From assembly GCA_035711845.1 (NCBI GenBank), contig DASTBU010000126.1, positions 1,039 through 65,038 of the forward strand: a stretch of DNA of 64,000 bases, written 5' to 3'. Source of the DNA: Vicinamibacterales bacterium. GTDB taxonomy: Bacteria > Acidobacteriota > Vicinamibacteria > Vicinamibacterales > 2-12-FULL-66-21. The position numbers were made by a program, and so were the translations under genes. A model generated the notes under the pieces. The model made no database searches. It was given only the letters and a program-made list of their open reading frames with translations, and was not told where the DNA came from. This document shows positions 1 to 64,000 of this stretch, piece after piece (positions within the stretch are counted from its first letter, which is position 1; every line of letters starts with the position of its first letter).

Positions 1-114
1 AGTGAAGAGACTGACCGTGGATCATCGGGGTACGACGGTGACCGTCTCGCGCGGCTCTTTCTGGAAGCCAGCACGTGCACGTGCGCGTACGGGCGGCTCC
101 GCCCTCAGGACGCG

Positions 115-1326
115 GTGTCGGTTTCTTTCTCCGACGTGCAACAGGCACGCGAGCGGATCGGCAACCTCGTCCTGGTCACGCCGCTGGCCTACTCGGCCAA
201 GCTCAGCGCATTGTCGGACTGCCGTCTCTCGCTGAAGCTCGAAAACCTGCAGATGACAGGCGCCTACAAGGAACGCGGCGCCTTCAGCAAGACGCTCCGG
301 CTGAGCGAGCAGGAACGGCGGGCCGGCATTGTCACCTCGTCGGCGGGCAATCACGCCCAGGCGGTGGCCTATGCCGCCAGGCAGCTCGGGGTTTCCGCGA
401 CCATCGTGATGCCGGAAACCACCCCCTTGTCCAAAGTCCAGGGTACCCAGGCGTTCGGCCCCACCATCGTCCTGCACGGCGACACCTATGATGCCGCCTT
501 CCATCGGGCCAAGGAGCTCCAGGAGCAGCGGGGATACACGTTCGTCCATGCCTTCGACGATCCTGACGTGATTGCCGGCCAGGGCACCATCGGTCTCGAG
601 CTGCTGGAACAGGATCCGTACCTGGACGTCGTCGTCGTGCCCATAGGAGGAGGCGGCCTCATCTCCGGCGTCTCGGTCGCGATCAAGGAGACGAATCCGA
701 AGATTCGCATCGTCGGGGTCGAGAGCGCGGCCATGCCCGGCATGCAGGCCAGCCTCGTTGCCGGCGAAGTCACGACCGTCCCCAGCGGCAGCACCATTGC
801 CGAGGGCATCGCCGTAGCCACCGTGGGCCGCCACACGTTTCCGATCGTGCAGAAATATGTCGATGACATCGTCACCGTCTCGGAAGAGGAGATCGCCAAC
901 GCCATCGTGATTCTGCTGGAGCAGGAGAAGACCCTGGCCGAGGGAGCCGGCGCGGCAGGCTTTGCCGCTCTGTGCAACCACAAGATCCAGGGCGTCGGCG
1001 GCAAGAACGTGGCCGTGATCGTCAGCGGCGGGAATATCGCGCTCAACATGCTGTCCAAGATCCTCGAGCGGGGTCAGGCGAAGGACGGCCGGCTGACGCA
1101 CTTGAAGGTGGTGCTGCCCGACAAGCCCGGGAGGCTGGCCGACCTGTCGGTTCTGCTGGCGGGTCACCGCGCGAACGTGCTGCACATGGTGCACGAGCGC
1201 TCGTTTTCGCAAGCCAATCTCGGCGAAGTGCAGGTTACCGTTACCCTCGAAACCCGGGGGCACCAGCACGCGCAAGAGATTCTCACGTCACTGTCACAGA
1301 ACGGGTTTCGTGTTGTCGCGGCCTGA
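115..1326 (+). CDS. ilvA: Threonine ammonia-lyase (threonine dehydratase), PLP-dependent, with C-terminal ACT-like domain
   Basis: 403-aa ORF with GTG start. PLP-lysine region LQMTGAYKERGA, SSAGNHAQAVA and the GGGGLISG loop are present. C-terminal LKVVLPDKPGRLADL looks like an ACT-like regulatory fold. Confidence 0.85.
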   Translation: MSVSFSDVQQARERIGNLVLVTPLAYSAKLSALSDCRLSLKLENLQMTGAYKERGAFSKTLRLSEQERRAGIVTSSAGNHAQAVAYAARQLGVSATIVMPETTPLSKVQGTQAFGPTIVLHGDTYDAAFHRAKELQEQRGYTFVHAFDDPDVIAGQGTIGLELLEQDPYLDVVVVPIGGGGLISGVSVAIKETNPKIRIVGVESAAMPGMQASLVAGEVTTVPSGSTIAEGIAVATVGRHTFPIVQKYVDDIVTVSEEEIANAIVILLEQEKTLAEGAGAAGFAALCNHKIQGVGGKNVAVIVSGGNIALNMLSKILERGQAKDGRLTHLKVVLPDKPGRLADLSVLLAGHRANVLHMVHERSFSQANLGEVQVTVTLETRGHQHAQEILTSLSQNGFRVVAA

Positions 1327-1536
1327 TTACATCGGCGCGCTCCGCCCTCCTGAACCACCCGTCCGGTAGTGCACCGCGCGAAGATGAAGCGCTTCAGCCA
1401 GGCTGCGTTTATCCCGCCGTTACCGGGTCGTCGGGAGGCAGTAGAATCCTGAGCGACTGGAAGGTCCCACCGCTATTGTCACCGAGTCGGGTTTCTCTGG
1501 TCATGGCCTCGCCGGCCCGCAGAGAGATCACGTCAG

Positions 1537-3261
1537 ATGCTGAGGAGCGCCATGGCCAAAAAGGCAGCCAATCTCGTCTACGGCGTCGACGACACGCCCC
1601 CGTTGACGGTGGCGGCTCTGCTCGGGCTCCAGCATGTGGTCGTGTTGACATCCGGTTGGGTGCTCGTGGTGGTGATCGTCACCACCATCGGCGGCACGCC
1701 GGAGGAGGTCACCAACGTCCTGCGGATGTCGATGATTGCCTCGGGCATCGCGACGATCGTGCAATCCCTTCACCAAAGCCCGGTTGGTTCCGGATTCCTG
1801 TGTCCCATCGGCAGTGGGCCTGCGTACGTCTCCGCGTCGATTCTGGCGGGCAGGACCGGGGGCTTGAGTGCGATCTTCGCGATGACCGCCCTCTCCGGCT
1901 TCTTCGAGGGGCTTCTCGGCCGAATCGTGCCGCGACTGCGTGCGCTGTTTCCGCCCGAAGTCACCGGGCTGGTGGTGACGATGGTGGGTATGGAGCTCGT
2001 GGCGCTCGCGTGCCCCAGGTTTCTCGGGTTTCAAGAGGGTGGCACGAGCCTGACAGGAAGCGTCGCCGCGGTGGCGACGGTGACGTTGGCCGCGATGATC
2101 GGACCGACGGTCTGGGGTAAGGGCAAGCTCAAGCTGTATCCCGTGCTCGTGGGTCTGTTCGTGGGATATGTTCTCGCCTATTTCGCCGGCGCTCTTCATA
2201 CCGACCGTCTGCAGGACATGTTCGACGCGTCGATGTTCAGCCTGCCGCGGAAGGTGCAGGGGGGCTGGTCCCTTCATCTCTCGCTGCTGCCCGCCTTCCT
2301 CATCGCCAGCCTGGCCTCGACGCTGAAGAGCGTCGGCGACCTGACCCTCTGCCAGAAGATCAACGACGCCGATTGGAAGCGCACCGACATGCAGTCGGTC
2401 AGGGGGGGCATTTATGCCGGTGCGATCGGCACCGGCTTGTCGGGTCTGCTCGGCGGCATCGGCCAATCGACTTTCTCGAGCAACGTCGGCCTGTCGCTCG
2501 CCACCGGGGCCACCAGCCGGTCCATCGCCGTTGCCTGCGGCATACTGATGATCCTCCTGGCCTTTCTACCCAAGCTCGCGGCCTTCTTCGCCGTGATGCC
2601 GGATCCCGTGATGGGCGCCATTCTCGTTTACGTCGCCTGCTACATGATTCTCGCGGGCATTCAGGTCATCACGTCGCGGATGCTCGACGCCCGCCGGACC
2701 TTCGTCGTCGGCATCGCCCTGATCTTCGGCCTGAGCGTCGACATGGTGCCCGGACTGTACCGCGACGTGCCCGACGCCATTCAGCCTCTCTTTTCGTCGT
2801 CTCTGTCGATTTCTACGGTGCTGGTCGTGCTGCTGAACCTGCTCTTTCGTATCGGCATCACCAAACGCCGGTCCCTGGAGCTGACGCCCGGTGTCGACGG
2901 TTCGCAGAAGATCTTCGAGTTCATGGAGACGCAGGGGAGCATCTGGGGAGCGCGCCGCGAGGTGATCATGCGTGCGACAGCGGCGCTCAACGAATTCGTA
3001 GAGTCCGCCGCCGCCCTGGGCTTCGTGAGAGGTAGCGCCGTGGCCGACGTCAGCTTCGACGAGTTCAATCTCGACCTGGACATTCGATACGCCGGAACGC
3101 TGATGGAATTCCCGAGCCGGCGGCCGACCGCAGAGGCGCTGCTCGCGGACGACAGCGGCGTCGCCGGCCTTTCCGGTTTTCTGATTCGCCAGTACGCCGA
3201 CCGCGTCAAGACGGAGCACGAGAACGGCCGGTGTCGAATCTCGATGCACTTCGACCATTGA
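1537..3261 (+). CDS. NCS2 (xanthine/uracil) family nucleobase permease with C-terminal RsbW/SpoIIAB-like degenerate GHKL domain
   Basis: 574-aa ORF. The first ~440 aa are polytopic and match the nucleobase:cation symporter-2 pattern (GLQHVVVL..., SNVGLSLATGATSR). The last 129 aa (2872-3258) are soluble and align by eye with the RsbW-like protein at 6549-7010. The start could instead be the ATG at 1552. Confidence 0.8.
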   Translation: MLRSAMAKKAANLVYGVDDTPPLTVAALLGLQHVVVLTSGWVLVVVIVTTIGGTPEEVTNVLRMSMIASGIATIVQSLHQSPVGSGFLCPIGSGPAYVSASILAGRTGGLSAIFAMTALSGFFEGLLGRIVPRLRALFPPEVTGLVVTMVGMELVALACPRFLGFQEGGTSLTGSVAAVATVTLAAMIGPTVWGKGKLKLYPVLVGLFVGYVLAYFAGALHTDRLQDMFDASMFSLPRKVQGGWSLHLSLLPAFLIASLASTLKSVGDLTLCQKINDADWKRTDMQSVRGGIYAGAIGTGLSGLLGGIGQSTFSSNVGLSLATGATSRSIAVACGILMILLAFLPKLAAFFAVMPDPVMGAILVYVACYMILAGIQVITSRMLDARRTFVVGIALIFGLSVDMVPGLYRDVPDAIQPLFSSSLSISTVLVVLLNLLFRIGITKRRSLELTPGVDGSQKIFEFMETQGSIWGARREVIMRATAALNEFVESAAALGFVRGSAVADVSFDEFNLDLDIRYAGTLMEFPSRRPTAEALLADDSGVAGLSGFLIRQYADRVKTEHENGRCRISMHFDH

Positions 3262-3313
3262 CCCGGATTTCGATTGAGTCGACCCTGCATGCAGCCACAT
3301 CGAGCACGATGAG

Positions 3314-4603
3314 ATGACCCGAAGCATGCCCGCCAGCCGGCGCCGGGCGCTCGTCGCGTCCGTTGTTGTCGTCGCCTCGGTCCTCGGCCTGCTGATCGGC
3401 CTCGGACGTGGCCGGCCGGAGCCAATCCGCGTTGGCGTGCTGCACTCGCTCTCGGGCACCATGGCCATCAGCGAGCGCCCGGTGGTGGACGCGACCCTGA
3501 TGGCGATCGACGAACTGAACGCGGCCGGCGGTCTGCTCGGTCGTTCCGTCGAGGCGGTCGTCCGCGACGGCGCGTCGGATCCCGCTACCTTCGCGCGGGA
3601 GGCCGAACGGCTGATCGCTGTCGATCGTGTGGCGGCGACATTCGGCTGCTGGACCTCCGCCGTCCGTAAACAGGTGAAGCCGGTGGTCGAGCGGCACGGT
3701 CATCCCCTCTTCTATCCCGTGCAGTACGAGGGTCTGGAGGCCTCCCCCTTCATCATCTACACGGGTGCGGCCCCGAACCAGCAGATCATCCCGGCCGTCA
3801 CCTGGGCGCTCGACAACCTCGGCCGGCGCTTCTTCCTCGTCGGGTCCGACTACGTGTTTCCGCACACGGCCAGCGCCATCATCCGCCACGTCACGAGCGC
3901 GCTCGGCGGCGAGGTCGTGGGCGAGGCGTATGCGCCGCTGGGCGCCCGCGACATGGCTGGGATCGTCGACGAGATCGGGCGCGCACGGCCCGACGTCATT
4001 CTCAACACCATCAATGGCGACAGCAACGCCGCGTTCTTCCACGCGCTGCGTCAGGCCGGCGTCACGCCGGCGCAGATCCCGACGGTGTCGTTCAGCGTCG
4101 CCGAGACTGAACTGGCGACGATCGGCGTGAAGGACTTCGTGGGCGATTACGCGGCCTGGAACTACTTTCAGTCGGTCGACTCGGAAGAGAACCGGCGGTT
4201 CGTCGAGGGGCTGCGACGCCGGACCGGCGCCACTACGGCATCCGACCCGATGGAGGCCGCGTATCTGGGTGTGCACCTCTGGGCGCGGGCCGTGCACGAG
4301 GCCGGGGCGACCGAGACGACGGCAGTGCTCCAGTCGCTGGCCGATCAGAGCTTCGCTGCCCCCGAAGGGGTGGTCTACGTCGACGCCCTCACCCACCACA
4401 CGTGGAAGACCGTACGGATCGGGCGGATACGGTCCGACGGCCAGTTCGACATCGTCTGGGATTCTCGAAGACCGGTCCGCCCCGTCCCTTTTCCCGCGTA
4501 CCGGACCCGCGCCGAATGGGACGCCTTCCTGACCGCTCTCTTCAATCAATGGGGCGGGCGCTGGGTCAATGAAGGGGCGACGGAGACGGGGAGCCGGCCG
4601 TGA
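3314..4603 (+). CDS. UrtA/AmiC-like periplasmic ligand-binding protein (urea/short-amide type, Peripla_BP_5/6), membrane-anchored
   Basis: 429 aa. N-terminal anchor ALVASVVVVASVLGLLIGL, then VGVLHSLSGTMAISE, FGCWTSAVRK, FYPVQYEG, YTGAAPNQQ, NTINGDSN and AAWNYF, which are characteristic of the UrtA/AmiC family. Its stop overlaps the next gene's start (GTGA at 4600-4603). Confidence 0.8.
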   Translation: MTRSMPASRRRALVASVVVVASVLGLLIGLGRGRPEPIRVGVLHSLSGTMAISERPVVDATLMAIDELNAAGGLLGRSVEAVVRDGASDPATFAREAERLIAVDRVAATFGCWTSAVRKQVKPVVERHGHPLFYPVQYEGLEASPFIIYTGAAPNQQIIPAVTWALDNLGRRFFLVGSDYVFPHTASAIIRHVTSALGGEVVGEAYAPLGARDMAGIVDEIGRARPDVILNTINGDSNAAFFHALRQAGVTPAQIPTVSFSVAETELATIGVKDFVGDYAAWNYFQSVDSEENRRFVEGLRRRTGATTASDPMEAAYLGVHLWARAVHEAGATETTAVLQSLADQSFAAPEGVVYVDALTHHTWKTVRIGRIRSDGQFDIVWDSRRPVRPVPFPAYRTRAEWDAFLTALFNQWGGRWVNEGATETGSRP

Positions 4604-6549
4604 AACGCTCGCACAGGCTCTCTGTGCAGCTCAGCGTGTGGTTCGTCGCCATCGCGCTGGTGCCGCTGGCCATTGTGACCGTGTCGACGTATCTGGCCGC
4701 CGAGCGCGCCCTGCGCAGCCAGGTGACGACCGGCCTCTACGCGATCGCCCGGCGGCAGGCCAATGAGATTGCGACCTACGTGCGCGAGCGCGAGCAGAAC
4801 GTGGCGACGCTCTCGCGCATGCCCGGCACGATTGACGCGCTGGAGGAGCTCGGGCGCGCGTTCGCCGGGGACGGCCAGGGACCGGCACTCGACACGCTCG
4901 ACCGGCAGTATCGCCCGTTCCTCTCCTACTATCAGGAAGCCTTCGGCTATGACGACCTGTTGCTCGCCCTGCGCGACGGCAGCGTGGTGTTTTCGGCCCG
5001 GCGCCGGCAGGCCGTAGGGACCAATCTGCGCGCCGACCCCCACCGGACGACGGGTCTCGGCGTGGCGTTCGATCGCATCCGGACCCTGCTCGAGATCGAT
5101 TTCTCCGACTTCGCACCGTCGGGCGAGGGAGATGTCGCGGCGTTCCTGGCGGCGCCCGTGCTCGAGGAGAACACGCTGCTCGGTGTCGTGATTCTCCGGC
5201 TGAACAACAGCGAGATCCTCCGGATCCTGTCCGACCACACCGGACTCGGCCAGACGGGCGAAACGTTGCTCACGCAGCGAATCGACGACGACGCGGTCAT
5301 CGTGGTGCCGCTGCGTCACGGAGCCGATGCGCCGTTCACGCGCCGTATCGCGCTCGGCAGTCCATTCGGCATCCCCGAGCAGCGCGCCGTGCAGGGCTCT
5401 CGCGGCGAAGGTATATCGGTGGATCATCAGGCGCAGCGGGTCCTGGCCGTATGGCGCTACGTGCCCGCGCTGGGCGCCGGACTGGTCGTGAAGATCGGCA
5501 TTGCCGAGGCGTTCGCCCCGATCCGGTATCTCACGCTCCTGGCGCTCGGTCTCGCGGCCACGACCGTCGGGCTGGTCGTCCTCGCCGCGCGCTCGGTCGG
5601 CCGGTCGATCTCCGGTCCGGTCGTTACGCTGACGGCCGCCACGGCGCATATGGCCGATGGCGATCTGACCCGGCGGGTCGACGTCACGGCGCGAAACGAG
5701 ATCGGCCAGCTCGCCCGCGCCTTCAACCAGATGACCGAGCGGCTCGCCCGATCGATCGAGGAGCTGAGGGAATCGACCGCGGCGAAGGAGCGGATCGAGA
5801 GCGAGCTGAGGGTCGCCCACGATATCCAGATGGGCATCCTCCCGAAGATCTTTCCACCCTTTCCCAACCGGCCCGAGTTCGATCTGCACGCCATGCTCGA
5901 GCCTGCCAAGGCGGTGGGCGGGGATTTCTACGATTTCCTGCTGTTCGACGACGAGGAGCTCTACGTCGTCATCGGCGACGTGTCGGGAAAGGGTGTACCC
6001 GCGTCGCTGTTCATGGCCGTCACGCTGACGCTCTTCCGATCGTCGGTGAGGCGCGGTCTGGGTCCCGGGGCGCTGCTGACCAAACTCAACAGGGACCTGT
6101 GCGTGGACAACGTGTCGTCGCTCTTCGTCACGGTCTTCTGCGCGCGCCTCGACGTGCGCAACGGCGCGTTGGTGTTCTCCAACGGCGGACACAATCCCCC
6201 GTATCATGTGGCGGCGGGCGGCGTGTCGCCGCTGCCGCTGCGCGGCGGACCCGTGCTCGGCGTGATCGACCAGACGATATACGCCGAGGATTCCGTGACG
6301 CTGGCGCCTGGCGACACGCTCGTGCTGTTTACCGACGGCATCACCGAAGCCACGAACTCGGCAGACGAGCTGTACGGGGACGATCGGCTCCGCGCCTCGC
6401 TCGACGGCCACCGCGCGGCGCGCGCCGCTGGCATCGTGAGCGAAACGGCGGCCGATGTGCGCCGTTTCGCCGGCGGCGCCCCCCAGTCCGACGACCAGAC
6501 GATGCTGGTGGTGCGATACCACGGCCCTGGTGACGTGAACCGACGCTGA
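4600..6549 (+). CDS. Membrane-bound Cache-HAMP-PP2C (SpoIIE/RsbU-like) serine phosphatase
   Basis: 649 aa. Order of parts: TM helix, ~270-aa extracytoplasmic Cache-like domain, second TM, HAMP (EIGQLARAFNQMTERL), then PP2C/SpoIIE motifs (AKAVGGDFYDF, VIGDVSGKGVPASLFM, FTDGITEA, QSDDQTMLVV). Confidence 0.85.
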   Translation: MKRSHRLSVQLSVWFVAIALVPLAIVTVSTYLAAERALRSQVTTGLYAIARRQANEIATYVREREQNVATLSRMPGTIDALEELGRAFAGDGQGPALDTLDRQYRPFLSYYQEAFGYDDLLLALRDGSVVFSARRRQAVGTNLRADPHRTTGLGVAFDRIRTLLEIDFSDFAPSGEGDVAAFLAAPVLEENTLLGVVILRLNNSEILRILSDHTGLGQTGETLLTQRIDDDAVIVVPLRHGADAPFTRRIALGSPFGIPEQRAVQGSRGEGISVDHQAQRVLAVWRYVPALGAGLVVKIGIAEAFAPIRYLTLLALGLAATTVGLVVLAARSVGRSISGPVVTLTAATAHMADGDLTRRVDVTARNEIGQLARAFNQMTERLARSIEELRESTAAKERIESELRVAHDIQMGILPKIFPPFPNRPEFDLHAMLEPAKAVGGDFYDFLLFDDEELYVVIGDVSGKGVPASLFMAVTLTLFRSSVRRGLGPGALLTKLNRDLCVDNVSSLFVTVFCARLDVRNGALVFSNGGHNPPYHVAAGGVSPLPLRGGPVLGVIDQTIYAEDSVTLAPGDTLVLFTDGITEATNSADELYGDDRLRASLDGHRAARAAGIVSETAADVRRFAGGAPQSDDQTMLVVRYHGPGDVNRR

Positions 6550-7010
6550 TGCACGAAGCGCTGTCCATCACGATTCCCAATCGGTTGGCCGAGATCGAGA
6601 AGGCCGCCCGGCTCATCGAGACGTTCGGCGAGACGCACGGCTTGCCGCCGGAGGTCGTCTTCAACTTCAACCTCGCGCTGGATGAGATCTTGACGAACAT
6701 CATCTCCTACGCTTACGACGACGAAGCGGACCATCGCGTCAAGGTCCACGTGACGCTCGATTGCGACGTGGTCTCGGTGCGGGTGGAAGACGACGGCCGC
6801 GCGTTCAATCCGTTGGACGCCCAGCGGCCCGATATCCGGCTCGGCATCGACGAGCGCCCGATCGGCGGGCTGGGCGTACACATCGTGCGGTCCGTGATGG
6901 ACGCGCTCGAGTATCGCAGGGAGAACGGCCGTAACATCTTCATCATGAGCAAGCGGACACCGAGAGAAGCGGGATCGGCTCCTTCCACCGCCGAGCCTGG
7001 AGTCGACTGA
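6549..7010 (+). CDS. Anti-sigma-type serine kinase (RsbW/SpoIIAB-like, HATPase_c_2)
   Basis: 153 aa. N-box LDEILTNII, G1 VEDDGRAFNP and G2 GGLGVHIV are intact. The ATG overlaps the stop of the phosphatase gene (TGATG at 6547-6551). Confidence 0.8.
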   Translation: MHEALSITIPNRLAEIEKAARLIETFGETHGLPPEVVFNFNLALDEILTNIISYAYDDEADHRVKVHVTLDCDVVSVRVEDDGRAFNPLDAQRPDIRLGIDERPIGGLGVHIVRSVMDALEYRRENGRNIFIMSKRTPREAGSAPSTAEPGVD

Positions 7011-7041
7011 GCGGGAGATCGTCTGCAGAGAGGAGCGGCGT

Positions 7042-7377
7042 GTGGAGATTTACAGCGCAGAGGAAGCCGGCGTCATGATCATCAGCGTGAAGGGCCGGCT
7101 CGACGCCGCCAGCGCGGGCGGCCTCGAGGGCGAGGTGCGGCGCCAGGTGGACGCCGGATCTCGACGGCTGGTCCTCGACCTGACGGACCTAACGTACGTC
7201 AGCAGCGCCGGGATCCGTGTCTTCCTGCTCGCGGCCCGCCAGCTCCGCGGGCTTGGCACGCTCCTGCTGGCGGCGCCGTCGCCGATGGTCCGGCAAGTCT
7301 TCGACATCGCCGGCGTCGATGCATTCGTCGACGTTTGCGAGACGACTGCTGCCGCGGTCGACAGGCTCCGGAGCTGA
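7042..7377 (+). CDS. STAS-domain anti-sigma-factor antagonist (RsbV/SpoIIAA-like)
   Basis: 111 aa. VKGRLDAASA...LVLDLTDLTYVSSAGIRVFL carries the conserved phosphorylatable Ser context (SSAG). Confidence 0.85.
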   Translation: MEIYSAEEAGVMIISVKGRLDAASAGGLEGEVRRQVDAGSRRLVLDLTDLTYVSSAGIRVFLLAARQLRGLGTLLLAAPSPMVRQVFDIAGVDAFVDVCETTAAAVDRLRS

Positions 7378-7476
7378 ACACGGCCGCTGCCAGCGCGGAG
7401 GAGCGCCGCGAAACGCGGAACAGGGGTTCGCGCTGACTCGGCACAACCCAATCCGCGTGTGACCCTTCCCGTCTAG

Positions 7477-7525
7477 TGGCTGGGACCGCATAGGGCGGTG
7501 TACTGGCTGGAGACCGCACAGGGCG
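7477..7525. repeat. Two imperfect ~22-nt direct repeats (TGGCTGGGACCGCATAGGGCG / TGGCTGGAGACCGCACAGGGCG)
   Basis: Read directly at 7477-7497 and 7504-7525 in the non-coding stretch after the STAS gene. A CGCTGGT...ACCAGCG hairpin follows at 7527-7554. Confidence 0.4.
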
Positions 7526-7735
7526 TCGCTGGTTCCTCGTCCACGGTACCAGCGACAACCTGATCACCGTCAACGACGCGTCGACACCTCGGATATCAGC
7601 CGGCATCGAGCGCGGGCGCGCCGGCCGTACGTGCGGTGCTGTTGCAAGCGCTGCGGCGAGATTTCGATCAATCGACACCGGTTTTCATTGCGACGGCTGA
7701 AAGTGTTCGACAACGGGAAGCAGGCGAGGTGCGGT

Positions 7736-7945
7736 TCAGGGTGGACCGCCACGCATACGGCGCGCCTGCTCTTCGGCTATTGCTTCCAGTTCGGCGATCG
7801 CTTCGAGACCGCGCGGCCTGCCGGCGGCGCGCTTGGTGTGGATCAGCGAGGGCAGGTCCAGGCACCAGACATCCCGGTCGAAGATGTTCACGCGGAGGGA
7901 GCGCGCCAGCAGCCGATCGAAGCCGCAGGGGATCTCGCCGGGCAA
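7736..7945 (-). pseudogene. C-terminal fragment of a nucleotidyltransferase-fold (toxin-antitoxin type) protein
   Basis: 69-aa ORF ending in LPSLIHTKRAAGRPRGLEAIAELE. This motif type (K..AGR..D...I..L) is typical of C-termini of MNT/AbiEii-like nucleotidyltransferases. The catalytic N-terminal part is absent. Confidence 0.35.
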
Positions 7946-8073
7946 ATCGATGTCCCCGCATCAACGGGCCGTATGATGACGAGCGAGTGACCACTTCTGG
8001 AAGGCAAGACACGTCAGGCGGAGTGCGCACGACACTCGTTTGGCGACTTACGGGAATCCCGAGGAGGATTGAG

Positions 8074-8511
8074 ATGGCGAAGGCACCGCTCAGTTTTACT
8101 TTTTACATTGCGGCTCCGATCGAGAAGGTCTGGAACGGATTCGTGTCGAAGGAGGCGAACCAGACCATCTTCATGGGCGCGGACTTCGACGTGGACCTCG
8201 AGCCTGGCGGGGCGATGAGTTGGTCGGGGCCCGGTAAGGATGGCAAGCCGACGCGATATGTGACGGGGAAGGTGCTCAGGGTGGAGGCACCGAAGCTGCT
8301 CGAGTACAAGTTCGGCATGGGCGAGGGGACGGTGATGTCGAGGGTGAAGGTGGAATTGACCCCGGAGACCGAGGCCGTGAAGGTGGTGGTCACGAACGAT
8401 GAGTGGGCGGATGACGATCCGGCGTATGTGCAGAACGCCGAGGGCTGGCCGCGGATTCTCTCGCGATTGAAGACGCTCTTGGAGACGGGGAAGACATTTC
8501 GACCGCATTGA
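8074..8511 (+). CDS. SRPBCC / AHSA1 (activator of Hsp90 ATPase homologue)-like domain protein
   Basis: ATG at 8074 is preceded by GAGGAGGA. The 145-aa product (FYIAAPIEKVWNGF..., EGWPRILSRLKTLLETG) is typical of SRPBCC family proteins. Confidence 0.8.
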   Translation: MAKAPLSFTFYIAAPIEKVWNGFVSKEANQTIFMGADFDVDLEPGGAMSWSGPGKDGKPTRYVTGKVLRVEAPKLLEYKFGMGEGTVMSRVKVELTPETEAVKVVVTNDEWADDDPAYVQNAEGWPRILSRLKTLLETGKTFRPH

Positions 8512-8617
8512 TGGCCGACGATCGTGAAATGATCAAAGGGCCCGCCCACGCGAGCGAAGTCAAGAAAGAGCGCGGAGTTCGCGCGGCTGCGCCCGAGACA
8601 GCCGGAGCCCGCAAGGT

Positions 8618-8824
8618 GCCGTGCAGGAGTGCCGCCAGCTTCGCGGCGGTGTCCTGTTGCATCGACGGCAGGACGTGTGCGTAGATCCCCAGCGTCATCT
8701 CGACTTTGGAGTGACCGAGTCGACGCTGAACACGTGCGCCGAGACGCTGGCTGACAGCCTTCAACGTCGCGACGGTATGCCGCGCCTTCGAGATGTCTTG
8801 CGAGGGTTGTAACTCCTCGTTCAC
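8618..8824 (-). pseudogene. Tyrosine recombinase (phage-type integrase) C-terminal fragment
   Basis: RHTVATL...LGHSKVEMTLGIYAHVLPSMQQD matches the conserved RHT...LGHS...Y.HV catalytic C-terminus (Arg, His, Tyr). There is no N-terminal or core-binding part, and the protease gene starts at 8846. Confidence 0.55.
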
Positions 8825-8845
8825 GTTCGCAGGGACGATTACCTG

Positions 8846-10495
8846 ATGTTCCGTGCATTAGTCATCGCGACGCTCATCATCTCCACAGGAGCTTGGCAAG
8901 ACGACGGGCCGCGCATTCTCCAGATCAGGATTGTGCTGCCCGACGCGGACGGAAGACTGACACCGGTACCTCGGCACCGGCTCCTCATCAGCGACAATCC
9001 GGTCACCGCCTCACCGCGGCTCGTGATCACGGACCTGGACGGCACCGCGACGGTCCGGTTGCGTCCCGGAAGCTATACGGTCGAGTCCGACCTCGCAGTC
9101 GCCCTTCACGGCAAGTCGTACTCGTGGACGGAGCAGGTGACGGTCGCTGCCGGCAAGGACGCGTCGCTCGAGTTGACCGCCGAGAACGCGCAGGTCGAGG
9201 CCGCAGCGGGCTCGACGACAGGCTCCGCGCCCGCAACGGGGTCCGACGCGGCCTTCTTCCTCAGGAAATGGCAGGACAGCGTCGTCGCACTCTGGACGCC
9301 GACGACGCGCGGGTCGGGATTCGTGATCGATGCGAACGGGCTGATTGTCACGAACCAGCGGATCGTCGGCGACGCGAAGTCCGTGGAGGTGCAGTTCACG
9401 CCGCAGCTCAAGGTGGCGGGGAGTGTGCTGGCGGCTGATGCCGAGCGCGACGTAGCGGTGATCTGGATCGCCGCGACGACGATCGCCGAACTCCGTCCGG
9501 TGCCTCTCCCATGCAATCCCGGGGCACGCACTGCCATCGAGAACGGCCAGGAGTTGTTTGCGCTCGGGGCCTCGCTCCAGCCGCCGAAGCGCATGTCCTC
9601 AGGCATCGTGAGCCGCGTGGACTCTCACAGCATCATGCTGGACCTCGGTATCGCGCGCGGCAGCGCCGGTGGACCGGTTTTCTCGTCCGGTGGCGATCTC
9701 GTGGGAATCACCACCGTCACCGGCCAGGACGATGGTGACGCACTGGGCGGGACCCGCGTGGTCCACAGCGGGCACGCGTGCGACGTCGTTGCCGCCGCGA
9801 AGCAGAAGATGAGTGCTGCAGCCCCTCCCGCCAGCACACCCCTGCCCGTCGAGCCGGGGCGGCCATTCCCGGTCAGCGCGTTGAAGGCGGCCGCCGAGCG
9901 CCGCGCCGGCAGCCTGAACCCATACCAGATCCAGGCGTCCGGCTTCGACGTGGCCTTCATTACACCCGTGCTGACGTATGGGGCTCAGTATCAATTCGAG
10001 CAGATGCGGCGCCGGCGCACGACCAGCAAGGACACGCGCACAGCGCAGCCGGATCCTCCCACGAGGCGGGCGATCATGGATTTCGCGAACTGGTCCGAAT
10101 ATGTCTGGGAGTTTCCGCCGGTGCTCCTGGTCCGCGTGACGCCCAGGATGGCCGAGGGCTTCTGGACGACGGTCGCCCGCGCCGCCGCCCGCACGCAGGG
10201 TGTCGCCCTTCCGCCGATGAAGCGCTACAAGCCGGGCTTCTCCCGGATGCAGGTATTCTGCGGCAGCGCAGATGTGACGCCGATCCATCCCTTCAAGCTC
10301 GAACGCCGTATCTCGGAGAGCGACGCGATCTTCGAAGGTCTTTACGTTCTCGACCCGGGAGCGCTCGGGCCGCACTGCGGCGCCGTGAAGCTCGTGCTCT
10401 TCTCAGAGGACGAGCCGGAGAAGGGGGACACACAGGTCGTCGATCAGCGAGTGATCCAGCAGATCTGGGACGACTTCGCGCCCTATCGGAGATAG
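8846..10495 (+). CDS. Secreted trypsin-fold (S1C/HtrA-like) protein, two catalytic-triad positions substituted in a by-eye alignment, with N-terminal Ig-like domain and ~230-aa C-terminal domain
   Basis: Signal peptide MFRALVIATLIISTGAW. Protease-fold motifs are GSGFVIDANGLIVTNQRIV (His position occupied by R), DVAVIWI (Asp kept) and GSAGGPVF (Ser position occupied by A). Confidence 0.7.
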   Translation: MFRALVIATLIISTGAWQDDGPRILQIRIVLPDADGRLTPVPRHRLLISDNPVTASPRLVITDLDGTATVRLRPGSYTVESDLAVALHGKSYSWTEQVTVAAGKDASLELTAENAQVEAAAGSTTGSAPATGSDAAFFLRKWQDSVVALWTPTTRGSGFVIDANGLIVTNQRIVGDAKSVEVQFTPQLKVAGSVLAADAERDVAVIWIAATTIAELRPVPLPCNPGARTAIENGQELFALGASLQPPKRMSSGIVSRVDSHSIMLDLGIARGSAGGPVFSSGGDLVGITTVTGQDDGDALGGTRVVHSGHACDVVAAAKQKMSAAAPPASTPLPVEPGRPFPVSALKAAAERRAGSLNPYQIQASGFDVAFITPVLTYGAQYQFEQMRRRRTTSKDTRTAQPDPPTRRAIMDFANWSEYVWEFPPVLLVRVTPRMAEGFWTTVARAAARTQGVALPPMKRYKPGFSRMQVFCGSADVTPIHPFKLERRISESDAIFEGLYVLDPGALGPHCGAVKLVLFSEDEPEKGDTQVVDQRVIQQIWDDFAPYRR

Positions 10496-10591
10496 TCCCT
10501 TCCTCAGCCTGCGATCATGCGCAGGACCGGCTCTCCTGCGGGAACACGTATCGTGGTGTGCTGTGGCCTGAGCGGCATCTCGTCGCGTGCC

Positions 10592-10623
10592 GATGCGCAC
10601 ACTCGCGCCGCAGTGTGCGCATC
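10592..10623 (-). terminator. Perfect 12-bp hairpin just 3' of tRNA-Leu
   Basis: GATGCGCACACT - CGCGCCGC - AGTGTGCGCATC, read directly. It lies 15 nt beyond the tRNA 3' end and also downstream of the convergent protease gene. No clear U-tract. Confidence 0.55.
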
Positions 10624-10637
10624 GACGGCCCTCTGGG

Positions 10638-10724
10638 TGGTGCGGAAGAGAGGATTTGAACCTCCACGACCTTGCGGCCACAAGCTCCTGAGGCTTGCGC
10701 GTCTGCCAGTTCCGCCACTTCCGC
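10638..10724 (-). tRNA. tRNA-Leu (anticodon CAG), class II with long variable arm, CCA encoded
   Basis: The reverse complement folds by hand. Acceptor GCGGAAG/CTTCCGC, anticodon stem CAAGC/GCTTG, loop CTCAGGA, variable arm GGCCGCAAGGTC, T-loop TTCAAAT, 3' ACCA. Confidence 0.9.
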
Positions 10725-10844
10725 ACGAAGGGGTGAATCACAACCGGCTGGAACGTTCAATTATACCGGGCGCCGGGGCCGGAGTCGAGTCGGACCTGAC
10801 GATCGTGAACCCTCTCGTGGAGCAGCCCGCCCACCGACGACGAA

Positions 10845-12017
10845 TTACGACCACTTCGCCGCCCACCCTCCAGCCGGCGGAGACGTAAACCGCGCGAGGC
10901 CAAACGTTGGATCCGGTTCCGATTCGCCGAGCACCTGAGCCGCGACAATCTCACCGATCGCCGGCCCCATCTTGAAGCCGTGCCCGGAGCCGCCTCCGAC
11001 GATCCACACATTCGATGCGGCCGGATGGCGATCGATGATGAAGTTCGCGTCCGGCGTGTTCTCGTACTGGCACACCTCGGACCGGACGAGCGGCGCGTCT
11101 CCAAGCGCGGGAAAGCGCTTCTTCAGGAACGACCGAATCGCCGCGACCCGCTCGACGCCTGGCACCCGATCGTCGGTCGTCGGATCCATTGGCGGTCCGG
11201 GCGTATCATCCGCGACCTTGAATCCGCCATCCGCGACGCTAGGGATGCCATACATGAAGCGTTCGCCGAAGTCGAGCCATACCGGCAGCCGATCGTCATT
11301 GAATCGGGTGTCCCCGGGCGGCGGGCCGAAGTAGTGGACCTCCTGGCGCGTCGCGGTGACCAGCGATCCGATCACGTCCGGAAAGATGGACCCCAGCCAC
11401 GGACCGCACGCGAACACGAAGACATCCGCCTCGACCGATGAGCCGTCGGACAACGCGACACGCTCGACGGGTCCGCCGATTTGCAACGGCGGTACAGCTG
11501 CCGCCTGCACGTAACGCCCTCCTTCGGCCACCAGGCACGACACGACGTGGCGGCACGCGCGGCTGGCGAAGAGGTAGCCGGCGTCAGGCTCGAACAGCAC
11601 AGATGCGACACCGGAGAAATCGATTTGCGGGTACCGGCGCCGGGCCTCGATCAGGTCCAGTTCGTCGAGGTGCAGCCCGACCGCGCGCAGGGCCGCCGCG
11701 GAGGCCGCCGCGAACGGCTCGACCCGGTGAAACAGCCAGAGTGCCCCGGACGTGCGCAGCAGGCCCTGACCGTATCGCCGCTCGTGGTTGCGCCAGAGCG
11801 CGAGCGCCCGTGCCGCCATTCGCGTGTAAACGGCGTGGCTCCCGTACGTCGCCCGAATCACCCGCGTTTCGCCGCCCGAGCTCGCCCGCGGGTTGCCGGC
11901 GCCCCACCCATCGAAGAGCTCGACGAGGGCTCCCCGTCGAGCCAGCTCGAGCGCGGTCCAGCTTCCAAAAGCGCCGGCGCCGAAGATGGCGGCTCTTCGA
12001 GGGTTCAAGGGGTTCAT
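10845..12017 (-). CDS. FAD-dependent oxidoreductase (DAO family; sarcosine/glycine oxidase-like)
   Basis: 390 aa. N-terminal dinucleotide fold AAIFGAGAFGSWTALELARRG, DAO-like length and C-terminal GGSGHGFK. Confidence 0.8.
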   Translation of the reverse strand: MNPLNPRRAAIFGAGAFGSWTALELARRGALVELFDGWGAGNPRASSGGETRVIRATYGSHAVYTRMAARALALWRNHERRYGQGLLRTSGALWLFHRVEPFAAASAAALRAVGLHLDELDLIEARRRYPQIDFSGVASVLFEPDAGYLFASRACRHVVSCLVAEGGRYVQAAAVPPLQIGGPVERVALSDGSSVEADVFVFACGPWLGSIFPDVIGSLVTATRQEVHYFGPPPGDTRFNDDRLPVWLDFGERFMYGIPSVADGGFKVADDTPGPPMDPTTDDRVPGVERVAAIRSFLKKRFPALGDAPLVRSEVCQYENTPDANFIIDRHPAASNVWIVGGGSGHGFKMGPAIGEIVAAQVLGESEPDPTFGLARFTSPPAGGWAAKWS

Positions 12018-12065
12018 GGTTCAGGATTGTTATACTCGTGATCCGCAACAGAACGGGAGGCTTAT

Positions 12066-13808
12066 GTGGCTGTCAGGCGCGGTGTCGTGCTCGTTATCGT
12101 TCTCATCCTGGCTGCCGTTGCCATCTCGGCGACCGGCCTTGTCCTCATGGCGCTGATGGTCGGGCGGGGACCGCAGGTCGCGGGCAACTCGACGCTCGTT
12201 CTCGAGATCAGCGGCGACCTTCACGAGATCGAGCCGGCAGGCGTCTTCGATCAGTTCTTCGAGCCGCCGCCCACGGTCCGGTCCGTTACCGAGTCGCTCC
12301 GCAAGGCCAGAGTGGACCGGCGTGTCTCGAGCGTGGTGATCAGGCCCACGGGCACGGCAGCGCTCTGGGGCAAGGTCCAGGAAATCCGCGATGCGATCGT
12401 CGAGTTCAAGCAGTCCGACAAGCCGATCATCGCGTACCTGGAGTTCGGCAACGACCAGGCCTACTACCTGGCGAGCGCCTGCGACAAGGTGTTCCTGCTG
12501 CCCAGCGCGTCGCTCGACCTGACCGGCATCGCGAATTACGAGCTCTTCCTTCGCGGCACCCTCGACAAGATCGGGGCCTACCCTGACGCGCTGCACATCG
12601 GCGACTACAAGACGGCCTCGAACACGTTCACCGAGAAGACGTTCACTCCCGAACATCGCGAGATGGCCGAGTCGCTGAACACCGATCTCTACGAGCAGCT
12701 CATTCGAGGGCTCGCCGACGGCCGCCAGAAACCTGAGACCGAAGTGCGGCAATTGATCGATCACGGCCCGTATCTGCCCGAGGACGCGGTGCGCGTCGGC
12801 CTCGTCGACGACCTGGCCTATGAAGACGAGATCGATGACAAGGTGGCGCTCGGGCGGGGACAGCTCAGGGCCCTGCGCCAGAGCGACTACCGGCGGATCA
12901 GCCCGGCCTCGCTGGGCCTCGGAACCGGCGAGAGAATCGCGGTCATCTACGCGGTCGGCATCATCTCGAGCGGCGAGAGCCGCAACGACTCGGCCGGCCA
13001 GACGGTCGGGTCCGACACGCTCGTGGGATACCTGCGCAAGGCACGAGCCGACAATTCGATCAGGGCAATCGTCCTGCGCGTGGACAGCCCGGGCGGATCG
13101 GCAATCGCGTCGGACGTCATCTGGCGCGAGGTCATGTTGACGCGGGACACGAAGCCGGTGATCGCCTCGATGTCCGACGTGGCGGCCTCGGGCGGGTACT
13201 ACATCGCCATGCCGGCGCACGCGATCGTCGCCCAGCCCTCGACGCTCACGGGATCGATCGGCGTGGTGATGATCAAGTACGTGCTGGATGGCACGCTCGA
13301 CAAGCTCGGGGTGAACATCGAAAGCGTCAGCCAGGGACGCTACGCGCAGATGTACTCGCCGGTGCGCCCGTTTTCGCCGGAGGAACGCGCGCGGGTCGAA
13401 CAGTTGATGCAGGCGACCTACGACACGTTCGTCGAGAAAGCGGCCGCGGGCCGCAACACGACCCCCGAGCGCATCGATGCCGTGGGACAGGGCCGCGTCT
13501 GGACCGGACGGCAGGCCAAACAGCTGGGGCTGGTGGACGAGCTCGGTGGGCTCGATCGCGCGCTCGCGCTCGCCAAGCAGCGCGCGAACATCCCGCAGGA
13601 CGAAGAGGTGGAGCTCGTCGTGTTTCCGCCGAAGCGGTCGATCTACGAGGTCATCGCCGATCCGTTCGGGCCGTCGGATGGCGCATCGGCGCTCGGGGCG
13701 CTGCTGGGCGTCAGGGAGGCGCGCGTCGTGAACACCCTGACCGCACCGCTGCGCGTCTTCCGCCGCGGCGAGCCGCTCGCGATCATGCCGAACGTGTTCG
13801 TCAGATAG
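12066..13808 (+). CDS. sppA: Signal peptide peptidase SppA, 67K type (two S49 domains)
   Basis: 580 aa. GTG start with GGGAGG 7-8 nt upstream. N-terminal TM, duplicated ClpP/S49 fold, SMSDVAASGGYYIA and GSIGV motifs. Confidence 0.9.
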   Translation: MAVRRGVVLVIVLILAAVAISATGLVLMALMVGRGPQVAGNSTLVLEISGDLHEIEPAGVFDQFFEPPPTVRSVTESLRKARVDRRVSSVVIRPTGTAALWGKVQEIRDAIVEFKQSDKPIIAYLEFGNDQAYYLASACDKVFLLPSASLDLTGIANYELFLRGTLDKIGAYPDALHIGDYKTASNTFTEKTFTPEHREMAESLNTDLYEQLIRGLADGRQKPETEVRQLIDHGPYLPEDAVRVGLVDDLAYEDEIDDKVALGRGQLRALRQSDYRRISPASLGLGTGERIAVIYAVGIISSGESRNDSAGQTVGSDTLVGYLRKARADNSIRAIVLRVDSPGGSAIASDVIWREVMLTRDTKPVIASMSDVAASGGYYIAMPAHAIVAQPSTLTGSIGVVMIKYVLDGTLDKLGVNIESVSQGRYAQMYSPVRPFSPEERARVEQLMQATYDTFVEKAAAGRNTTPERIDAVGQGRVWTGRQAKQLGLVDELGGLDRALALAKQRANIPQDEEVELVVFPPKRSIYEVIADPFGPSDGASALGALLGVREARVVNTLTAPLRVFRRGEPLAIMPNVFVR

Positions 13809-13813
13809 CTCAA

Positions 13814-13908
13814 AGCTTCCAGTTTTCAGCTTCCAGCTTCCAGCTTGCAGCTTCCAGCTTCCAGTTCGGTGTTCAATGGAGCTAGCTGGAAGCTGGAAGC
13901 TGGAAGCT
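13814..13908. repeat. Heptamer array hairpin: (AGCTTCC)~7, loop, (GGAAGCT)3-4
   Basis: Read directly. Units start at 13814, 13821 ... 13856 and the inverted units lie at 13881-13908. It sits between convergent sppA and the ppiD-like gene, and the right arm overlaps the ppiD-like stop codon (13907-13909). Confidence 0.85.
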
Positions 13909-15826
13909 ACCCGAGCAACTGCTTGAGCGTCTCTCCGTTGATCTGGATGCGGTCGCGCAGGCGGTCGCGCACCTTCGTCATATACGCGCCGTAGAAGCGA
14001 TTCCGCTGGGACTGCAGCAGCTCGTCTTTGAGCGCCGTCCGGCCCGACGCCAGCTCCTCGGGCGTGACATCCTTCTTCTCGATCACCTTCACCACGAGGG
14101 CGCCGGTGTCGGTCGTGATGGGTGAGCTGACCTCGCCGGCTGCCAGCGCGAATGCGGCGGCGTCGATGGCGGGGCTGGCGCCGATGTCCGGGATCGGGCT
14201 CCCGCGCGGGATGAGCTCGGTCGTTTTCACCTCGAGGCCGGCGGCCTTCGCGGCTGCGTCCAGCTCTCCCGCTTTCAGTTGACCCTTGAGCGCGGCGGCC
14301 TTCTCGCGGGCCGCGTCGAGCGCCTTCTTCTTCAGCACGTCCTCGCGAACCCGCGCCTTGACCTCCTCGAGCGACGGGTCGCGCGCCTCCTGTGTGCCGG
14401 TGACCGTAATGAACGCCATTCCCTGCGGAGTGCCGATCGACTCGCTGACCTCGCCCTGCTTCAGCTCGAACGCGCGGGCGCTCACGGCCGGCGCAATGCC
14501 GAGCCCCGCAATGGGCTCCTCGCGCGAGAAGAACCCGGACTCGCTGACCACGAGGCCGGGCTGGGGTTCGAGCTTGTCGAAATCGCCGGCGCTCTTCAGC
14601 TTTCCGGCGAGCTCGGTGGCGCGACGCTCGGCTTCCTTCTGCACTCGCTCCCACTTCAGCTGATCCTCGATCTGCGGGCGCACTTCCTCGAAAGGCCGCG
14701 TGGCGGCCGCGCGCTTCTCTCCACCCTTGATGATGTGGTACCCGAACGTCGTCTTCACGAGATCGCTCACCTGTCCGGGCTCGAGCGCGAACGCTGCGTC
14801 CTCGAACTCCTTGACCATCTGGTTGCGGCCGAAGAAGTCGAGATCGCCCCCCTTCTCCTTGCTGGCTTCGTCCTCGGAGAGCTTCGTGGCAAGCGCGGCG
14901 AAGTCGGCGCCTCCCTTGATCTGCGCCAGGAGGTCCTCGGCCTGTTTCTTCACCGCGGCGTCGTCCTTGCCTTCGGTCTTGAGCAGGATGTGGCTGGCAC
15001 GCATCTGTTCGGGCGTCGAGTACTGATCCACGTTGTCGTCGTAATAGCGGCGCACTTCCGGTTCCGCCACGGTCGTACGCTCGCGGAGCGCGTTGGTGTC
15101 CACCAGCGCGTAGCGGACCTTGCGCTTCTCCGGAATCCGATACGTCGCCGTGTTCGCCTCGAAGTGCGCGGCGATCTCCCCATCGGTTGCGGTCAACCCT
15201 TCGCGAAACTTGTCGGCAGGGAAGGACACCACCGCAAGCTTGACCTTTTCGTTCCGGCGCCGGAATTCCTTGTCGACTTCCTCATCGCTGACCGTGATCC
15301 AGGCCGTCAACGCGGCCTGCAGCTTCTCCATCACGATGCCGCGGCGGACCTGATCTTCGAACTCACTGGGCCTGAAGGGCGGATTGGCCGACTGCAGGAT
15401 CAGGCGATACTGCTGGTCGCCGACGAACTGTCCGTTCTGCTGAAACGCGGGCAGCGACATGATCCGGGTGCGGACTTCCTCGTTGCTCGCCCTGATGCTC
15501 AGGCGCTCGGCTTCCGCCAGCGCGAGCTCCTCTTCGATCATGCCCTGCACGATCCGCTGCTCGACCCCCAGCTGTCGCAGCATCCGGTCGTCCATGTTGG
15601 CGCCGTAGGCGTTGCGGTATGCCTGCATCTGCTGCGAGTAGGCGCGGCGGAAGCGGGCAACCGTGATGTCGCGGCCGTCGACCGTGGCCACGACGTCGGT
15701 ATTGCCTGCGCCGGCAGGGTTGTCCATGAAGCTGGGGATGTAGAGCCACACAAACGCCACGACCACAATCGCCAGGCTCCATTTGAGCCAGTTCTTGTGG
15801 CGGCGCATCCGGTCGAGCATCGTCAT
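13907..15826 (-). CDS. Periplasmic chaperone / parvulin-type peptidyl-prolyl isomerase (PpiD/SurA-like)
   Basis: N-terminal anchor MLDRMRRHKNWLKWSLAIVVVAFVW. Parvulin domain ASHILLK...GGDLDFF...FGYHIIK. The start is taken at MTMLD (15826); the ORF is open back to 15874. Confidence 0.8.
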   Translation of the reverse strand: MTMLDRMRRHKNWLKWSLAIVVVAFVWLYIPSFMDNPAGAGNTDVVATVDGRDITVARFRRAYSQQMQAYRNAYGANMDDRMLRQLGVEQRIVQGMIEEELALAEAERLSIRASNEEVRTRIMSLPAFQQNGQFVGDQQYRLILQSANPPFRPSEFEDQVRRGIVMEKLQAALTAWITVSDEEVDKEFRRRNEKVKLAVVSFPADKFREGLTATDGEIAAHFEANTATYRIPEKRKVRYALVDTNALRERTTVAEPEVRRYYDDNVDQYSTPEQMRASHILLKTEGKDDAAVKKQAEDLLAQIKGGADFAALATKLSEDEASKEKGGDLDFFGRNQMVKEFEDAAFALEPGQVSDLVKTTFGYHIIKGGEKRAAATRPFEEVRPQIEDQLKWERVQKEAERRATELAGKLKSAGDFDKLEPQPGLVVSESGFFSREEPIAGLGIAPAVSARAFELKQGEVSESIGTPQGMAFITVTGTQEARDPSLEEVKARVREDVLKKKALDAAREKAAALKGQLKAGELDAAAKAAGLEVKTTELIPRGSPIPDIGASPAIDAAAFALAAGEVSSPITTDTGALVVKVIEKKDVTPEELASGRTALKDELLQSQRNRFYGAYMTKVRDRLRDRIQINGETLKQLLG

Positions 15827-15931
15827 TGGTCGCGGCCTCGTCTTGCAGCGCGCCCGGCGTCCGGAGCCGGGCACGTCTCGGAGTCACTCGGGAACGGGAA
15901 ACGCTAATTATGCCATGGGTTAGGAGGCGCC

Positions 15932-15959
15932 GGGTGCCTGGCGCCAGGTGCTCGGTGCC
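15932..15959. repeat. Short heptamer array (GGTGCCN)x4 containing the palindrome CCTGGCGCCAGG
   Basis: GGGTGCC TGGCGCC AGGTGCT CGGTGCC, read directly in the divergent region between the ppiD-like and GGDEF genes. The palindrome is at 15937-15948. Confidence 0.6.
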
Positions 15960-16216
15960 GCATGCGGGCGCACGGACGAGCGGCCTCGCGCCGATAAGGT
16001 ACGGGCCGGGTGCGGAACCCGCTTGGCGGTCAACCTTTACGCAGGCTGTGGGCTCGGATCGTCCCGCAACGGGCCGGTTTCCGCGGTTCGGATGTGGTAA
16101 TATTTACGTTGAATAGAAGCACTTACGAGGATTCGCACATTCCAAACGGAACCCAGAGCCGATTGACCCGGACCGACCGGAACGGGCGCGGCCGCGGTCG
16201 ATCGAGCAGGAGAAGT

Positions 16217-17266
16217 GTGCCGGCGGTCCGGACGGATCTGGCCGAACGCCTCCGCCCGTTGCAGACAACGCTCCGGCGTACGCTGGCGCGGGCCGACGTT
16301 CTCGCTGACATGACGCGCGTGGTCAACGCCAGCCTCGAGCCCGAACGGGTGGCCGAGGCGCTGGCGGCAGCCGTCTCCGCGTGGGTGCCCGCCTCGGGGT
16401 GGCTCGTGCTCGCCATCGACGATGGCGGCCGGGTTCGGACGATGGCGGCGAAGGGCCTGACGACGGTGCTGGAACGCTCGGCGCAGGCGGTGGGGGACTG
16501 GGTGCTCCAGAGCGCGGAAGTGTTCGCGAGCGCGGATCTCGCCTCCGACACGCGCGTCGTACGGCTCGACGTGGAGCCCGCGGCCGCGATCGGGTTCCCG
16601 CTGGCGTGTCGCGGGCGCACGGTGGGCGCGCTGATTGCCATCGACCGTGCACCGGCGACGCGACAGCCGCGATTCGCGCCGGCGACGCTGGCCGCGCTGC
16701 GGTCGGCGCTCGAGCCCGGGGCGATCGCCCTCGACAACGCGCTGCGCGTGCAGCGCGCCGAGGCGCTGTCGGTGACCGACGATCTGACGCAGTTGTACAA
16801 CTCGCGGTATCTGTCGCAGGTGCTGCGGCGGGAGACGAAGCGGGCGATTCGCAGCAGCCGCCCGCTCTCGCTGCTGTTCATCGACCTCGACGGCTTCAAG
16901 TCGATCAACGACTCGCACGGGCACCTGTTCGGCAGCCGGGCACTGGTCGAAGCGGCGGGCGTGATTCGCGCCAGCGCGCGCGAGACCGACGTCGTGGCCC
17001 GGTTCGGCGGCGACGAGTTCGCGCTGGTGCTGCCCGACACCGGCACGGATGGAGCCGTCTACGTCGGGGAGCGCATCCGTGAGCGCCTTGCCGCACACAG
17101 GTTTCTGGAACGGGATGGGCTGGGCATAGCGCTCACCGCATCTGTCGGGGTTGCGACGCTGCCCGCGTCCGCCACGACGGCAGAGGGGCTGATCCAGGCC
17201 GCCGATCAGGCCATGTACGTCGTCAAGGATCGCGGCAAGAACGGCATCAGGGTCGCCGGGGCATAG
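16217..17266 (+). CDS. GAF-GGDEF diguanylate cyclase
   Basis: GGDEF domain with TDDLTQLYNSRY, FIDLDGFKSINDSHGH and RFGGDEFALVL. The N-terminal half looks like a GAF domain. Proposed GTG start at 16217 follows AGGAGA; the ORF is open from 16010. Confidence 0.8.
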   Translation: MPAVRTDLAERLRPLQTTLRRTLARADVLADMTRVVNASLEPERVAEALAAAVSAWVPASGWLVLAIDDGGRVRTMAAKGLTTVLERSAQAVGDWVLQSAEVFASADLASDTRVVRLDVEPAAAIGFPLACRGRTVGALIAIDRAPATRQPRFAPATLAALRSALEPGAIALDNALRVQRAEALSVTDDLTQLYNSRYLSQVLRRETKRAIRSSRPLSLLFIDLDGFKSINDSHGHLFGSRALVEAAGVIRASARETDVVARFGGDEFALVLPDTGTDGAVYVGERIRERLAAHRFLERDGLGIALTASVGVATLPASATTAEGLIQAADQAMYVVKDRGKNGIRVAGA

Positions 17267-17275
17267 GAGTCGTTT

Positions 17276-18301
<1,026 letters not shown>

Positions 18302-18302
18302 T

Positions 18303-18344
18303 GCCGGGGCTCGGGTCTTGGTGTTCGGGACTCGGGAACTCCGC
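18303..18344. repeat. Heptamer array (CTCGGGA-like, ~6 units)
   Basis: GCCGGGG CTCGGGT CTTGGTG TTCGGGA CTCGGGA ACTCCGC. These units are the reverse complement of those at 18411-18501. Confidence 0.7.
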
Positions 18345-18410
18345 TTGGATCGTAAGGATGAGTAACGTCGTTCCGCGGGTAGGGCCTGCGTGCGAATGCG
18401 CCGAGACGCG

Positions 18411-18501
18411 AGTCCCGAGCCCCGAATCCCGAGCTCCGAGCCCCGAGTCCGGAGTTCCGAGCCCCGAATCCCGAGTCCCGAGCTTCGAATCCCGAGCACC
18501 G
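18411..18501. repeat. Heptamer array, 13 units of AGYCCCG-type (TCCCGAG family)
   Basis: AGTCCCG AGCCCCG AATCCCG AGCTCCG AGCCCCG AGTCCGG AGTTCCG AGCCCCG AATCCCG AGTCCCG AGCTTCG AATCCCG AGCACCG. The array ends 2 nt before the proposed mreC GTG start. Confidence 0.9.
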
Positions 18502-18503
18502 AA

Positions 18504-19379
18504 GTGTTAGACATCCGCCAACGCACTGGCTACCTCTTCCTCGGCGTCATGCTGGGACACCTGATCCTGATTTCGGCCCAGGTGCAGTCGAAGACCGGTG
18601 TGCCGGTGCTCGAGAGCGTGACGTTCGGCGTGTTTTCGCGCGTGCAGCAGGCGACTGCGTCGGTCGTCAACGCCGTCCGCGGCGGCTGGGGCAACTACGT
18701 CGATCTGAGGGACGTCCGCGGCCAGAACGAATCATTGCGCCGGCAGCTGGCCGAGTTGGAGGTGCGGTTGCAGGAGCAGCGCGCGCTGGCCGAACGGGCG
18801 GGCCGGCTGCAGCAACTGATGGGCCTGCGGGCCAGCACGAGCCTGCAGACCATCGCAGCCGAGGTGATCGCCGCCAATCCCATCGCCGACATGTTGACGG
18901 TGACGATCGATCGCGGATCGGCCGACGGCGTCAGGCCGGACATGGCGGTCATCGCCCCCAAGGGGGTCGTCGGACGGGTGATTGGGCCGGTGTCGGCACA
19001 CGCGGCGCGCGTGCAGCTCATTATCGACCGGGATGCTGCGGTTGGCGCGCTGACGGAACGGACGAGGGCCGGCGGCGTCGTCCTGGGCGTGCAGGACAGG
19101 TCCAGGGCGCCGCTGCGGATGGATCTCGTGTCGAACCTCTCCGACGTGCAATCCGGTGACGTCGTGGTGGCGTCAGGGATCGACGGAATCTACCCGAAGG
19201 GGTTCGTCATCGGTACCGTGGAATCGTCGGAACCGGGTCCGCTGCTGAACCGCGTCATCACGGTACGGCCCGCGGTGGATTTCTCGGGCCTCGAAGAAGT
19301 GCTGGTGGTGCTCGTGCCGGCGCGCAGCGCGATGGCCGCCGATGCAACGGCGCCGTCCAAGCGGGGTGAGTCGAAGTGA
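18504..19379 (+). CDS. mreC: Rod shape-determining protein MreC
   Basis: Proposed GTG at 18504 gives VLDIRQRTGYLFLGVMLGHLILIS (TM), a coiled-coil (LRRQLAELEVRLQEQ) and a beta-barrel C-terminal part (GDVVVASGIDGIYPKG). The longer ORF from 18390 only translates the heptamer array. Confidence 0.85.
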   Translation: MLDIRQRTGYLFLGVMLGHLILISAQVQSKTGVPVLESVTFGVFSRVQQATASVVNAVRGGWGNYVDLRDVRGQNESLRRQLAELEVRLQEQRALAERAGRLQQLMGLRASTSLQTIAAEVIAANPIADMLTVTIDRGSADGVRPDMAVIAPKGVVGRVIGPVSAHAARVQLIIDRDAAVGALTERTRAGGVVLGVQDRSRAPLRMDLVSNLSDVQSGDVVVASGIDGIYPKGFVIGTVESSEPGPLLNRVITVRPAVDFSGLEEVLVVLVPARSAMAADATAPSKRGESK

Positions 19380-19891
19380 GAGCGGCCGGTGTGCTGCTGG
19401 CGCTGACCGGAGCGCTGGCGCTGCAGACAACGCTGGCGGGGCTGTCGATCGGCGGGGTGGCCGTCAACCTGGTGCTCGTGGCCGTGGTCTACGCGGCGCT
19501 GGCCTTCGGACCGGTCATGGGGCTTCTCGCTGGCAGCGCGGGTGGACTGGCGCAGGACGCGCTGGCGGGCGGCGTCCTCGGCATCGGCGGGTTCTCGATG
19601 ACGCTCGTCGGGTTCATGGTTGGCGTGCTGGGCGCGCAGTTCATCGTCTCCCAGCCGTTCCCGCGGCTCATCATGTTCGTGGGAGCGACCCTGGTCCACG
19701 AGCTGTGTTTTCAGGCGCTGTACTCGCTGGCGGAAGTCCGGGCGTTCCGGTTCGACTACACGGCCGTGCTGACGCAGGCCATGGTGAACGGGGTGATCGG
19801 GATCATCGCGTTTCAGATCGCCGAGGCCGGCCCCGAGTTGCTGGCGCGGCGCCGCGCGAGAGGCGCCAGCCTCAGCAGGAGGCGGTTCTAG
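19376..19891 (+). CDS. mreD: Rod shape-determining protein MreD
   Basis: 171-aa polytopic membrane protein. It overlaps the mreC stop by 4 nt and sits at the conserved position in the mreBCD operon. Confidence 0.75.
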   Translation: MRAAGVLLALTGALALQTTLAGLSIGGVAVNLVLVAVVYAALAFGPVMGLLAGSAGGLAQDALAGGVLGIGGFSMTLVGFMVGVLGAQFIVSQPFPRLIMFVGATLVHELCFQALYSLAEVRAFRFDYTAVLTQAMVNGVIGIIAFQIAEAGPELLARRRARGASLSRRRF

Positions 19892-19892
19892 G

Positions 19893-20020
19893 GTTCACGG
19901 ACCCGACGGTGCCACGAACGGACCACGGTCGTCACGATGATCGGATGACACGATGAGCACGATGGACCTTATTGGGAACGAGAACTCATCGAGTCATCCG
20001 ATCATCGTGGCCATCGTGCC
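19893..20020. repeat. CACGGAC/CACGATG-family repeat element forming a 25-bp hairpin
   Basis: 19933-19957 (CACGATGATCGGATGACACGATGAG) pairs with 19985-20009 (CTCATCGAGTCATCCGATCATCGTG). I checked this base by base: 24 of 25 pairs, with a 27-nt loop. Further CACGRNC units lie 5' of it. Confidence 0.85.
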
Positions 20021-20084
20021 TGCCGTGAGCCCGTTTGTCGGACCGCTGCCGCCTGGCGTCGAGAACTGAAGAGATGGTCGACCC

Positions 20085-21983
20085 ATGAGCACGCACTTTG
20101 CCCCCGACGATCGCCGGAATCTGACGACCCGGCTGTCGCTCCTGCAGGGCGCCATTGCCGTCGTCTTCGCCCTGCTGGCGATCGGGTTCTGGGTGTTCCA
20201 GGTGGCACAGCACCAGAAGTTCCGGGAGATGGCCGAGAACAACCACACGCGGCGGCTGCCGATGCCGGCGCCGCGCGGGATTCTCTTCGACAGGCACGGT
20301 ACTGTCCTGGTCGACAACCAGTACATGTACAACATCACGCTCGATCGCGAGCAGTCGAGGAACATCGGCGAGACCCTGCGGGTGCTCGAGCGGGCGACAG
20401 GCGTGCCCGAGGCGGATCTGCGGGAGACCCTGAACCGTCGTCGCGGCGAGCCGAGCTACAGGCCGCTGGTGCTCATCGAGAACGCGACGGAAGCACAGGT
20501 CATCGCCATGCTCGCCCGCAGGTCCGACCTGCCTGGCGTGAGTTTCGAAAATCTGCCGACCCGTAAGTATCCGGCCAGCGACATGGCCGCGCATCTCTTC
20601 GGGTATGTGAGCGAGGTGAACGAGGCGCAGCTGTCGCGGCCGGAATACGAGGGGCTCGAGGCAGGCGCGCGCGTCGGACAGGCGGGTGTCGAGCAGGCCT
20701 ACAACAAGCTCCTGATGGGCACCGACGGAGGGCGCGCGGTCGCCGTCAACAGCCTCGGCCGCGAAATCTTCGAGGTAGACAAGGACTACCCGCTCGAGGG
20801 CCGTCGCCTGCAGCTGACGATCGACGCCGACGTACAGCGTGCCACGGAGGAGGGATTCCGCCACTTCAAGTACAACGGGGCCGCGGTGATCGTGGATCCC
20901 CGTTCGGGAGAGATCCTGTCGCTCGTGAGCCTTCCGGCTTACGACCCGAACGAGTTCGCGCTCGGGATCGATCCGGCCACGTGGCGTTCGTTGACGACCG
21001 ACCGGCTGCGGCCGCTACAGAACCGCGCCCTGCAGGGGAGGTACTCGCCCGGGTCCACGTTCAAGATCGCCGTGGCCGTTGCCGCGCTCGAAGAAGGCGT
21101 CATCACCCCGGAGCGGCAGGTGTTCTGCCCCGGTGGCGCGAATTTCTACGGCCGCTTCTTCAATTGCTGGCTGGCCGGCGGCCACGGTAGCGTCAACATG
21201 CGCCACGCCCTGGAGCGGTCGTGCAACACCTACTTCTATACGATCGGCAACATGCTCGGCGTCGACAGGATTCACAAGTGGTCGTCGCTGCTCGGGCTGG
21301 GAGAGCCGAGCGGCATCGATCTGCCCAACGAGGTCCGTGGCCTCGTGCCGTCGACCGAGTGGAAACAACGGGTGATGAAGGAGAAGTGGTATCCCGGCGA
21401 GACGATCTCCGTGGCGATCGGGCAGGGACAGGTCAGCGTCACGCCACTGTCGATGGCGGTGATGATGATGACGGTCGCCAACGGCGGCACGCGCTACACG
21501 CCGCACGTGCTCAAGGCCGTGGACGAAGGGAAGGGATGGACGCCTGTTCCGGCGCCGCCCCCGCAGTCTGTGGCCCATATGAAGCAGTCGACGGTTGACG
21601 CGCTGCACGAAGGGTTGTGGATGGTCGTGAACGCCGCCGGCACGGGCGGACGCGGCAAAATCGTCGGGTACAACGTGGCCGGGAAGACCGGCACCGCGCA
21701 GGTCGTGTCGAACCAGGGCAGGGCAGCCGCCGCCCGCGCGGGCGTGGACGTCCGCGATCACGGCTGGTTCGTCTTCTTTGCACCGCACGACAAACCGGAG
21801 ATCGCCGGCGTCATCTTCGCCGAGCATGCGGAGCACGGTTATCTCGGGGCGCCCATCGCGAAGTACGCGATGGAGACGTATTTCGCGAAGAAGGAAGGAC
21901 GGCCGCTCCCGTCGCTTCAGACGCCGGCCCCGCCGGTGATTGCCGCAACGACCGCGACGGCGACACCGGGCCAGAACAGGTGA
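20085..21983 (+). CDS. mrdA: Penicillin-binding protein 2 (elongasome transpeptidase)
   Basis: 632 aa. N-terminal TM, PBP dimerisation domain, and the transpeptidase motifs STFK (PGSTFKIAVAV), SCN (ERSCNTYF) and KTG (AGKTGTAQV). Confidence 0.9.
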   Translation: MSTHFAPDDRRNLTTRLSLLQGAIAVVFALLAIGFWVFQVAQHQKFREMAENNHTRRLPMPAPRGILFDRHGTVLVDNQYMYNITLDREQSRNIGETLRVLERATGVPEADLRETLNRRRGEPSYRPLVLIENATEAQVIAMLARRSDLPGVSFENLPTRKYPASDMAAHLFGYVSEVNEAQLSRPEYEGLEAGARVGQAGVEQAYNKLLMGTDGGRAVAVNSLGREIFEVDKDYPLEGRRLQLTIDADVQRATEEGFRHFKYNGAAVIVDPRSGEILSLVSLPAYDPNEFALGIDPATWRSLTTDRLRPLQNRALQGRYSPGSTFKIAVAVAALEEGVITPERQVFCPGGANFYGRFFNCWLAGGHGSVNMRHALERSCNTYFYTIGNMLGVDRIHKWSSLLGLGEPSGIDLPNEVRGLVPSTEWKQRVMKEKWYPGETISVAIGQGQVSVTPLSMAVMMMTVANGGTRYTPHVLKAVDEGKGWTPVPAPPPQSVAHMKQSTVDALHEGLWMVVNAAGTGGRGKIVGYNVAGKTGTAQVVSNQGRAAAARAGVDVRDHGWFVFFAPHDKPEIAGVIFAEHAEHGYLGAPIAKYAMETYFAKKEGRPLPSLQTPAPPVIAATTATATPGQNR

Positions 21984-21992
21984 GGCCCGACG

Positions 21993-22034
21993 GGAAACTG
22001 GAAACTGGAAACTGGTAACTGGAAACTGGTAACT
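21993..22034. repeat. Heptamer array (GGAAACT/GGTAACT)x6
   Basis: Six exact 7-nt units fill the whole space up to the rodA GTG at 22035. There is no inverted partner nearby. Confidence 0.9.
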
Positions 22035-23141
22035 GTGTTCGAACGCCGCCTGATATTCCACGTCGACTGGCTCCTCCTGGGGGCCCTGCTGCTCATCACG
22101 GGCATCGGCGTCGCCATGATCTACAGCACGACGTTCGTCGCCGTCGGCGACGGCGGGCACGCGGGGCCACAGGTGCGCACGCAGATCTACGCGCTCATCA
22201 TCGGGCTCATCGCGCTGCTGGTGTGCCTGATGATCGACTACCGGGTGCTGGCGGAGAACTCCCTGGTGCTCTACGGCGGTCTGCTCGCGCTGCTGCTGTT
22301 CGTGCTCTTCAAGGGCTCGACCCAGTTCAACGCGACCCGCTGGATCGCGATCGGGCCCTTCAACCTTCAACCCTCGGAATTCGGCCGGATCATGGTCGCG
22401 CTGATGCTGGCGATGTACTTCGGCGAGAACCGCCGCGGGGCGCGCAGCGTCAGCGACCTCGCCCTCGGCGGCTTGTTCACGGCTGTTCCCATGCTGCTCA
22501 TCGCGCGCCAGCCGGACCTGGGCACCGCCGTCACCCTGATTCCCGTCTTTCTCGGCGTGGCCTATCTCGCGGGCATGCGGATGCGCCTGCTCGGCGTGAT
22601 CGCGCTCATCGCCCTGCTGATGGCGCCCTTCGCGTGGCAGTTCGCGCTCAAGGATTATCAGAAGACACGTATCACGACGTTCGTGAACCCGGAGAAGGAT
22701 CCGCGCGGCGACGGATATCAGCAGATCCAGGCGCGGATCACGGTCGGATCGGGCGGCTTGACCGGCAAGGGGTTCATGAAAGGCACGCAGGGGCAGTACA
22801 AGTTCCTGCCGGTCGCTCACAACGACTTCATTTTCTCCGTGCTGGCCGAGGAGAAAGGCTTCATCGGCGTGCTCGCCGCGCTCGGCCTCTATCTGTTCGT
22901 CATCCTGCGCTCGCTCGAGGCCGCCCGCCTCTCGAAGGATCGATTGGGGGCGTACCTGGTCGCAGGCATCATCGCCGGGTTCTCGTTTCAGGTCATCTAC
23001 AACATTGCCATGTCGGCCGGCCTCGCGCCGGTCAAAGGCATCACGCTGCCGTTGATGAGCTATGGCGGGTCCTCGCTCATTGCAACGCTGGCATCCTTCG
23101 GCTTGATCCTCAATGTGAGGATGAGGCGATTCACGAACTGA
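22035..23141 (+). CDS. rodA: Peptidoglycan glycosyltransferase RodA (SEDS family)
   Basis: 368 aa with ~10 TM helices. HVDWLLLGALLL, QPSEFGRIM, HNDFIFSVLAEE and GITLPLMSYGGSS motifs. Confidence 0.9.
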   Translation: MFERRLIFHVDWLLLGALLLITGIGVAMIYSTTFVAVGDGGHAGPQVRTQIYALIIGLIALLVCLMIDYRVLAENSLVLYGGLLALLLFVLFKGSTQFNATRWIAIGPFNLQPSEFGRIMVALMLAMYFGENRRGARSVSDLALGGLFTAVPMLLIARQPDLGTAVTLIPVFLGVAYLAGMRMRLLGVIALIALLMAPFAWQFALKDYQKTRITTFVNPEKDPRGDGYQQIQARITVGSGGLTGKGFMKGTQGQYKFLPVAHNDFIFSVLAEEKGFIGVLAALGLYLFVILRSLEAARLSKDRLGAYLVAGIIAGFSFQVIYNIAMSAGLAPVKGITLPLMSYGGSSLIATLASFGLILNVRMRRFTN

Positions 23142-23274
23142 CGGTCGCGCATGACGCTTGACCTGCTCCTCGTTTTCGCTGCCTGGCAGCTGGCCGCCCT
23201 GATGGCAGGCCCGCTGGCCGTCCGCGCCGGCGTTGAGCAAGCGTGCGCACCCGCATTTCCCCGGAGCTTCTTCA

Positions 23275-24936
23275 ATGAACAAGGAGATGATCATCTCCTC
23301 CAGCGACCTCGAAACGCGGGTCGCAATCCTCGAGGACGATCAGGTCGTCGAGGTCTTCATCGAGCGCGAGCGGCAGCGCGGCGTCGTTGGCAACATCTAC
23401 AAGGGCCGGGTCTCGAAAGTCCTCCCCGGCATGCAGTCCTCCTTCATTGACATCGGGCTGGAGCGCGATGCGTTCCTGTACGTCTCCGAGGTCGTCAATA
23501 CCGTCGAAGAGTTCGAGCGCCTCGAGTCGGGCGACGACGAGGAGGCCGAGCCGGAGCTGGGCGAGGCGCCGATCCCCGTAGGCGCGGTTGCGGGGGAGTC
23601 CGGCGCCGACGACGACGCGGCGGCCGCGGAGTCCCTGGCCACCCAGCCGGGAGCGCCCGCGAAAGAGGGCCGGCCGGAACGCCGCGGGCGCGATCGCGAC
23701 CGCGATCGGGATCGGCCACAGCCGAAGATCGAGGACCTGCTGAAGGAAGGGCAGGAGGTCCTGGTGCAGGTGGTCAAGGAACCTCTGGGCACCAAGGGCG
23801 CCAGGCTGACGTCCCACGTCAGCATGCCCGGGCGGTTCCTCGTCTTCATGCCCACCGTGGACCATGTCGGGGTTTCGCGCAAAATCGACTCGCGCGAAGA
23901 GCGCGGGCGGCTGCGCGGCATCGTCCGCGAGTTCCGCGAGCAGCACGGGTTCACCGGCGGCGTCATCATCCGCACGGCCGCTGCAGCCAGGTCGAAAGAG
24001 GACATCGTCAGCGACCTCGCCTACTTCCATCAGGTCTGGACCGAGATCCGCCAGAAGATGGACGCGCGCCGTCCGCCGGCGCTCCTGTTCCAGGAGCAGA
24101 GCCTCGTCACCAAGCTGCTTCGCGATCTCCTGACCGACGACTACACCGCGATCCGAATCGACAACGAGCAGGAGTACAGGCGCGTGATGGCGCTCGTCGA
24201 GCGCATCATGCCGTCGCTGGTGCCTCGCGTGAAGCTGTATGCGAAGGACTATCCGATCCTGGAGGAGTACGGCGTTCAGGGCGAGATCGACAAGGCCCTG
24301 CGGAGCAAGGTGTGGCTGAAGTCCGGGGGCTATCTGGTCATCAACCAGACCGAGGCGCTCGTCGCCATCGACGTCAACACCGGTCGCTACGTAGGCAAGC
24401 GGACCGGGCGCCTCGAAGACACGATCGTCAAGACGAACCTCGAGGCCGTGACGGAAATCGTCCGGCAGCTTCGACTCCGCGACCTGGGAGGGATCATCGT
24501 GCTCGACCTGATCGACATGGAGGAGAAGAAGAACCGGCAGAAGGTGTTCCAGGAAGTCGAGAAGGAGCTGCGCAAGGATCGCTCGCCGTCCAAGGCCGTG
24601 CAGGTCTCCGACTTCGGGCTCGTGATCGTCACACGCAAGCGCGTGAAGCAGAGTCTGGAGCGTCAGCTCACCGAGCCGTGCCCGTATTGCTCGGGCTCCG
24701 GCTCAATCAAGTCCGCTTCGACGATCTGTTACGAAATCCTGACCGAAATGCGCAAGATCGGACCGGAACTGGACGGCCGGGGTGTGATCCTGCGCGTCAA
24801 CCCCGATATCGCGCGGGCGCTCAAGGAAGAAGAGAGCATCGTGCTGAGGGAGCTGGAGGAAACGCTCGGAAGGCCGGTCACCATCAAGCCCGACGTACAC
24901 CTGCATCACGAGCAGTTCGACGTAATGGCGACGTAG
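23275..24936 (+). CDS. rng: Ribonuclease G/E family endoribonuclease with expanded acidic/RD-rich linker
   Basis: S1 domain (GNIYKGRVSKVLPGMQSSFIDIG), VKEPLGTKGARLT, catalytic region EALVAIDVNTG and Zn-link CPYCSGSG. ATG at 23275 (MNKEMIIS). Confidence 0.85.
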   Translation: MNKEMIISSSDLETRVAILEDDQVVEVFIERERQRGVVGNIYKGRVSKVLPGMQSSFIDIGLERDAFLYVSEVVNTVEEFERLESGDDEEAEPELGEAPIPVGAVAGESGADDDAAAAESLATQPGAPAKEGRPERRGRDRDRDRDRPQPKIEDLLKEGQEVLVQVVKEPLGTKGARLTSHVSMPGRFLVFMPTVDHVGVSRKIDSREERGRLRGIVREFREQHGFTGGVIIRTAAAARSKEDIVSDLAYFHQVWTEIRQKMDARRPPALLFQEQSLVTKLLRDLLTDDYTAIRIDNEQEYRRVMALVERIMPSLVPRVKLYAKDYPILEEYGVQGEIDKALRSKVWLKSGGYLVINQTEALVAIDVNTGRYVGKRTGRLEDTIVKTNLEAVTEIVRQLRLRDLGGIIVLDLIDMEEKKNRQKVFQEVEKELRKDRSPSKAVQVSDFGLVIVTRKRVKQSLERQLTEPCPYCSGSGSIKSASTICYEILTEMRKIGPELDGRGVILRVNPDIARALKEEESIVLRELEETLGRPVTIKPDVHLHHEQFDVMAT

Positions 24937-24946
24937 GCCGCGAACA

Positions 24947-24995
24947 GTGGTCGGTGTCCCGTGGTCCGTCGCCACGGACCACGAGACGCACTACG
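24947..24995. repeat. Heptamer units (GTGGTCC / GGACCAC) forming a 9-bp hairpin
   Basis: GTGGTCG GTGTCCC GTGGTCC GTCGCCA CGGACCA CGAGACG. Stem GTGGTCCGT (24961-69) pairs with ACGGACCAC (24974-82). It lies between convergent genes. Confidence 0.7.
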
Positions 24996-25011
24996 GGCCG
25001 CGGGCGGCGAG

Positions 25012-25500
25012 TTACGGTTGCGCTGCGCTCGAGGCGGGGAGGTGGATCAGGAAGTGGTTCCCCCCGCGGTTGATCCAGACCCTGAGATACTCGTTTCCAC
25101 GAAGCATCTGGACCTTCGATCCCCCCGACGCCGGGGGCGCATCCTTCACCACCATCTTGATTTCGGTCTGCGGGACGATGCTGACGACCTCGCGCCCGCG
25201 GACGGTCCCCCCCTGCACGAACTCCACCCAGCGCTCGAGGTCCTTGGAGATGCCGCGGGCGTCGGGACTGGCGGTCTGGGCGGTGAGCCTGACCTGGTAG
25301 CGTCCGGCCGCAAGCGGCTTTCCGTCGGCCATCACCGCCCGCGTGATTCGGACGGTTCCGAGCGCCAGCTCGCCGGTCGGGACTTGAGGCGCGGGGGCGG
25401 TGTTCGGCTGCTGGTTTGGTGTCTGATGCTGCGCCGAAGCGTCGCTCGCCACGAACAGCGACGCTGCCAGCATCCCAACCAGAACCCACTGCTTTTTCAT
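25012..25500 (-). CDS. Secreted hypothetical protein
   Basis: ATG at 25500 gives MKKQWVLVGMLAASLFVASDASA, a signal peptide. It is the last gene of the ECF operon. I recognise no family. Confidence 0.55.
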   Translation of the reverse strand: MKKQWVLVGMLAASLFVASDASAQHQTPNQQPNTAPAPQVPTGELALGTVRITRAVMADGKPLAAGRYQVRLTAQTASPDARGISKDLERWVEFVQGGTVRGREVVSIVPQTEIKMVVKDAPPASGGSKVQMLRGNEYLRVWINRGGNHFLIHLPASSAAQP

Positions 25501-25627
25501 GACGGCACTCTCCTGGACGACGTGGTGCAGACACGGGACGTGTCCCGGCACGCGACAGCACAACCATTATATCGGCTTGCCGGCGAACGGAGATAGCAAG
25601 GGAGGGGCCAGTTCGACTCGGCTGCCT

Positions 25628-25806
25628 CTGTGCCGGGTGCCTGGTACGGGGGTGCCGTGGACGCGACGGCGTGGCGGGAAATACTACGGCTGAGGCATTG
25701 TTTCACTACGCCGACTCTTCCGGCACTGAGTAAGGGCGTCCGGCACCAGACACCGCCTGTACCAAGGCACCAGGCCCAGGCCGTCCCGGGCACCCAGGCC
25801 CCCCGC
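25628..25806. repeat. Degenerate inverted GGTGCC / GGCACC repeat element
   Basis: Left part is GGGTGCC TGGTACG GGGGTGCC GTGGACG (25635-25663). Right part is GGCACCA GACACC ... CAAGGCACCAGGC ... GGGCACCCAGG (25742-25800). The period is 7-9 nt and imperfect. Confidence 0.4.
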
Positions 25807-25824
25807 AGGAGGCACGACGACCAC

Positions 25825-26886
25825 CTACTGCCGGCCGATGATGATGCTGCCGGAAAACGTCGTGAGATCGAGGAAGGCGCTGGCGTCGCCGAACGTGCCG
25901 CTGACGGAGCGCTGGCGGCCGCGGTTCCCGCCGCTCGTGCTGGTGATCTTGAACTGCTCGAGATCGGTGCGCACGCTGCCGCTGAAGGAACTGGCATCCA
26001 GCTCGAAGCCGACGTTGCCGCTGATCGTGACGCGAATCTCGCCCGAATGCGATCCCAGGTCGTAGCGCCCGCCCTTGACCAGGGGACCGGTCATCTCCAC
26101 GTCTCCGCTCACCGACTGGGCGTCGAGGCGTTCACAGTCGACGTTCTGCAGCACGACATCGCCGCTGACGCTCCCGACGTCCAGACGCCGCGCTTTCACG
26201 TTCCTGAGCGTCATCGTGCCGCTGATCGTCGCGGCGTCCATTGTCCCCTCGATCGTCGTATCGGTGATCTCGACGTCGCCCGACGCGGTTTTGGCCTGGG
26301 TGACGCGGCCGGCGCTCGCGACCCGCACGTCGCCGCTGATGGTTTCGAGCGAGACGTCGCCCTTGATGCCGGTGACCGACAGGTCGCCCGAGATGGAGTT
26401 GGCGGTGATCCGCGCGTGCTCCGGAGCCGTGATGCTGTAGGCGACGCTTCCGCTGGACTCCCGGCGTCCCCTGCGAGACTCGTCCGCCGTCCGCGAGTAC
26501 CGCGTTTGGATTTCCACGCGGCCCGAACGCTCGACAATGTCCACCTCGACGTGTTGAAGCGCCTGCCTGGCTTCCTCCGCCGTCTGCCCGCGTCCGGTCT
26601 TGACCGCCTCGATGGTGACCTCGTTTCCGCTTCCGCGCGTCACGGCGATGTCGCCGGCGAGATTGGAGACCTGTATCTCACCGCTTTCCCCGAGCCGGAC
26701 CGTCTTCGTGATGCGCTCCGTCTCGGTCTGGCGCCGGGAGCCCTGGTAACGCTCGACGTCCCTGCCCTCGACCACCGTTCGCGTAAGGGTGCGGATGCGA
26801 TGCGGGTAGACCTGGGCGCCCGCCGGCATGGCGGGAAGGAAAAAGGCCGTGAGCGTGATCGTCGTGAGCAGGCTGCGTATCATCAT
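25825..26886 (-). CDS. DUF4097-like beta-strand-repeat protein (putative adhesin fold), secreted
   Basis: Signal peptide MMIRSLLTTITLTAFFLPAMPAGA. Many repeats of the SGD(V/I/L) type (ISGDLSV, ISGDVRV, ASGDVEI, VSGDVVL, VSGDVEM, HSGEIRV). Confidence 0.7.
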   Translation of the reverse strand: MMIRSLLTTITLTAFFLPAMPAGAQVYPHRIRTLTRTVVEGRDVERYQGSRRQTETERITKTVRLGESGEIQVSNLAGDIAVTRGSGNEVTIEAVKTGRGQTAEEARQALQHVEVDIVERSGRVEIQTRYSRTADESRRGRRESSGSVAYSITAPEHARITANSISGDLSVTGIKGDVSLETISGDVRVASAGRVTQAKTASGDVEITDTTIEGTMDAATISGTMTLRNVKARRLDVGSVSGDVVLQNVDCERLDAQSVSGDVEMTGPLVKGGRYDLGSHSGEIRVTISGNVGFELDASSFSGSVRTDLEQFKITSTSGGNRGRQRSVSGTFGDASAFLDLTTFSGSIIIGRQ

Positions 26887-26904
26887 CGTCTGTAATCTGA
26901 TTCT

Positions 26905-27654
26905 CTAGGATTTGTTGATGCCCTCGATGACCTGTGCCGCTCCGGCGGCGTCGCCCTTGCGCATCTCGTTCATCAGCGCGACTGCGTCCTGCAGCAGCGC
27001 GACCTTGCGGCGGAGGGCGTTGAACAGGCTGTCGCGGGCGATCGTGCTCTGCGGCTCCGTCTTGAGCGCTGCGCGGCTCTCGGCGATGGCCTGGTCGATC
27101 ATCTCGAGATTCTTCTTCAGCATGGCCGCCGTCTGCGGATCCATGACCGCTTCGTCCGCTTTGGCCGCTTCTTCGAGCTTCGCGATGCCGGTTTGCATGT
27201 GCTCTTCGGCCAACCGGAAGTGATCTTCGATGCTTTGGACGGCTTCCTCACCAGCGGCGTTGCTCTCCGCCGCCGCCGACTGCGTCGTCCCGGGCTGCGA
27301 GCTGTCGCCGCGAAGGAGCGGGAGCAGCAGCAGGAGCGACGCGCCAACCGCGACGATCAGTCCCGCTGCAATGGCCAGCAGCGCGACGCGCGATGCCCTC
27401 GCCGACGGGGCGGGCGCCGGCGGCAGCACGCGGCCCTCCTGCCGCAGGCGACCCGCGATCTGCAGCCACACGCCGTCTGGCGGCGATTGGGCATCCAGGG
27501 TCGCGGCGACGTTGCGAATCCGCTGGAGATCCGCGAGCATCGCACGGCATCCCGCGCACTGATCCAGATGCTGCTGCAGCTCCGCCTTGCGGATCTCGCC
27601 CAGCGTTCCGTCGACCAGTTCGTGAATCGCCCGCGTGTACCTTGCGCAGTTCAT
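26905..27654 (-). CDS. Anti-sigma factor (zf-HC2, single TM, periplasmic coiled-coil)
   Basis: ATG at 27654. HLDQCAGCRAML zinc-finger motif, TM helix VALLAIAAGLIVAVGASLLLLL. It starts 23 nt after the sigma gene stop. Confidence 0.7.
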   Translation of the reverse strand: MNCARYTRAIHELVDGTLGEIRKAELQQHLDQCAGCRAMLADLQRIRNVAATLDAQSPPDGVWLQIAGRLRQEGRVLPPAPAPSARASRVALLAIAAGLIVAVGASLLLLLPLLRGDSSQPGTTQSAAAESNAAGEEAVQSIEDHFRLAEEHMQTGIAKLEEAAKADEAVMDPQTAAMLKKNLEMIDQAIAESRAALKTEPQSTIARDSLFNALRRKVALLQDAVALMNEMRKGDAAGAAQVIEGINKS

Positions 27655-27677
27655 TGCAGCTGTCCGCCGTGAGCTTC

Positions 27678-28316
27678 CTATCTTTTTTCTGCGAGCAGCG
27701 CCCGCAGCTTCATCCGTGCCTTGTGTACCTGCGATTTCGACGTCCCTTCGGCGACGCCCAGAACCTCCGCCACCTCGCGGTGCTCCAGCCCCTCGACATC
27801 GTGGAGCACGAATGCGGCACGGCAACCGTCCGGAAGCCGCGCCAGCGCGCGCTCGAGATCCATCTTCGTCACGGTCTGTTCGGCCAGCGTCGCGCTCGAC
27901 GGATCCGGCAATCCCGCGTCGTCGTCCAGGGCATCCGTGACCTGACGGGACCGGCCGCTCCGGCTCCGCAGGTGGTCCAGGCACAGGTTCGTGGCGAGCC
28001 GATACAACCACGTGCCGAGCGCCGACTCCCCGCGGAACGTGTCCAGCTTCCGGTGGGCCGCGAGGAAAATCTCCTGCAATAGATCTTCGGCGTCGGCCGG
28101 GTTGCCGACGAGCCGCAGCGCCACGCTGTACAGGCGCCCGGCATGGAGCCGGTACAGCTCTTCGAACGAACCGAGATCGCCCCGGCGGCAGCGTTCGACC
28201 AGGGTCAGCTCGTCCTGCCGTCCTGCGGGCGCATGCGCGCGCCCTGCCGCCGCGGGATGCACTGTAACCTTAGACGTCCCCATGCCCAGTTCGCGTTGCC
28301 GCCCGGCCCATTCCAT
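27678..28316 (-). CDS. ECF (sigma-70 family group 4) RNA polymerase sigma factor
   Basis: Region 2 (FEELYRLHAGRLYSVALRLVGNPADAEDLLQEIFL, WLYRLATNLCLDHLR) and region 4 (VLHDVEGLEHREVAEVLGVAEGTSKSQVHKAR). The start is uncertain (28316 or 28283). Confidence 0.85.
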   Translation of the reverse strand: MEWAGRQRELGMGTSKVTVHPAAAGRAHAPAGRQDELTLVERCRRGDLGSFEELYRLHAGRLYSVALRLVGNPADAEDLLQEIFLAAHRKLDTFRGESALGTWLYRLATNLCLDHLRSRSGRSRQVTDALDDDAGLPDPSSATLAEQTVTKMDLERALARLPDGCRAAFVLHDVEGLEHREVAEVLGVAEGTSKSQVHKARMKLRALLAEKR

Positions 28317-28325
28317 CCCGTTGGT

Positions 28326-28697
28326 TTACGACGTTTTCTGCCCTGTAGTTCTGGCGGGTTTCGGCCCCTTTGGCCCTCCGGCGGGCCGCCCCGTCCATCG
28401 GCGGCAGCGGTAGTCCTTGATGCGGTCGCCCGGGACGAGCACGCCCTCGGCCTGCAGCAGCGCCCGTTTCATGGCGGTATTGCCGCCATAGCCCCCGAGC
28501 TTGCCGCCGGCCGCGATGACCCTGTGGCAGGGGACGTCCCGTGCCGAACAGTTCTTCATGATGTTCCCGACGGCGCGCCAGGCGCGCGGCTGACCGGCCG
28601 ACGCCGCGATGTCGCCGTAGGTTGCGACCCGGCCCGTGGGGATACGGCGCACGGCCGCGAGGACGCGAGCGGTGAACCGGGAAGTCCTGGTGTTCAA
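28326..28697 (-). CDS. Methylated-DNA-protein-cysteine methyltransferase, DNA-binding/active-site domain only
   Basis: 123 aa. IPTGRVATYGDIA... and the PCHRVI active-site motif. Confidence 0.8.
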   Translation of the reverse strand: MNTRTSRFTARVLAAVRRIPTGRVATYGDIAASAGQPRAWRAVGNIMKNCSARDVPCHRVIAAGGKLGGYGGNTAMKRALLQAEGVLVPGDRIKDYRCRRWTGRPAGGPKGPKPARTTGQKTS

Positions 28698-28745
28698 AAC
28701 CGCACTCGAACGCCGGCCGAGGTCAGGTTGCGCCGGCGCGCCGAT

Positions 28746-30419
28746 TCATCGCGATCCCTTCGAGGTCTCGGTTGGAGCGCCGATCGCTTCGTTCAGCACG
28801 CGTCCGTCGGTCTTCGCGATGCGGACACCAGCCACGGCTGCCAGCGTGGGCACGATGTCGGCAGGCGTGGCCTCGGCCTCGTACTCACCCGGCTTCACCG
28901 AGGCGCCGAAGATGATCACCGGCACGCGCTGATCGTAGTCATGCTGGGTTCCGTGCGTCGTCACGCTCGCGGCGAGCAGCCAATCTTCCTTGGGGACGAT
29001 GATCAGGTCGCCGCTGCGGTCCTTGTGGAAGCTCAGCGCCGCCGCGCGCCGAAGCCGGTCCGACGATGAGCGCGCGTTGTCGCCCTCGAGATCTTCTGCT
29101 CGGAAGACCCGCTCGATGGCGGGCAGGCCGGCCAGCGCATTCATCGCCGCGGCCCTGAGCCTGCCGTCCCTGTCCAGGCGTTCATCGGCCGCCGCGCTCA
29201 GATAGATGTCGGTGTACGCCACCGCGAGCACGTGATCGCCGCGGCCGAGTGCCGGCACGAGCACCTTCATCAGCGCGTCCGCTGCCTGTTGTCCGGACTG
29301 CCGGCCGCCACGACCGGTCTGATCGGGTATGTCGGCCACGCCGTGATCCGAGCTGAAGCCGACGACGTAGTTGCCGGCACCAACGGTCTTGTCGAGGTGA
29401 TCCAGCAGGTGCCCTATCGTGCGATCCAGGCGAATGAGGAGGTCCTGGACCTCGTGGCTTCGCGGGCCGAACGCGTGGCCGACCACATCCAGCGCGGAAA
29501 AGCTCACCCCGAGGAAGTCGGTCGTTTCTCCGCGTCCCAGGTTCAGTGCATCGACGGCTGCCATCGCCATCCGCGCCAGGTACTCGTCGGAAAATGGCGA
29601 GCGCTGCCATCGCGAGTAGAACACGCGGTCCGGCTGCGCGCCGGGCGTCCCGAGCGGGTGCGGGAACACGCTCGCCCAGCCCGAGGGCCTGCCTTCGCCT
29701 TTGCCTGCATCCTCGTACCGGTAGGCCGAAGGGTCGAGCGCGCGCTCCCAGACCTTGTCGTAATCCGCCGTGACCGGGTTGGCGTCGATGAACTGCTTGA
29801 GAAAAGGGACCGGCTCGCGCGCGAAGGCGGTCGAGGTCGACCAGCCCCCGCGCTCGTCGAACCACGTCACCGCGTCGCCCTTGTGCCCGAAGATCGGGAT
29901 TGCCGACCGCGGTTTCAGCGAGAGTGCGACCGAGCGTCCGCCGCGCTCGTGAATCTGCTCGCCGATGGCGGGCCGGAGCAGCTGCCGCGCGCTGTCTCCT
30001 GTCGCCGCGGGCGCCAACCCGCTGTAGCTGATGTCCTTTGCGGAGGGATCGTCGGTGCAGTACGTCGAAGTACCCGAAGCGTGGTCGAGCCAGCTGTTCA
30101 GAATCATCCCGTGCTGGTACGGGAACGTGCCGGTGCCGATCGTCGAGTGGCCCGCGCAAGTGACCGTGTTCAGGTACGGGTAGGCGCCCTTCTTGAACCA
30201 GGCGCCCTCGCTCATCACGCGCCGCAATCCCGCCGTGAACGAGCCACCATACTCGGTCAGGTAGTCCACGCGTAGCTGATCGACGAGCAGCAGGACCACG
30301 AGCTTCGGGTGGGAGGGCGACTGAGCGGTAGAGGCCTGACCTCGCGCGGGGAGCTTCGGCGCGAGAACGAACAGGCATCCCGACAGCGCAACGACGTACG
30401 CGAACTTTTGTCTCACCAT
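28746..30419 (-). CDS. Alkaline phosphatase superfamily enzyme (PafA / nucleotide pyrophosphatase-like), secreted
   Basis: Signal peptide, then metal/nucleophile motifs LLVDQLRVDY, NTVTCAGHSTIGTG, FSSDHG and HGTQHDYD. Confidence 0.8.
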   Translation of the reverse strand: MVRQKFAYVVALSGCLFVLAPKLPARGQASTAQSPSHPKLVVLLLVDQLRVDYLTEYGGSFTAGLRRVMSEGAWFKKGAYPYLNTVTCAGHSTIGTGTFPYQHGMILNSWLDHASGTSTYCTDDPSAKDISYSGLAPAATGDSARQLLRPAIGEQIHERGGRSVALSLKPRSAIPIFGHKGDAVTWFDERGGWSTSTAFAREPVPFLKQFIDANPVTADYDKVWERALDPSAYRYEDAGKGEGRPSGWASVFPHPLGTPGAQPDRVFYSRWQRSPFSDEYLARMAMAAVDALNLGRGETTDFLGVSFSALDVVGHAFGPRSHEVQDLLIRLDRTIGHLLDHLDKTVGAGNYVVGFSSDHGVADIPDQTGRGGRQSGQQAADALMKVLVPALGRGDHVLAVAYTDIYLSAAADERLDRDGRLRAAAMNALAGLPAIERVFRAEDLEGDNARSSSDRLRRAAALSFHKDRSGDLIIVPKEDWLLAASVTTHGTQHDYDQRVPVIIFGASVKPGEYEAEATPADIVPTLAAVAGVRIAKTDGRVLNEAIGAPTETSKGSR

Positions 30420-30424
30420 TGTTC

Positions 30425-30976
30425 TCAGCGTTTCAGGATCGGAAGGTAGCAGAGGGCCCCGATGTACACGTCATAGATCGCGCAGCCCACGAGATACCAG
30501 CGCGGCGCAATTCCGGGAAGCGCGCCGGGCCGGTGCGCCACGTCGAGCACCGCGTGCGCCGCGAAGGCGAGCGCGAGGACCGTCAGCGCCTGGCGGGGAT
30601 CCCGCACGAGCGTGCTCGCGGCGACGACCAGAAATCCTACCGCGAGCGCGACATCCATTCCGACCCCGACTTGCTCCTCGTGCGACACGGCGAAGCCGAT
30701 GTAGGCCCCCGCGATGAGCGTGAGCAACAACGCGGCGAACTGCGCGAGCCGGAGCTCCGCAACCAGGCGGTCCGGGGATGTCGGCGGCACCATCGAGGAA
30801 CGAACCGCGTACCACGTGAAGCCTGCAGCGAGGCCGAGGAAGGCGACCGCGACGGTTCGCAGCCCTTCGGTCACCGATCCGCCCGCGCGCAGTGGTTCGA
30901 GTGCATACGTGTGAGGACGGCGGCCAGCCGCCGTCCCCACGAAGTATAGCCTGCAAGGCCCGGGCTGCAGAGCCAC
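30425..30976 (-). CDS. Hypothetical integral membrane protein (about 4 TM)
   Basis: Hydrophobic segments VAVAFLGLAAGFTWYAV, FAALLLTLIAGAYIGFAV, VALAVGFLVVAA and YLVGCAIYDVYIGALCYL. It ends 5 nt upstream of the phosphatase gene start. The true start is uncertain. Confidence 0.5.
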   Translation of the reverse strand: MALQPGPCRLYFVGTAAGRRPHTYALEPLRAGGSVTEGLRTVAVAFLGLAAGFTWYAVRSSMVPPTSPDRLVAELRLAQFAALLLTLIAGAYIGFAVSHEEQVGVGMDVALAVGFLVVAASTLVRDPRQALTVLALAFAAHAVLDVAHRPGALPGIAPRWYLVGCAIYDVYIGALCYLPILKR

Positions 30977-31409
30977 TGGAGCGGATCCATTCCGAACGCC
31001 GCCGTGTCAGACCCATCCTTCGCCTGAACGCGTGCAGGGATTCCGGTGTCGCTCCGCACTCCTCGAGAATCGCTGCGAGATCCTCGTTTTCCATCTCCCA
31101 GTCGATCGCGAAGGCGACAAACGTCTCCATGGTGTTCAGCTGCGGAGCTGGTCCAGAGTTTCCAACTATTGGGTTGACGACCGAACCGATGACGGGGCAG
31201 AACCGAAGAAGTATAATCCCGCGCGACTATGCGGGTCGCTGCCGGCGACCGCCTCGGCCCCTATGTTGACCGACTCGCCGCTGGACGCGGGGCCATGAGG
31301 CCGAGGGGACCTGCCGAAGCACTGCGAAGGCTGGAGCGCGTTCGATGGAGCCCTGAGGTTGCTGATCCTGCCAACAGACTCGTTTTGAGCTCACGAGACA
31401 CCGACTCGC

Positions 31410-32711
31410 ATGCGTGCCGTTGACCTGATACGACACAAACGAGATGGCGGCATGCTCGGCGACGCCTCGGTGGAGTTTTTCGTGAGGGGCGTCACCGCCG
31501 GCACCCTGCCGGACTATCAGGCTGCGGCCATGCTCATGGCCATCTTCTTCAAAGGCATGACGGCGGAGGAAACAGCCTCGCTCACCAACGCCATGGTCCG
31601 CTCCGGTGTCCAGGTGACGTACCCGGACCTGCCGGGGATTCCCGTCGACAAGCACAGTACTGGAGGCGTCGGCGACAAGACGTCGATCGTGCTGGCGCCG
31701 CTCGCCGCAGCGTGTGGCGCCTATGTGCCGATGATGTCGGGCCGTGGGCTCGGACACACCGGCGGCACGCTCGACAAGCTCGAATCCATTCCGGGGTTCC
31801 GTACGGCGCTCTCGCTCGACGAGCTCCGGCGGGCGGTCCGCGCCGTGGGCTGTGCGTTGATCGGGCAGACGACGGAGATCGCACCGGCTGACCGGAAGCT
31901 GTATGCGTTGCGGGACGTCACCGGCACGGTCGAGAGCGTCCCGCTGATTTGCGCGTCGATCATGAGCAAGAAGATCGCCGAGGGCATTGGCGGCCTGGTG
32001 CTCGACGTCAAGACCGGCGGCGGCGCCTTCATGAAGACGCTCGACGCGTCGCGGCACCTGGCCAGGACGCTCGTCGCGACCGGGCGCGCGGCCGGTGTGC
32101 CGACCGAGGCGCTCATCACCGCGATGGATGCGCCGCTCGGCAGGGCCATCGGCCACTCGAACGAGATCGTCGAGTGCATCGAGACGCTGAAAGGCCGCGG
32201 GCCGGCCGACGTTGAAGCGCTGTCGGTGCAGCTCGCGGCGCGCATGCTCGTCCTGGCCGGCGTCGCCAGCGATCTGCCGGCGGCTGACTCGCGTGTGCGC
32301 TCCGCGCTCCAGTCGGGTGCCGGGCTTCAGAAGCTTGCCGAGATCATCGAGAATCAGGGCGGCGATCCGCGGGTCACCGAGGATTACGCGCTGCTCCCCT
32401 CGGCGCCCGACGAGCAGGTGGTGCCCGCGTCCGTCGCCGGCTTCGTCAATGCCATCGAGGCGGAACCCCTCGGCCGTGCGGCGGTGGCCCTCGGGGCCGG
32501 GCGCGCACGCCTGGAGGATCGGGTCGATCATGGCGTCGGGATCTCGGTGATGGCGCAGGTTGGCGCCGAAGTGCAGGCAGGGGAGCCTGTCCTCGTGCTG
32601 CGTCATCGCGGCGGGCGCGGATTGAATGAGGCCCTGCCCATCGTTCGGCAGGCTGTGCGGATCGGCGGCACACCACCTTCGCCAACTCCGCTGGTTCTGG
32701 AGGTCGTCTAG
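31410..32711 (+). CDS. deoA: Thymidine / pyrimidine-nucleoside phosphorylase
   Basis: 433 aa. LIRHKRDG, DKHSTGGVGDKTS and SGRGLGHTGGTLDKLE motifs. Confidence 0.9.
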   Translation: MRAVDLIRHKRDGGMLGDASVEFFVRGVTAGTLPDYQAAAMLMAIFFKGMTAEETASLTNAMVRSGVQVTYPDLPGIPVDKHSTGGVGDKTSIVLAPLAAACGAYVPMMSGRGLGHTGGTLDKLESIPGFRTALSLDELRRAVRAVGCALIGQTTEIAPADRKLYALRDVTGTVESVPLICASIMSKKIAEGIGGLVLDVKTGGGAFMKTLDASRHLARTLVATGRAAGVPTEALITAMDAPLGRAIGHSNEIVECIETLKGRGPADVEALSVQLAARMLVLAGVASDLPAADSRVRSALQSGAGLQKLAEIIENQGGDPRVTEDYALLPSAPDEQVVPASVAGFVNAIEAEPLGRAAVALGAGRARLEDRVDHGVGISVMAQVGAEVQAGEPVLVLRHRGGRGLNEALPIVRQAVRIGGTPPSPTPLVLEVV

Positions 32712-32730
32712 GTCGCATTCTTTGATAACG

Positions 32731-32815
32731 CCCCGCTGACGCGGGGACGGTCTTGACCCGACGAACTTGACTCAATAGCGCAAGTTCTGAGGGGTCAAGG
32801 CCTCTAGCCGAGAGG
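32731..32815 (+). promoter_or_regulatory. Structured intergenic leader upstream of nupC (three hairpins)
   Basis: Three hairpins: CCCCGC-TGAC-GCGGGG (32731-46); nested CTTGACCC/GGGTCAAG with inner GAACTTG/CAAGTTC (32752-32799); and CCTCT-AGCCG-AGAGG (32801-15), which includes the probable SD GAGAGG. Confidence 0.35.
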
Positions 32816-32825
32816 TTGCCGACTG

Positions 32826-34187
32826 ATGGCCGATCCGTCACCATCGACTTCCGTGCCTGCGCGCTCCGACCGCAGGCTCCGGGCCGTAGTGGGCATTCTG
32901 GCGCTCGCGCTGGCCATCGGCGCGGTCGTGATGCAAGGCACGATCAATCCGCGCGTGCAGGCCTTGGCCGGCATCATCTGCTTCATCGCCATCGTCGCGA
33001 CGTTCTCCTCGAACCTGCGCGCGGTGAACTGGCGCACCGTGGGCTGGGGCATCGGCCTGCAGGTGGCGCTGGCCCTGCTGATTCTGAAGCTCGAGATCGG
33101 CGGCGTGCGGCCAGGGTACGCGTTCTTCAGCAAGGTCGCCGATATCGTGAAGCAGTTCCTGGAGTTCACGAACAGGGGATCGGAGCTCGTCTTCGGCCCA
33201 CTGGCCAATCAGGGCGCCATGGACAAGGTGTTCGGGGCGGGGCAGGGCTTCGTCTTCGCGTTCGTCGCGCTGCCCACGATCATCTTCGTGTCGTCGTTCT
33301 TCACCGTCCTGTATTACTTCGGCATCCTGCAGTTCATCGTGCGGCTTTTCGCCCGCGCCATGATGTTCGCCATGCGAACGAGCGGCGCGGAAACACTCTC
33401 CGCGGCCGCCAACGTGTTCATGGGGCAGACCGAGGCGCCCATCATCGTCAAGCCCTACATCCCTTCGATGACGCGTTCCGAGCTCCTGGCGTTGATGGTC
33501 GGGGGCATGGCGACCGTTTCCGGCGGCGTCATGGCGGTCTACATCACGCTCGGCGCCGACCCGATTGCGATCCTCACGACGAGCGTGATGGCCGCACCCT
33601 GCGGGCTGTATCTTTCGAAGATTCTGTATCCCGAGATCGAAGAGCCCGTGACACGTGGCGAGGTGAAGGTGAGAGTGGAGCGGCACCACACCAACGTCAT
33701 CGACGCGGCGGCCGCCGGCGCCTCCGACGGGACGACGCTGGCGATCAACGTCGCTGCGATGTTGATCGCGTTCATGGCGTTCCTGGCGTTGTTCGACTAC
33801 CTGCTGGCGGCCGTGAATCCCCAGTTGTCGCTTGCGCGCGTCTTCGCGGCGATCTTCGCACCCTTAGCGGTCCTGATGGGCGTGCCCGCGCAGGATGTCC
33901 CGGCGATTGGCGATCTGCTGGGTACGAAGCTGGTCGCCAACGAGTTCGTGGCGTATATCAAGCTGACCGGAGAATACAGGGGCGTGATCAGCGACCGGTC
34001 GTACACGCTGGCGACCTATGCGTTGACCGGCTTCGCGAATTTCGCGTCGATCGGAATTCAGCTTGGCGGCATCGGCGCCATGGCTCCGTCGAGGAGAGGC
34101 GACCTCGCCAGCCTCGGCTCCCGCGCACTGCTGGCGGGGTTCATCGCCACGTTGATCAACGCGTCGATTGCAGCGGTGTTGCTGTGA
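32826..34187 (+). CDS. nupC: Concentrative nucleoside transporter (NupC/CNT family)
   Basis: 453-aa polytopic protein. NRGSELVFGPL, ANVFMGQTEAP, GGMATVSGGVMAVY and NEFVAY motifs. Confidence 0.9.
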   Translation: MADPSPSTSVPARSDRRLRAVVGILALALAIGAVVMQGTINPRVQALAGIICFIAIVATFSSNLRAVNWRTVGWGIGLQVALALLILKLEIGGVRPGYAFFSKVADIVKQFLEFTNRGSELVFGPLANQGAMDKVFGAGQGFVFAFVALPTIIFVSSFFTVLYYFGILQFIVRLFARAMMFAMRTSGAETLSAAANVFMGQTEAPIIVKPYIPSMTRSELLALMVGGMATVSGGVMAVYITLGADPIAILTTSVMAAPCGLYLSKILYPEIEEPVTRGEVKVRVERHHTNVIDAAAAGASDGTTLAINVAAMLIAFMAFLALFDYLLAAVNPQLSLARVFAAIFAPLAVLMGVPAQDVPAIGDLLGTKLVANEFVAYIKLTGEYRGVISDRSYTLATYALTGFANFASIGIQLGGIGAMAPSRRGDLASLGSRALLAGFIATLINASIAAVLL

Positions 34188-34306
34188 TTGCGGTTTTGGG
34201 AGCGGCGCCCTCCCTGTGCGGAGACGAATGAGCCGGCCGTGTCGCGTCCGGCGCGCGTCGCCAGTGCGATTCCGCGACTCCGAGTTCCTGAGATTTCGAA
34301 CGTCGT

Positions 34307-35134
34307 ATGAACCCTGATCGCTACTTTGAAACGGTGAACGAAACCGCGGCGTGGTTGCGAGAGCGCGGGGCTGGGACGCCCGATGTCGCGATCGTTCTCG
34401 GCTCGGGCCTGGGCGACTTTGCCGATGCGCTGCAGGAGGGCCGGACAACGCCCTACGGCGACATCCCCCACTGGCCGGCGACGAGCGTAGTCGGGCACGC
34501 TGGGCGCCTGGCGCTTGGCAGTCTCGCCGGCCGGAGGGTTGCAACGCTCAGCGGCCGTGTGCACTTCTACGAGGGGCACGCGATGTCCACCGTGACCTTT
34601 GCGACGCGCGTCCTGGGGACGCTCGGGGTTCGCACCCTGATCCTCACCAATGCCGCCGGCGGCATCAACGTCGCGTTCGAGCCGGGGACGCTGATGCTCA
34701 TCGAGGATCACATCAATCTGCTCGGGACCAACCCGCTCATCGGTCCCAACGACGAGCGCTTCGGCCCGAGGTTCCCCGACATGTCGGAGGTGTATTCGAC
34801 GCGCCTCCGCACGCTCGCGGCCGAGGCCGCCGCATCGCAGGGGCTGTCCCTCGCGCGAGGTATCTACGTCGCGGTTCACGGCCCGAGCTACGAGACGCCC
34901 GCCGAGATTCGATACCTGCGCACGATCGGCGCCGACGCTGTCGGGATGTCCACGGTGCCCGAGGCGCTGGTCGCGCGGCACATGGGAATCGAGGTTCTCG
35001 GAATCTCGTGCATCACGAATGCCGCCGCCGGGGTGCTGCCGAAGCCGCTCGTCCACGACGAGGTGATGGAAGTCGCCAAACGCGTGCGGACCCGCTTCTC
35101 GAAACTGCTGGAGGGGGTGGTGGAAAGGCTCTGA
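34307..35134 (+). CDS. punA: Purine nucleoside phosphorylase (trimeric PNP/PunA type)
   Basis: 275 aa. IVLGSGLG, VGHAGRL, GRVHFYEGH, LTNAAGG, GPSYETPAE and GADAVGMSTVPE motifs. Confidence 0.9.
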   Translation: MNPDRYFETVNETAAWLRERGAGTPDVAIVLGSGLGDFADALQEGRTTPYGDIPHWPATSVVGHAGRLALGSLAGRRVATLSGRVHFYEGHAMSTVTFATRVLGTLGVRTLILTNAAGGINVAFEPGTLMLIEDHINLLGTNPLIGPNDERFGPRFPDMSEVYSTRLRTLAAEAAASQGLSLARGIYVAVHGPSYETPAEIRYLRTIGADAVGMSTVPEALVARHMGIEVLGISCITNAAAGVLPKPLVHDEVMEVAKRVRTRFSKLLEGVVERL

Positions 35135-35146
35135 CAATGCAGACTG

Positions 35147-35217
35147 CCGATTGCGGATTGGAGATTGGGGAATTGGAGATTGAGGATTGGCAATTGGGGA
35201 ATGAGCGCGGGCAATGA
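35147..35217. repeat. Heptamer array (GGATTG/GGAATTG-type, ~10 units)
   Basis: CCGATTG CGGATTG GAGATTG GGGAATTG GAGATTG AGGATTG GCAATTG GGGAATG ..., between punA and cdd. Confidence 0.8.
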
Positions 35218-35429
35218 GCGGCTCTGACAAGCGTGGAGGCAGGTGGCCCGGCGTCGAGCGACGCTCGGGTCAGCGCCGCGATAGGGATCGGCGGAGAAGT
35301 GTTCCGGTGCACGGCGAAACCGACGTCCGCTACAACCCGGCCGAACGCCGCAAACAGGCCAGGCGATCCGGCGCAGAGAGGCGCGACGAAGAGGGGTGGC
35401 AGAGCGTGCCGCTCGACCCCGTGCCCGCG

Positions 35430-35828
35430 ATGGCGATCGGGGGCGAGGGCGATCTGCTGGCCGCCGCGGTCGATGCGCGCACGCGGGCACACGCGAGATA
35501 CTCCCGCTTCAAGGTGGGGGCAGCGCTCGAAACCGTTGACCGCGTCATCGTGACGGGCTGCAACATCGAGAACGCGACCTACGGCCTCACGGTATGCGCC
35601 GAACGGGTTGCGCTGCTGAAGGCGCTCTCGGAGGGCCACGAGATCTTCACGCGGATCGTCGTGGTTGCCGACACCGAGAGCCCGACGCCGCCGTGCGGCG
35701 CATGCCGACAACTGCTCTGGGAATACTGCGGGGACATCGACGTGATTCTCGCCAACCCAGGAGGCGTGACCGAGCGCTACCGCCTGGCGGCTCTCCTGCC
35801 CCTGCCGTTCGACAGGAGATTCTTGTGA
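35430..35828 (+). CDS. cdd: Cytidine deaminase
   Basis: The core matches homotetrameric Cdd: FKVGAAL, GCNIENATYGLTVCAERVAL and PCGACRQ. The ORF is also open from the ATG at 35214, which would add a 72-aa Arg-rich extension. The choice of start is unresolved. Confidence 0.8.
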   Translation: MAIGGEGDLLAAAVDARTRAHARYSRFKVGAALETVDRVIVTGCNIENATYGLTVCAERVALLKALSEGHEIFTRIVVVADTESPTPPCGACRQLLWEYCGDIDVILANPGGVTERYRLAALLPLPFDRRFL

Positions 35829-35830
35829 AT

Positions 35831-35935
35831 CAGCTACCAGCTGCCAGCTACCAGCTATCAGCTACCAGCTATGAGCTACCAGCTGAGAGCTGAAAGCTGC
35901 AAGCTGTGAGCTGTAAGCTGTGAGCTGGTAGCTGC
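35831..35935. repeat. Heptamer array, 15 units of NAGCTNN (CAGCTAC ... AAGCTGT ... TAGCTGC)
   Basis: Exact 7-nt phasing from 35831 to 35935, starting 3 nt after the cdd stop. The AGCT core makes the two halves partly self-complementary. Confidence 0.9.
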
Positions 35936-35937
35936 AA

Positions 35938-35943
35938 TAGAAT
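35938..35943 (+). promoter_or_regulatory. -10-like box TAGAAT, 8 nt upstream of the mtnA ATG (possible leaderless transcript)
   Basis: TAGAAT-ACGTATTC-ATG read directly. No Shine-Dalgarno sequence is present. Confidence 0.3.
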
Positions 35944-35951
35944 ACGTATTC

Positions 35952-36995
35952 ATGCTCCCGACAATCGACTGGCAAGGCGACGCGATCGTGATGGTGGACC
36001 AGCGCAAGCTGCCCGGACAGGAAATCTACGTCCGGTGCCGGTCGGCGCAGGAGGTGGCCAAGGCCATTCGAACCATGGTGATCCGTGGAGCGCCGGCGAT
36101 CGGTGTGGCCGCGGCGATGGGGATCGCCTTGGGCGCCAGCAAGAGCACCGCGCGCGGAACGAAGCAGTTCGCGGTCGAGTTCCAGAAAACGTGCGACATG
36201 ATGGCGGCCACGAGGCCGACCGCCGTCAATCTGTTCTGGGCGATCGATCGCATGAAACGGGTGTTCGCCGAAGGCGCCCAGGCGGGCGAGTCCCCCACCG
36301 AGCTCGCGGCGCGGCTGGAGCGCGAAGCGCGCCTGATCCACGACGAAGACGTCGCGAGCTGCCGCGCCATGGGTGGGTTTGGCGCCGACGTCGTCCCCGA
36401 CGGCGCACGCGTGCTGACACACTGCAACGCCGGCGCGCTGGCCACGGCCGGCTACGGTTCCGCGCTCGGCGTCATCCGTGCGGCTGTGGAACAGGGGAAG
36501 AAGATCGCGGTCTTTGCCGACGAGACGCGCCCGTTTCTCCAGGGGGCGCGGCTCACCGCCTGGGAACTGGTCCGCGACGGCATCAACACCACCGTCATCA
36601 CGGAAAGCATGGCCGGTCCGCTGATGCGCGCGGGCGAAATCGATCTCGTCGTGGTCGGCGCGGATCGCATCGCGGCCAACGGCGATACGGCAAACAAGAT
36701 CGGCACCTACACCGTGGCCGTGCTCGCGCACGAGCACAAGATTCCGTTCTACGTCGCCGCGCCGCTCTCCACGATCGACTTGACGACACCCGACGGCGAT
36801 CACATCCCGATCGAAGAGCGCGATCGCCGCGAGATCACGCACCTCGGCTCGTCGCAGCTGACGCCCGAGGGCGCGCACATCCGGAACCCGGCCTTCGACG
36901 TGACACCGCACCGCTACGTCGCCGGCATCATCACCGAGAAGGGCATCTTCCGGCCGCCGTTCGACGAGGCGCTCCGCCGGGCGTTCGAGGCCTGA
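35952..36995 (+). CDS. mtnA: S-methyl-5-thioribose-1-phosphate isomerase
   Basis: 347 aa. [49 protein letters not shown] and FDVTP motifs. Confidence 0.9.
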
Positions 36996-37070
36996 ACTGC
37001 CTTCAAACTTCAGCCTTTGAACTTCAGCCTTTGAACTTCAGCCTTTAAACTTCAGCCTTTAAACTTCATT
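36994..37070. repeat. Tandem 14-nt (7+7) repeat (CTTCAGC CTTTGAA)x5
   Basis: GAACTGC CTTCAAA CTTCAGC CTTTGAA CTTCAGC CTTTGAA CTTCAGC CTTTAAA CTTCAGC CTTTAAA CTTCATT. It begins inside the mtnA stop codon and ends at the tsaD TTG start. Confidence 0.9.
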
Positions 37071-38191
37071 TGCCTGTGCTCGCCATCGAAACATCGTGCG
37101 ACGAGACCGCGGCCGCCGTGCTCGCCGAGACCGGTGACCCGGCGCGGCCCTGGGCGATTCGGTCGAACATCGTGGCATCGCAGACCGCCATCCATCGGGA
37201 GTGGGGCGGCGTCGTGCCCGAGCTCGCCTCTCGACAGCACGTCCGGGATATCTGCGGCGTTGTCGAGGAGGCGCTCCTCCGCGCGGATGCCACCCTCGAT
37301 GACATCGAAGCGATTGCGGTCACTCGAGGACCAGGCCTCGTGGGTTCGCTGCTCGTCGGCGTGTCCTTCGCCAAATCGCTCGCGTGGGCCAGGGGTATTC
37401 CAATCGTCCCGGTCCACCATCTCGCCGGTCATATCGAATCGCTCGTCCTCGCGCACGGCGAGCTGCCGATGCCCGCCGCCGTCCTCGTCGTGTCGGGCGG
37501 CCACACGAGCCTCTACCTCGTCGCCGCGCCGGGCAGCTACCGTCTGATCGGGCGGACGCGCGACGATGCGGCGGGGGAGGCGTATGACAAGGTGGCCAAG
37601 CTGCTGGGACTGGGGTATCCGGGTGGTCCGGCGATCGACAGGCTGGCGCGCGAGGGGAACGACCGCGCGTTCGATTTTCCGACCGCTCGCCTCACGCATG
37701 CGGACCGTCACGATCCCCGCGCGACGAGTACCGGACTGCTGCCTCCGGAGATCGCACGGCGCACCGATTTCAGCTTCAGCGGTCTGAAGACCGCGGTGGT
37801 CCGGCTGGTGCGAGAACGAACGGGTATGGCCGAGCGCGGCCCCGCGGCGTCGGCAGACGGCGCCGGCGCCGCCCTCGACCGTCGGGAGATCGCCGACATC
37901 TGCGCGAGCTTCCAGCGCGTGGTGGTAGACGCGCTGCTCGACCGGACGTTCGAGGCGGCGCGCTGGCTGGGTGCCGCCAGCGTCGGTATTGCCGGAGGCG
38001 TGTCGGCCAACAGCCGCCTGCGTGCGGAAGCCGAAGCGCGTGGGGCGCAGGCCGGGTTGCTGGTGTTCGTGCCGCCGCTCGCGCTCTCGACCGACAACGC
38101 GGCGATGATTGGCGCGGCCGGGCTCCGCCAGCTGCGATCCGGACGAGTGGGTTCGCTGGACTTCAACGCGGAGGCATCTCTCGCGCTGTGA
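37070..38191 (+). CDS. tsaD: tRNA N6-adenosine threonylcarbamoyltransferase TsaD
   Basis: 373 aa. [44 protein letters not shown] and GGVSAN motifs. The start is TTG at 37070 or GTG at 37076. Confidence 0.9.
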
Positions 38192-38610
38192 CGGCATACA
38201 CCGACTATCTCTGGTTCAACACGAAGAAGCGGCAGGAGTTCATCCGCATCACGGACGAGGTCGCCGCCATCGTCAGGAAGAGCGGTGTGCAGGAGGGCAT
38301 CGTGCTGGTCTCCGCGATGCACATCACGGCCGGCGTCTACGTGAACGACTGGGAAGATGGGCTGATCGCCGATTTTCAAGAGTGGCTGGAGAAGCTCGCG
38401 CCCGCCGGTCTCCCGTATCGGCATCACCAGACCGGCGAGGACAATGCCGACGCCCACCTGAAGCGGACGATCATGGGACACCAGGTGATGCTGCCCATCA
38501 CCGAAGGCAAGCTGGACCTCGGACCCTGGGAGCAGGTCTTCTACGCGGAGTTCGATGGCCAACGCCGCAAGCGGGTCGTCGTGAAGGTGATGGGAGAGAT
38601 TGCACCGTAG
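38188..38610 (+). CDS. yjbQ: YjbQ/UPF0047 family protein (secondary thiamine-phosphate synthase-like)
   Basis: 140 aa. [23 protein letters not shown] and [16 protein letters not shown] motifs. It overlaps the tsaD stop by 4 nt. Confidence 0.85.
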
Positions 38611-38646
38611 GCCGTAGTCCGTGGTCCGTCACGGATCACGGACCGC
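38611..38646. repeat. Heptamer units (CCGTGGT / ACGGACC family) forming a hairpin
   Basis: GTCCGTGGTCCGT (38617-29) pairs with ACGGATCACGGAC (38631-43) with one mismatch. It starts directly after the yjbQ stop. Confidence 0.7.
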
Positions 38647-38673
38647 GTACACGCATATTAAAATGACCGATCG

Positions 38674-39951
38674 ATGACGCTCAAGCTGGACATGATTCAG
38701 ACGCTCGCCCTGGCGGCGATCGTTCTCTTCATGGGTTATGGCATTCGCCGCCAGGTGGCATTCCTGGATCGGTACAACATTCCCGCGCCGGTTGTCGGCG
38801 GGTTCCTGTTTGCGGCGTTCTCCCTCGTGCTACGGCTCGGCGGGATCCTGTCCTTCGAATTCGACACGACGCTGCAGTCGCCGCTGATGGTTGCGTTCTT
38901 CACGACGATCGGCCTCGGCGCGAGCCTCAGCCTCTTGAGGGTCGGCGGACCCCAGGTGCTGCTCTTCTGGGTCCTCGCCTCGATTGTCGCGGCCCTGCAG
39001 TGCGGGGTGGGTATGGCGATGGCGAGCGGTATGGGCGTCCATCCGTTTCTCGGCCTCATTGCCGGCTCCATCACGATGACGGGAGGGCACGGCACCGGAG
39101 CGGCGTTCGGCAAGCTGATGGAAACCGACTACGGCTTCTCTGCGGCCGTGACGCTGGCCATGGCGGCGGCGACGTTTGGTCTGGTCAGCGGCGGCCTGAT
39201 TGGCGGTCCCGTGGCGACGGCGCTGATCAAGCGGCACAAGCCGGCGCGAACCTCCCAGGACGTGCCTCGGGAAGCCGCGGCAGCCGCAGCCCAGCTCGAT
39301 CCCCTCGATGAAGAGATTGACGTCGAGCCGGAAGGCGCGCCTCCAACCTCCTACACGCTGCTCAAAGTAATCACGATCGTGCTGATCGCGATGTGGGCGG
39401 GAGGGCTGCTGGGCGGCTGGATGCAGACCCAGCGAATTCCGCGGTTCTCGCCCTTCGGGTATACCTTGGGTGGCTCCGCGATAACGCTTCCGGCATACAT
39501 TGGCGCGATGATCGTCGCCGCCATCATCCGCAACGGCGCCGAGGTGACGCGTCTGCTCAAGATCGAGCAGCGGGTCGTGGACGATCTTGGGACGATTGCG
39601 CTCTCGCTGTTCCTGGCGATGGCCCTCATGTCGCTGCGCCTGTGGGAGCTGCTCGATCTGGCGGTTCCGATGCTCGCGATTCTCTCCGTGCAGGTCGCGA
39701 TGATGGCGGCCTTCGCCTACTTCATCACGTTCAGAGTCATGGGCCGCGATTATGACGCGGCCGTCATGGCCGGAGGGCACTGCGGCTTCGGCCTCGGGGC
39801 CACGCCGAACGCCGTTGCCAACATGGAAGCGCTCGTCGAGCGCTTCGGCGCGGCCCCGCGCGCGTTCCTCGTGGTGCCGATGGTGGGCGCGTTCTTCATC
39901 GATTTCACCAACGCCCTCATCATCACCACTTTCATCAACTGGGTGCATTGA
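38674..39951 (+). CDS. gltS: Sodium/glutamate symporter GltS
   Basis: 425-aa polytopic protein. The N-terminus LDMIQTLALAAIVLFMGYGIRRQVAFLDRYNIPAPVVGG is typical of GltS. Confidence 0.85.
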   Translation: MTLKLDMIQTLALAAIVLFMGYGIRRQVAFLDRYNIPAPVVGGFLFAAFSLVLRLGGILSFEFDTTLQSPLMVAFFTTIGLGASLSLLRVGGPQVLLFWVLASIVAALQCGVGMAMASGMGVHPFLGLIAGSITMTGGHGTGAAFGKLMETDYGFSAAVTLAMAAATFGLVSGGLIGGPVATALIKRHKPARTSQDVPREAAAAAAQLDPLDEEIDVEPEGAPPTSYTLLKVITIVLIAMWAGGLLGGWMQTQRIPRFSPFGYTLGGSAITLPAYIGAMIVAAIIRNGAEVTRLLKIEQRVVDDLGTIALSLFLAMALMSLRLWELLDLAVPMLAILSVQVAMMAAFAYFITFRVMGRDYDAAVMAGGHCGFGLGATPNAVANMEALVERFGAAPRAFLVVPMVGAFFIDFTNALIITTFINWVH

Positions 39952-39952
39952 C

Positions 39953-40522
39953 GTGCCACTGTCCAGAGAGCGGGCGCTCGCCCTGATGACCGAGTACACC
40001 AGGAGCGACAGCTTACGGAAGCACATGCTCGCCGTCGAGGCGGCCGTGCGCGGGTATGCGCTCATGTGGGGCGAGAACGCCGACGACTGGGGCGCCGTGG
40101 CTCTGCTCCATGATTTCGACTACGAGCGCTGGCCCGACCAGCAGAACCATCCGTTCCGCGGCGTCGAGATCCTCGAGGCGCAGGGCTATCCCGAGTGGGT
40201 CACGCGCGCGATCCTGTCCCACGCGGAGTATTCGGGGGTGGCGCGCGAATCGCGCCTGGAGCACACGCTCTACGCGTGCGACGAGATGTCGGGCTTCGTG
40301 ACCGCCGCGGCGCTCGTCAGGCCGTCGAAGAGCGTGCTGGACCTCGAGGCCTCGTCCGTGATCAAGCGGATGAAAGACAAAGCCTTCGCCCGCGCCGTCA
40401 ACCGCGAGGACTTGCGCAGGGGAGCGGAAGAGATCGGCCTCCCGCTCGACGAGCACATCACCAACGTCATTCGCTTCATGCGCGAACAGGCCGACGCGCT
40501 GGGCCTGCGGGGGAATCTCTAG
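39953..40522 (+). CDS. HD/HDIG-domain metal-dependent phosphohydrolase
   Basis: GTG at 39953. LRKHMLAVE ... LLHDFDYE gives the H...HD signature. About 189 aa. Confidence 0.7.
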   Translation: MPLSRERALALMTEYTRSDSLRKHMLAVEAAVRGYALMWGENADDWGAVALLHDFDYERWPDQQNHPFRGVEILEAQGYPEWVTRAILSHAEYSGVARESRLEHTLYACDEMSGFVTAAALVRPSKSVLDLEASSVIKRMKDKAFARAVNREDLRRGAEEIGLPLDEHITNVIRFMREQADALGLRGNL

Positions 40523-40659
40523 AACAAGGGGATCATGGGGATCACGGGGTTCAGAGTCCAAGGTTCAAGGTTCGAGTTCACTGGGGCCTCGATGCGTTCA
40601 ACCCATGAACCCCAGAACCTTGAACCCTGAACCCCTTGAACCCCTGAACCGAGCAACCC
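40523..40659. repeat. Inverted heptamer arrays (GGTTCAA-type, then TTGAACC/CTGAACC-type)
   Basis: Left arm 40523-40585 (GGGGATC ACGGGGT TCAGAGT CCAAGGT TCAAGGT TCGAGTT). Right arm 40596-40659 (CCATGAA CCCCAGA ACCTTGA ACCCTGA ACCCCTTGAACCCCTGAACC). It starts directly after the stop codon. Confidence 0.85.
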
Positions 40660-40678
40660 GTATAAGCTAGAACACACC

Positions 40679-41665
40679 TTGGACACCGTGCATGTCATCG
40701 CAACCAGAGAACCACCGGCGGGGGGCGCTGCCGCCGCGCCTGTGGTGCAGCTCGACGGCGTGACCGTCGTCTACGGCAAGAACCGCGCGCTCAACGGCGT
40801 GACCGCCCGGTTCGCGCCGGGCGCCGTGGGGCTGCTCGGACCAAACGGCGCGGGCAAGAGCACGATGCTCAAGGCCCTGCTCGGCTTCATCAAGCCCGAC
40901 CAAGGACGCATGTCGGTGCTCGGGTTGGACGTCGCCCACCAGCCGATGGAGATTCGCGCGCGCATCGGCTACATGCCGGAGAGCGACGCGCAGATCCCCG
41001 GCATGAACGCCGTTTCCTTCGTGGGCTACTGCGGCCAGTTGGCCGGCCTGCCAGCCGTGGACGCGATGCAGCGCGCGCACGAAGTCCTCTATTACGTCGG
41101 GCTCGGCGAGGCGCGCTATCGAAACCTCGAGACGTACTCGACCGGCATGAAGCAGCGGATCAAACTCGCGCAGGCGCTGGTACACGATCCGGATCTCCTG
41201 TTCCTCGACGAACCGACCAACGGCATGGATCCGAAAGGCCGCGACGAGATGCTGGAGCTCATCCGCGATCTCGGTCACAACAAGAACGTGAACCTGATTC
41301 TCTCGTCACACCTGCTTCCCGATGTCGAGTACACCTGCGACCACGTGGTGGTGATGGACAAGGGGCAGGTTGCCGCGCAAGGGCCGATCGCCGAGCTCAA
41401 GGGGCCCGCCGGTCGCGTGTTCGAGGTGAGGATCAAAGGGGATCTTCCCGCCTTCATCGACGTGCTCGCCGCGGCGGGCATGGAGTGCCACGCCACCGAC
41501 GACGACGTGATGCGCGTGTTCGTGCCGGCCGCGGCGGTTGCCGGGGACAAGGACCAGACGGCCATTTTTGCGCTCGCCGCCAGGCATGGCGCGCAGGTCC
41601 GTCACCTGCGGCCCAGCATTCCCACGCTCGAGGACGTGTTCGCAAAGGCGGTCGGAGAAAAATAG
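40679..41665 (+). CDS. ABC transporter ATP-binding protein (first of two)
   Basis: Walker A GPNGAGKST, signature YSTGMKQR, Walker B LLFLDEPTNGMD. The start is TTG at 40679 or GTG at 40688. Confidence 0.85.
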   Translation: MDTVHVIATREPPAGGAAAAPVVQLDGVTVVYGKNRALNGVTARFAPGAVGLLGPNGAGKSTMLKALLGFIKPDQGRMSVLGLDVAHQPMEIRARIGYMPESDAQIPGMNAVSFVGYCGQLAGLPAVDAMQRAHEVLYYVGLGEARYRNLETYSTGMKQRIKLAQALVHDPDLLFLDEPTNGMDPKGRDEMLELIRDLGHNKNVNLILSSHLLPDVEYTCDHVVVMDKGQVAAQGPIAELKGPAGRVFEVRIKGDLPAFIDVLAAAGMECHATDDDVMRVFVPAAAVAGDKDQTAIFALAARHGAQVRHLRPSIPTLEDVFAKAVGEK

Positions 41666-41691
41666 GGCCGGACTTCAGACCTCATCGACAG

Positions 41692-42531
41692 ATGCCCATC
41701 CACGATCAAAGCTATCGCCGGTACCGCGGCGGGAGGGCCAGCCCGGGCCGGGCGTGGACCGTCATCGCGTGGGCGGGGATCATGAACATGCTCCGCAAGC
41801 GCGCGTTCATGGGCGTGCTGATCTTCGCCTGGCTGCCCTTCGTCATCCGGGCGGTGCAGATTTACGTGTCCACCAATTTCGCCCAGGCCAGCATGTTCGC
41901 GCCCAGCGCGCAGACGTTCCGGCAGTTCCTCGAGCAGCAGGACTTCTTCGTGTTCGTCGTGACGATCTACGTCGGCGCCGGGCTGATTGCCAACGATCGG
42001 CGCGCGAACGCGCTCCAGATTTACCTCTCGAAGCCGCTCCTGCGCTCGGAGTACATCGCCGGCAAGGCAGCCGTGCTCTTCGTGTTCCTGTCCTTCGTCA
42101 CGTGGGTGCCCGCGCTTCTGCTGCTGCTCCTGCAGGTGCTCTTCGCGGGGAACTTCACGTTCCTGAAGAACAACCTGTTCCTGTTCCCGGCCATCACCGT
42201 TGCCGGGCTGCTGCAGGTGCTCGTGGCCACCTTCACGATCCTCGCGCTGTCCTCCCTCTCCAAGAGCGCGCGATACGTGGGGATCCTGTACGCCGGTGCG
42301 ATCTTCTTCACCGCTGCCGTCTACGGGGTGATGTACGCCATCACCGGCAACTCGTCGTTGTCGTGGCTCTCGCTCGGCTCGAGCCTGGCGCAGGTGATGG
42401 ATGTGATCTTCCGCATCACGCCGCGCTACACCACGCCGTGGCTGGTCTCGTTGACGGTCCTCGTCGGGCTGGTTGTCCTGTCGATCTCGGTGCTCGAGCG
42501 GCGCGTGCGCGGCGTGGAGGTGGTCACGTGA
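41692..42531 (+). CDS. ABC-2-like transporter permease
   Basis: ATG at 41692 (MPIHDQSYRRYRG). About 6 TM helices. Its stop overlaps the next ATPase gene. Confidence 0.6.
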   Translation: MPIHDQSYRRYRGGRASPGRAWTVIAWAGIMNMLRKRAFMGVLIFAWLPFVIRAVQIYVSTNFAQASMFAPSAQTFRQFLEQQDFFVFVVTIYVGAGLIANDRRANALQIYLSKPLLRSEYIAGKAAVLFVFLSFVTWVPALLLLLLQVLFAGNFTFLKNNLFLFPAITVAGLLQVLVATFTILALSSLSKSARYVGILYAGAIFFTAAVYGVMYAITGNSSLSWLSLGSSLAQVMDVIFRITPRYTTPWLVSLTVLVGLVVLSISVLERRVRGVEVVT

Positions 42532-43451
42532 GCGCGCCCCTCGTTTCGGCCGATCACGTCTCGAAGTGGTACGGGCAGGTCATCGGGCTCAACGACGTCA
42601 GCGTGATGGTCCCCTCTGGCATCACCGGTCTGCTCGGGCCGAATGGGGCGGGCAAGTCCACGTTCATGAAGCTGATCACCGGTCAGCTCAAGCCCAGCAA
42701 AGGCTCCGTTCACGTGCTGGGCGAGCCCATCTGGAGGAATCCGCACCTGTTCTTCCAGATCGGATTCTGTCCCGAGCAGGATGCCTTCTATGACCGGATG
42801 ACGGGCCTGGAGTGGGTGAAGGCCCTGGTGCGCCTGAATGGCCTCGGCGACACGGAGTCCGCCGACGCCGCCCGCCGCGCGCTCACCGCCGTCGATCTCA
42901 TGGATGCGGCCGACAAGAAAATCGGCGCCTACAGCAAGGGGATGCGTCAGCGCGTCAAGCTGGCCCAGGCGATCGTCCACGACCCGGCGCTCCTCATCCT
43001 GGACGAGCCGCTCTCGGGCATGGACCCGCTCGCGAGGCGCCGCTCCATCCGCCTGATCCGGGAGTGGGCCCGCGCCGGGAAGAGCATCATCGTCTCGAGC
43101 CATATCCTCCACGAGATCGAGTCGATGACCAACAACATCCTGCTCATCAACAACGGACGGATTCTGGCTGAAGGCGACGTCCACCACATCCGCGATCTGA
43201 TCGACGAGCATCCCCACACCGTATACGTCAGGGCCGACGATCCGCGGCGCCTGGCGCGTGAGTTCCTGGCCAGAGACGATGTGATGAGCCTGAAGTTCGA
43301 GCCGGGAGCCGTGGTGGTCCAGACGGGGAAGCCGGATGCGTTCTACGCGCGGCTGACGGAAATGGCCGCGAGCGGCGAGTTCGGAACGATTGACGAAGTC
43401 ACGTCGCCCGACGACAACCTGCAGGCTGTTTTCCAGTATCTGGTCAAATGA
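42528..43451 (+). CDS. ABC transporter ATP-binding protein (second)
   Basis: GTG at 42528 (GTGA overlap). Walker A GPNGAGKST, signature YSKGMRQR, Walker B LLILDEPLSGMD. Confidence 0.85.
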   Translation: MSAPLVSADHVSKWYGQVIGLNDVSVMVPSGITGLLGPNGAGKSTFMKLITGQLKPSKGSVHVLGEPIWRNPHLFFQIGFCPEQDAFYDRMTGLEWVKALVRLNGLGDTESADAARRALTAVDLMDAADKKIGAYSKGMRQRVKLAQAIVHDPALLILDEPLSGMDPLARRRSIRLIREWARAGKSIIVSSHILHEIESMTNNILLINNGRILAEGDVHHIRDLIDEHPHTVYVRADDPRRLAREFLARDDVMSLKFEPGAVVVQTGKPDAFYARLTEMAASGEFGTIDEVTSPDDNLQAVFQYLVK

Positions 43452-44320
43452 ACCACGTGGAGAAGGGGGCGCTCCCCCCGGCACCCGGCTTCCTGGCCTC
43501 GAGCCTGCGCATCTTCGATCTGTCGGTGGGGGAGATGCTCTGGTCGCGGCGCACCGTCTTCATGGCGCTCGTCGTCGGCGCGCCCGTGCTGATCGCGGTG
43601 TTCCTGCGCCTGCTCGTCGGCCTTGGCGCCCCGCTGTTCGAGAGCCAGGAAACACGCGACGGGGTCACGACCACGGTCCGCATGACCGGACCGGCGATCT
43701 TCGGCCTGATGATCTGGATCTTCTACCTGCGCTTCACGGTCCCCGTGCTGGGCGTGTTCTACGGCACCTCGCTGATGGCCGACGAGGTGGAGGACAAGAC
43801 GATCACCTACCTCTTCACGCGACCCATTCCGCGCGGCGCCGTGCTGGTGGGCAAGTATCTGGCCTATCTGGCCTGCACCATCTTCGTGGTCCTGCCCTCG
43901 ATCGTGATCGTCTACCTCCTCGTGGTTCCCATCCGCGGCAGCCTCGGCGGATCGTTCGTGGATCTGCTCAAGGACCTCGCGCTGCTCGCGATCGGGCTGG
44001 CGGTGTACGGGGCCCTCTTTGCGTTCGTCGGTGCAAGGTTCAAGCGCCCGCTGCTCGTGGGGCTCATCTTCATTTTCGGGTGGGAACAGGCCGCGCTCGC
44101 GTTTCCCGGGTACCTCAAGCGTTTCACGATCGCCTACTACCTTCAGGGTCTCGTTCCACATGCGATGCCCGGCAACAGCATCATCAGCCTGGTCCAGGGG
44201 ATTTTTCAGGAGAGCCCCAGTCTCGGGACGAGCCTTTTCTGGCTGATCGCGATTTGGGCGGTCTTCCTGTTCTGGGGCGCCCGGCTGGTCGCTCGCAAGG
44301 AATACGTGCTCGAACAATGA
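43448..44320 (+). CDS. ABC-2 type transporter permease
   Basis: 290 aa, 6 predicted TM helices, 4-nt overlap with the upstream ATPase gene. Confidence 0.65.
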   Translation: MNHVEKGALPPAPGFLASSLRIFDLSVGEMLWSRRTVFMALVVGAPVLIAVFLRLLVGLGAPLFESQETRDGVTTTVRMTGPAIFGLMIWIFYLRFTVPVLGVFYGTSLMADEVEDKTITYLFTRPIPRGAVLVGKYLAYLACTIFVVLPSIVIVYLLVVPIRGSLGGSFVDLLKDLALLAIGLAVYGALFAFVGARFKRPLLVGLIFIFGWEQAALAFPGYLKRFTIAYYLQGLVPHAMPGNSIISLVQGIFQESPSLGTSLFWLIAIWAVFLFWGARLVARKEYVLEQ

Positions 44321-44523
44321 CAGGGTATCTGGTCCCTGGTCCCTGGTCCCTCGGTCCTGGGTCCCTGGGGCCGGGTCCCTGGTCCTTCGTCCCTCGGTCC
44401 TGGTCCGTGGGTCCGGGTCCCTGGACGCTGGGTCTCTGGACGGAGGGACTCTGAACGGACGGACCAAGGATCAGGGACCCGGACCGAGGGACCCAGGACC
44501 GAGGGACGAAGGGACCAGGGACC
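44321..44523. repeat. Large inverted heptamer array: ~16 x GGTCCCT-type, then ~10 x AGGGACC-type
   Basis: Units read at 44331, 44338, 44345, 44374, 44416 and so on. The right arm is 44443-44523 (GGACCAA GGATCAG GGACCCG GACCGAG GGACCCA ...). It starts directly after the stop codon. Confidence 0.9.
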
Positions 44524-44612
44524 TAAAGGCGTTCGGATCCGGACAGTTGCGACAATTGGAGTGGAACTTTTTACCCCATGGATCTGTATAATCCAAACAG
44601 AGGGTCACGCGA

Positions 44613-45572
44613 ATGACGAAGAGAACCCGTGTATTCATGGCAGGGTCGGCCGTGGTCATGGCTGTGGGGCTTTGCACGGGTCTGATTGCGTATTACAGCG
44701 GGGGCTTCCTGGCGCTGAACGCTTCCAGCGGACCGGAAGAGATGGCCTATGTGCCGGCTGACGCGACCGTAGTGGCATTTGCCGACGTTCGCGCGATCAT
44801 GGGTTCCGAGCTGCGCGCGCGGCTGAAAGAAGCGATGCCGGGGCAGCAGACGGGTCAGCGGGAGTTCCAGGAGAAAACGGGAATCGACATCGAGCGCGAC
44901 ATCGATTACGTCGTCGCTTCGATGACGGACTTCTCAGGAGGTCACCCCAACGGCCTCGTCGTCGCCCGGGGCCGGTTCGATGTGGTCCGGCTCGAGGGTC
45001 TTGCCCGGGAGCACGGCGGCACCCTCGAGGATTACAGGGGCAAGCGGCTCGTCAGCTCACCGCACAGCACGGAACAGTTCACGATGGCGTTCCTCGAGCC
45101 CGGCCTCGTGGCTGTCGGCGGCTCGAGCGCCGTGAAGCACGCCATCGACGCGCAAATGTCGGCCCAGAGCGTCACCGGCAACGCCGAGATGATGGACCTG
45201 GTGAAGGACATCGCCGCCACCAACAACGCCTGGGCCGTGGGCCGTTTCGACGTCCTCGCCAGCCAGGCGAACTTTCCCGAACAAGTCGCTCGACAGATTC
45301 CCCCGGTTCAGTGGTTCGCGGCCGCAGGCAAGATCAACGGCGGCGTGACCGGCCTGTTGCGCGCCGAGGCGCGCGATGATCTGTCCGCGCAGCGGTTGCG
45401 CGACGTCGTGCGCGGATTCCTCGCCCTCGCGCAGATGCAGGGGCAGAACGACCCGAAGCTCGCGGCGTTCGCGCAGTCGCTCCAGCTCTCCGGCGACGGG
45501 AAGACCGTGGCGCTCTCGTTCGCGGTTCCGGCCGAGATACTGCAGCTGATACCGAAGGCGCAGGTCCAGTAA
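44613..45572 (+). CDS. Membrane-anchored hypothetical protein
   Basis: 319 aa with N-terminal TM helix VFMAGSAVVMAVGLCTGLIAYY. I recognise no family. A clean intrinsic terminator follows. Confidence 0.6.
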   Translation: MTKRTRVFMAGSAVVMAVGLCTGLIAYYSGGFLALNASSGPEEMAYVPADATVVAFADVRAIMGSELRARLKEAMPGQQTGQREFQEKTGIDIERDIDYVVASMTDFSGGHPNGLVVARGRFDVVRLEGLAREHGGTLEDYRGKRLVSSPHSTEQFTMAFLEPGLVAVGGSSAVKHAIDAQMSAQSVTGNAEMMDLVKDIAATNNAWAVGRFDVLASQANFPEQVARQIPPVQWFAAAGKINGGVTGLLRAEARDDLSAQRLRDVVRGFLALAQMQGQNDPKLAAFAQSLQLSGDGKTVALSFAVPAEILQLIPKAQVQ

Positions 45573-45593
45573 CTCCTCTCGCTCCTCCTCCAA

Positions 45594-45619
45594 GGCCGGC
45601 ACGATGCCGGCCTTTTTTT
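45594..45619 (+). terminator. Rho-independent terminator
   Basis: GGCCGGC-ACGAT-GCCGGCC followed by TTTTTTT. Confidence 0.8.
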
Positions 45620-45678
45620 GTCTGACCTCGATCGCCCCCTCCGTCTTGCGCGCCCCGCCTGCGAGGTATACCCTCTCG

Positions 45679-46086
45679 ATGACCGTGGCCAAACTCGTGT
45701 TCTTCTACGGAACGTTGATGGCAGGCTTCGACCGCCGTCGGCGCGCCGGCATCGACGACAAGCTCACCTACGTGGGCCGCGGCTCCATACGCGCTGCGCT
45801 GTTCGACCTCGGCATCTACCCGGCGGCGATTCCAGCTCCGGAAGAGATTGTCTGGGGTGAGGTCTACGAGATGTCGGACCCCGAGACCGTCCTCCAGGCG
45901 CTCGACGACATCGAAGGGTTCCGGCCCGACGATCCGGACAAGAGCCTGTATTCCCGCGAGGAGACCGACGTCCGGCTTCCGGATGGATCGATGGCGCGTG
46001 CGTGGGTCTATTTCTACAACGCTCCGCTCGGCCAGGCCCCGCCGATCCCGTCAGGTGATTACCTCGAGCACGTCAAGGTGAGGTAG
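45679..46086 (+). CDS. Gamma-glutamylcyclotransferase (GGCT/AIG2-like) family protein
   Basis: ATG at 45679. LVFFYGTLM (YGTL motif), GEVYEM and ALDDIEGF. Confidence 0.75.
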   Translation: MTVAKLVFFYGTLMAGFDRRRRAGIDDKLTYVGRGSIRAALFDLGIYPAAIPAPEEIVWGEVYEMSDPETVLQALDDIEGFRPDDPDKSLYSREETDVRLPDGSMARAWVYFYNAPLGQAPPIPSGDYLEHVKVR

Positions 46087-46131
46087 GGCGCCGCTACAGG
46101 GCACGGCCGACGGCCCCGATAAATACGGGCG

Positions 46132-46530
46132 GTGAACGACGAATCCGACCGGCGTTCCAGGGATCGGATCCCCGCCTACGGTCAGCTGCAGGGTGAGGTC
46201 ATGGTATTCCAACCCATGACGATCCTGAACATCAGCTACCAGGGGGTGCAGATCGAAACGCCGTTCCCTCTGCAACTCGATTCCCTGCACCAGTTCAGGC
46301 TGTCGCTCGGCGACCTTGCCGTCGTCGTGCGCGGTCGGATTGCGAACTGCCGGGTCAGCGAGGTCGTCGACGAGGCAGCGTCGTACCGTTCAGGCGTCGA
46401 GTTCGTCGAGCCGTCGGAGCACGTGGTGATAGGCCTGGCATCGTTCGTCGAGGCGCTCAGGGAAGCTCCGGCGCGCGCCGGGGCGGGCGTCGTCGACGGC
46501 GAGGTCATCGAAGAAGACACGCATAGCTAA
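46132..46530 (+). CDS. PilZ-domain protein (candidate c-di-GMP receptor)
   Basis: RRSRDR (the RxxxR motif) followed by NISYQG (the D/NxSxxG motif). 132 aa. Confidence 0.75.
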   Translation: MNDESDRRSRDRIPAYGQLQGEVMVFQPMTILNISYQGVQIETPFPLQLDSLHQFRLSLGDLAVVVRGRIANCRVSEVVDEAASYRSGVEFVEPSEHVVIGLASFVEALREAPARAGAGVVDGEVIEEDTHS

Positions 46531-46698
46531 CGGTCCCTGGGTCCCTGGTCCCCTGGTCCTTGGTCCCTCGGTCCTTGTCCCTGGTCCTCGGTCCCTCTGT
46601 CCTTGGCCCCTCAGGCCTGGGGCCCAGGACCCTTGGACCGAGTACCAGCGACCCGGACTTATGGACCCAGGACCAGGGACCAAGGGACCCAGGGACCG
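46531..46698. repeat. Large inverted heptamer array, same GGTCCCT / AGGGACC family as 44321-44523
   Basis: Left arm 46531-46608 (CGGTCCCT GGGTCCCT GGTCCCCT GGTCCTT GGTCCCT CGGTCCTT ...). Tip is GGCCCCTCAGGCCTGGGGCC. Right arm 46621-46698 (GGACCCTTGGACCGAG ... GGACCCAGGACCAGGGACCAAGGGACCCAGGGACC). Confidence 0.9.
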
Positions 46699-46704
46699 TA
46701 TAAT
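46699..46704 (+). promoter_or_regulatory. -10 box TATAAT, 8 nt upstream of the aldehyde dehydrogenase ATG (possible leaderless transcript)
   Basis: TATAAT-CAGATGCT-ATG read directly. No SD sequence. Confidence 0.35.
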
Positions 46705-46712
46705 CAGATGCT

Positions 46713-48221
<1,509 letters not shown>

Positions 48222-48348
48222 TCGCCGCGGGAACCGGCGCAGCTTCCGACGGCTCGGCGACGTTCGCCGGCCGTTGCCGGACCCTTGCGCAGAATCAAGA
48301 CCTGACCCCGTCCCCGGCCTCCAGACGCTGCGCTATCATTGACAGGTT

Positions 48349-49554
48349 ATGCAGGTGACGGATGTCGTGATTGTGGGGGCGGCGCGCACCCCGATAGGCA
48401 AGTACGGGGGAGCGTTCCGGAACGTCCATCCGGCGGAACTCGGGGCGGTCGCCGCGCGCGCGGCACTCGAGCGGGCGGGTGTCGCGCCGGAAGCGGTCGA
48501 CGAGGTGCTGATAGGGCACGGCCGGCAGGCCGGCTCGGGGCCGAACCCGGCGCGGCAGGTTGTCCGGCGCGCGGGACTCCCCGACTCGGTGCCCGCGCAG
48601 ACGATCAACAAGGCGTGCGCGTCCGGGATGCAGGCTGTGGCCACGGGCGCGCAGAGCATCATGCTCGGCGAGGCCGACGTCGTGGTCGCCGGCGGGATCG
48701 AGTCGATGAGCCGGATGCCGTACCTGATCGACGCGGAAGACGCCCGCTGGGGCCACCGAATGGGTCACTTCACGCTCGTCGACGCCATGTATCGCGACGG
48801 CTTCACCTGTTCGGTCTCCGGAATGATCATGGGTGAGACGGCGGAGCTGCTCGCCCGGCAATACGGGATCACGCGCGAAGAGTCCGACGCTTACGCGCTC
48901 GAATCGCAGCGCCGGGCTGGTGCGGCCATTCGCGACGGCCGATTCGATGCGGAGATCGCCCCGGTCACCGTCAGCGATGGGAAGACAGGTGCGAGGGTTG
49001 TCAGCTTGGACGAGCATCCACGGCCCGACACCACGCTCGAGGGTCTGCAGAAACTGAAGCCGGTGTTCGGCGCTGTCGAAGGCCACCCCGGAATCGTCAC
49101 GGCCGGCGTCTCCTCGGGGATCACCGACGGCGGCGCGGCGCTCGTGCTGATGCATGCGACGAAGGCCGCCGAAACCGGCATCAAGCCGATGGCGCGCCTG
49201 CTCGGATGGGCCTCCGCGGGCGTCGATCCGCGCATCATGGGAATCGGGCCCGTGCCGGCGATGCGGAAACTGTTCTCCCGCACGGGCCTCTCGCTGAAGG
49301 ATGTCGATCTGTTCGAGCTGAACGAGGCCTTTGCGCCTCAGGTGCTCGCCGTGCTCCGCGACGAGCCCATGCCGCTCGACAAGCTGAACGTGAACGGCGG
49401 GGCCATTTCCCTCGGTCACCCGATCGGCTGCACCGGCGCCCGGATCATCGTCACGCTCCTCTACGAGATGATCAGGCGCGACGCCCGCCGCGGACTCGCG
49501 ACGCTGTGCGTCAGCGGCGGGCTCGGCATGGCGATGGCGATCGAGAAATACTGA
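48349..49554 (+). CDS. Acetyl-CoA C-acetyltransferase (thiolase II)
   Basis: 401 aa. [12 protein letters not shown] (active Cys), [20 protein letters not shown] and [13 protein letters not shown]. Confidence 0.9.
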
Positions 49555-49587
49555 AATGCTGAATGCTGAATGCTGAATGCTGAATGA
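49552..49587. repeat. Heptamer array (TGAATGC)x5 spanning a stop codon and the next start codon
   Basis: TGAAATGC TGAATGC TGAATGC TGAATGC TGAATGA. The first TGA is the thiolase stop (49552-54). ATG at 49556 opens a 6-codon ORF (MLNAEC) that ends at TGA 49574-76, immediately before the ATG at 49577. Confidence 0.9.
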
Positions 49588-50638
49588 AGTGCGTATTGCG
49601 GTCATTCCAGGCGACGGGATCGGCAAAGAGGTGACCGCGGAGGCGGTCAAGGTCCTTCGCGCGGTGGGCGAGCGATTCGGACGTCAGTTCGAGATCGAGC
49701 AACTGCCCTGGAGCGCCGACTACTACCTCGAGTCGGGCATCACGATGCCGCCCAATGGCTACGATCTCCTGAGACAGTTCGGCGCGATTTTCATCGGCGC
49801 ACTCGGCGATCCGCGCGTCCCCGACAATCGCCATGCACGCGACATCCTGCTCGGCACGCGGTTCGAGCTCGATCTCTACGTCAACTACCGGCCGGTCAAG
49901 CTGCTCGACGAGCGGCTCTGCCCGTTGAAGGGCCGAACCCCGGCCGACGTGAACTTCGTGGTCTTCCGCGAGAACACCGAAGGGCTCTACGTCGGCATCG
50001 GCGGCCGGTTCAAGGCAGGGACCGAGGATGAGATCGCCGTTCAGGAAGAAGTGAACACGTTCAAGGGCGTGCACCGGATCATCCGATATGCCTTCGAATT
50101 CGCACAGTCCAGGAGCCTGACGAAAGTGTGCATGGCCGACAAGAGCAACGCCATGACTCAGGGCCATGCGCTCTGGCAGCGGGTGTTCAGGGAGATCGCG
50201 CCGCTCTATCCATCCATCGAGGCCACGCACTATTACATCGACGCGCTCGCGATGTACATGGTGCTCGATCCGGGGCAGTTCCAGGTGATCGTCACGAACA
50301 ATCTCTTCGGGGACATCATCACCGACCTGGGCGCCACGTTCCAGGGCGGGCTGGGAATGGCGGCCTCCGGAAACATCCATCCCGGACGCACGTCCATGTT
50401 CGAGCCCGTACACGGATCTGCGCCGAAGTACGCAGGGAAGAACATCGCGAACCCCATCGGCGCCATCTCGTCAGCCGCCCTGATGCTCGAGACGATGCAC
50501 CTGGAGTCCGAAGCCGCGGCAGTCGAGGCAGCCGTCGTGAAGGCCGTTCGAGAGAAGCAGGTGACGCAGGACATCGGGGGACAACTGGGGACGACCCAGG
50601 CAGGGGACTACATTGCAGGTCAGGTGAGACAGGCGTAA
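49577..50638 (+). CDS. Tartrate / D-malate dehydrogenase-like enzyme (isocitrate-isopropylmalate dehydrogenase family)
   Basis: 353 aa. IAVIPGDGIGKEV, WSADYY, GALGDPRVPD, NYRPVK, RENTEGLY and NLFGDIITDL. Confidence 0.8.
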   Translation: MLNEVRIAVIPGDGIGKEVTAEAVKVLRAVGERFGRQFEIEQLPWSADYYLESGITMPPNGYDLLRQFGAIFIGALGDPRVPDNRHARDILLGTRFELDLYVNYRPVKLLDERLCPLKGRTPADVNFVVFRENTEGLYVGIGGRFKAGTEDEIAVQEEVNTFKGVHRIIRYAFEFAQSRSLTKVCMADKSNAMTQGHALWQRVFREIAPLYPSIEATHYYIDALAMYMVLDPGQFQVIVTNNLFGDIITDLGATFQGGLGMAASGNIHPGRTSMFEPVHGSAPKYAGKNIANPIGAISSAALMLETMHLESEAAAVEAAVVKAVREKQVTQDIGGQLGTTQAGDYIAGQVRQA

Positions 50639-50640
50639 CC

Positions 50641-51819
50641 ATGACAACAGACATCTTCATCCTGGGCGGCGCGCGCACGCCCATGGGCGAGTACAACGGC
50701 AGGCTGAAGGGGCTTTCGGCACTGGAGCTCGGGAGCATGGCGGCCCGCGCGGCGCTCGAGCGGACGGGCGTACGGCCGGAGGCGGTCGATCACGTCGTCT
50801 TCGGCAACGTTCTGCAAACCAGTTCGGATGCGGTCTACGGAGCCCGGCACGTCGGGTTGAAGGCGGGATTGCCCGTCGAGGTGCCGGCGCTGACCGTCAA
50901 CCGGCTCTGCGGATCCGGGATTCAGGCGGCGGTCAGCGGTGGACAGATGGTCCGGCTGGGTGAAGCTGACGTCGTGTTGACCGGCGGCATGGAGAGCATG
51001 AGCCAGGCGCCGCACGTCATACGCGGGCTCCGCAGCGGCCTGCGGCTCGGCCAGGGAGAGCTGGAAGACTCGCTCTGGTCGGCCCTGCTGGACACGCACT
51101 GCGGATGCACGATGGCGGTCACCGCCGAGAACTGCGCTGCAAGGTACGGCATCTCCCGCGAGGAGCAGGATTGCTACGCACTCCGGAGCCAGCAGCTCGC
51201 GGACAAGGCGTGGAGGGAGGGGCGACTCAAAGAAGAGGTCGTTCCGGTCGAGATGAAGGGACGCAAGGGCGTTGACGTGTTCGCACAAGACGATCACATG
51301 AGGCCCGACTCGACGATGGAGGGTTTGGCGAAGCTGCCGCCGGCATTCAGCAAGAACGGTTGCGTGACGGCCGGCAACGCCTCGGGCATCGTCGATGGCG
51401 GTGCGGCGCTGGTCCTCGCATCCGAGGCTGGCCTGAAGAAGCACGGGCTGACGCCGCTGGCACGGCTCACGCACTGGGCGAGCGTCGGGGTCGAGCCGAC
51501 GCTGATGGGGATCGGCCCGGTACCCGCCACCCGACTCGTTCTTCAAAAGGCGGGACTGACGCTCGATGACATCGACCTGATCGAGGTGAACGAGGCGTTT
51601 GCGGCACAGTACCTCGCAGTCGAAAAAGAGCTCGGCCTCGACCGCGAGAAGGTGAACGTGAATGGCGGCGCCATCGCCCTCGGTCACCCGCTCGGGATGA
51701 CGGGCACGCGGCTGTTGCTCACGCTCGTGCTCGAGCTGCGGCGGCGCAAGAAGAAGCGCGGACTTGCGACGGCCTGCATCGGAGGCGGACAGGGGATCGC
51801 GGCGATAGTAGAAGTCTAG
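50641..51819 (+). CDS. Acetyl-CoA acetyltransferase / beta-ketothiolase (second copy)
   Basis: ATG at 50641 ([16 protein letters not shown]). VNRLCGSG (active Cys), [17 protein letters not shown] and CIGGGQGIA. Confidence 0.9.
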
Positions 51820-52010
51820 TGAATCGGCACATTGTCGATTCGTTCATTGCTGAATGCAGATTCATTGACGAATGCGGGTGGTGGATTGGGGATTCAATTC
51901 GATGATTGTCGACTGCGGCGCGCCAATCATCAATAGGCGAATGAAATCTCCAAGCTCCAATCTGCAATCCTTAAATCAATCTACAATCCGCAATCGACGA
52001 ATCTCCAATT
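51820..52010. repeat. ~190-nt composite palindrome of heptamer units (GAATG/GATTG arm, GGCGCGCC centre, CAATC arm)
   Basis: Left units are TGAATCG ... TGCTGAA TGCAGAT TCATTGA CGAATGC ... GGATTGG GGATTCA. The centre GGCGCGCC is at 51917-24. Right units are AATCATC ... ATCTCCA AGCTCCA ATCTGCA ATCCTTA AATCAAT CTACAAT CCGCAAT. It starts directly after the stop codon. Confidence 0.85.
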
Positions 52011-52023
52011 CTTAGAGGGTTCC

Positions 52024-52872
52024 ATGGAGATCAAGACAGTAGGGGTTCTCGGATGCGGGTTGATGGGGTCCGGAATCGCACAGGTGTGTGCCGCGGCAGG
52101 CTACAAGACGATCGTTCGAGAGGTCGAGGAGGGGTTTCTCGAGAAGGGCATGGGCCGGATCGAGAAGTTTCTCGCCGACGGCGTGGCCAAGGGAAAGGTC
52201 ACGGCCGACGCCCAGGCGAAGACGCTCGGCAACCTGTCGGGGACCACGAAATTCGATGACCTGAAGCTCTGCGACCTGATCATCGAGGCGATCGTCGAGA
52301 ACGTGGACGAGAAAACGAAGACGTTCGCCGCGCTCGATGCCGTCGTCACCGACCAGACCATCTTTTGCTCCAACACGTCGTCGCTCTGCATCATGGAACT
52401 AGCGGCCAGGACGAAGCGGCCCGACCGCTTCGCGGGCCTCCACTTCTTCAATCCGGTGCCGCTCATGAAGCTCGTGGAGGTCATCCGGGCCCTCACGACC
52501 AGCGACGAGGCCTACAAGACGGTTTTCGCATTCGCGCAGTCGCTCGGCAAGGAGCCGATCACGGCGCCCGACAAGCCGGGGTTCATCGTCAACCGGCTGC
52601 TCGTTCCGTACTTGCTCGACGCCATACGCTCGTACGAGCATGGACTGGGGACCATCGAGGACATCGACAAGGGCATGAAGCTCGGCACGGGGTATCCGAT
52701 GGGCCCGTTCACGCTGCTGGACTTCGTCGGCCTCGACACGACGTATTACATCGCCAACATCATGTTCGACGAGTATCGCGAGCCTGCCTATGCGCCGCCG
52801 CCGCTCCTCAAGCGGATGGTGCTCGCCGGACGACTGGGAAGGAAGTCAGGTCGAGGCTTCTATAAGTACTGA
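52024..52872 (+). CDS. hbd: 3-hydroxybutyryl-CoA dehydrogenase
   Basis: 282 aa. VGVLGCGLMGSGIAQ, NTSSL, HFFNPVP, GFIVNRLL and GPFTLLDFVGLD. Confidence 0.9.
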   Translation: MEIKTVGVLGCGLMGSGIAQVCAAAGYKTIVREVEEGFLEKGMGRIEKFLADGVAKGKVTADAQAKTLGNLSGTTKFDDLKLCDLIIEAIVENVDEKTKTFAALDAVVTDQTIFCSNTSSLCIMELAARTKRPDRFAGLHFFNPVPLMKLVEVIRALTTSDEAYKTVFAFAQSLGKEPITAPDKPGFIVNRLLVPYLLDAIRSYEHGLGTIEDIDKGMKLGTGYPMGPFTLLDFVGLDTTYYIANIMFDEYREPAYAPPPLLKRMVLAGRLGRKSGRGFYKY

Positions 52873-52879
52873 CACTCAG

Positions 52880-52914
52880 AATTCTGAATTCGGAATTCTG
52901 AATTCTGAATTACC
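52880..52914. repeat. Heptamer array (AATTCTG)x5, self-complementary through GAATTC cores
   Basis: AATTCTG AATTCGG AATTCTG AATTCTG AATTACC, between convergent genes. It overlaps the stop codon of the minus-strand gene (52910-12). Confidence 0.9.
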
Positions 52915-53617
52915 GCATCATCTTCAGCATCGCCGCCGCCTTGTCCTTGAACTCACGGTCCTCTGGCGCCCAGGCAGGATCGAGAGGAGCATCCAGGATC
53001 TTCTGCAGCGCTTCGCGGGCCTCCGGCTCGCGATCGAGCTCGATCAGCGTCTCGGCGAGGAAGAAGAGCGAGGCCGTGCTGTTCGGGTTGAAGGTCAGGG
53101 ATTTGCGCAGGTGCTCCTCGGATTTCTTCTTCGAGCCGCCGAACAGGCCCGGAACCTTGTAGTACCAGCGTCCGAGCGCGCGATCGGCCGAGCCCTGTTG
53201 AAAGCCCGGATCGAGGTCGAGGACCTTCAGCAGGTTCTGTTTGATATCGCCGCGGTATTTCAGCCCCTGCCGCAGCCCGTGCGATTCGGCGAGGGCACCC
53301 ATATTGGCGGCGATCCAGAAGTAACCCTCTGGCCGCTTCGGTTGAGCGGACACCGCCGCCCGCCCGGCCTGGATGCCTTCCTGCAGGATCCTCTTCCCTT
53401 CCTCCTCCTGCGCGTGCTTGCCGAGCCAGTATCTGGCGCGCGCGAGCTTCCAGGCGGCCTCGAAATCAGCGGCATTCCTTGCCAGCCGGTCTGCCCATAT
53501 GGATGCCGCGCGCCCCGCGCTGGCCAGGTCGTCCCGGCGGGCGTAGAGTGCGTCGGGGTCCTCGACGGCCTGTGCCAGACCGGAGCCTGATACCCTGCCC
53601 GACTCCGCTGGGTGCAT
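52910..53617 (-). CDS. TPR-like hypothetical protein
   Basis: Helical repeat pattern ([52 protein letters not shown]). The start is ambiguous. ATG at 53617 avoids overlap with folE. ATG at 53698 or 53695 would add a hydrophobic N-terminus but would overlap the folE 5' end. Confidence 0.55.
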
Positions 53618-53672
53618 CGTGCAGGGCGGGCCAGCGGGCAGGCACGTCCCGAAAGCGCTGGAAATCGCGATG

Positions 53673-53678
53673 TACAAT
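53673..53678 (+). promoter_or_regulatory. -10-like box TACAAT, 6 nt upstream of the folE ATG at 53685
   Basis: TACAAT-AGGAAA-ATG read directly. Confidence 0.3.
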
Positions 53679-53684
53679 AGGAAA

Positions 53685-54287
53685 ATGCAGGACATCATCA
53701 GGCAGTTGCTCGCCGAGCTTGGCGAGGATCCCGCGCGCGAAGGACTGCTCGACACGCCCAAGCGCGTCGAGAGCGCGATGCGCTTCCTGACCAGCGGCTA
53801 CGGGGCCGACGTCGATGCGGTGCTGAACAACGCGCTCTTCACCGTCGATTATAACGAGATGGTGATTGTCAAGGACATCGACTTCTACAGCCTGTGCGAA
53901 CACCACCTGCTGCCGTTCTTTGGCCGGTGTCACGTGGCCTACATCCCGCAGGGGAGTGTGATCGGCCTCAGCAAGATCCCGCGGCTGGTCGAAATCTACT
54001 CGCGGCGCCTGCAGATTCAGGAGCGTCTCACCAGCCAGATTGCCGAGACGCTGCGCGAGAAGGTGCGGCCGATGGGGGTGGCCGTCGTGATGGAGGCTTC
54101 GCACCTGTGCATGTCCATGCGTGGAGTCGAGAAGCAGAACTCCGTCGCGGTCACGAGCGCGATGCTGGGCGTCTTTCGTGAGGATGCTCGCACGCGGCTC
54201 GAGTTCCTGGAGCTGATCAAGCGTCCGGAGATGGCCGAGCGGTCTCTCAGGACGGCGTTGCCGGGGATGGAGTGCGTGAGCGACTAG
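53685..54287 (+). CDS. folE: GTP cyclohydrolase I (FolE type 1)
   Basis: [37 protein letters not shown] and [12 protein letters not shown]. The start is taken at MQDIIRQLL; in-frame upstream ATGs at 53670 and 53619 are possible. Confidence 0.9.
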
Positions 54288-54299
54288 CACCGCGCGCTG

Positions 54300-55088
54300 T
54301 CAGCACACCGCACGCCTGATGCAGTCGTGCAGCCGCGCGACGCCCTCGGTCAACGACGCCGGTCCCGGCTGCAAAATGTAGGTCGACTTGATCTCGTAGA
54401 TGTGATCGTTGCGCACGGCGCTGACGTTCTCCCAGCCCGGCCGCTCGACGATGGTCCGCTTCTTCAAGGCTTTCCCGCACCAGGATGCGATCACGATCTC
54501 CGGATCCTTTTGAGCGACGGCATCGGCGCTGACGATTCGATCCTTGGCGAGGCGCTCGGTTCGCAGCTCGCGGAACAACGGCTCGCCGCCGGCAATCTCG
54601 ATGAGCTCGTCCACCCAGCAGATGCTCGAGATCAAGGGATCGTCCCACTCTTCGAAGAACACGCGGGGCCGGCGGGGGAGCGCGTCCGCGCTGGCTCGCA
54701 CTTGCTCGAGCCCCTGCTCCAGCGAACGGACCAGTTCCCCGGCGGCTTCGACCCGTCCGACCAGCCCGCCGAGGATCCGAATCATCTGAAGGATCTCGGC
54801 CACGCTCCGCTGATTGAACGTCACGACGGGATAACCGCGGCGAATCAGCTCGGCGGCGATCTCGGCCTGCAGATCCGAAAAGGCGAGGATCAGATCCGGA
54901 CGGAGCGCGTCGATCTTCTCGAACCGCGCGTTGATGAACGCCGAGACCTTCGGCTTCGATCGCGCCTCCGGCGGCCGCACCGTGTACCCGGAAATGCCGA
55001 CGATGCGGTCGCCTTCACCGAGGAGATAGAGCGTCTCGGTTGTTTCTTCCGTGAGGCAGATGATGCGGTTGGGGTACTTGTCGGACAT
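54300..55088 (-). CDS. TroA/BtuF-like (Peripla_BP_2) cobalamin- or siderophore-type binding protein without recognisable signal peptide
   Basis: ATG at 55088 (MSDKYPNRIICLTEETTETLYLLG). DRIVGIS, LRPDLILA and WDDPLISS are typical of class III substrate-binding proteins. Confidence 0.65.
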   Translation of the reverse strand: MSDKYPNRIICLTEETTETLYLLGEGDRIVGISGYTVRPPEARSKPKVSAFINARFEKIDALRPDLILAFSDLQAEIAAELIRRGYPVVTFNQRSVAEILQMIRILGGLVGRVEAAGELVRSLEQGLEQVRASADALPRRPRVFFEEWDDPLISSICWVDELIEIAGGEPLFRELRTERLAKDRIVSADAVAQKDPEIVIASWCGKALKKRTIVERPGWENVSAVRNDHIYEIKSTYILQPGPASLTEGVARLHDCIRRAVC

Positions 55089-55111
55089 GTGGAGACCCAG
55101 AGAGATAGAGA

Positions 55112-55310
55112 CACGGAGGTTTGGCACGGGCACGGGGGCACGGGGGCCACGGGACCAGGCGAGCGACCAGTCGGCACAGCCCGCAGATGTGAGCCTCGAC
55201 GCACCCGCCTGCACCAGGCTGCCGGGTGCGGCGGCGCTGACCGATCCCCGTGGCCCCCGTGCCCCCGTGGCCCCGTGCTGACTTTCCCCCGTGCTGACTC
55301 TTCCCCGTGC
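55112..55310. repeat. Inverted CACGGGG / CCCCGTG repeat element (7-9 nt period, plus 2 x 16-nt CTGACTYTTCCCCGTG)
   Basis: Left: CACGG at 55112, then CACGGG at 55125, 55131, 55139 and 55148. Right: CCCGTG at 55247, 55256, 55264, 55272, 55288 and 55304. An inner GCACCCG...CGGGTGC hairpin is also present. Confidence 0.75.
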
Positions 55311-55328
55311 GGCCGCCCCCACCGTTCC

Positions 55329-58205
55329 TCACCTCCCTGACGCCATCAGCTTTCCTCGCAGTTCCTCGATCCAGTTCTGCACCAAGACGAGCTGCAGCCG
55401 TGACGCCGGCGTGTCGGTGCTGGACCGCAGCATCAGGAAGCGCTGGTCGTCTGCCGAGACTTCGAAGTCGGGTCCGAGCTGGCCGCCGAACGGCTCGTAG
55501 GCGAACAAGCGTGCATGGCCGAGTACGGTGAATGTCTTGCCGGTCCCGACGGATGCGGCGACGAACGATTGGCCGTCGTAGTAGAACAACTCGCCGCCGC
55601 GGTGCGCCCAGCGTGGCGACGTTCCGCCTGCCAGCGATACCTGCGACTTGCCGTTGGCAACGTCGGGGAACGGGCGAACGTAGATTTCGAAGCGGCCCGA
55701 CTCGTCCGACTGGTAAGCCATCCAGCGTCCATCAGGCGAGATCTGGGGCCGCAACTGCGCGAACGCGCCCGTGAGCAGCCGGCGAGGGCTGTCCGGGGAG
55801 CCTGGCACGAGCGCGTAAATCGATTGCTCGCCGTAGCTGCGGAACTCCGTGAAGAGCAGCGTGCGGCCGTCGTGCGACCACCCGTGCGGCGTGTGAAGCC
55901 GGCTGCCCGAGGTGGTGAGCCGCCGGACCCGACTGCTGCCATCGATCGTCTCCAGAAACAGGCCGCCGCCATCGCGTTCCGATCGATAGACTACCGCGCG
56001 GCCGTCCGGCGTCCACGACGGCGCGGTCTCGGACGTGGGATCGCGGGTCAGCCGGGTCATCGTTCCGTGCTCGATGTCGCCCACCCAGATATGCGTGTTG
56101 TCCCGTTCGCTCACCGCCAGTGCGATTCGGCGGCCGTCGCGCGAGAGGGCCGCGCGCGTGTAGCCCCGTGGCTCGAAGCGGAGCGGCGTCTCCCTGCCGC
56201 TCCGATTCAGCCAGACCAGCTGGCGTTCCCGCACTTCCACCCGGCGCGGGGCGTACATGAGCGATCCTGCTGCCACGTCAAAATGCGCGGTTGCGCTGGC
56301 AGCCGTATCGAGCGCTTCCACCACCGGAACGGCCTCGCCTGTGATTTGCAGCCGGCGCTCGTCGAAGGGCGCTGCCCACATCGTATGGTCGCGGACGAAC
56401 AGCAGATAGCCCGGAGCGAGATAGCGTGGCTGCGATCCGGCTGTTAGAACGGTTACCCTCTTCGTGTCGAGCCGCACGACGGCCACCAGCCGCTCCTGCG
56501 CGCGCACGATTGTGAAGAGCGCTGCGTCCCCGCCGGGCATGACGTGCGGGAACGTGTGCGCGAGGTCGCCCGCGGCAACGTCGAGCAGCGTCACCGGTTC
56601 CGGTGTGCCGCCGCTTGCCGCGACCCGGTTGAGCATTCGCCCGGTTGCGGTCGAGAAGACGATCGTATTCCCGCCCCAGCTCGCAGTCGCTCCTCCCGGC
56701 GCCGGACAGATGGTGACAGGTGTTCCGCCATCGACCGACAGCTTCTGCAGTGTGCCGGCGCCATCGAATGCGAGCCATGCGCCGTCGGGCGAAAAGAACG
56801 GCCCGGCCGCGTTCGTTGTGCCCGGGATCGGTTCCGACTCCATCCCGTCGAGCGCATGCTTGAAGAGCTGAACGGTGCCGGCCCGGCTCGCACGATAGAC
56901 GACGGTACGGCCATCGGGGGAGAGTGACGCGACCTGCTGGGCACTCGCGATCAGCACATCCGATGCAGGGACCGGTACCGCCAGTCGAACCACCGCGGGC
57001 GGACGTGCCCGCCAGGCCCGAGGCAGCAGAACACCCCCGCCGATTCCTGCGATCAGAATGAATGTGGCCGCAGCCGCCCTGAACGCCGTCGATCCCCAGC
57101 GAGGCCGGCGTTCCCACGGTCCGGCCTTGCCATCCCCGTGCTGCGTTCGTCCGAGATCGAGCATGGCACTGCCAAGATCGGCGAGCCGCCCCGCCGGGTC
57201 CTTTGTCAGCGCACGCCGCAGCACCCGCCGAACATGTTCGGGCGTGGCAGCCGGCAGCAGCGAGAAGTCCGCCTCGCGTTCGACCACGTGCGCGATGGTG
57301 TCCTGCGTCGTGTCGCGGTCGAAAGCGCGCACGCCCGTCAGCATCTCGTAGAGCACGCAGCCGAATGCCCAGACGTCAGCGCGGTAGTCGACCTCCACGC
57401 CCCGCGCCTGCTCGGGTGACATGTACGCCGGAGTTCCGACAATCCGGCCCGGATCGTGGAGCGACGTGATGTCGGCAGCACTGCTTCCAACCGCTTTTGC
57501 GAGCCCGAAGTCGAGGATCTTGACCGTGCCGTCGGCGATGACCGACACGTTGGCCGGTTTCAGATCGCGGTGCACGATCCCTCGTCGGTGCGCGGCTTGG
57601 AGGGCAAGCGCGATCTGGGTGGCGACGGACAACACCTCCCGAATTGGGAGGGGGCCCGACCCGATGCGCTCGGCGAGCGTCGTGCCTTCGACGTACTCGA
57701 GCACGAGTGCCTGGCGGTCGCCGTCTTCAGCCAGGCCGTAAATGGCAGCGATGTTCGGATGGTTGAGTGAAGCCAGGAGCCGCGCCTCTCGGTCGAAGCG
57801 CGCCAGCCGCTGGCGATCCTCGACGAACTCCCGCGGCAATACTTTGAGCGCCACCATGCGCCCGAGACGCTCGTCCCGTGCGCGGTAGACTTCGCCCATG
57901 CCGCCGCGCCCGACGAGCTCGAGCACCACGTAGGTGGTGAAGCGCTGGCCCGGCTCGAGTGCCGGGGGCTCCGCCTCGTGGGCCTCCTCCCAGGCCTCGG
58001 ACAGCAAGCCTGCCATGGCGAGCCCGCTCCGCTCGAGGAATCCGTCGTCCTGTTCCGCTTCCGCAAGAACGTCGAGGAGCGCCTCCGCAAGATCCGGATT
58101 GTGGCCGGCCTCGCGACCGATGAACGCGCGGCGTTCCTCGGGTGGATGGTCGAGCGCCCGGTCCAGCAGGTCGTTTGCTTCCGGCCACTTGCCGAGATCG
58201 CTCAC
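55329..58205 (-). CDS. Ser/Thr protein kinase with TM segment and C-terminal TolB-like PD40 beta-propeller
   Basis: GTG at 58205 overlaps the sigma gene stop (GTGA). Kinase motifs GRGGMGEVY, VALKVL, HRDLKPANV, DFGLAK and GTPAYMSPE. TM helix AAATFILIAGIGGGVLL. Repeated PD40-type segments (SPDGRTVVY, SPDGAWLAF, SRDGRRIAL, TPDGRAVVY, SHDGRTLLF, SPDGRWMAY). Confidence 0.85.
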   Translation of the reverse strand: MSDLGKWPEANDLLDRALDHPPEERRAFIGREAGHNPDLAEALLDVLAEAEQDDGFLERSGLAMAGLLSEAWEEAHEAEPPALEPGQRFTTYVVLELVGRGGMGEVYRARDERLGRMVALKVLPREFVEDRQRLARFDREARLLASLNHPNIAAIYGLAEDGDRQALVLEYVEGTTLAERIGSGPLPIREVLSVATQIALALQAAHRRGIVHRDLKPANVSVIADGTVKILDFGLAKAVGSSAADITSLHDPGRIVGTPAYMSPEQARGVEVDYRADVWAFGCVLYEMLTGVRAFDRDTTQDTIAHVVEREADFSLLPAATPEHVRRVLRRALTKDPAGRLADLGSAMLDLGRTQHGDGKAGPWERRPRWGSTAFRAAAATFILIAGIGGGVLLPRAWRARPPAVVRLAVPVPASDVLIASAQQVASLSPDGRTVVYRASRAGTVQLFKHALDGMESEPIPGTTNAAGPFFSPDGAWLAFDGAGTLQKLSVDGGTPVTICPAPGGATASWGGNTIVFSTATGRMLNRVAASGGTPEPVTLLDVAAGDLAHTFPHVMPGGDAALFTIVRAQERLVAVVRLDTKRVTVLTAGSQPRYLAPGYLLFVRDHTMWAAPFDERRLQITGEAVPVVEALDTAASATAHFDVAAGSLMYAPRRVEVRERQLVWLNRSGRETPLRFEPRGYTRAALSRDGRRIALAVSERDNTHIWVGDIEHGTMTRLTRDPTSETAPSWTPDGRAVVYRSERDGGGLFLETIDGSSRVRRLTTSGSRLHTPHGWSHDGRTLLFTEFRSYGEQSIYALVPGSPDSPRRLLTGAFAQLRPQISPDGRWMAYQSDESGRFEIYVRPFPDVANGKSQVSLAGGTSPRWAHRGGELFYYDGQSFVAASVGTGKTFTVLGHARLFAYEPFGGQLGPDFEVSADDQRFLMLRSSTDTPASRLQLVLVQNWIEELRGKLMASGR

Positions 58206-58789
58206 GCCTCGCCTCCGGGCTCCGGCGGTCGGGTGCCCGGCTCCAGGTGCGCCCTCAGCCATGCGCGCGCCTTGAACCACTCCCGCTGAACGGTTCGAAC
58301 GGAGCTGTCGAGCGCGTCGGCCGTCTCCTGCTCGTTGAGGCCCGCGAAGTAGCGGCACTCGACGACCCGCACCATGCGCGGGTCGATCTCTTCGAGGCGC
58401 TTCAGCGCCTGATCGATGGCCAGGATCTGATCCAGGTCGTGCGGTCGCGCCTCCGGCGCTTCGAGCAGCGTGACGGGAAGCTCGCCGCCCCCTCGCTTCC
58501 GTCGTCCATGATGCCGGGCGCGATCGACCACGATCTGGCGCATCGCCAAAGCGGCCACCGCAAAGAAATGCCGGCGGTCGTTCCAGGTGGCCCGGCGCTG
58601 ATCGATGAGTTTCACGTACGCTTCGTGCACCAGCGCGCCCGTGTCAAGGCTCGCGCCGCGCGTGGTGCGCCGCATCTGCGAGCGGGCGAGGCGCTTGAGG
58701 TCCTCGTACACCAAAGGCACGAGGTCCGAGAGTGCCTCGGGCCCGCTTCCGCGGTGTGCCTGCAGCAGTTGGGTGATGTCTCCCGGCAT
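58202..58789 (-). CDS. ECF sigma factor of the kinase-associated type (TIGR02999 / ECF43-like)
   Basis: ATG at 58789 (MPGDITQLLQAHRGSGPEALSDLVPLVYEDLKRLA). ALVHEAYVKL. Region 4 is VECRYFAGLNEQETADALDSSVRTVQREW. Confidence 0.85.
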   Translation of the reverse strand: MPGDITQLLQAHRGSGPEALSDLVPLVYEDLKRLARSQMRRTTRGASLDTGALVHEAYVKLIDQRRATWNDRRHFFAVAALAMRQIVVDRARHHGRRKRGGGELPVTLLEAPEARPHDLDQILAIDQALKRLEEIDPRMVRVVECRYFAGLNEQETADALDSSVRTVQREWFKARAWLRAHLEPGTRPPEPGGEA

Positions 58790-58944
58790 GAGTTCGCGCC
58801 TGGGTGCCAGAAACCGGCCTGCACGGTCACATGGCGTGATCGGCGGCTGTTTGACGGGTGAGCAAGATGAGCCGGCCACTTCGATGGTAACGCCGAGAGC
58901 CGGGTTGCGCCAAGCATGAGCCGGCCCGAGACGAGACCGTCGCG

Positions 58945-59648
58945 ATGCTTAAAACACGCCTGAATCCACGCGATCTTGTCGCGGCACTCGAGGCCAACCC
59001 CGTGTTGACCAGTGGCGTGGCCGACCGCTTCCTCGGCTACGGCGTCATGGGTGTGTATTTCCCGTCCGGCGACCTGCTGGCGCCCGGAGGTTCGCGGCCA
59101 CGACGGTCGGACCAGGCTACGTGTCGGTCTGGCACCGGGATCGCACCGGCAGGTGGGCTTTCTATCAGGACACGCTGCCGCACCAGGCGTGCACCCGGTA
59201 TTTCGGCGCCGGAATCGATGCGGCCTACGTCTCTCCGATCGGAATCGTGTGGGGCGGCGCGTTCAGCTTCAACGTCATCGTCTGTCACGGTCGCGGGCTC
59301 GAGTGGCGAGTGGATCTCTCCCGGAGCGGCGCAACGACCCTCCTCACCGCCCTGACCGTCCGCCTCCCGAGGCAGATCTGGCGCAGCCGCACTCTCGTGC
59401 GCGGCTTCTCAGCGCTGGCCCGTGCCGCGCCGGGGGCGGGCCGGTTCCGCCTCGAGGGCCTGACTCCGAACACCCAGCGATTCGTTGCCCGTCCCGTCAG
59501 CCTGTGGCGCGTGTCGTCGAGCCGCGCGGTGATTGGCGGTCGCGATGCCGGCGAAGCAATCGTGCCCGCCGAGCAGGTGCGACTGGGCGATTTCTGGATT
59601 CCGACCCGTGGTCTCTTTGCGCTGCTGGACGTCGAGATGAGTCGATGA
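58945..59648 (+). pseudogene. Hypothetical gene interrupted by an apparent 1-nt frameshift near 59083
   Basis: Frame A (from 58945) reads MLKTRLNPRDLVAALEANPVLTSGVADRFLGYGVMGVYFPSGDLLA and then turns into Arg/Ser-rich nonsense. Frame B reads RRFAATTVGPGYVSVWHRDRTGRWAFYQD... cleanly through to the stop at 59648. The junction lies in GCGCCCGG. Confidence 0.45.
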
Positions 59649-59693
59649 AGTAGGTGGGGCGGACAGGCCGCGCGGGACGTATATACTGCGGTC

Positions 59694-60317
59694 ATGCGTC
59701 GCTTAGGAGTTCTCCTCACCGTATGCATGCTGACCGGCTCAGCGCCGATCGACTCGCAGCGCCGTCAACCGGCGCGGAAGCCGTCAGCGAAGATCGAGCC
59801 GGCCCAGGTCACGTGCCCTGAGTCGCTTGGCGTCGGAGTGAAGACCAAGGCCACCTACTGTTTCGTCCTGGCGGGGCGCGACCCGGCCGAAGGGGTCCTG
59901 ATCAAAATTCCGCCGCACTCCGGCCAGGCGACTCTTCTGTTCGATCTGCACAACCGGCACACGTACTCCGAGAGCGAGGTCAAGGCGGGCAGAGGGTTTG
60001 CCAGCTATGCAGCCATCATCGGGGCGCTCACGATGAAGGGCGATCTGCTCGGCCGAGGCGCCGTGCAGTCTGAGTTCCGAGGCGCAGGCGATTTGTTCGA
60101 GCGGATTGGCGGCGGCGCCGGTCCTGGCGGCACCAAAGCAGTCGCACCGCTCGGCTGCGCAGAGGTGAGCATCCCGATCCCGGCGACTGTCGATCAGGTG
60201 AGCCTCCTGGGAGAGATCCTCGAGGGAACGACTCCTGCCGGACCGGAGGTCGCAAGCCCCGGCCGCCCGGTTGCTCTCGTGAGCAACATCCGAATCGAGT
60301 ACACGCCGCGGCGGTGA
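59694..60317 (+). CDS. Secreted hypothetical protein
   Basis: 207 aa with signal peptide MRRLGVLLTVCMLTGSA. I recognise no family. Confidence 0.55.
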   Translation: MRRLGVLLTVCMLTGSAPIDSQRRQPARKPSAKIEPAQVTCPESLGVGVKTKATYCFVLAGRDPAEGVLIKIPPHSGQATLLFDLHNRHTYSESEVKAGRGFASYAAIIGALTMKGDLLGRGAVQSEFRGAGDLFERIGGGAGPGGTKAVAPLGCAEVSIPIPATVDQVSLLGEILEGTTPAGPEVASPGRPVALVSNIRIEYTPRR

Positions 60318-60332
60318 GGCCGCGGTCCGGGC

Positions 60333-60402
60333 CCACGACTACCACGATGAGTGTGGAACGATTTCATCGGTCCATCGTGTCATCCAATCATCGTGTGACG
60401 CC
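60333..60402. repeat. CACGATG / CATCGTG-family repeat element (same family as 19893-20020)
   Basis: CCACGAC TACCACG ATGAGTG ... TTTCATC GGTCCAT CGTGTCA TCCAATC ATCGTGT. CACGATGA (60343-50) pairs with TCATCGTG (60389-96). Confidence 0.7.
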
Positions 60403-60464
60403 GTGGCGTATGCCTCGGGATCGCCGCGATGTCCGGCCGCTCGGCCGGCTGCTATGATGGCTGG

Positions 60465-61484
60465 ATGATCATTCGCGACGTCCTCATAGTCGGCGCCGGC
60501 CCGGCCGGGCTCGCAACCGCCATCGCCGCGACGAAGAGCGGCCTCACCTATCAGGTCATCGAAAAGGGCGCGCTCGTCAACTCACTGCTCCACTATCCCA
60601 CCGAGATGGTGTTCTTCACGACACCGGAGTTGATGGAGCTCGGCGGGATGCCGTTCGTCAGCCCCTACGACAAGCCGACGCGTCTCGAGGCGCTGCGGTA
60701 CTACCGCCGGATCACGGACGCGTTCGACCTCGATGTGCTGTTCGACGAAACCGTGGTCGCCATTATCCGCGAAACGGGTGTGCCAGACGACGAGGGAACG
60801 TTCCTCGTCGATACACGCTCGACCCGTGGTGTCCGGCGTTCGCTGCGGGGGCGCGCCGCCGTGATCGCGACGGGCGCGTACGACGTGGCGAACCTGATCG
60901 GCGTGCCCGGGGAAGATCTCCCGCACGTGTCGCACTATTACACCCAGCCGCACCCGTTCTACCGGAAGAACGTCGTCGTGGTGGGCGGCAAGAACTCCGC
61001 CGCCGAGGCGGCGCTCGAACTGTTCAGGGCCGGGGCGCGGGTGACCATGGTTCATCGCCAACCGGCGCTCGGCGAGTCCATTAAATACTGGGTGAAGCCG
61101 GACATCGAGAACCGCATCAAGGAAGGCTCGATCGCCGCCCGCTTCGAGACGCGCGTCGTGGAGATCCGGCCCACCAGCGTGCTGGTGGAGCGAGCGGGGG
61201 AGCAGAGCGAGTTCGACGCGGATGCGGTGTTCCTGCTGACCGGCTACAGCTCGGACACGACGCTTCTGCGTGCGGCGGGCGTGGACCTCGATCCCGAGAC
61301 CTGCGGCCCGGTGTTCGACCCGCAGACATTCGAAACCAATGTTCCCAATTTATACGTGGCGGGTGCGGTCGTTGCAGGCATCCAGAGCGGCAGGATCTTC
61401 ATCGAGAACGGGCGATTTCACGGCCAGCAGGTCATCGATGCGATCCTTGCGAGGCGCGGGGCTCGCGCATTGCAGAGTCGTTGA
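60465..61484 (+). CDS. ypdA: YpdA-family FAD/NAD(P)-binding disulfide reductase (putative bacillithiol-disulfide reductase)
   Basis: ATG at 60465 (MIIRDVLIVGAGPAGLATAI). GALVNSLLHYPTEMVFFTTPEL, VVVGGKNSAAEAALEL and YVAGAV. Confidence 0.75.
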   Translation: MIIRDVLIVGAGPAGLATAIAATKSGLTYQVIEKGALVNSLLHYPTEMVFFTTPELMELGGMPFVSPYDKPTRLEALRYYRRITDAFDLDVLFDETVVAIIRETGVPDDEGTFLVDTRSTRGVRRSLRGRAAVIATGAYDVANLIGVPGEDLPHVSHYYTQPHPFYRKNVVVVGGKNSAAEAALELFRAGARVTMVHRQPALGESIKYWVKPDIENRIKEGSIAARFETRVVEIRPTSVLVERAGEQSEFDADAVFLLTGYSSDTTLLRAAGVDLDPETCGPVFDPQTFETNVPNLYVAGAVVAGIQSGRIFIENGRFHGQQVIDAILARRGARALQSR

Positions 61485-61677
61485 GGGCGGATTGCAGATT
61501 CAAGCGGGGTTGCTGATTGTGAGGATGGCGATGTCATTCGGAGATCGGTAGCAGCTGTGTCAGGCAACCGGTGGTACAGCCGGCCGCCGAACCCCACGAA
61601 TGACCGAATGAAATCGACCCTCGTCAATCCGCAATCCCCACTCAATCTGCAATCTGCCCTCCACGATTCCGCAATGG
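61485..61677. repeat. Inverted heptamer element (GGATTGC/CAGATTC arm, then CAATCCG/CAATCTG arm; same family as 51820-52010 and 35147-35217)
   Basis: Left: CGGATTG CAGATTC AAGCGGG GTTGCTG ATTGTGA GGATGGC. Right: CGAATGA CCGAATG AAATCGA CCCTCGT CAATCCG CAATCCC CACTCAA TCTGCAA TCTGCCC. It lies between convergent genes. Confidence 0.8.
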
Positions 61678-61684
61678 GCGTCCT

Positions 61685-62353
61685 TCAGTGACTTCCCTCC
61701 CTCGTCCATTTGTGTTGCGCGACGATGACCTTCATCTCGAGCAGCTCGATGAGCGACCGGCAGCGCGAGAGCAGCGTGTCGCGCTCGAGGAGCGCCTGTT
61801 TTTCGACGGGCTCGAGCTCCAGGTACTGCGCGAGCGCGTTCACGAGATCTTCGTCAGGCATTGATGGCGGGACCTTCGGCTCCGCGCCACGGCCTTCCGG
61901 CTGCGGAACCAGCAGCGCCTCGAGGCGGCGGCGCGCCTCGCGCATCGCGGCGCGGTCTGCGTCGGTGCTCGACTCGAGGATGCTGTCGACCGTCGCGACG
62001 CGATAGCTCTGGCTCTCGCTCTCGTCGATCACCTTGAACTTCTCCAGCCCCCGCAGCACGATGTTGTACCGGCCGTCGTCGAGGCGCTCGGCGAACGTGA
62101 TGAGGCCCGCACAGCCGATCGGGTAGATCGGGGGCCGGCCCTCGTAGTTGGCTTCCCATCCCGCCCTCAGCAGCACCATGCCGATGATCCGGTCCCCTTC
62201 GAGCGCGTCGGCCACCATCGTCCGGTACCTGGGCTCGAAGATGTGCAGCGGCAGGAACACGTTCGGGAACAGCACCGCGTTGGGCAGTGGAAAGATCGGG
62301 ATCGTCGGTGGCAGGATAGGCGACATCCGGCTGGCGCCGTGCGAGAAGGCCAT
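61685..62353 (-). CDS. LON N-terminal (substrate-binding, PUA-like) domain protein
   Basis: 222 aa. IPIFPLPNAVLFPNVFLPLHIFEPRYRTMV is the hallmark start of the Lon N domain. There is no ATPase or protease part. Its ATG overlaps the VWA gene stop (ATGA). Confidence 0.75.
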   Translation of the reverse strand: MAFSHGASRMSPILPPTIPIFPLPNAVLFPNVFLPLHIFEPRYRTMVADALEGDRIIGMVLLRAGWEANYEGRPPIYPIGCAGLITFAERLDDGRYNIVLRGLEKFKVIDESESQSYRVATVDSILESSTDADRAAMREARRRLEALLVPQPEGRGAEPKVPPSMPDEDLVNALAQYLELEPVEKQALLERDTLLSRCRSLIELLEMKVIVAQHKWTREGSH

Positions 62354-63624
62354 CAGTGAATCGTCCGGGTCTTCTTGTCCATGTAGTCCATCAGCACGTA
62401 CTGACCGAGGGTCCGCGGCGTCGTGAAGTACGCCTTGCCGTGGCAGATTTGCGCCACCCGCCTGACGAAGCTCACCAGATCGTGGTCGCGCGCCAGCATG
62501 AACGTGTTGATCAGGATTCCCGCCTTCCTGCAGGCAGCCACCTCTGCGAACGTCTCGGAGACGATGAACGGATCGAGGCCGAAGGCGTTGCGATAGATTC
62601 GCCCGTCCGGGCGCGTGAGCGCCGACGGCTTGCCGTCGGTGATCATCACGATCTGCCGCATGTCCTTGCGCTCGCGTTCCAGGACCCGCCGGGCCAGCCG
62701 CAGGCCTTCTCGCGTGTTCGTGTAGTACGGACCGACGCGCACGCGCGCGAGCTGGGTCAGTGGAATCTCCTCCGCCGAGTCGTGGAAGAGGACCACCTTC
62801 AGCGCATCGCCCGGGTACTGGAGCCGAATCAGGTTCGCCAGCGCCAGCGCGACGCGTTTGGCAGGCGTGAAGCGATCCTCGCCGTAGAGGATCATGCTGT
62901 GGCTGCAGTCGAGCATCAGGACCGTCGCACAGGAGCTCTGGTACTCCCCCTGCACCACCATCAGGTCCTCGTAGTCGACCTCGATGCCGCTGGCGCCGAC
63001 CGTCTGCTGACGCATCACGGCATTGAGGATGGTGCTGCTGGCGTCGATGTTCATCGTGTCGCCGAACTCGTACTGCTTGGGCGCGCCGCTCGCTTCGATG
63101 CCCGTCGCCATCTCGCGCGTGTCGTGCCGTCCGATGCTGCTCTTGCCGATCGAGCCGAGGAGATCGCGAAGCGCGCGGTAGCCCAGGAAGTCGAGGCTCT
63201 TGTCGGTGATCTCGAACCGGACCTGACCTTCGTTGCCGCCCTGGCCGCTTCCGGACTGGGCGCGCTCCGCGCGCGCACCCTCCGTATCGGGCGCGGACGT
63301 CAGGTATCCCTGCTGCTGGAGCTTCTCGATGATCCGCTGAATCAGCTCGTCTATGCGCTCCTGACCGTCCTCAGCGTGCTGCCAGTCCTTGCCGAGGAGT
63401 TTCTCCAGCATCTCGTCGGAGAGCATGCCGCCGTTCAGCAGCGCCTCCAGGATCGCATCGTGGAGCGTCTGCATCGAATGGCCCGCGTCCTCGTCGTCGT
63501 AGGGCACGCCGTATGGGTTGTCGAAACCGCTCGAGAGCAACAGGTCCGACAGGCGCGACAGAAGATCCTCGAGGTCGATGCCGTCGAGATCCTCCGGGGT
63601 GAACTTCGAATAGCGATAGCGCAT
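62353..63624 (-). CDS. von Willebrand factor A (VWA) domain protein
   Basis: 423 aa. MIDAS motif in [10 protein letters not shown] (DxSxS), with MITDGKPS downstream. Acidic helical N-terminal half. Confidence 0.75.
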
Positions 63625-63636
63625 GCGGGCGTCCGG

Positions 63637-64000
63637 TCAGTTGTAGTACTTCTTCTTCGCGCCGGGCAATGGGAGCTCGCGGTCGATCAAGGTGTCGGCC
63701 GGCATCCCTCGTGGCGCGCGCCGGGGTGGCTCGCTGCCGTGGTATTTCCACTCGTCCGAGCGGCTGATCTTCTTCTGCGCGTACAGCCCCTCGAGGACGA
63801 AGTCGACAGAGGCGGCGACCATCGACGCCGGCGCCGCGTCTGTGGCTCCGGCCTGTGCGGCGAGCTCTCTGAGGCCCTGGACCGGCGCGGTCCGCTCGAG
63901 CACGGCGTCGGCCGGCAGCGTGTCGTCGATGTGCAGCGTGCCCCCGAGGTCGAACCAGTCGGTGACCTGCTTCAGATCGGCGTTCGCGAACCAGCCGCTG
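63637..64000 (-). CDS. 3' end of a gene continuing beyond the window; possibly the AAA+ (ChlI/MoxR-like) partner of the VWA protein
   Basis: The reading frame is open from the window edge (…SGWFANADLKQVTDWFDLGGTLHIDD…) to the stop at 63637. The functional guess rests only on the usual AAA+/VWA pairing. Confidence 0.35.
   Translation of the reverse strand, partial: SGWFANADLKQVTDWFDLGGTLHIDDTLPADAVLERTAPVQGLRELAAQAGATDAAPASMVAASVDFVLEGLYAQKKISRSDEWKYHGSEPPRRAPRGMPADTLIDRELPLPGAKKKYYN

Follow-up and report, generated by a model that had tools for sequence, protein, structure and literature searches.

An operon of partner-switching genes and an NCS2-superfamily permease with an RsbW-like pseudokinase tail

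Organization of the operon

The window (the whole stretch of DNA that was analysed, 64 kb) contained five co-directional genes on the + strand, and an ORF check bore out the positions given for them in an earlier note on this DNA. They encode an NCS2-superfamily permease (1537–3261, 574 aa), an UrtA/AmiC-class periplasmic binding protein (3314–4603, 429 aa), a membrane sensor phosphatase (4600–6549, 649 aa), a stand-alone RsbW-type serine kinase (6549–7010, 153 aa), and a single-domain STAS protein (7042–7377, 111 aa). The tight junctions were also as described when read directly in the sequence: 52 nt behind the permease gene, GTGA at 4600–4603, where the start of the phosphatase gene shares bases with the stop codon of the binding-protein gene, TGATG at 6547–6551, and 31 nt before the STAS gene. 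At 0.84–0.87, the GC3 of all five ORFs is in the range usual for true genes of this window. Upstream of the operon, the window contains only a threonine-dehydratase-like gene, and family HMMs found no further STAS, RsbW, or PP2C genes in the whole 64 kb. The cluster was claimed to have no sigma factor gene in or beside it, and none was found upstream in the window or within ~15 kb downstream.

Phosphatase, kinase, and STAS protein

The phosphatase comprises a periplasmic Cache-like region, a HAMP domain (residues 333–383, E = 1.2e-16), and a SpoIIE-type PP2C domain (residues 451–640, E = 2.8e-50), as annotated by Pfam. The dCache_1 match (E = 4.8e-8) reached 33 bits, below the gathering score of 45. 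Over its full length, the phosphatase matched SiaA best among the NCBIfam models, with weak similarity.

The stand-alone kinase matched Pfam HATPase_c_2 (E = 2.5e-27) and aligned with the Bacillus subtilis RsbW (6m36). Its N-box, G1, and G2 motifs are intact: it has E46, N50, D81, G106, G107, and G109, each of which is 100% conserved in 32 syntenic homologues. The STAS protein is of the anti-sigma-antagonist type (Pfam STAS, E = 6.5e-19; TIGR00377, 63.9 bits, above the cut-off) and has a phosphorylatable serine in the motif VSSAG. The phospho-serine column was kept in 65/65 STAS genes of related loci. The PP2C phosphatase, GHKL kinase, and phosphorylatable STAS protein of a partner-switching system are therefore encoded together in this operon.

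Periplasmic binding protein

The binding protein has an N-terminal signal or anchor segment and a Peripla_BP_5 domain (Pfam, E = 1.4e-156). It scored 474 bits against the UrtA model TIGR03407, just below the cut-off of 492.75. Among PDB relatives, the best match was 8tg1 (416 bits), followed by the UrtA structures (327) and AmiC (196). The binding protein is thus nearer to 8tg1, an uncharacterised protein, than to the solved UrtA proteins.

No ABC transporter genes are adjacent to the UrtA-like gene, and its product probably serves the phosphatase as a co-sensor. Searched with a model of our own, UrtA-like relatives occurred in 2/79 other loci, with 0 within 500 bp of the permease. The UrtA-like gene is lineage-specific and lies outside the conserved system. 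A feedback logic linking urea to purine catabolism had been proposed for this operon; it was not supported, given this rarity and the varied sensor domains of the phosphatases across loci (Cache, HAMP, and GAF).

Permease membrane core

The transmembrane core of the permease (residues 1–445, 1537–2871) was annotated as Xan_ur_permease (PF00860, E = 1e-59, residues 27–405). Residues 14–401 align with UraA (8omz/3qe7) over ~390 residues. The permease passed the cut-off of the NCBIfam model NF037981 NCS2_1 (63.5 bits against 40). It fell below those of pbuX (254 against 414 bits) and of TIGR00801 for the NCS2 superfamily, ncs2 (195.7 against 291.8), and was under the equivalog/subfamily cut-offs of the uracil permease and RutG models.

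UraA E241 in TM8 and E290 in TM10, its substrate-binding glutamates, align with K264 and S315 of the permease. Lys or Arg occupies the TM8 Glu position in 81/85 clade members, and the second position is Ser, Ala, Pro, or Gly. Judged from these alignments, the permease belongs to a divergent NCS2-superfamily clade in which Lys replaces the canonical TM8 substrate-binding Glu. A nucleobase substrate therefore cannot be assumed; the nucleobase uptake proposed earlier was not supported and appears doubtful from the residues.

The permease resembles canonical NCS2/NAT transporters (UraA, XanQ, PbuX, and UapA) in its Xan_ur_permease membership, its long alignment with UraA, and its retention of N-x-G-x-x-x-x-T-G in TM10. 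It differs from them at the TM8 Glu and at position 1 of the TM10 signature (Ser/Ala/Pro here, Gln/Glu/Pro in the canonical proteins), and it has an additional domain of 129 aa, which is absent from them.

Fold and lost catalytic residues of the permease tail

The additional domain is a cytoplasmic tail (residues 446–574 and the stop codon, 2872–3261). The tail had no Pfam or NCBIfam match at E up to 1, and a search of PDB sequences with the tail profile gave no match. The AF2 model of the tail had a pLDDT of 91.5 and a pTM of 0.84. The best 13 Foldseek matches in the PDB were all STAS-binding anti-sigma kinases, namely SpoIIAB, UsfX, or RsbW (E from 2.8e-6, probability 1.00), with TM-scores of 0.6–0.8 and a maximum of 0.81. 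Lower matches included the response regulator LvrC (ranks 14 and 17), Rv1364c, and SiaB. The model and these matches place the tail in the Bergerat/GHKL alpha-beta fold of the SpoIIAB type.

The tail had been said to parallel the downstream RsbW along its whole length. A single BLASTP comparison showed that it does so over nearly the whole length (23% identity, 116 columns, E = 1e-4), and the tail HMM matched the RsbW of the window at E = 1.5e-4. Alignment of 93 tails with 32 RsbW proteins by hhalign covered 122 columns at E = 2.4e-5, with a probability of only 75%, so the case for homology draws on the structural matches too. By structure and by profile, the resemblance of the tail to anti-sigma kinases was significant, as had been anticipated.

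A fused STAS domain of the SLC26/SulP type was rejected for the tail. In the hhalign controls, the tail family found nothing in STAS or PP2C (STAS probability 0.3%), and its fold matches kinases.

The residues N50, D81, and G106/G107/G109, each invariant in the 32 syntenic RsbW kinases, are replaced in the same columns of the 93 tails, where Ser, Ala, or Thr stands in place of Asn, Tyr (99%) in place of Asp, and Arg, Lys, or Ala in place of the G2 glycines. The ATP/Mg-binding motifs of these kinases, the N-box Asn, the G1 Asp-x-Gly, and the G2 Gly-x-Gly, are thus all lost from the tail. The tail is an RsbW/SpoIIAB-type GHKL pseudokinase without catalytic residues, and this part of the earlier reading holds across the family.

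The crystal structure of RsbV with RsbW (PMC7340262) shows a hydrogen bond between Glu49 of RsbW and Ser56, the phosphorylatable serine of RsbV. When mapped through the alignment with 6m36, the Glu49 position is Glu or Gln in 98% of the tails and the Tyr118 position is Phe or Tyr in 97%. The position of Asp42, another STAS contact, is charge-reversed, with Arg in 87%. The tail probably keeps a surface for binding unphosphorylated STAS. WGAR and SFDEFNLD, the motifs that vary least among the tails, are located outside the mapped STAS-contact positions.

Conservation of the gene neighbourhood

The tailed-permease family comprised 877 clusters at 50% identity, always with a permease of ~570 aa and a C-terminal tail. 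PP2C, RsbW, or STAS genes were nearby in 51/79 genome loci and all three in 31, an enrichment that is judged solely against the general rarity of such genes in genomes. Gene orders differed among the syntenic loci, whose lineages range from Binatia to Burkholderiales and MAGs labelled Methanothrix. An independent ENA contig, for which Pfam labels had been precomputed, showed the same synteny. The survey thus showed the synteny of tailed permeases with PP2C, RsbW, and STAS genes to be kept across very distant lineages.

STAS is the most constant and closest partner-switching neighbour of the tailed permeases. It was present in 46 of the 51 syntenic loci. In 28 it lay closer to the permease than any other such gene, most often directly upstream and on the same strand, and in six it was the sole partner-switching gene. 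In 20 loci, no more than 500 bp separated an RsbW gene from the permease; many loci had two or three STAS paralogues, and PP2C and RsbW were fused in about 11 related loci. No other neighbour family, sigma families included, was conserved across the 79 loci.

Partner-switching genes were missing within about 8 kb in 28/79 loci, 18 of which had at least 12 kb of context. These include all cultured Variovorax (7 genomes) and Sporomusa (2), as well as other lineages. Because the tail is no less conserved in these loci, an additional, intrinsic role is possible.

Proposed mechanism and alternative explanations

The explanation that we favour is that the operon forms a partner-switching module with the permease itself, instead of a sigma factor, as its output, and that the tail descends from an RsbW/SpoIIAB-type kinase that lost ATP binding and catalysis and kept its fold. 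Taken jointly, these two claims seem to us evenly balanced between right and wrong. The stand-alone RsbW would phosphorylate the STAS serine, which would hold STAS off its partners. On activation by a putative ligand via its periplasmic Cache-like domain, in this operon probably with the help of the UrtA-like protein, the membrane PP2C would dephosphorylate STAS. Free STAS would then dock on the tail, which is probably dimeric beneath a dimeric transporter, and would alter, upwards or downwards, the transport of a presumed substrate. Because the tail cannot phosphorylate STAS, it would be a pure receptor, and the free kinase would reset the switch. Of the interpretation first put forward for this DNA, the kinase-like tail, the synteny, and the missing sigma factor stand, and the nucleobase uptake and the urea/purine feedback are not supported. 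Its author knew of no transporter regulated in this way, and the literature that was searched gave no account of such an arrangement. The operon suggests a previously undescribed on/off switching of a transporter by protein docking.

The transporter may instead be the input, as a transceptor, with another STAS target encoded elsewhere as the output; we consider this unlikely. The tail would pair with free RsbW through the beta1/alpha1 dimer interface or compete for STAS, and substrate occupancy of the permease would tune STAS phosphorylation. RsbW dimerises through beta1 and alpha1 (PMC7340262) and the tail model keeps both elements; the closeness of RsbW in 20 loci is consistent with such pairing, and the additional STAS paralogues would suit branched signalling. 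However, the phosphatases already own varied sensor domains, the usual inputs, and no other conserved gene is available as the output. The constancy and closeness of STAS, not RsbW, and its occurrence alone in six loci also argue against the permease as the input.

It is rather improbable that the tail belongs to the transporter as an intrinsic domain with a structural or allosteric function, serving dimerisation or stability like the SLC26 STAS domain or binding a small ligand in a remnant pocket, with the neighbouring genes regulating something else or merely co-transcribed. Variovorax, Sporomusa, and others do keep the tail motifs without a nearby partner-switching gene, and the strictly invariant WGAR and SFDEFNLD lie off the known STAS contacts. 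Yet the linkage to STAS, PP2C, and RsbW is the only conserved context and survives rearrangements across phyla, and the tail stems specifically from a family of STAS-binding kinases and retains the Glu/Gln at the position of contact with the STAS serine.

It is very improbable that the tail is a membrane-anchored anti-sigma factor holding a sigma encoded elsewhere until STAS releases it. In favour of this reading, sigma factors are bound by SpoIIAB and RsbW, Sporomusa silvacetica has an ECF sigma gene at a distance of ~550 bp on the downstream side of its tailed permease, and ECF-like ORFs lie ~20 kb and ~51 kb away in the window. Against it, sigma-70-family genes occur in only 3/79 loci with none conserved, the second Sporomusa genome lacks one, ECF sigmas normally pair with other anti-sigma classes, and the full module is also found in MAGs labelled Methanothrix and other archaea, which to our knowledge lack sigma factors.

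Comparison with known systems

The operon with the permease as its presumed output shares a PP2C phosphatase, an intact GHKL serine kinase, and a STAS protein with a phosphorylatable serine with the RsbU/RsbV/RsbW and SpoIIE/SpoIIAA/SpoIIAB systems of Bacillus, and the tail has the kinase fold in common with them. Unlike these systems, it has no sigma factor target and carries a second domain of kinase fold, catalytically dead, as part of a 14-TM-type transporter; MAGs labelled archaeal contain the module as well.

Rv1364c of Mycobacterium tuberculosis is a soluble protein with a catalytic kinase domain that acts on SigF. It is a fused RsbU-RsbW-RsbV protein (3ke6) and a structural match of the tail, and its fusion of partner-switching domains recalls the PP2C-RsbW fusions of related loci. 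Rv1364c contains no transporter.

The effector of the Sia system is a diguanylate cyclase, which is bound without a kinase-like receptor domain. In SiaABCD of Pseudomonas aeruginosa (6kko, SiaB-SiaC; PMC7647112), a PP2C phosphatase and a kinase likewise set the phosphorylation of a small switch protein, which when free acts directly on a non-sigma effector. SiaB was also one of the structural matches of the tail, and SiaA the best full-length match of the phosphatase. In the present operon, a transporter would take the place of the effector, and a pseudokinase copy of the kinase itself that of the receptor.

NCS2 transporters have the same 7+7 inverted-repeat fold as SLC26/SulP. Transporters of this related class carry a C-terminal STAS domain (PMC8256260), so a cytoplasmic C-terminal domain from the partner-switching toolkit is common to both. 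In the permease studied here, the fused domain is the STAS-binding partner with the kinase fold, whereas the STAS protein is supplied in trans and is phosphorylatable.

Structure of the operon in the window

The five open reading frames (ORFs) that the earlier note had described as a co-directional operon were all found on the + strand with exact coordinates. The NCS2-superfamily permease (1537–3261, +) matched Pfam Xan_ur_permease at 1e-59 over residues 27–405. It is followed by a UrtA-like binding protein (3314–4603, +; Pfam Peripla_BP_5, 1.4e-156) and by a sensor phosphatase (4600–6549, +) with SpoIIE/PP2C (2.8e-50) and HAMP (1.2e-16) domains, whose dCache_1 match (4.8e-8) reached 33 bits, under the 45-bit cut-off. 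The last two genes encode an RsbW kinase (6549–7010, +; Pfam HATPase_c_2, 2.5e-27) and a STAS protein (7042–7377, +; Pfam STAS, 6.5e-19). The tight junctions were read directly and agreed with the claim: a first gap of 52 nt, GTGA at 4600–4603, TGATG at 6547–6551, and a last gap of 31 nt. The GC3 of the five ORFs was 0.84–0.87, as in the other real genes of the window. A scan for the operon promoter and terminator was uninformative.

No sigma factor gene was detected in or beside the cluster, either in the 1.5 kb upstream or in about 15 kb downstream, as had been claimed. The upstream region holds a PALP+ACT threonine-dehydratase-like gene. Downstream lie genes for an AHSA1-like protein, a trypsin-like peptidase, a DAO-family oxidoreductase, an S49 peptidase and a SurA-like protein, with a tRNA-Leu (CAG; 10638–10724, −) between the trypsin-like peptidase and oxidoreductase genes. 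A GAF-GGDEF diguanylate cyclase gene and the mreB-mreC-mreD-pbp2-rodA cell-shape cluster then follow (16010–23141). ECF sigma-like ORFs of the window are located at 27681–28325 (−) and, as a weak match, at 58205–58948 (−). A family HMM search of the whole 64 kb found no second STAS, RsbW or PP2C gene.

In the nearest relatives, sensor, PP2C and RsbW form a single polypeptide of about 780 aa (10142–12475 in L002, the locus of the closest relative; similar ORFs in loci L004, L011, L013, L014 and L029). In the window, a stop codon together with a frame change separates PP2C from RsbW at 6547–6551, at a linker homologous to that of the fused relatives. Across the loci, the two share a frame in about 11 cases, which are candidate fusions, and are separate in about 14. 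In the window the separation may be real or due to an assembly indel.

Fold of the permease tail

Neither Pfam nor NCBIfam gave a match for the tail of the permease (residues 446–574) at any E up to 1, and a 24-sequence tail profile found no match among PDB sequences. The tail aligned with the RsbW of its own operon in pairwise BLASTP (E 1e-4 across 116 columns), and a clean 93-sequence tail HMM matched the same RsbW at E 1.5e-4. In hhalign, the tail family matched the 32 RsbW homologues encoded at tailed-permease loci (syntenic kinases) at E 2.4e-5 and 75% probability over 122 of 129 columns; the control comparisons with the STAS and PP2C families gave nothing.

The AlphaFold2 model of the tail, built with the family alignment, had a pLDDT of 91.5 and a pTM of 0.84. 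The best 13 Foldseek matches of this model in the PDB were anti-sigma serine kinases only (E from 2.8e-6, probability 1.00, TM-score ≤0.81), including SpoIIAB (1th8, 1til, 1tid, 1l0o), UsfX (8ih8, 8jzt) and RsbW (6m36, 6m37). The response regulator LvrC (9qih) ranked 14 and 17, and the RsbW domain of Rv1364c (3ke6) and SiaB (6kko) ranked 21–23. Histidine-kinase CA domains followed below these with far worse scores.

The likeness to anti-sigma kinases suggested in the earlier note was thus borne out by structure, profile–profile comparison and BLASTP, but not by any Pfam or NCBIfam family model. Four independent lines (BLASTP, HMM, hhalign, and AlphaFold2 with Foldseek) identify the tail as a predicted RsbW/SpoIIAB-type domain. 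The Pfam, NCBIfam and PDB-sequence searches are blind to this fold, and structure and profile–profile methods alone expose it.

Loss of catalytic residues

The 32 syntenic kinases and 93 tails were compared column by column on the hhalign register (numbering of the window RsbW). Six positions were invariant (100%) in the kinases. The N-box Glu46 is E in 53% and Q in 45% of tails, whereas Asn50 is replaced by S (35%), A (28%) or T (26%), with Asn outside the four commonest residues. The G1 Asp81 is Y in 99% of tails. In the G2 box, Gly106 is mostly R (37%) or A (26%), Gly107 R (41%) or K (32%), and Gly109 A (61%) or S (38%). This comparison indicates that the Mg/ATP-binding residues are gone across the tail family, whereas the stand-alone RsbW of the window retains every one of them. 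The invariant motifs of the tail family are WGAR (positions 25–28) and SFDEFNLD (61–68). As judged from these residues, the tail is a predicted pseudokinase.

Distribution of tailed permeases

An exhaustive search with a tail-only profile yielded 877 representative clusters (50% identity) at E up to 1e-3 and 538 at E up to 1e-10. Among the best 150, all full-length matches were about 543–616 aa with the tail domain at the extreme C-terminus; this uniformity indicates that the permease–tail architecture is fixed. The database names were only "NCS2 family nucleobase:cation symporter-2", "xanthine permease XanP" and "uracil-xanthine permease family protein". Hits of about 112 aa that look like a "stand-alone" tail were not accepted as such a form, because all of them begin at one internal Met, that of the FME motif. 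These roughly 12 clusters (P0131, P0141, P0155, P0193, P0201, P0211, P0217, P0218 and others) probably reflect genes called too short on fragmented or frameshifted contigs, and less probably a free-standing tail.

One genome per species was scanned, which gave 137 loci, and 79 were retrieved for the neighbourhood counts. Taxa were taken from the record titles. The closest relatives of the window permease (70–83% identity) come from Binatia and "delta-proteobacterial" MAGs. Other loci were titled Vicinamibacteria, Bacillota (including cultured Sporomusa), Dehalococcoidales, Cloacimonadota, Ignavibacteriales, Verrucomicrobiota, Rokubacteria, Alphaproteobacteria, Burkholderiales (including cultured Variovorax) and Desulfovibrionaceae. 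Title-based taxon counts are approximate: several MAG titles are doubtful (L050, L057, L077, L026), such as "Bordetella parapertussis", "Enterobacteriaceae" or "Patescibacteria" on a Burkholderiales-like or environmental module.

Several Methanothrix, Methanophagales and Methanomicrobia MAGs were archaeal by title. The Methanothrix-type loci are probably archaeal, which rests on the titles of several independent MAGs. The flanks of one Methanothrix-labelled contig (arg genes, CO dehydrogenase, formate dehydrogenase) fit an anaerobe and are not diagnostic; no tRNAs were found there.

Gene neighbourhood of tailed permeases

The co-occurrence of tailed permeases with PP2C, RsbW and STAS genes, raised in the earlier note, was observed with varying gene order. 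Using HMMs built from the window proteins with length and envelope filters, at least one of the three genes was found at 51 of 79 loci and all three at 31, an enrichment as judged against how rare such genes generally are in genomes. For loci of at least 12 kb the counts were 37/55 and 23/55, respectively. STAS was present at 46 of the 51 positive loci and was the nearest partner-switching gene at 28 of them; at 20 loci it was nearest, upstream and on the same strand. It lay within 500 bp of the permease at 26 loci, and at 6 it was the sole partner-switching gene. The phosphorylatable serine in an SSAG-like motif is kept in all 65 associated STAS genes.

The order is permease, PP2C, RsbW, STAS in the window and its close relatives; STAS, PP2C, RsbW, permease in Methanothrix; and STAS, permease, then the others in many Burkholderiales. 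The same arrangement was seen in an independent ENA contig whose Pfam labels had been precomputed. Linkage that is kept through rearrangement points to functional coupling. All-against-all clustering of ORFs from the 79 loci revealed no other conserved neighbour family.

At least two tailed permeases, often in tandem, occur at 14 of the 79 loci (including L002, L008, L012, L032, L052, L054, L058, L061, L072, L075 and L080). In many loci there are also two or three STAS paralogues, a hint that each STAS protein may have a tail or kinase of its own as partner. Loci L009 (713–2854) and L012 (2012–4156) each have, directly upstream of the tailed-permease gene, an ORF of about 710 aa that matches STAS weakly at its C-terminal end. 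If these ORFs encode SulP-type transporters, as they may, a transporter fused to STAS adjoins one fused to the kinase fold.

In Sporomusa silvacetica (L018), the tailed permease is followed about 550 bp downstream by an ECF-type sigma gene (8991–9572; Sigma70_r2 + r4_2). Two Ignavibacteria-type MAGs (L044, L045) have ECF-type sigma genes at about 12300–12900, about 4 kb from the permease. Such proximity is not conserved beyond these three loci.

Substrate and the UrtA-like protein

The nucleobase uptake assumed in the earlier note was not supported. In an alignment with UraA, the two substrate-binding glutamates of UraA, E241 and E290, correspond to Lys264 and Ser315 of the window permease. 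The permease also failed to reach the cut-offs for pbuX, the NCS2 superfamily, uracil permease and RutG. The substrate may therefore be something other than a nucleobase, and the automatic xanthine/uracil permease label of the clade is probably wrong on substrate. At the TM8 position, 72 of 85 clade members have K and 9 have R. We speculate that this conserved basic residue in the binding site may favour an anionic substrate. Near Burkholderiales tailed permeases, molybdopterin dehydrogenase subunits (xanthine dehydrogenase/CO dehydrogenase type; MoCoBD, FAD_binding_5) and TctC-type receptors recur (L068 14299–16425, L072 369–1268; 5–6 further Burkholderiales loci each). These neighbours are a possible substrate clue in Burkholderiales.

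The proposed urea/purine feedback was likewise not supported: a search with an HMM of the window's UrtA-like protein found relatives at only 2 of the 79 other loci, in neither case within 500 bp of the permease gene. The product of 3314–4603 scored 474 bits with TIGR03407 (UrtA), just below the 492.75 cut-off. Among solved structures it is closest to the uncharacterised 8tg1, with UrtA proteins and AmiC ranking behind; nothing relevant was found in the literature on 8TG1. In L002, a transposase/integrase-like ORF (8661–9980) replaces the UrtA-like gene between the tailed permease and the PP2C-RsbW gene, and the sensor N-terminus of the phosphatase differs from that of the window. The UrtA-like gene and the phosphatase gene overlap at stop and start, consistent with the UrtA-like protein being a co-sensor in the window's lineage.

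Proposed mechanism

The best-supported reading is that the tail acts as a receptor for unphosphorylated STAS. The stand-alone RsbW kinase would phosphorylate STAS, the sensor PP2C would dephosphorylate it, and free STAS would then dock on the tail and alter transport. In the RsbV–RsbW crystal structure, RsbW Arg23, Asp42, Lys44/Ser48, Glu49 and Tyr118 form hydrogen bonds with RsbV, and Glu49 contacts the phosphorylatable Ser56 of RsbV (PMC7340262). These residues were mapped onto the tail through the 6m36 alignment and the hhalign register. The position of Glu49 is E/Q in 98% of tails and that of Tyr118 is F/Y in 97%, which suggests that part of the STAS-facing surface is maintained despite lost catalysis. 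The position of Asp42 is a conserved Arg in 87% of tails, a charge reversal. The retained positions would fit STAS docking and do not prove it.

The RsbW dimer is formed via beta1 and alpha1 (PMC7340262). Both elements are retained in the AlphaFold2 tail model, so two tails could pair in the manner of RsbW below a transporter dimer. Dimers are known among NCS2 proteins, for example UraA and UapA, and their C-termini face the cytoplasm.

Another explanation is that the transporter is itself the sensor and that its tail pairs or competes with the free kinase; we consider this unlikely. We regard it as quite unlikely that the tail serves only the transporter itself, as a structural or ligand-binding domain, a reading favoured by the 28 loci without partner-switching genes nearby, including all cultured Variovorax and Sporomusa genomes. 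A membrane-anchored anti-sigma factor is very improbable and was rejected as a general explanation: the ECF sigma gene next to the Sporomusa permease favours it, but conserved sigma genes are lacking (sigma-70-family genes at only 3/79 loci), and the presence of the module in archaeal-labelled MAGs speaks against any sigma factor as its output.

For STAS docking in its general form, we hold it possible, though short of probable, that a widespread family of secondary transporters in bacteria and probably archaea is gated post-translationally by phosphorylation-dependent docking of free STAS on a transporter-fused pseudokinase. If true, partner switching would here operate independently of sigma factors and with a new class of output, the direct and fast control of membrane transport. 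It would explain SpoIIE/SpoIIAB/SpoIIAA-type genes in organisms without sigma factors, including archaea, and assign a role to a domain that lacks annotation in hundreds of clusters whose label is simply "xanthine permease". It would also be a natural case of a pseudokinase that has taken on the role of a decoy or receptor.

Comparison with known systems

Partner switching is the textbook mode of sigma factor control, and to our knowledge only a few non-sigma outputs are known. As the Sia system is already one of these, the tailed-permease module is not a new category. The new elements are the transporter as presumed target and the pseudokinase domain as presumed receptor. A full-text literature search found no description of a permease with a pseudokinase tail, and in a review of STAS-only proteins transporters appear only as SLC26/SulP–STAS fusions. 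The tailed permease would be the mirror image of SLC26–STAS: in SLC26 proteins the STAS domain is fused to the transporter, whereas here the predicted pseudokinase is fused and STAS is free.

Follow-up and report, generated by a model that had tools for sequence, protein, structure and literature searches.

An NCS2 permease encoded in the window (the whole 64,000-nucleotide stretch of DNA analyzed here) ends in a cytoplasmic tail that is, according to its structural model, of the RsbW/SpoIIAB type, and fusions of this kind lie next to RsbU-, RsbW-, and RsbV-type genes in many bacteria and archaea. Because of that gene neighborhood, the transporter is probably under the direct control of a phosphorylation switch. 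We give an even chance to a reading in which the tail is a kinase-dead docking site and partner switching that does not involve sigma factors controls the permease through a STAS protein.

The permease is the 574-amino-acid product of an open reading frame at positions 1537 to 3261 of the forward strand. Its transmembrane body (residues 1 to 440; positions 1537 to 2856, forward strand) has 14 predicted transmembrane (TM) helices and the UraA fold of NCS2/NAT permeases. In a Pfam scan, residues 27 to 405 matched Xan_ur_permease (PF00860) with an E value of 1e-59 and a score of 202.7 bits, well above the cutoff of 27. The full-length AF2 model had a pLDDT of 90.1 and a pTM of 0.83, and its nearest Foldseek matches were UraA, UapA, and SVCT1 (for UraA, E value of 5e-16 and target-normalized TM score of 0.83), with SLC26 as the next-best class after NCS2. 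The helix at residues 422 to 438 is TM14. The NAT signature of such permeases, [Q/E/P]-N-x-G-x4-T-[R/K/G], lies in TM10 and is accompanied by a substrate-binding Glu in TM8. In the window permease, the signature region reads N-V-G-L-S-L-A-T-G with Ser at the first position, and the TM8 Glu, E241 of UraA, is a Lys. With UraA, XanQ, UapA, and SVCT1, the protein has in common the Xan_ur_permease domain, the fold of 14 TM helices, and the larger part of the NAT signature (N-x-G-x4-T-G), but it differs from them by approximately 130 additional C-terminal residues. Alignment to UraA placed K264 at E241 and S315 at E290, the two positions that we take to be the substrate-binding Glu residues of UraA, and the tail-bearing permeases, unlike UraA, have Lys at the former and Ser, Ala, or Gly at the latter. 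Since both Glu residues are replaced, the sequences suggest that tail-bearing permeases may have a substrate other than a classical nucleobase.

The cytoplasmic tail (residues 442 to 574; positions 2860 to 3258, forward strand) begins approximately 5 residues past TM14 and terminates in an invariant H-F-D-H. A sequence-only reading of the same DNA had taken positions 2872 to 3258 as the C terminus of the permease and had assigned to it a GHKL/RsbW fold. Those positions encode residues 446 to 574, up to the stop codon, and lie inside the tail, and the proposed fold was borne out by a confident AF2 model (pLDDT, 93.3; pTM, 0.86) and by the Foldseek assignment. The modeled tail is an RsbW/SpoIIAB-like Bergerat fold with its elements in the order beta-alpha-alpha-beta-beta-alpha-beta-beta, as in SpoIIAB. 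The 22 best PDB chains in the Foldseek search were SpoIIAB, RsbW, UsfX, or Rv1364c-RsbW, with the exception of ranks 17 and 20, which were chains of the Leptospira response regulator LvrC. Anti-sigma kinases matched with E values of 1.6e-5 to 2e-3 and TM scores of 0.6 to 0.79, histidine kinases matched with E values of approximately 1e-2, and SiaB-SiaC (6KKO) was also among the fold matches.

The suspected resemblance of the tail to the free-standing RsbW encoded at positions 6549 to 7010 proved to be above background when BLASTP and profile statistics were obtained with controls. BLASTP aligned the two proteins over 116 residues at 23% identity with an E value of 6e-5. A profile built from 21 tails matched the RsbW open reading frame with an E value of 3.7e-7 and 24.7 bits, and RsbW was its only other match at an E value of ≤10 among the 409 open reading frames of the window. 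The same profile matched 16 of 26 free-standing RsbW open reading frames of related loci at an E value of ≤1e-3, and the best E value in the reversed-sequence control was 0.13. When tails were aligned with RsbW homologues by hhalign, the order of segments that had been aligned by eye was reproduced. As a profile-profile check, hhalign gave the right register and an E value of 0.0084 over 113 columns but a probability of 4.8%, and we regard it as modest support for kinship that is not decisive alone. The first of the segments aligned by eye, SLELTPG in the tail and SITIPN in RsbW, was modeled as a beta strand, in keeping with the fold, but fell outside the statistically supported alignment. The window tail had no Pfam match even at an E value of ≤1 and no NCBIfam match. 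HATPase_c_2 (PF13581) was the top Pfam family among relatives of the tail but matched only 2 of 21 (best E value, 0.008), and no tail reached its gathering score of 27.4 bits. Homology was visible solely with family-specific profiles. Among PDB sequences, the tail profile matched only a multidrug resistance protein (1yc9), which was set aside as due to chance (E value, 0.2).

In RsbW-type kinases, the Asn of the N box coordinates Mg2+-ATP, the Asp of the G1 motif binds adenine, and the glycines of the G2 motif belong to the ATP lid. The free RsbW of the window has all three motifs (E46 and N50 in the N box; D81 and G83 in G1; G106, G107, and G109 in G2), and none of these positions varies among 25 homologues. 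In the tail, the substitutions reported earlier were confirmed, namely, TN to ES in the N box, DDG to YAG in G1, and GGLG to AGLS in G2. Moreover, the substitutions extended across the family. Asn was found at the N-box position in 0 of 83 tails, the position being occupied by Ser in 37 (including the window tail), by Ala in 35, by Thr in 4, and by others elsewhere. The G1 Asp was Tyr and the G1 Gly was kept in all 83. Between them, Glu was commonest (19 tails), followed by Asp (16) and Arg (10), and the Ala of the window tail was shared with few relatives only. The G2 motif had become A, I, or V, then K, R, or G, then L, and then S or A, with conservation limited to the Leu. The equivalent of RsbW E46 was retained as E45 in 82 of 83 tails. 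The tails also have motifs of their own, WGAR, FDEF, and the HFDH C terminus, and an invariant set of polar residues (in tail numbering, W29-G30-A31-R32, E45, E48, D67-E68, Y77, C125, H130, and H133) that may make up a site for a ligand or a metal. We conclude from the aligned sequences that loss of the canonical Mg-ATP residues is family-wide and no peculiarity of the window sequence, and we infer that the tail is a kinase-dead, binding-only module.

How far the fusion extends among NCS2 proteins, a question that the sequence-only reading had raised, was answered by a survey that recovered 768 clusters at 50% identity at an E value of ≤1e-3, of which 455 remained at an E value of ≤1e-10, and that found the fusion in at least 193 species. 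Fusion-bearing taxa included Methanothrix, Methanofollis, Sporomusa, Smithella, and Binatia, and the carriers in culture included Sporomusa ovata (WP_021166675.1), S. silvacetica, Methanofollis formosanus (WP_220680620.1), Methanothrix harundinacea, and Pelotomaculum propionicicum. Of 80 loci, which represented more than 10 phyla, nearly all had the same unbroken open reading frame for approximately 569 amino acids; the fusion is therefore genuine, and an artifact of assembly or fusion was ruled out. The many apparent stand-alone tail proteins of 112, 144, 193, and 205 amino acids were read as gene-calling fragments, as they start at conserved internal Met codons and lie on short or frameshifted contigs. 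Because neither Pfam nor NCBIfam has an entry for the tail domain, several hundred clusters are named by their permease part only, and tail-bearing proteins currently carry no annotation beyond "xanthine permease" or "solute carrier family 23 protein." No joint report of an NCS2 permease and an RsbW-like domain was found in the open-access literature. We conclude that the permease-RsbW-like fusion is both ancient and widespread.

Downstream of the permease, and on the same strand, the window operon continues with the gene for a solo periplasmic binding protein (positions 3314 to 4603; Peripla_BP_5, AmiC/UrtA-like; PF13433, E value of 1.4e-156) that starts 53 bp past the permease gene. The binding protein probably presents a ligand to the sensor phosphatase or to the permease, and genes for type I periplasmic binding proteins also adjoin the permease gene in archaea (loci L015, L017, and L036). 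Overlapping its end by 4 bp is the gene for a membrane sensor phosphatase (positions 4600 to 6549), with Pfam-assigned dCache, HAMP, and SpoIIE/RsbU-type PP2C domains (E values of 2.8e-50 for SpoIIE, 1.2e-16 for HAMP, and 4.8e-8, below the gathering score, for dCache_1). The start of the gene for the free-standing RsbW-type Ser kinase (positions 6549 to 7010; HATPase_c_2, E value of 2.5e-27) overlaps the phosphatase stop codon and is followed by the gene for a single-domain, RsbV/SpoIIAA-like STAS protein (positions 7042 to 7377; STAS, E value of 6.5e-19). The putative phosphorylatable Ser of the STAS protein lies in a YVSSAGIR motif, and the phospho-Ser motif was kept in 56 of 56 STAS open reading frames of related loci. 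Encoded together here are a PP2C phosphatase, a GHKL Ser kinase that keeps its motifs, and a STAS protein with a phosphorylatable Ser, the full set of an RsbU-RsbV-RsbW-type partner-switching module. No sigma factor gene was present in the operon, and the nearest one, for an ECF sigma factor, was located 20 kb away at positions 27678 to 28316.

A gene for PP2C, RsbW, or STAS lay within 3 kb of the permease in 47 of 79 related loci (approximately 60%), which are not phylogenetically independent, and in 33 of the 52 loci with full flanks. The density of such genes was 6.3-fold higher within 3 kb of the permease than beyond 4 kb. Gene order varied by lineage, and each of the three was the immediate neighbor of the permease somewhere. 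PP2C was the most frequent immediate neighbor (within 3 kb in 38 of 79 loci), often with a gap of 0 to 120 bp or an overlap with the permease stop codon, and its sensor domains were dCache-HAMP in the window and 5TMR-LYT in Methanothrix and Smithella. RsbW was the most dispensable neighbor (27 of 79 loci within 3 kb); it directly adjoined the permease in Methanothrix-type clusters, and the gap was 37 to 77 bp in loci of Smithella and Dehalococcoidales. A STAS-PP2C-RsbW-permease cluster was also found in Methanothrix, Methanosarcinales, and other archaea. One subgroup had overlapping permease, PP2C, and STAS genes, with an overlap of approximately 31 nucleotides between the first two. As this subgroup lacks an RsbW gene, the sole RsbW-like partner at those loci is the tail. 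In approximately 40% of loci, no partner-switching gene was found within 10 kb, as in Sporomusa loci L024 and L027 and Syntrophaceae loci L020 and L041, where the neighbors were MFS, PqqD, and radical-SAM genes; there, the tail either works with unlinked partners or has a partner-independent role. Sigma factor genes were rare near the permease (3 of 80 related loci), and archaea, to our knowledge, have no sigma factors. Because the clusters occur in archaea, sigma factor genes are rare, and the window operon has none, we conclude that partner switching here is not directed at a sigma factor.

The fold, the motif loss, the spread of the fusion over at least 193 species, and the tight gene linkage are best accommodated by a model of docking on the tail, the regulatory steps of which we infer as follows. 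The free RsbW with its intact motifs would phosphorylate the conserved Ser of the STAS protein, and the membrane sensor PP2C would strip the phosphate when a signal is present. One phospho-form of STAS, by analogy with RsbV and RsbW most likely the unphosphorylated one, would dock on the permease tail, and as the tail would be unable to phosphorylate STAS, the complex would last. The complex would lie 5 residues below TM14, a helix of the gate domain, and would alter transport activity, and the resulting unit would be a noncovalent copy of the SLC26/SulP transporter-STAS arrangement. Several observations speak against docking: approximately 40% of loci have no linked partner-switching gene, no kinase for STAS is visible in the subgroup without RsbW, PP2C as the commonest immediate neighbor suits contact between tail and phosphatase equally well, the model does not account for the invariant polar residues of the tail, and the 79 loci are not independent of one another. 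The broader proposal, that NCS2 transporters of bacteria and archaea are direct partner-switching effectors on which free STAS docks to gate transport, is tentative, and we rate its chance at somewhat under even.

The proximity of PP2C could also mean that the permease is a transceptor, which would sense while its RsbT-like tail activates or inhibits the adjacent PP2C, such that flux sets STAS phosphorylation and the output lies elsewhere. The short distances and the gene overlap in the subgroup without RsbW are consistent with this idea, and a precedent exists in B. subtilis RsbT, an RsbW paralogue that activates RsbU through direct binding. RsbT is an active kinase, however, whereas the tail lacks ATP motifs; the PP2C proteins bear sensors of their own and no detected RsbU_N-type docking domain; and the compact four- and five-gene clusters contain no conserved alternative output gene. 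We consider a transceptor unlikely. Adjacency of RsbW, as in Methanothrix-type, Smithella, and Dehalococcoidales loci, might instead indicate that the tail heterodimerizes with free RsbW and sequesters or localizes the kinase at the membrane. RsbW and SpoIIAB proteins are dimers, and NCS2 transporters are homodimers, as seen in structures of UraA and UapA. Heterodimers of RsbW paralogues have been proposed for M. smegmatis RsbW3 and RsbW1 (PMC7693655), but the NCS2 homodimer positions two tails for mutual pairing and the RsbW gene is missing from a whole subgroup of loci, and such tethering seems distinctly improbable.

The loci without linked switch genes would be accounted for if the tail were an exapted GHKL fold that stabilizes the transporter dimer or accommodates a small molecule or a metal in what was once the ATP pocket, with the linkage reflecting co-regulation only. 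The new invariant polar and aromatic residues, the H-x-x-H C terminus, and the conserved Cys fit that role; the pTM of 0.83 suggests a fixed position of the tail against the membrane domain; and a parallel is found in bacterial SLC26 proteins, whose STAS domain is reported to be necessary for stability and function (PMC8256260). We nonetheless give it little probability, as PP2C, RsbW, and STAS genes are enriched 6-fold near the permease, in varied orders and in both bacteria and archaea, which would be difficult to account for if no direct functional link existed. Permease-PP2C-STAS loci with no other kinase gene, the retained E45, and the invariant G1 Gly would be in keeping with a tail that is still an enzyme, that is, an atypical kinase or nucleotide binder (with, for example, E45 and E48 as metal ligands and Y77 stacking on the base) that phosphorylates STAS. 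Since the Mg-binding Asn is missing and the adenine-binding Asp is Tyr in 83 of 83 tails, G2 is degenerate, and most loci encode a separate intact kinase, we judge this very improbable. Finally, in Sporomusa silvacetica (L027) and Pelotomaculum (L019), the permease gene is directly followed by an ECF-type sigma factor gene, which raised the idea of a membrane-anchored anti-sigma factor, from which STAS binding would free the sigma factor held by the tail. The L027 sigma factor has its own zf-HC2 anti-sigma factor, however, and given the 3 of 80 loci with a sigma factor gene, the window operon without one, and the abundance of the family in archaea, we regard this idea as extremely improbable and rejected a sigma factor as the target.

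The tail and its proposed role can be compared with several known systems. Like SpoIIAB, RsbW, and UsfX (1TH8, 6M36, 8JZT, and 8IH8), the tail has approximately 130 amino acids, a predicted Bergerat fold with the same element order, detectable sequence homology, and adjoining PP2C and STAS genes. Unlike them, it is fused to a 14-TM permease and not free-standing; lacks, throughout the family, the key residues of all three motifs (N-box Asn, G1 Asp, and G2 glycines); falls below the Pfam threshold; has the WGAR, FDEF, and HFDH motifs; and is present in archaea, which have no sigma factor. Kinase-negative RsbW homologues, such as RsbW1 and RsbW3 of M. smegmatis and UsfX of M. tuberculosis, bind partners without phosphorylating them. 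In M. smegmatis, the kinase is RsbW2, and RsbW1 and RsbW3 are nonkinase binders (PMC7693655), a division of roles that the proposed model shares. Those proteins are soluble and target SigF or another RsbW, whereas the tail is tethered to a transporter and would act without a sigma factor. SLC26/SulP proteins have a related 7+7 inverted-repeat fold and likewise carry, right after TM14, a cytoplasmic regulatory domain drawn from the partner-switching toolkit, but their fused domain is STAS, the antagonist fold, whereas the NCS2 permeases described here bear the fold of RsbW, the partner to which STAS binds, and STAS is a separate, putatively phosphorylatable protein. The likeness is one of architecture and not of membership, as the domain fused to the NCS2 permease is modeled as an RsbW fold and not as STAS. 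The PP2C-kinase-STAS triad is shared with the sigma-independent partner-switching systems SiaABCD and HsbR/HsbA of Pseudomonas, BtrUVW of Bordetella, and SypE/SypA of Vibrio, in which the output is a protein-protein interaction with a nonsigma effector. Effectors of such systems are diguanylate cyclases, FlgM, and regulators of type III secretion or biofilm formation. No transporter with its own RsbW-like receiver domain was found in the open-access literature searched.

The family speaks to two scarcely charted matters: how prokaryotic NCS2/SLC23-type transporters are controlled after translation, and what partner-switching modules regulate besides sigma factors and in archaea. The compact four- and five-gene system occurs in cultured organisms, where the phosphorylation switch and the transporter can be tested together. 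As a mirror image of the SLC26-STAS architecture, the fusion bears on the evolution of transporter-attached regulatory domains. If docking on the tail is correct, it would provide the first target for archaeal RsbU, RsbV, and RsbW homologues and a transporter-plus-STAS unit built noncovalently where SLC26/SulP has a fusion. It would then also suggest that the puzzling link between sulfate transporters and anti-sigma antagonists, preserved in the name STAS, stems from an ancestral role of the partner-switching toolkit in regulating transporters.

The permease is a 574-aa protein encoded by an ORF at 1537 to 3261 (plus strand), the first of a closely packed run of same-strand genes that continues with a solo periplasmic binding protein (PBP; Peripla_BP_5, 3314 to 4603), a dCache-HAMP-PP2C(SpoIIE) sensor phosphatase (4600 to 6549), an RsbW-type kinase with a HATPase_c_2 domain (6549 to 7010), and a STAS protein (7042 to 7377). 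Pfam Xan_ur_permease covered residues 27 to 405 (E of 1e-59) and NCBIfam returned NCS2 models only, every one ending by residue 437; the C-terminal tail, residues 446 to 574 (2872 to 3258), had no Pfam or NCBIfam match even at E≤1. A model of the full-length protein was confident (pLDDT 90.1, pTM 0.83), with TM14 at residues 422 to 438 and the tail's first strand from residue 444 on, giving a predicted linker of about 5 residues. In Foldseek, the membrane part was closest to UraA, UapA, and SVCT1, then to SLC26 transporters, and no solved structure spanned membrane part and tail together. We conclude that, by Pfam match and by fold alike, the membrane body is a genuine NCS2 permease.

The two Glu residues with which UraA binds uracil, E241 and E290, corresponded to K264 and S315 of the permease, and UraA H245 aligned with D268 (residues 264 to 268 and 315 to 319; window 2326 to 2340 and 2479 to 2493). 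Among 35 family members, position 264 was Lys in 20, Asp in 6, and Arg in 4, and position 315 was Ser, Ala, Gly, or Thr. Because both glutamates are replaced, permeases with the tail may transport something other than a classical nucleobase, "xanthine permease" annotations notwithstanding.

The sequence-only reading had aligned the tail by eye with the RsbW at 6549 to 7010 and had assigned it a GHKL/RsbW fold with degenerate ATP-binding motifs. BLASTP recovered the same pairing in the same register (E of 6e-5, 23% identity over 116 residues). Ninety-eight close relatives of the tail were gathered and 21 were aligned, and the HMM of this alignment matched the window RsbW with an E of 3.7e-7 (24.7 bits), the sole other match at E≤10 among 409 window ORFs of at least 50 aa. 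At E≤1e-3 the HMM also matched 16 of 26 free-standing RsbW ORFs of related loci (lowest E, 2.3e-8), and the best reversed-sequence control reached 0.13; the similarity is thus above background. Comparison by hhalign with 25 homologues of the window RsbW returned the same register over 113 columns with an E of 0.0084 and a probability of only 4.8%. When the 21 tails were searched individually against Pfam, HATPase_c_2 was the top family, yet in 2 of 21 only (best E, 0.008), and a profile search of PDB sequences with the tails gave no relevant match. We conclude that the similarity, as judged from sequence, is significant in targeted comparison and would be missed by a blind database search, for which it is too weak, such that the domain has stayed unannotated.

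AlphaFold2 modeled the tail alignment confidently (pLDDT 93.3, pTM 0.86), and the secondary-structure elements ran beta1-alpha1-alpha2-beta2-beta3-alpha3-beta4-beta5. The best 22 PDB chains found by Foldseek (E of 1.6e-5 to 2e-3, TM-scores of 0.6 to 0.79) were SpoIIAB, RsbW, UsfX, and the RsbW domain of Rv1364c, with Leptospira LvrC at ranks 17 and 20; SiaB (E of 5e-3) and histidine kinase catalytic domains (3.5e-3 to about 1e-2) were lower matches. The predicted structure and its matches, mainly anti-sigma kinases, confirm the fold that was proposed.

Motif residues were counted in the hhalign register over 83 tails drawn from the window plus 80 genomic loci. The N-box Asn position held Ser in 37 tails, Ala in 35, Thr in 4, and other residues in the rest, never Asn; the G1 Asp position was Tyr in 83 of 83, with the G1 Gly retained in all; and the G2 glycines were substituted, leaving only the Leu conserved. 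In the free RsbW and its homologues, N50, D81, G83, G106, G107, and G109 were invariant. The proposed loss of nucleotide-binding residues thus extends across the family, and the canonical Mg-ATP site is missing from the tails while an intact kinase is encoded next door. Residues W29-G30-A31-R32, E45, E48, F66-D67-E68, Y77, G79, and C125 (tail numbering) were invariant or nearly so, and in every member the polypeptide ended precisely with H-[FLY]-[DNE]-H, which is invariant (3241 to 3258; tail residues 125 to 133). A conserved Cys lies five residues ahead of the first of these His residues, and the resulting C-x4-H-x2-H end could bind a metal or phosphate, or could touch the membrane domain. 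The tail shares fold and ancestry with SpoIIAB/RsbW but lacks the defining catalytic features and misses the Pfam threshold, and it is therefore best filed as a putative divergent, kinase-dead offshoot rather than a functional member. We conclude that an RsbW-fold domain lacking the canonical ATP site sits 5 residues past TM14 of an NCS2 permease.

In an exhaustive search of 1.84 billion representatives, the tail HMM found 768 clusters when the limit was E≤1e-3 and 455 when it was E≤1e-10; many are full-length proteins of 565 to 594 aa that have the tail as their C-terminal part. A pattern scan with one genome per species confirmed at least 193 loci, a lower bound, in bacteria and archaea, and 80 were kept for analysis. 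Bacterial loci came from Binatia, Syntrophales/Smithella, Bacillota (Pelotomaculum propionicicum, Sporomusa silvacetica, Sporomusa sp. KB1, and Ca. Formimonas), Dehalococcoidales, Nitrospirota, Acidobacteriota, Verrucomicrobiota, and others, and archaeal loci came from Methanothrix harundinacea, Methanophagales, and Methanosarcinales. Cluster look-up added Sporomusa ovata, Methanofollis formosanus, M. aquaemaris, Cloacimonadota, and Syntrophorhabdus, where members are annotated simply as "xanthine permease" or as "solute carrier family 23 protein." Assembly artefact was ruled out as the origin of the fusion because nearly all loci carried one unbroken permease-plus-tail ORF of about 569 aa. 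Short stand-alone tail "proteins" from the first search proved to be fragments starting at conserved internal Met codons. In locus L001 (ENA contig_30760, a 115-kb long-read contig; 7076 to 10618), the tail was 80% identical to that of the window and frameshifts broke up the permease and many adjoining genes; owing to such contigs, database entries of the family are often 112- to 221-aa fragments from internal Met codons. We conclude that the fusion is real, ancient, and present in many lineages.

Six-frame ORFs of all loci were searched with the window proteins and with the tail and RsbW profiles. A PP2C, RsbW, or STAS gene lay within 3 kb of the permease in 47 of 79 loci (33 of the 52 loci flanked by 3 kb or more on each side), and the density of switch genes was 0.236 per kb within 3 kb versus 0.037 per kb beyond 4 kb. 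Gene order was STAS-PP2C-RsbW-permease in Methanothrix and other archaea, PP2C-permease followed by RsbW and STAS on the opposite strand in Smithella, permease-(PBP)-PP2C(-RsbW fused)-STAS in Binatia, and STAS-permease-RsbW in Dehalococcoidales. We conclude that, in bacteria and archaea alike, the tail-bearing permease is encoded within modules of PP2C, kinase, and STAS genes.

Some loci had other neighbors. Type I PBPs (Peripla_BP_5/6) without adjoining ABC permease genes, solo in the window (3314 to 4603) and as an 819-aa double-PBP protein in a Methanophagales locus, were found beside the permease (also L015, 5884 to 8343; L017, 4633 to 7530; L036, 403 to 2721) and may present ligand to the sensor or the permease. 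Head-to-tail permease-plus-tail pairs, their tails 50 to 60% identical, occurred in several Binatia and "delta proteobacterium" loci (L002, 6867 to 10402; L006, 6814 to 10402; L012, 4383 to 7932; L042, 8639 to 12219). Two Syntrophaceae loci without switch genes (L020, 10430 to 11828; L041, 10372 to 11827) had an MFS transporter upstream and PqqD-like and radical-SAM/SPASM genes downstream, surroundings that look like a RiPP-maturation-type cluster. The permease was followed by ECF sigma and zf-HC2 anti-sigma genes in S. silvacetica (L027, 10955 to 11983) and in P. propionicicum (L019, 10978 to 13719) by genes for Hpt and sigma-70-family proteins and for a protein of 438 aa that has a STAS domain at its N terminus; such sigma-type neighbors are not general across the family.

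In the favored reading, the tail would be the receiver through which the partner switch acts on the transporter. Retention of the ancestral RsbW-RsbV contact would be the most economical reading: the free kinase would phosphorylate the STAS protein, the sensor phosphatase would reverse this, and one phospho-form of STAS would dock on the kinase-dead tail and alter transport. Every STAS ORF recovered from the loci kept the phosphorylatable Ser in [YF]-x-S-S-x-G-[LI]-R. UraA-fold transporters are dimers with a cytoplasmic C terminus, and two tails would therefore lie side by side under the gate domains, an arrangement resembling the STAS domains of SLC26 transporters. That SLC26 architecture has been summarised (PMC8256260), and the divided labor of kinase RsbW and non-kinase RsbW binders in M. 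smegmatis provides a precedent (PMC7693655). We give docking of a STAS phospho-form on the tail an even chance of being correct.

Alternatively, the tail could make an RsbT-like contact with the phosphatase, with the transporter as the sensor. Eight loci (L048, L051, L054, L055, L057, L062, L077, and L078) encoded permease, PP2C, and STAS without an RsbW gene, and in five of them (L048, L054, L055, L062, and L078) the permease and PP2C genes overlapped; the tails of this RsbW-less subgroup had the same degenerate motifs. The phosphatases were all membrane sensors in their own right, dCache-HAMP in the window and L055 and 5TMR-LYT in Methanothrix and Smithella, and we regard this contact as rather unlikely. 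Heterodimerization with the free kinase is doubtful enough to be called improbable. A partner-independent role, structural or ligand binding, similarly has only a small chance of being right; about 40% of loci had unrelated neighbors and no switch genes nearby, set against the enrichment of such genes around the permease overall. Residual atypical kinase activity of the tail seems very unlikely given the substituted motifs, even though the Glu matching RsbW E46 is kept in 82 of 83 tails. Least credible, to the point of near dismissal, is a membrane-anchored anti-sigma factor: a sigma gene was nearby in only 3 of 80 loci, one of the three having its own zf-HC2 anti-sigma factor, and the closest in the window is 20 kb off. 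To our knowledge archaea have no sigma factors, and the complete switch-gene cluster is present there.

Elsewhere in the window, an ORF at 8390 to 8824 (minus strand) had, by eye, a tyrosine-recombinase-like C-terminal motif, LGHSKVEMTLGIYAHV, and no Pfam match. The region has lower GC (0.61 to 0.63) and strong GC skew, a tRNA-Leu(CAG) gene lies about 2 kb away (10638 to 10724, minus strand), and the ORF may be an integrase remnant. Further signaling genes encode a GGDEF diguanylate cyclase (16010 to 17266, plus strand), an ECF-type sigma factor (27678 to 28316, minus strand), and a 1008-aa Ser/Thr protein kinase with PD40/WD40-like repeats (55329 to 58358, minus strand).

In open-access full text, we found no paper on an RsbW-like domain in an NCS2 permease or on a transporter as partner-switch effector; a NAT/NCS2 classification paper does not mention any extra domain, and one archaeal signaling census does not discuss anti-sigma or STAS modules. 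We conclude that a large transporter family missed by annotation appears to be tied to partner switching that does not involve sigma factors, both in bacteria and in archaea; it mirrors the SLC26-STAS arrangement and is accessible to experiment.

Follow-up and report, generated by a model that had tools for sequence, protein, structure and literature searches.

The intergenic DNA of an uncultured soil acidobacterium of the order Vicinamibacterales (Acidobacteriota; 66% GC) raises the question of how spacer after spacer came to be filled with tandem heptanucleotides, and whether these arrays serve the genes that they follow. For the window, the whole 64,000-nt stretch of DNA that was analysed, the original prediction listed about 20 loci with strict or near-strict 7-nt phasing. 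The core of this claim held: our own scan found 10 period-7 runs (444 nt), all intergenic, compared with 0.3 in dinucleotide shuffles, the control that the prediction had proposed. Periods 3–6 and 8–13 gave 0–4 runs each, and no short period other than 7 is strongly over-represented in the window. Tandem Repeats Finder (TRF) made period-7 calls at 13814, 13884, 18401, 21993, 35156, 35831, 38605, 40548, 44329, 44461, 46532, 49555, 51945 and 52879, and its rows at periods 14, 21, 15 and 43 belong to these same arrays. Strictness did not hold throughout, as about six loci are irregular or have a period of 8–9 nt and the signal at two or three is weak. A constant 7-nt period is contradicted by irregular spacing and by 8- and 9-nt units (19893, 55112, 60333 and parts of 40523), and 15932, 25628 and 24947 are weak loci with no TRF call. 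The first 13.8 kb are free of arrays, while between 13.8 and 61.7 kb arrays take up about 2.2 kb of some 5.7 kb of intergenic DNA (about 38%). In unrelated control taxa, period 7 likewise outnumbers every other period not divisible by three, with 2.3 runs per 100 kb against 0.3–0.8 for periods 4, 5, 8, 10 and 11.

The window was compared with strain contigs from independent metagenome assemblies, which are 99.5–99.7% identical in mtnA, a gene flanking arrays, and with relatives: a long-read MAG (L022) and a short-read MAG (L021), both with conserved gene order, and also L023 and L017. The loci, none assigned to a strand, are as follows.

13814–13908: inverted pair between convergent sppA (+) and a PpiD-like gene (-); left arm (AGCTTCC) x7.3 at 13814–13866, right arm (AGCTGGA) x3.6 at 13884–13908; lag-7 identity 0.71, fold -51 kcal/mol, z -7.2 (TRF, fold)
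15932–15960: about four units (GGGTGCC/TGGCGCC/AGGTGCT/CGGTGCC) forming a weak run within a divergent spacer; the one listed locus not preceded by a stop codon (sequence reading)
18302–18500: inverted pair between mreB and mreC with arms of unequal length; the left arm, of GGGnCTC units, is short (18302–18340) and the right arm, (CCGAGTC) x11.7 with a 21-nt higher-order period, is long (18401–18500) (TRF, fold z -3.7)
19905–20025 (19893 above): irregular palindrome between mreD and mrdA, spacing 7–9 nt, CACGATG-type then CATCGTG-type units (TRF period 8, fold z -5.1)
21993–22035: direct-only (GGAAACT/GGTAACT) x6.1, occupying the entire mrdA–rodA spacer and adjoining the rodA start codon; lag-7 identity 0.80, no hairpin, z +0.8 (TRF)
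24947–24995: short hairpin of GTGGTCC units and their complement between a convergent RNase G gene and hypothetical gene; lag-7 identity 0.54, z -3.6 (fold)
25628–25800: weak locus, irregular GGTGCC motifs and, about 100 nt later, GGCACC motifs; z -0.6 for the whole spacer (sequence)
35149–35200: direct-only (GATTGGR), about seven units, 3' of a purine nucleoside phosphorylase gene (TRF)
35831–35935: fifteen in-phase units between cdd and mtnA, grading from CAGCTAC-type into GAGCTGT/GTAGCTG-type, then TAGAAT, a -10-like hexamer, 14 nt before the mtnA ATG (TRF, z -9.8)
36999–37068: direct 14-nt unit (heptamers CTTCAGC and CTTTGAA) x5 between mtnA and tsaD (TRF)
38605–38645: short hairpin of (CCGTAGT/CCGTGGT) x3.6 and CACGGAY units, overlapping the TAG stop of a yjbQ-like gene (TRF, z -2.9)
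40528–40650 (40523 above): mixed-period palindrome 3' of an HD-domain gene, in the order (GGGGATCAY) x2.9, (GGTTCAA) x3.7, loop, (TTGAACC/AACCCCTG) x6.5 (TRF, z -8.1)
44329–44523 (44321 in the original prediction): largest palindrome, 3' of an ABC permease gene; left arm at 44329–44424, built of GGTCCCT-type units and containing a 43-nt superunit x2.2, right arm at 44438–44523, built of AGGGACC-type units; predicted stem of 80 pairs, -166 kcal/mol (TRF, fold)
46532–46697: palindrome of GGTCCCT/AGGGACC 3' of a PilZ gene, then TATAAT 14 nt before an aldehyde dehydrogenase ATG (TRF, z -12.8)
49555–49586: perfect direct (AATGCTG) x4.6, filling a 34-nt spacer with a thiolase gene on one side and an isocitrate/isopropylmalate dehydrogenase-family gene on the other (TRF, 100% matches)
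51820–52010: loose palindrome, TGAATGC and GGATTG-type units, then AATCTCC and CAATCC-type units; lag-7 identity 0.39, z -2.3 (TRF 51945–51969)
52879–52911: self-complementary (GAATTCT) x4.7 between convergent genes, also in strain contig L100 (TRF, z -4.8)
55112–55310: palindrome of period 8–9, not 7, between two minus-strand genes, GGGCACGG units then CCCCGTGS units (TRF, fold)
60333–60400: irregular hairpin of CACGATG and CATCGTG units, shared with 19905, almost invariant among strains in the L100 comparison (sequence, fold)
61485–61684: loose palindrome of 200 nt, built from GGATTGC and GCAATCC units and taking up an entire convergent spacer (fold z -4.8)

Arrays were expected just after, or overlapping, stop codons, and this was borne out: 19 of the 20 listed loci start no more than 24 nt from a stop codon (median about 5 nt), some overlapping it, and the only one in a divergent spacer is the weak 15932 run. 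The arrays are almost entirely confined to the DNA that separates a stop codon from the following promoter or start codon. Those of the hairpin type seem to coincide with the limits of transcription units, and direct-only arrays lie in short spacers within operons; four hairpin arrays are directly followed by a -10-like hexamer (TAGAAT, TAAAAT or TATAAT) 14–26 nt before the next ATG. Given these tight post-stop starts and the split of hairpin and direct arrays by operon position, a selected role, such as the originally suggested 3'-end formation or mRNA stabilisation, fits too. Paired arrays could be 3'-end elements (U-tract-independent terminators, insulators or mRNA-stabilising stem-loops) that, in the manner of REP/BIME or of the I-shaped terminators found in high-GC bacteria, keep the upstream gene apart from the next promoter, the repeat structure being merely how the stem grows. 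We consider this possible but unlikely, and predicted folding bears on it in both directions.

Most arrays had been described as paired with the complementary heptamer. This is so at about 12 loci, which have very stable predicted hairpins (stems of 10 to 80 bp, z-scores of -3 to -13), but the arrays at 21993, 35149, 36999 and 49555 are direct and lack a complementary arm. The stable hairpins favour selected 3' elements, as does the rarity of canonical terminators, with one convincing candidate in 19.5 kb, and some relatives have plain GC-rich hairpins, also lacking a U tract, at the corresponding post-stop positions, for instance L023 and L017 3' of the ABC permease gene. However, no U tract was found after the array hairpins of the window, although a canonical, U-tract-bearing terminator does exist in the lineage, at 45592–45614, and is conserved in L021 and L022. 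Predicted pairing is nearly all Watson–Crick, with few G–U pairs and no enrichment of them, and the sense and antisense strands fold about equally, with no consistent energy difference; together, these features suggest a DNA-level origin. Arm lengths are often very unequal, for example at 18302 and 13814, and hairpins are present even inside the mreBCD-mrdA-rodA cluster, which is normally co-transcribed.

Comparison of orthologous arrays between strains, which had been proposed as a check, showed that copy numbers vary. Among near-identical strains, allele lengths differ by 7, 14, 21 or 35 nt, as expected for the local slippage with a 7-nt step that had been suggested. The spacer at 35831 has six length alleles in 7-nt steps (86/107/114/128/142/147 nt; nine sequences), and strain contigs carry spacers of 54/55/68/168 nt at 36999 and of 65 and 58 nt at 35149. 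At 44329, strain indels are confined to the array and the flanks are identical. Arrays therefore win or lose whole 7-nt units, or 14- and 21-nt blocks, on the time-scale of strain divergence. Long palindromes also undergo deletion of an entire arm or of the hairpin centre: spacer alleles at 61485 measure 200, 201, 117 and 71 nt, and L100 has lost the right arm and loop at 55112. That strains tolerate the loss of an arm or an entire stem argues against selected 3' elements, and so does the comparison with relatives. L021 and L022 retain the flanking genes and downstream promoter block yet have no arrays, including at 44329; in most cases, related species that share the gene order have no array at equivalent sites, and at the cdd–mtnA site the unit differs among relatives or there is no array. 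Array density is very uneven among long-read relatives, from 0 to 6 per 21 kb.

Misassembly is a familiar problem with repeats, and 7 of 10 short-read contigs end at arrays. Chance or assembly artefact was nevertheless rejected as having almost no probability: the shuffles yielded hardly any such runs, the same sites carry these arrays in at least 10 independent metagenome assemblies, including a 4.7-Mb contig (ENA ERZ28493222), and lengths differ between assemblies by whole units. Arrays continue past the window, with matching units in L100. Since they vary between strains and extend beyond the window, the outcomes that the original prediction had named as speaking against itself, namely artefact, confinement to the window and identical arrays in relatives, did not materialise.

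Units had also been described as locus-specific and lacking a common consensus. There is indeed no flank or consensus in common, but a few related, mutationally connected families recur within the window, beyond it and in relatives. Five identical unit pairs between loci were found against 0.2 expected, and 19 pairs with at most one mismatch against 4.6 (P<0.0005). Neighbours share units (GGTCCCT/AGGGACC at 44329 and 46532; 49555 with 51820 and 52879), and matching units occur in L100 and in the Acidobacteriota L013, L022, L023 and L024. Such recurrence could indicate that arrays are dispersed copies of a few mobile or recombination-spread families (compare STRR, REP and MITE), seeded between loci and later diverging. 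The irregular units at 44329 and 46532 also form similar series, although this is weak evidence because periodic sequences align well by construction. We judge dispersal improbable, in line with the earlier view that spread of one mobile sequence is less likely. Same-unit arrays have neither flanks nor terminal inverted repeats nor target duplications in common, and neither the scanned window proteins nor the precomputed Pfam annotations of the strain contigs include a transposase, RAYT or reverse transcriptase. Recurrence could equally reflect a bias towards slippage-prone or hairpin-seeded heptamers, as (GGTCCCT)3 is found in more than 120 metagenome contigs with GC contents of 35–74%.

The arrays are probably hypermutable chromosomal heptanucleotide SSRs of the long-SSR class, similar to STRR, that arose by slippage growth and inverted duplication in unconstrained post-stop DNA. 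Mismatch repair corrects loops of 5 nt or more poorly, and replication slippage would be the mode by which arrays grow. The complementary arm would result from inverted duplication or intrastrand template switching at a post-stop hairpin, which would explain why arms mirror each other's irregular units; at 44329, irregular 6-, 7- and 8-nt units are mirrored in about 56 of 62 aligned columns. Once formed, both arms would slip independently. Array position would then reflect tolerance, as reading frames could not accommodate expansion of a 7-nt unit and post-stop DNA would be the sole unconstrained DNA of a compact genome. If transcribed, paired arrays would form very long 3' stem-loops, which might block 3' exonucleases or hinder read-through into the next, often leaderless-type, promoter; we regard such RNA effects as a side effect and not as the cause of the arrays' existence. 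Slippage by itself accounts neither for the choice of 7 over 5 or 8 nor for recurring unit families, and the very uneven array density also speaks against this reading. The polymerase footprint is the only published proposal for a 7-nt step (Mrázek 2007, cited in PMC4679880 and PMC4692102).

Like the REP/BIME elements of enterobacteria, the arrays are post-stop, intergenic and hairpin-forming, both inside and between operons, and at the RNA level they may behave similarly. REPs all copy a single conserved, imperfect palindrome, which RAYT transposases mobilise; the window arrays, by contrast, have no conserved sequence, consist of tandem heptamers and have no RAYT among the scanned proteins. 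The short tandemly repeated repetitive (STRR) sequences are heptamers reported from heterocystous cyanobacteria (Mazel et al. 1990). TAACTGA repeats occur in Beggiatoaceae, cyanobacteria and Bacteroidetes (PMC4679880). As in these systems, the arrays form several heptanucleotide families per genome, are intergenic, sometimes directly 5' of start codons, and break draft assemblies. No tandem STRR1-3 or TAACTGA units were found in the window, although GGTAACT at 21993 is a rotation of TAACTGG, one base off TAACTGA. The host differs in being a 66% GC acidobacterium, and inverted pairing dominates in the window, unlike in Nostoc, which has few inverted pairs (PMC4692102).

The suggestion that such arrays were undescribed in high-GC genomes proved wrong, as Xanthomonas campestris and X. 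axonopodis (65% GC) carry intergenic GGGAATC-type heptameric SSRs (Rehm et al. 2015, PMC4692102). These include 70–75 convergent inverted pairs per genome capable of forming stem-loops, and they lie mostly within 50 bp of a stop codon or overlap it (PMC4692102). They are over-represented in non-coding DNA, mostly between same-direction or convergent ORFs and rarely between divergent ones, and vary in copy number between related species with conserved flanks (PMC4692102). The window arrays are alike in their tandem 7-nt units, GC content of about 65%, stop-codon adjacency, inverted pairs and variable copy number, but belong to a different phylum. Xanthomonas has essentially one G-rich consensus, read as G-quadruplex-forming, with four units preferred; at least 8–10 families lie within 50 kb here, most unable to form a G-quadruplex, with up to 15 or more units and predicted stems of up to 80 bp. 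Tandem GGGAATC is absent from the window, where only (GGGGATCAY) x3 at 40528 resembles the Xanthomonas unit. Heptamer excess, inverted pairs and stop-codon adjacency all have precedents in print (Mrázek 2007, as cited; for Xanthomonas, Rehm 2015; STRR). The excess has been ascribed to polymerase slippage (Mrázek 2007, as cited in PMC4692102 and PMC4679880). According to the available portions of the long-SSR literature, prokaryotic long SSRs have units of 5–11 nt, heptanucleotides are the most abundant class in most genomes, and SSR-rich genomes include high-GC Burkholderia, Xanthomonas and actinobacteria (Mrázek 2007, as cited in PMC4679880 and PMC4692102; Huang and Mrázek 2014, PMC4060949); those portions do not specifically mention Acidobacteria, palindromic array pairs or a density of about 38% of intergenic DNA. 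The window therefore provides a dense example, in Acidobacteriota, of a repeat type known from Xanthomonas, cyanobacteria and other bacteria.

The period-7 arrays are real, dense and well documented, and they belong to a class of repeat that is already known. TRF reported period-7 arrays at 13814, 13884, 18401, 21993, 35156, 35831, 38605, 40548, 44329, 44461, 46532, 49555, 51945 and 52879 (arrays are named by start position; 44321 and 44329 are one locus, as are 40523 and 40528, and 19893 and 19933), and its rows at periods 14, 15, 21 and 43 re-describe the same arrays. An independent run scan, comparing base i with base i+p and using dinucleotide-preserving shuffles as control, found 10 period-7 runs (444 nt) in the window against 0.3 in the shuffles, while periods 3-6 and 8-13 gave 0-4 runs each, so the excess of period 7 implied by the original prediction is borne out. 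The prediction of about 20 such loci holds in large part, the exceptions being 19893, 55112, 60333 and parts of 40523, where the period is 8-9 or irregular; the arrays at 15932, 25628 and 24947 are weak.

The window has a GC content of ~66% throughout, and its gene list (GC3-based calls, curated by hand against metagenome gene calls) leaves coding DNA free of period-7 runs, all of which are intergenic. Between 13.8 and 61.7 kb, intergenic DNA amounts to ~5.7 kb, ~2.2 kb of it arrays. The predicted proximity to stop codons was confirmed for 19 of the 20 loci first listed, which start at most 24 nt from a stop (median ~5 nt), several overlapping it, and just one locus, the weak 15932, lies in a divergent spacer. 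A complementary arm, that is, the other half of an inverted array pair, had been expected at most loci and was found at ~12, with folding z-scores of -3 to -13 and a predicted fold of 80 pairs and -166 kcal/mol for the 44329 element; the arrays at 21993, 35149, 36999 and 49555 lack such an arm and are direct-only.

Two further features of the arrangement were observed. A higher-order period of 21 nt (three units, or two helical turns for 21 bp) outscores period 7 in three arrays, 18409-18496, 13814-13866 and 35831-35919, with an 85% match at period 21 versus 74% at period 7 for the 18409 array. In addition, window positions 1-13800 contain no heptamer arrays despite nine intergenic spacers of at least 30 nt, while most spacers elsewhere have them; this stretch encodes a threonine-dehydratase-like protein, a permease, a partner-switching module (SpoIIE phosphatase, HATPase kinase and STAS) and tRNA-Leu(CAG) at 10638-10724, and its history or the constraints on it may differ.

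The best matches of the window TsaD protein (64-78% identity) are from Vicinamibacterales (Acidobacteriota subdivision 6) MAGs, and the genes around the arrays are ordinary chromosomal housekeeping genes, including sppA, mreB-mreC-mreD-mrdA-rodA, RNase G, cdd, mtnA and tsaD, along with ABC transporters, thiolases, ECF sigma factors and a Ser/Thr kinase. No RAYT, transposase or reverse transcriptase was found among the window proteins scanned. Rfam at the gathering threshold gave one match in the window, a tRNA at 10641-10724, and none on the arrays, and ARAGORN likewise found one tRNA-Leu. The window also carries two ECF sigma modules (25825-28262 and 55329-58900): in one, on the minus strand, sigma is accompanied by a zf-HC2 anti-sigma and a DUF4097 protein; in the other, an ECF sigma gene immediately precedes the gene for a Ser/Thr kinase of ~1000 aa that has beta-propeller repeats of the PD40/TolB-like type.

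The claim that each locus has its own heptamer does not stand. Once units were normalised for rotation and strand, loci shared five identical unit pairs versus 0.2 expected, and 19 pairs within one mismatch versus 4.6 expected (P<0.0005). This recurrence is significant within about 70 kb, and the recognisable families are listed below.

Unit families and the loci that carry them
GGWARCT: 13814, 21993, 35831, and L100 beyond the window
GGTCCCT: 44329, 46532
TGAATKC: 49555, 51820, 52879
GGATTG: 35149, 51945, 61485
CACGATG: 19933, 60333
GGTGCC: 15932, 25628

That the arms at 44329 and 46532 resemble each other hints at a shared history but does not decide the matter, because periodic sequences align well regardless. 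More than 120 metagenome contigs of 35-74% GC contain the 21-mer (GGTCCCT)3, mostly as single arrays, with a complementary array nearby in just ~15 of them. Self-complementarity, considered as a promoter of slipped hairpins, is not unusual in the units (mean distance 3.18 versus 3.51 in the null, P=0.16).

The same loci turned up, through exact-protein look-ups, in more than 10 independent metagenome assemblies, in one case on a 4.7-Mb contig, which rules out an assembly artefact; a look-up for the PilZ gene gave no match. Across mtnA, the strains concerned share 99.5-99.7% identity with the window, and their arrays nevertheless differ in length.

Spacer lengths at five arrays
35831: strains, 86, 107, 114 (three contigs), 128, 142 and 147 nt
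36999 (14-mer unit): strains, 54 (nine contigs), 55, 68 and 168 nt
35149: strains, 65 and 58 nt
61485: strains, 200, 201, 117 and 71 nt
55112: 238 nt in the window, 92 nt in L100

Alleles at 35831 step by 7 nt with one exception (7n-2), and strain indels at 44329 are restricted to the array centre between identical flanks. Whole arms are also lost: at 61485 the left arm is gone in one strain and another retains the stem base alone, and L100 lacks the right arm and loop of 55112. This contig runs ~6 kb past the window and carries more arrays there, of the same unit families. Since the arrays recur across assemblies, vary between strains and extend past the window, the observation withstands the objections of artefact and confinement that the original prediction had raised against itself.

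Gene order across window positions 31-46 kb is kept in 13 Vicinamibacterales loci. In two related-species MAGs, L021 and the long-read L022, the equivalent spacers are mostly 4-120 nt long and without an array; past the ABC permease gene, a promoter-like block (GGAACTTTTTACC...TATAAT...CAGAGGG.CACGC) is kept and the 200-nt GGTCCCT/AGGGACC palindrome is absent. The cdd-mtnA spacer has units of CAGCTAC in the window, TCGGAAC in L012 and GCCCCAA in L017, irregular CACGAAA/TTTCGTG palindromes in L018 and L019, and no array in L021, L022 or L014. Because relatives carry different units or none at the same spacer, each lineage gains and loses its arrays independently, and the arrays are not conserved elements. 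Period-7 arrays, many of them inverted pairs, occur at other sites in L022, L023, L024 (Pyrinomonadaceae) and L065 (Anaerolineales). Per 100 kb, the window has 15.6 period-7 runs, compared with 6.1 for Vicinamibacterales loci and 2.3 for 67 unrelated control loci, and even in those controls 7 ranks first among periods not divisible by three; short-read MAG loci under-represent arrays, since contigs tend to break there. Seven of the 10 short-read contigs with the ABC permease gene stop exactly at the array, and since short-read assemblies lose arrays, repeat density in short-read MAGs will be underestimated. Ends in or at heptamer arrays are frequent among short-read metagenome contigs, as in L003, L004, L006-L010, L113, L119, L147 and L210.

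Other palindromes were seen past stop codons in further Vicinamibacterales, namely L011 (downstream of window gene w26), L018 and L019 (downstream of w28 and w29) and L014. In these, irregularly spaced motifs of CACGAAA or CACGGAG come first and TTTCGTG or CTCCGTG second, with a spacing of 8-11 nt, not 7, and a CACG core in common with the window units CACGATG, CACGGGG and CACGGAC; they look like looser kin of the window arrays. Past the ABC permease ortholog of L017, a simple hairpin, GCGGTCC-TGAC-GGGACCGC, occupies the place of the GGTCCCT/AGGGACC palindrome and may be a remnant of the seed-hairpin type from which an array could grow.

Our favoured reading is that the arrays are probably non-adaptive hypermutable repeats with incidental effects on RNA: they change by whole units, palindromes lose arms, positions are post-stop and sites are not conserved. 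Growth would occur by replication slippage, and the complementary arm would be made by inverted duplication or intrastrand template switching. The latter step is supported by the 44329 element, whose arms mirror each other's irregular 6-, 7- and 8-nt units (~56 of 62 aligned columns identical), and by arm pairing that is almost purely Watson-Crick. Such pairing, with similar folding energies on both strands, is what would be expected of a recent DNA-level event and not of RNA-level compensation. The arms would then slip independently, which would account for the unequal arms at 13814, 18302 and in strain alleles. Position would reflect tolerance, the stretch from a stop codon to the next promoter or start being the only unconstrained DNA in a compact genome, and a 7-nt unit would be unable to expand inside a reading frame.

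Selection of the arrays as 3'-end elements is an alternative that we consider unlikely. The arrays do hug stop codons, and at the ~12 hairpin-type loci a GC-rich stem-loop lies just past the stop; four hairpin arrays are immediately followed by a -10-like hexamer (TAGAAT, TAAAAT or TATAAT) 14-26 nt before the next ATG, direct-only arrays fill the short intra-operon mrdA-rodA, mtnA-tsaD and thiolase-dehydrogenase spacers, and some relatives have plain GC-rich hairpins at matching sites. However, no T run follows any array hairpin in the window, so the U tract of an intrinsic terminator is missing, and a terminator scan placed no site on these hairpins. Its one convincing site, 45592-45614, is a 10-bp GC stem followed by TTTTTTT after a gene ending at 45572. 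Hairpins with T runs occur at the equivalent position in L021 and L022, so this lineage does use U-tract terminators, unlike the heptamer hairpins. Selection is further opposed by the lack of arrays at equivalent sites in related species, by the tolerance of strains for arm loss, and by folding without strand asymmetry, there being no consistent difference in extra G-U pairs or lower transcribed-strand energy.

The hexamers after the hairpin arrays suggest a transcription-unit boundary, with downstream genes that would have short or absent leaders. A sigma-70 consensus scan of 34-53.5 kb found no promoter. Hexamers of the -10 type (TATAAT, TAGAAT, TAAAAT and TATAAG) lie 14-34 nt upstream of starts at 44560-44612, 35937-35951, 38655-38673, 40651-40687 and 46698-46712; instances conserved among relatives include CCGTATAAGCTA and GGAACTTTTTACC...TATAAT. 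This suggests that mRNAs with no leader or a very short one are common in the lineage. It is quite improbable, in our estimation, that post-stop hairpins have turned into self-expanding heptamer palindromes acting as U-tract-independent terminators or insulators, in which slippage would vary stem length from cell to cell and so make read-through from one transcription unit to its neighbour, including at mreBCD-mrdA-rodA, a heritable and rapidly tunable population trait. In a stronger version, the 7-nt step would be set by a lineage-specific factor, such as a polymerase or repair variant, or else the loss of SbcCD or of mismatch repair; if so, the preference of bacterial SSRs for heptamers would become open to experiment.

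The arrays satisfy the definition of long SSRs, and the hallmarks of REP/BIME, MITEs, canonical intrinsic terminators, STRR units and G4-type units are missing from them. Their units fall within the 5-11 nt range and run head to tail for longer than chance (TRF; 10 runs versus 0.3), whole-unit copy changes separate close strains (35831, 36999 and 35149 alleles), and units that are not multiples of three are confined to non-coding DNA. REP/BIME copies all contain one conserved imperfect palindrome of 20-40 nt, whereas the window units differ and have no common flank or consensus. A MITE origin was rejected, as terminal inverted repeats and a target-site duplication around a conserved body are absent and the flanks of 44329 and 46532 are unrelated. 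Cyanobacterial STRR heptamers, known earlier still than the other heptamer repeats considered here, have the canonical units CCCCAGT, TTGGTCA and CAACAGT and heterocystous hosts. Like them, the window arrays are tandem heptanucleotides, but the host belongs to the Vicinamibacterales and the units differ: STRR1-3 units, TAACTGA, GGGAATC, GGGGATT and GGGGATC are nowhere in tandem in the window.

A close parallel is in Xanthomonas (65% GC), where Rehm et al. (2015) described intergenic heptameric GGGAATC repeats that are over-represented between same-direction and convergent ORFs and under-represented between divergent ORFs. Most of them overlap a stop codon or lie at most 50 bp from one, each genome has 70-75 inverted pairs, and lengths vary between species (PMC4692102). 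Intergenic location near stops, rarity between divergent genes, frequent inverted pairing and length variation among relatives are common to the Xanthomonas/Nostoc class of repeats and the window. Those repeats, however, use G-rich, G-quadruplex-capable GGGNATC units with a four-unit preference, whereas most window units have no G run, the G-rich ones being confined to 40528 (GGGGATCAY x3) and 55112 (CACGGGG). The 40528-40553 array, (GGGGATCAY) x2.9 with a 9-nt period, resembles the quadruplex-type GGGNATC/GGGGAYT heptamers of Xanthomonas and Nostoc. TAACTGA arrays are known from Beggiatoaceae, cyanobacteria and Bacteroidetes (PMC4679880); GGTAACT/GTAACTG units in the window (21993-22035) and in L023 (1843-1870 and 9950-9973) are one base away, and TAACTGA itself is present in L026, a Bacteroidetes MAG, at 3019-3049. 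According to Mrázek (2007), as cited in these papers, heptanucleotides outnumber every other class of long SSR in most bacterial genomes, for which polymerase slippage was put forward (PMC4692102, PMC4679880). The window differs from the described cases in phylum, unit families per genome, mostly non-G4 units and density and stem length, and a literature search found no paper linking heptamer or tandem repeats to Acidobacteria or Vicinamibacter.

The arrays account for between-gene breaks in short-read contigs of these organisms and provide ready-made hypervariable markers for strain tracking in a lineage that is abundant in soil. Their main value is comparative, as a Xanthomonas-type architecture without G-quadruplex-capable units. 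The Xanthomonas repeats were explained by G-quadruplex formation (PMC4692102). Since the same architecture (7-nt period, inverted pairs, stop-adjacent position and fast length change) recurs here with many unrelated units, mostly G4-incapable, this argues that the general features are the period and the palindromic arrangement, not G4 chemistry. With their many units, the arrays are also a natural system in which to ask why slippage in bacteria prefers 7 nt, a question that has stood since 2007.
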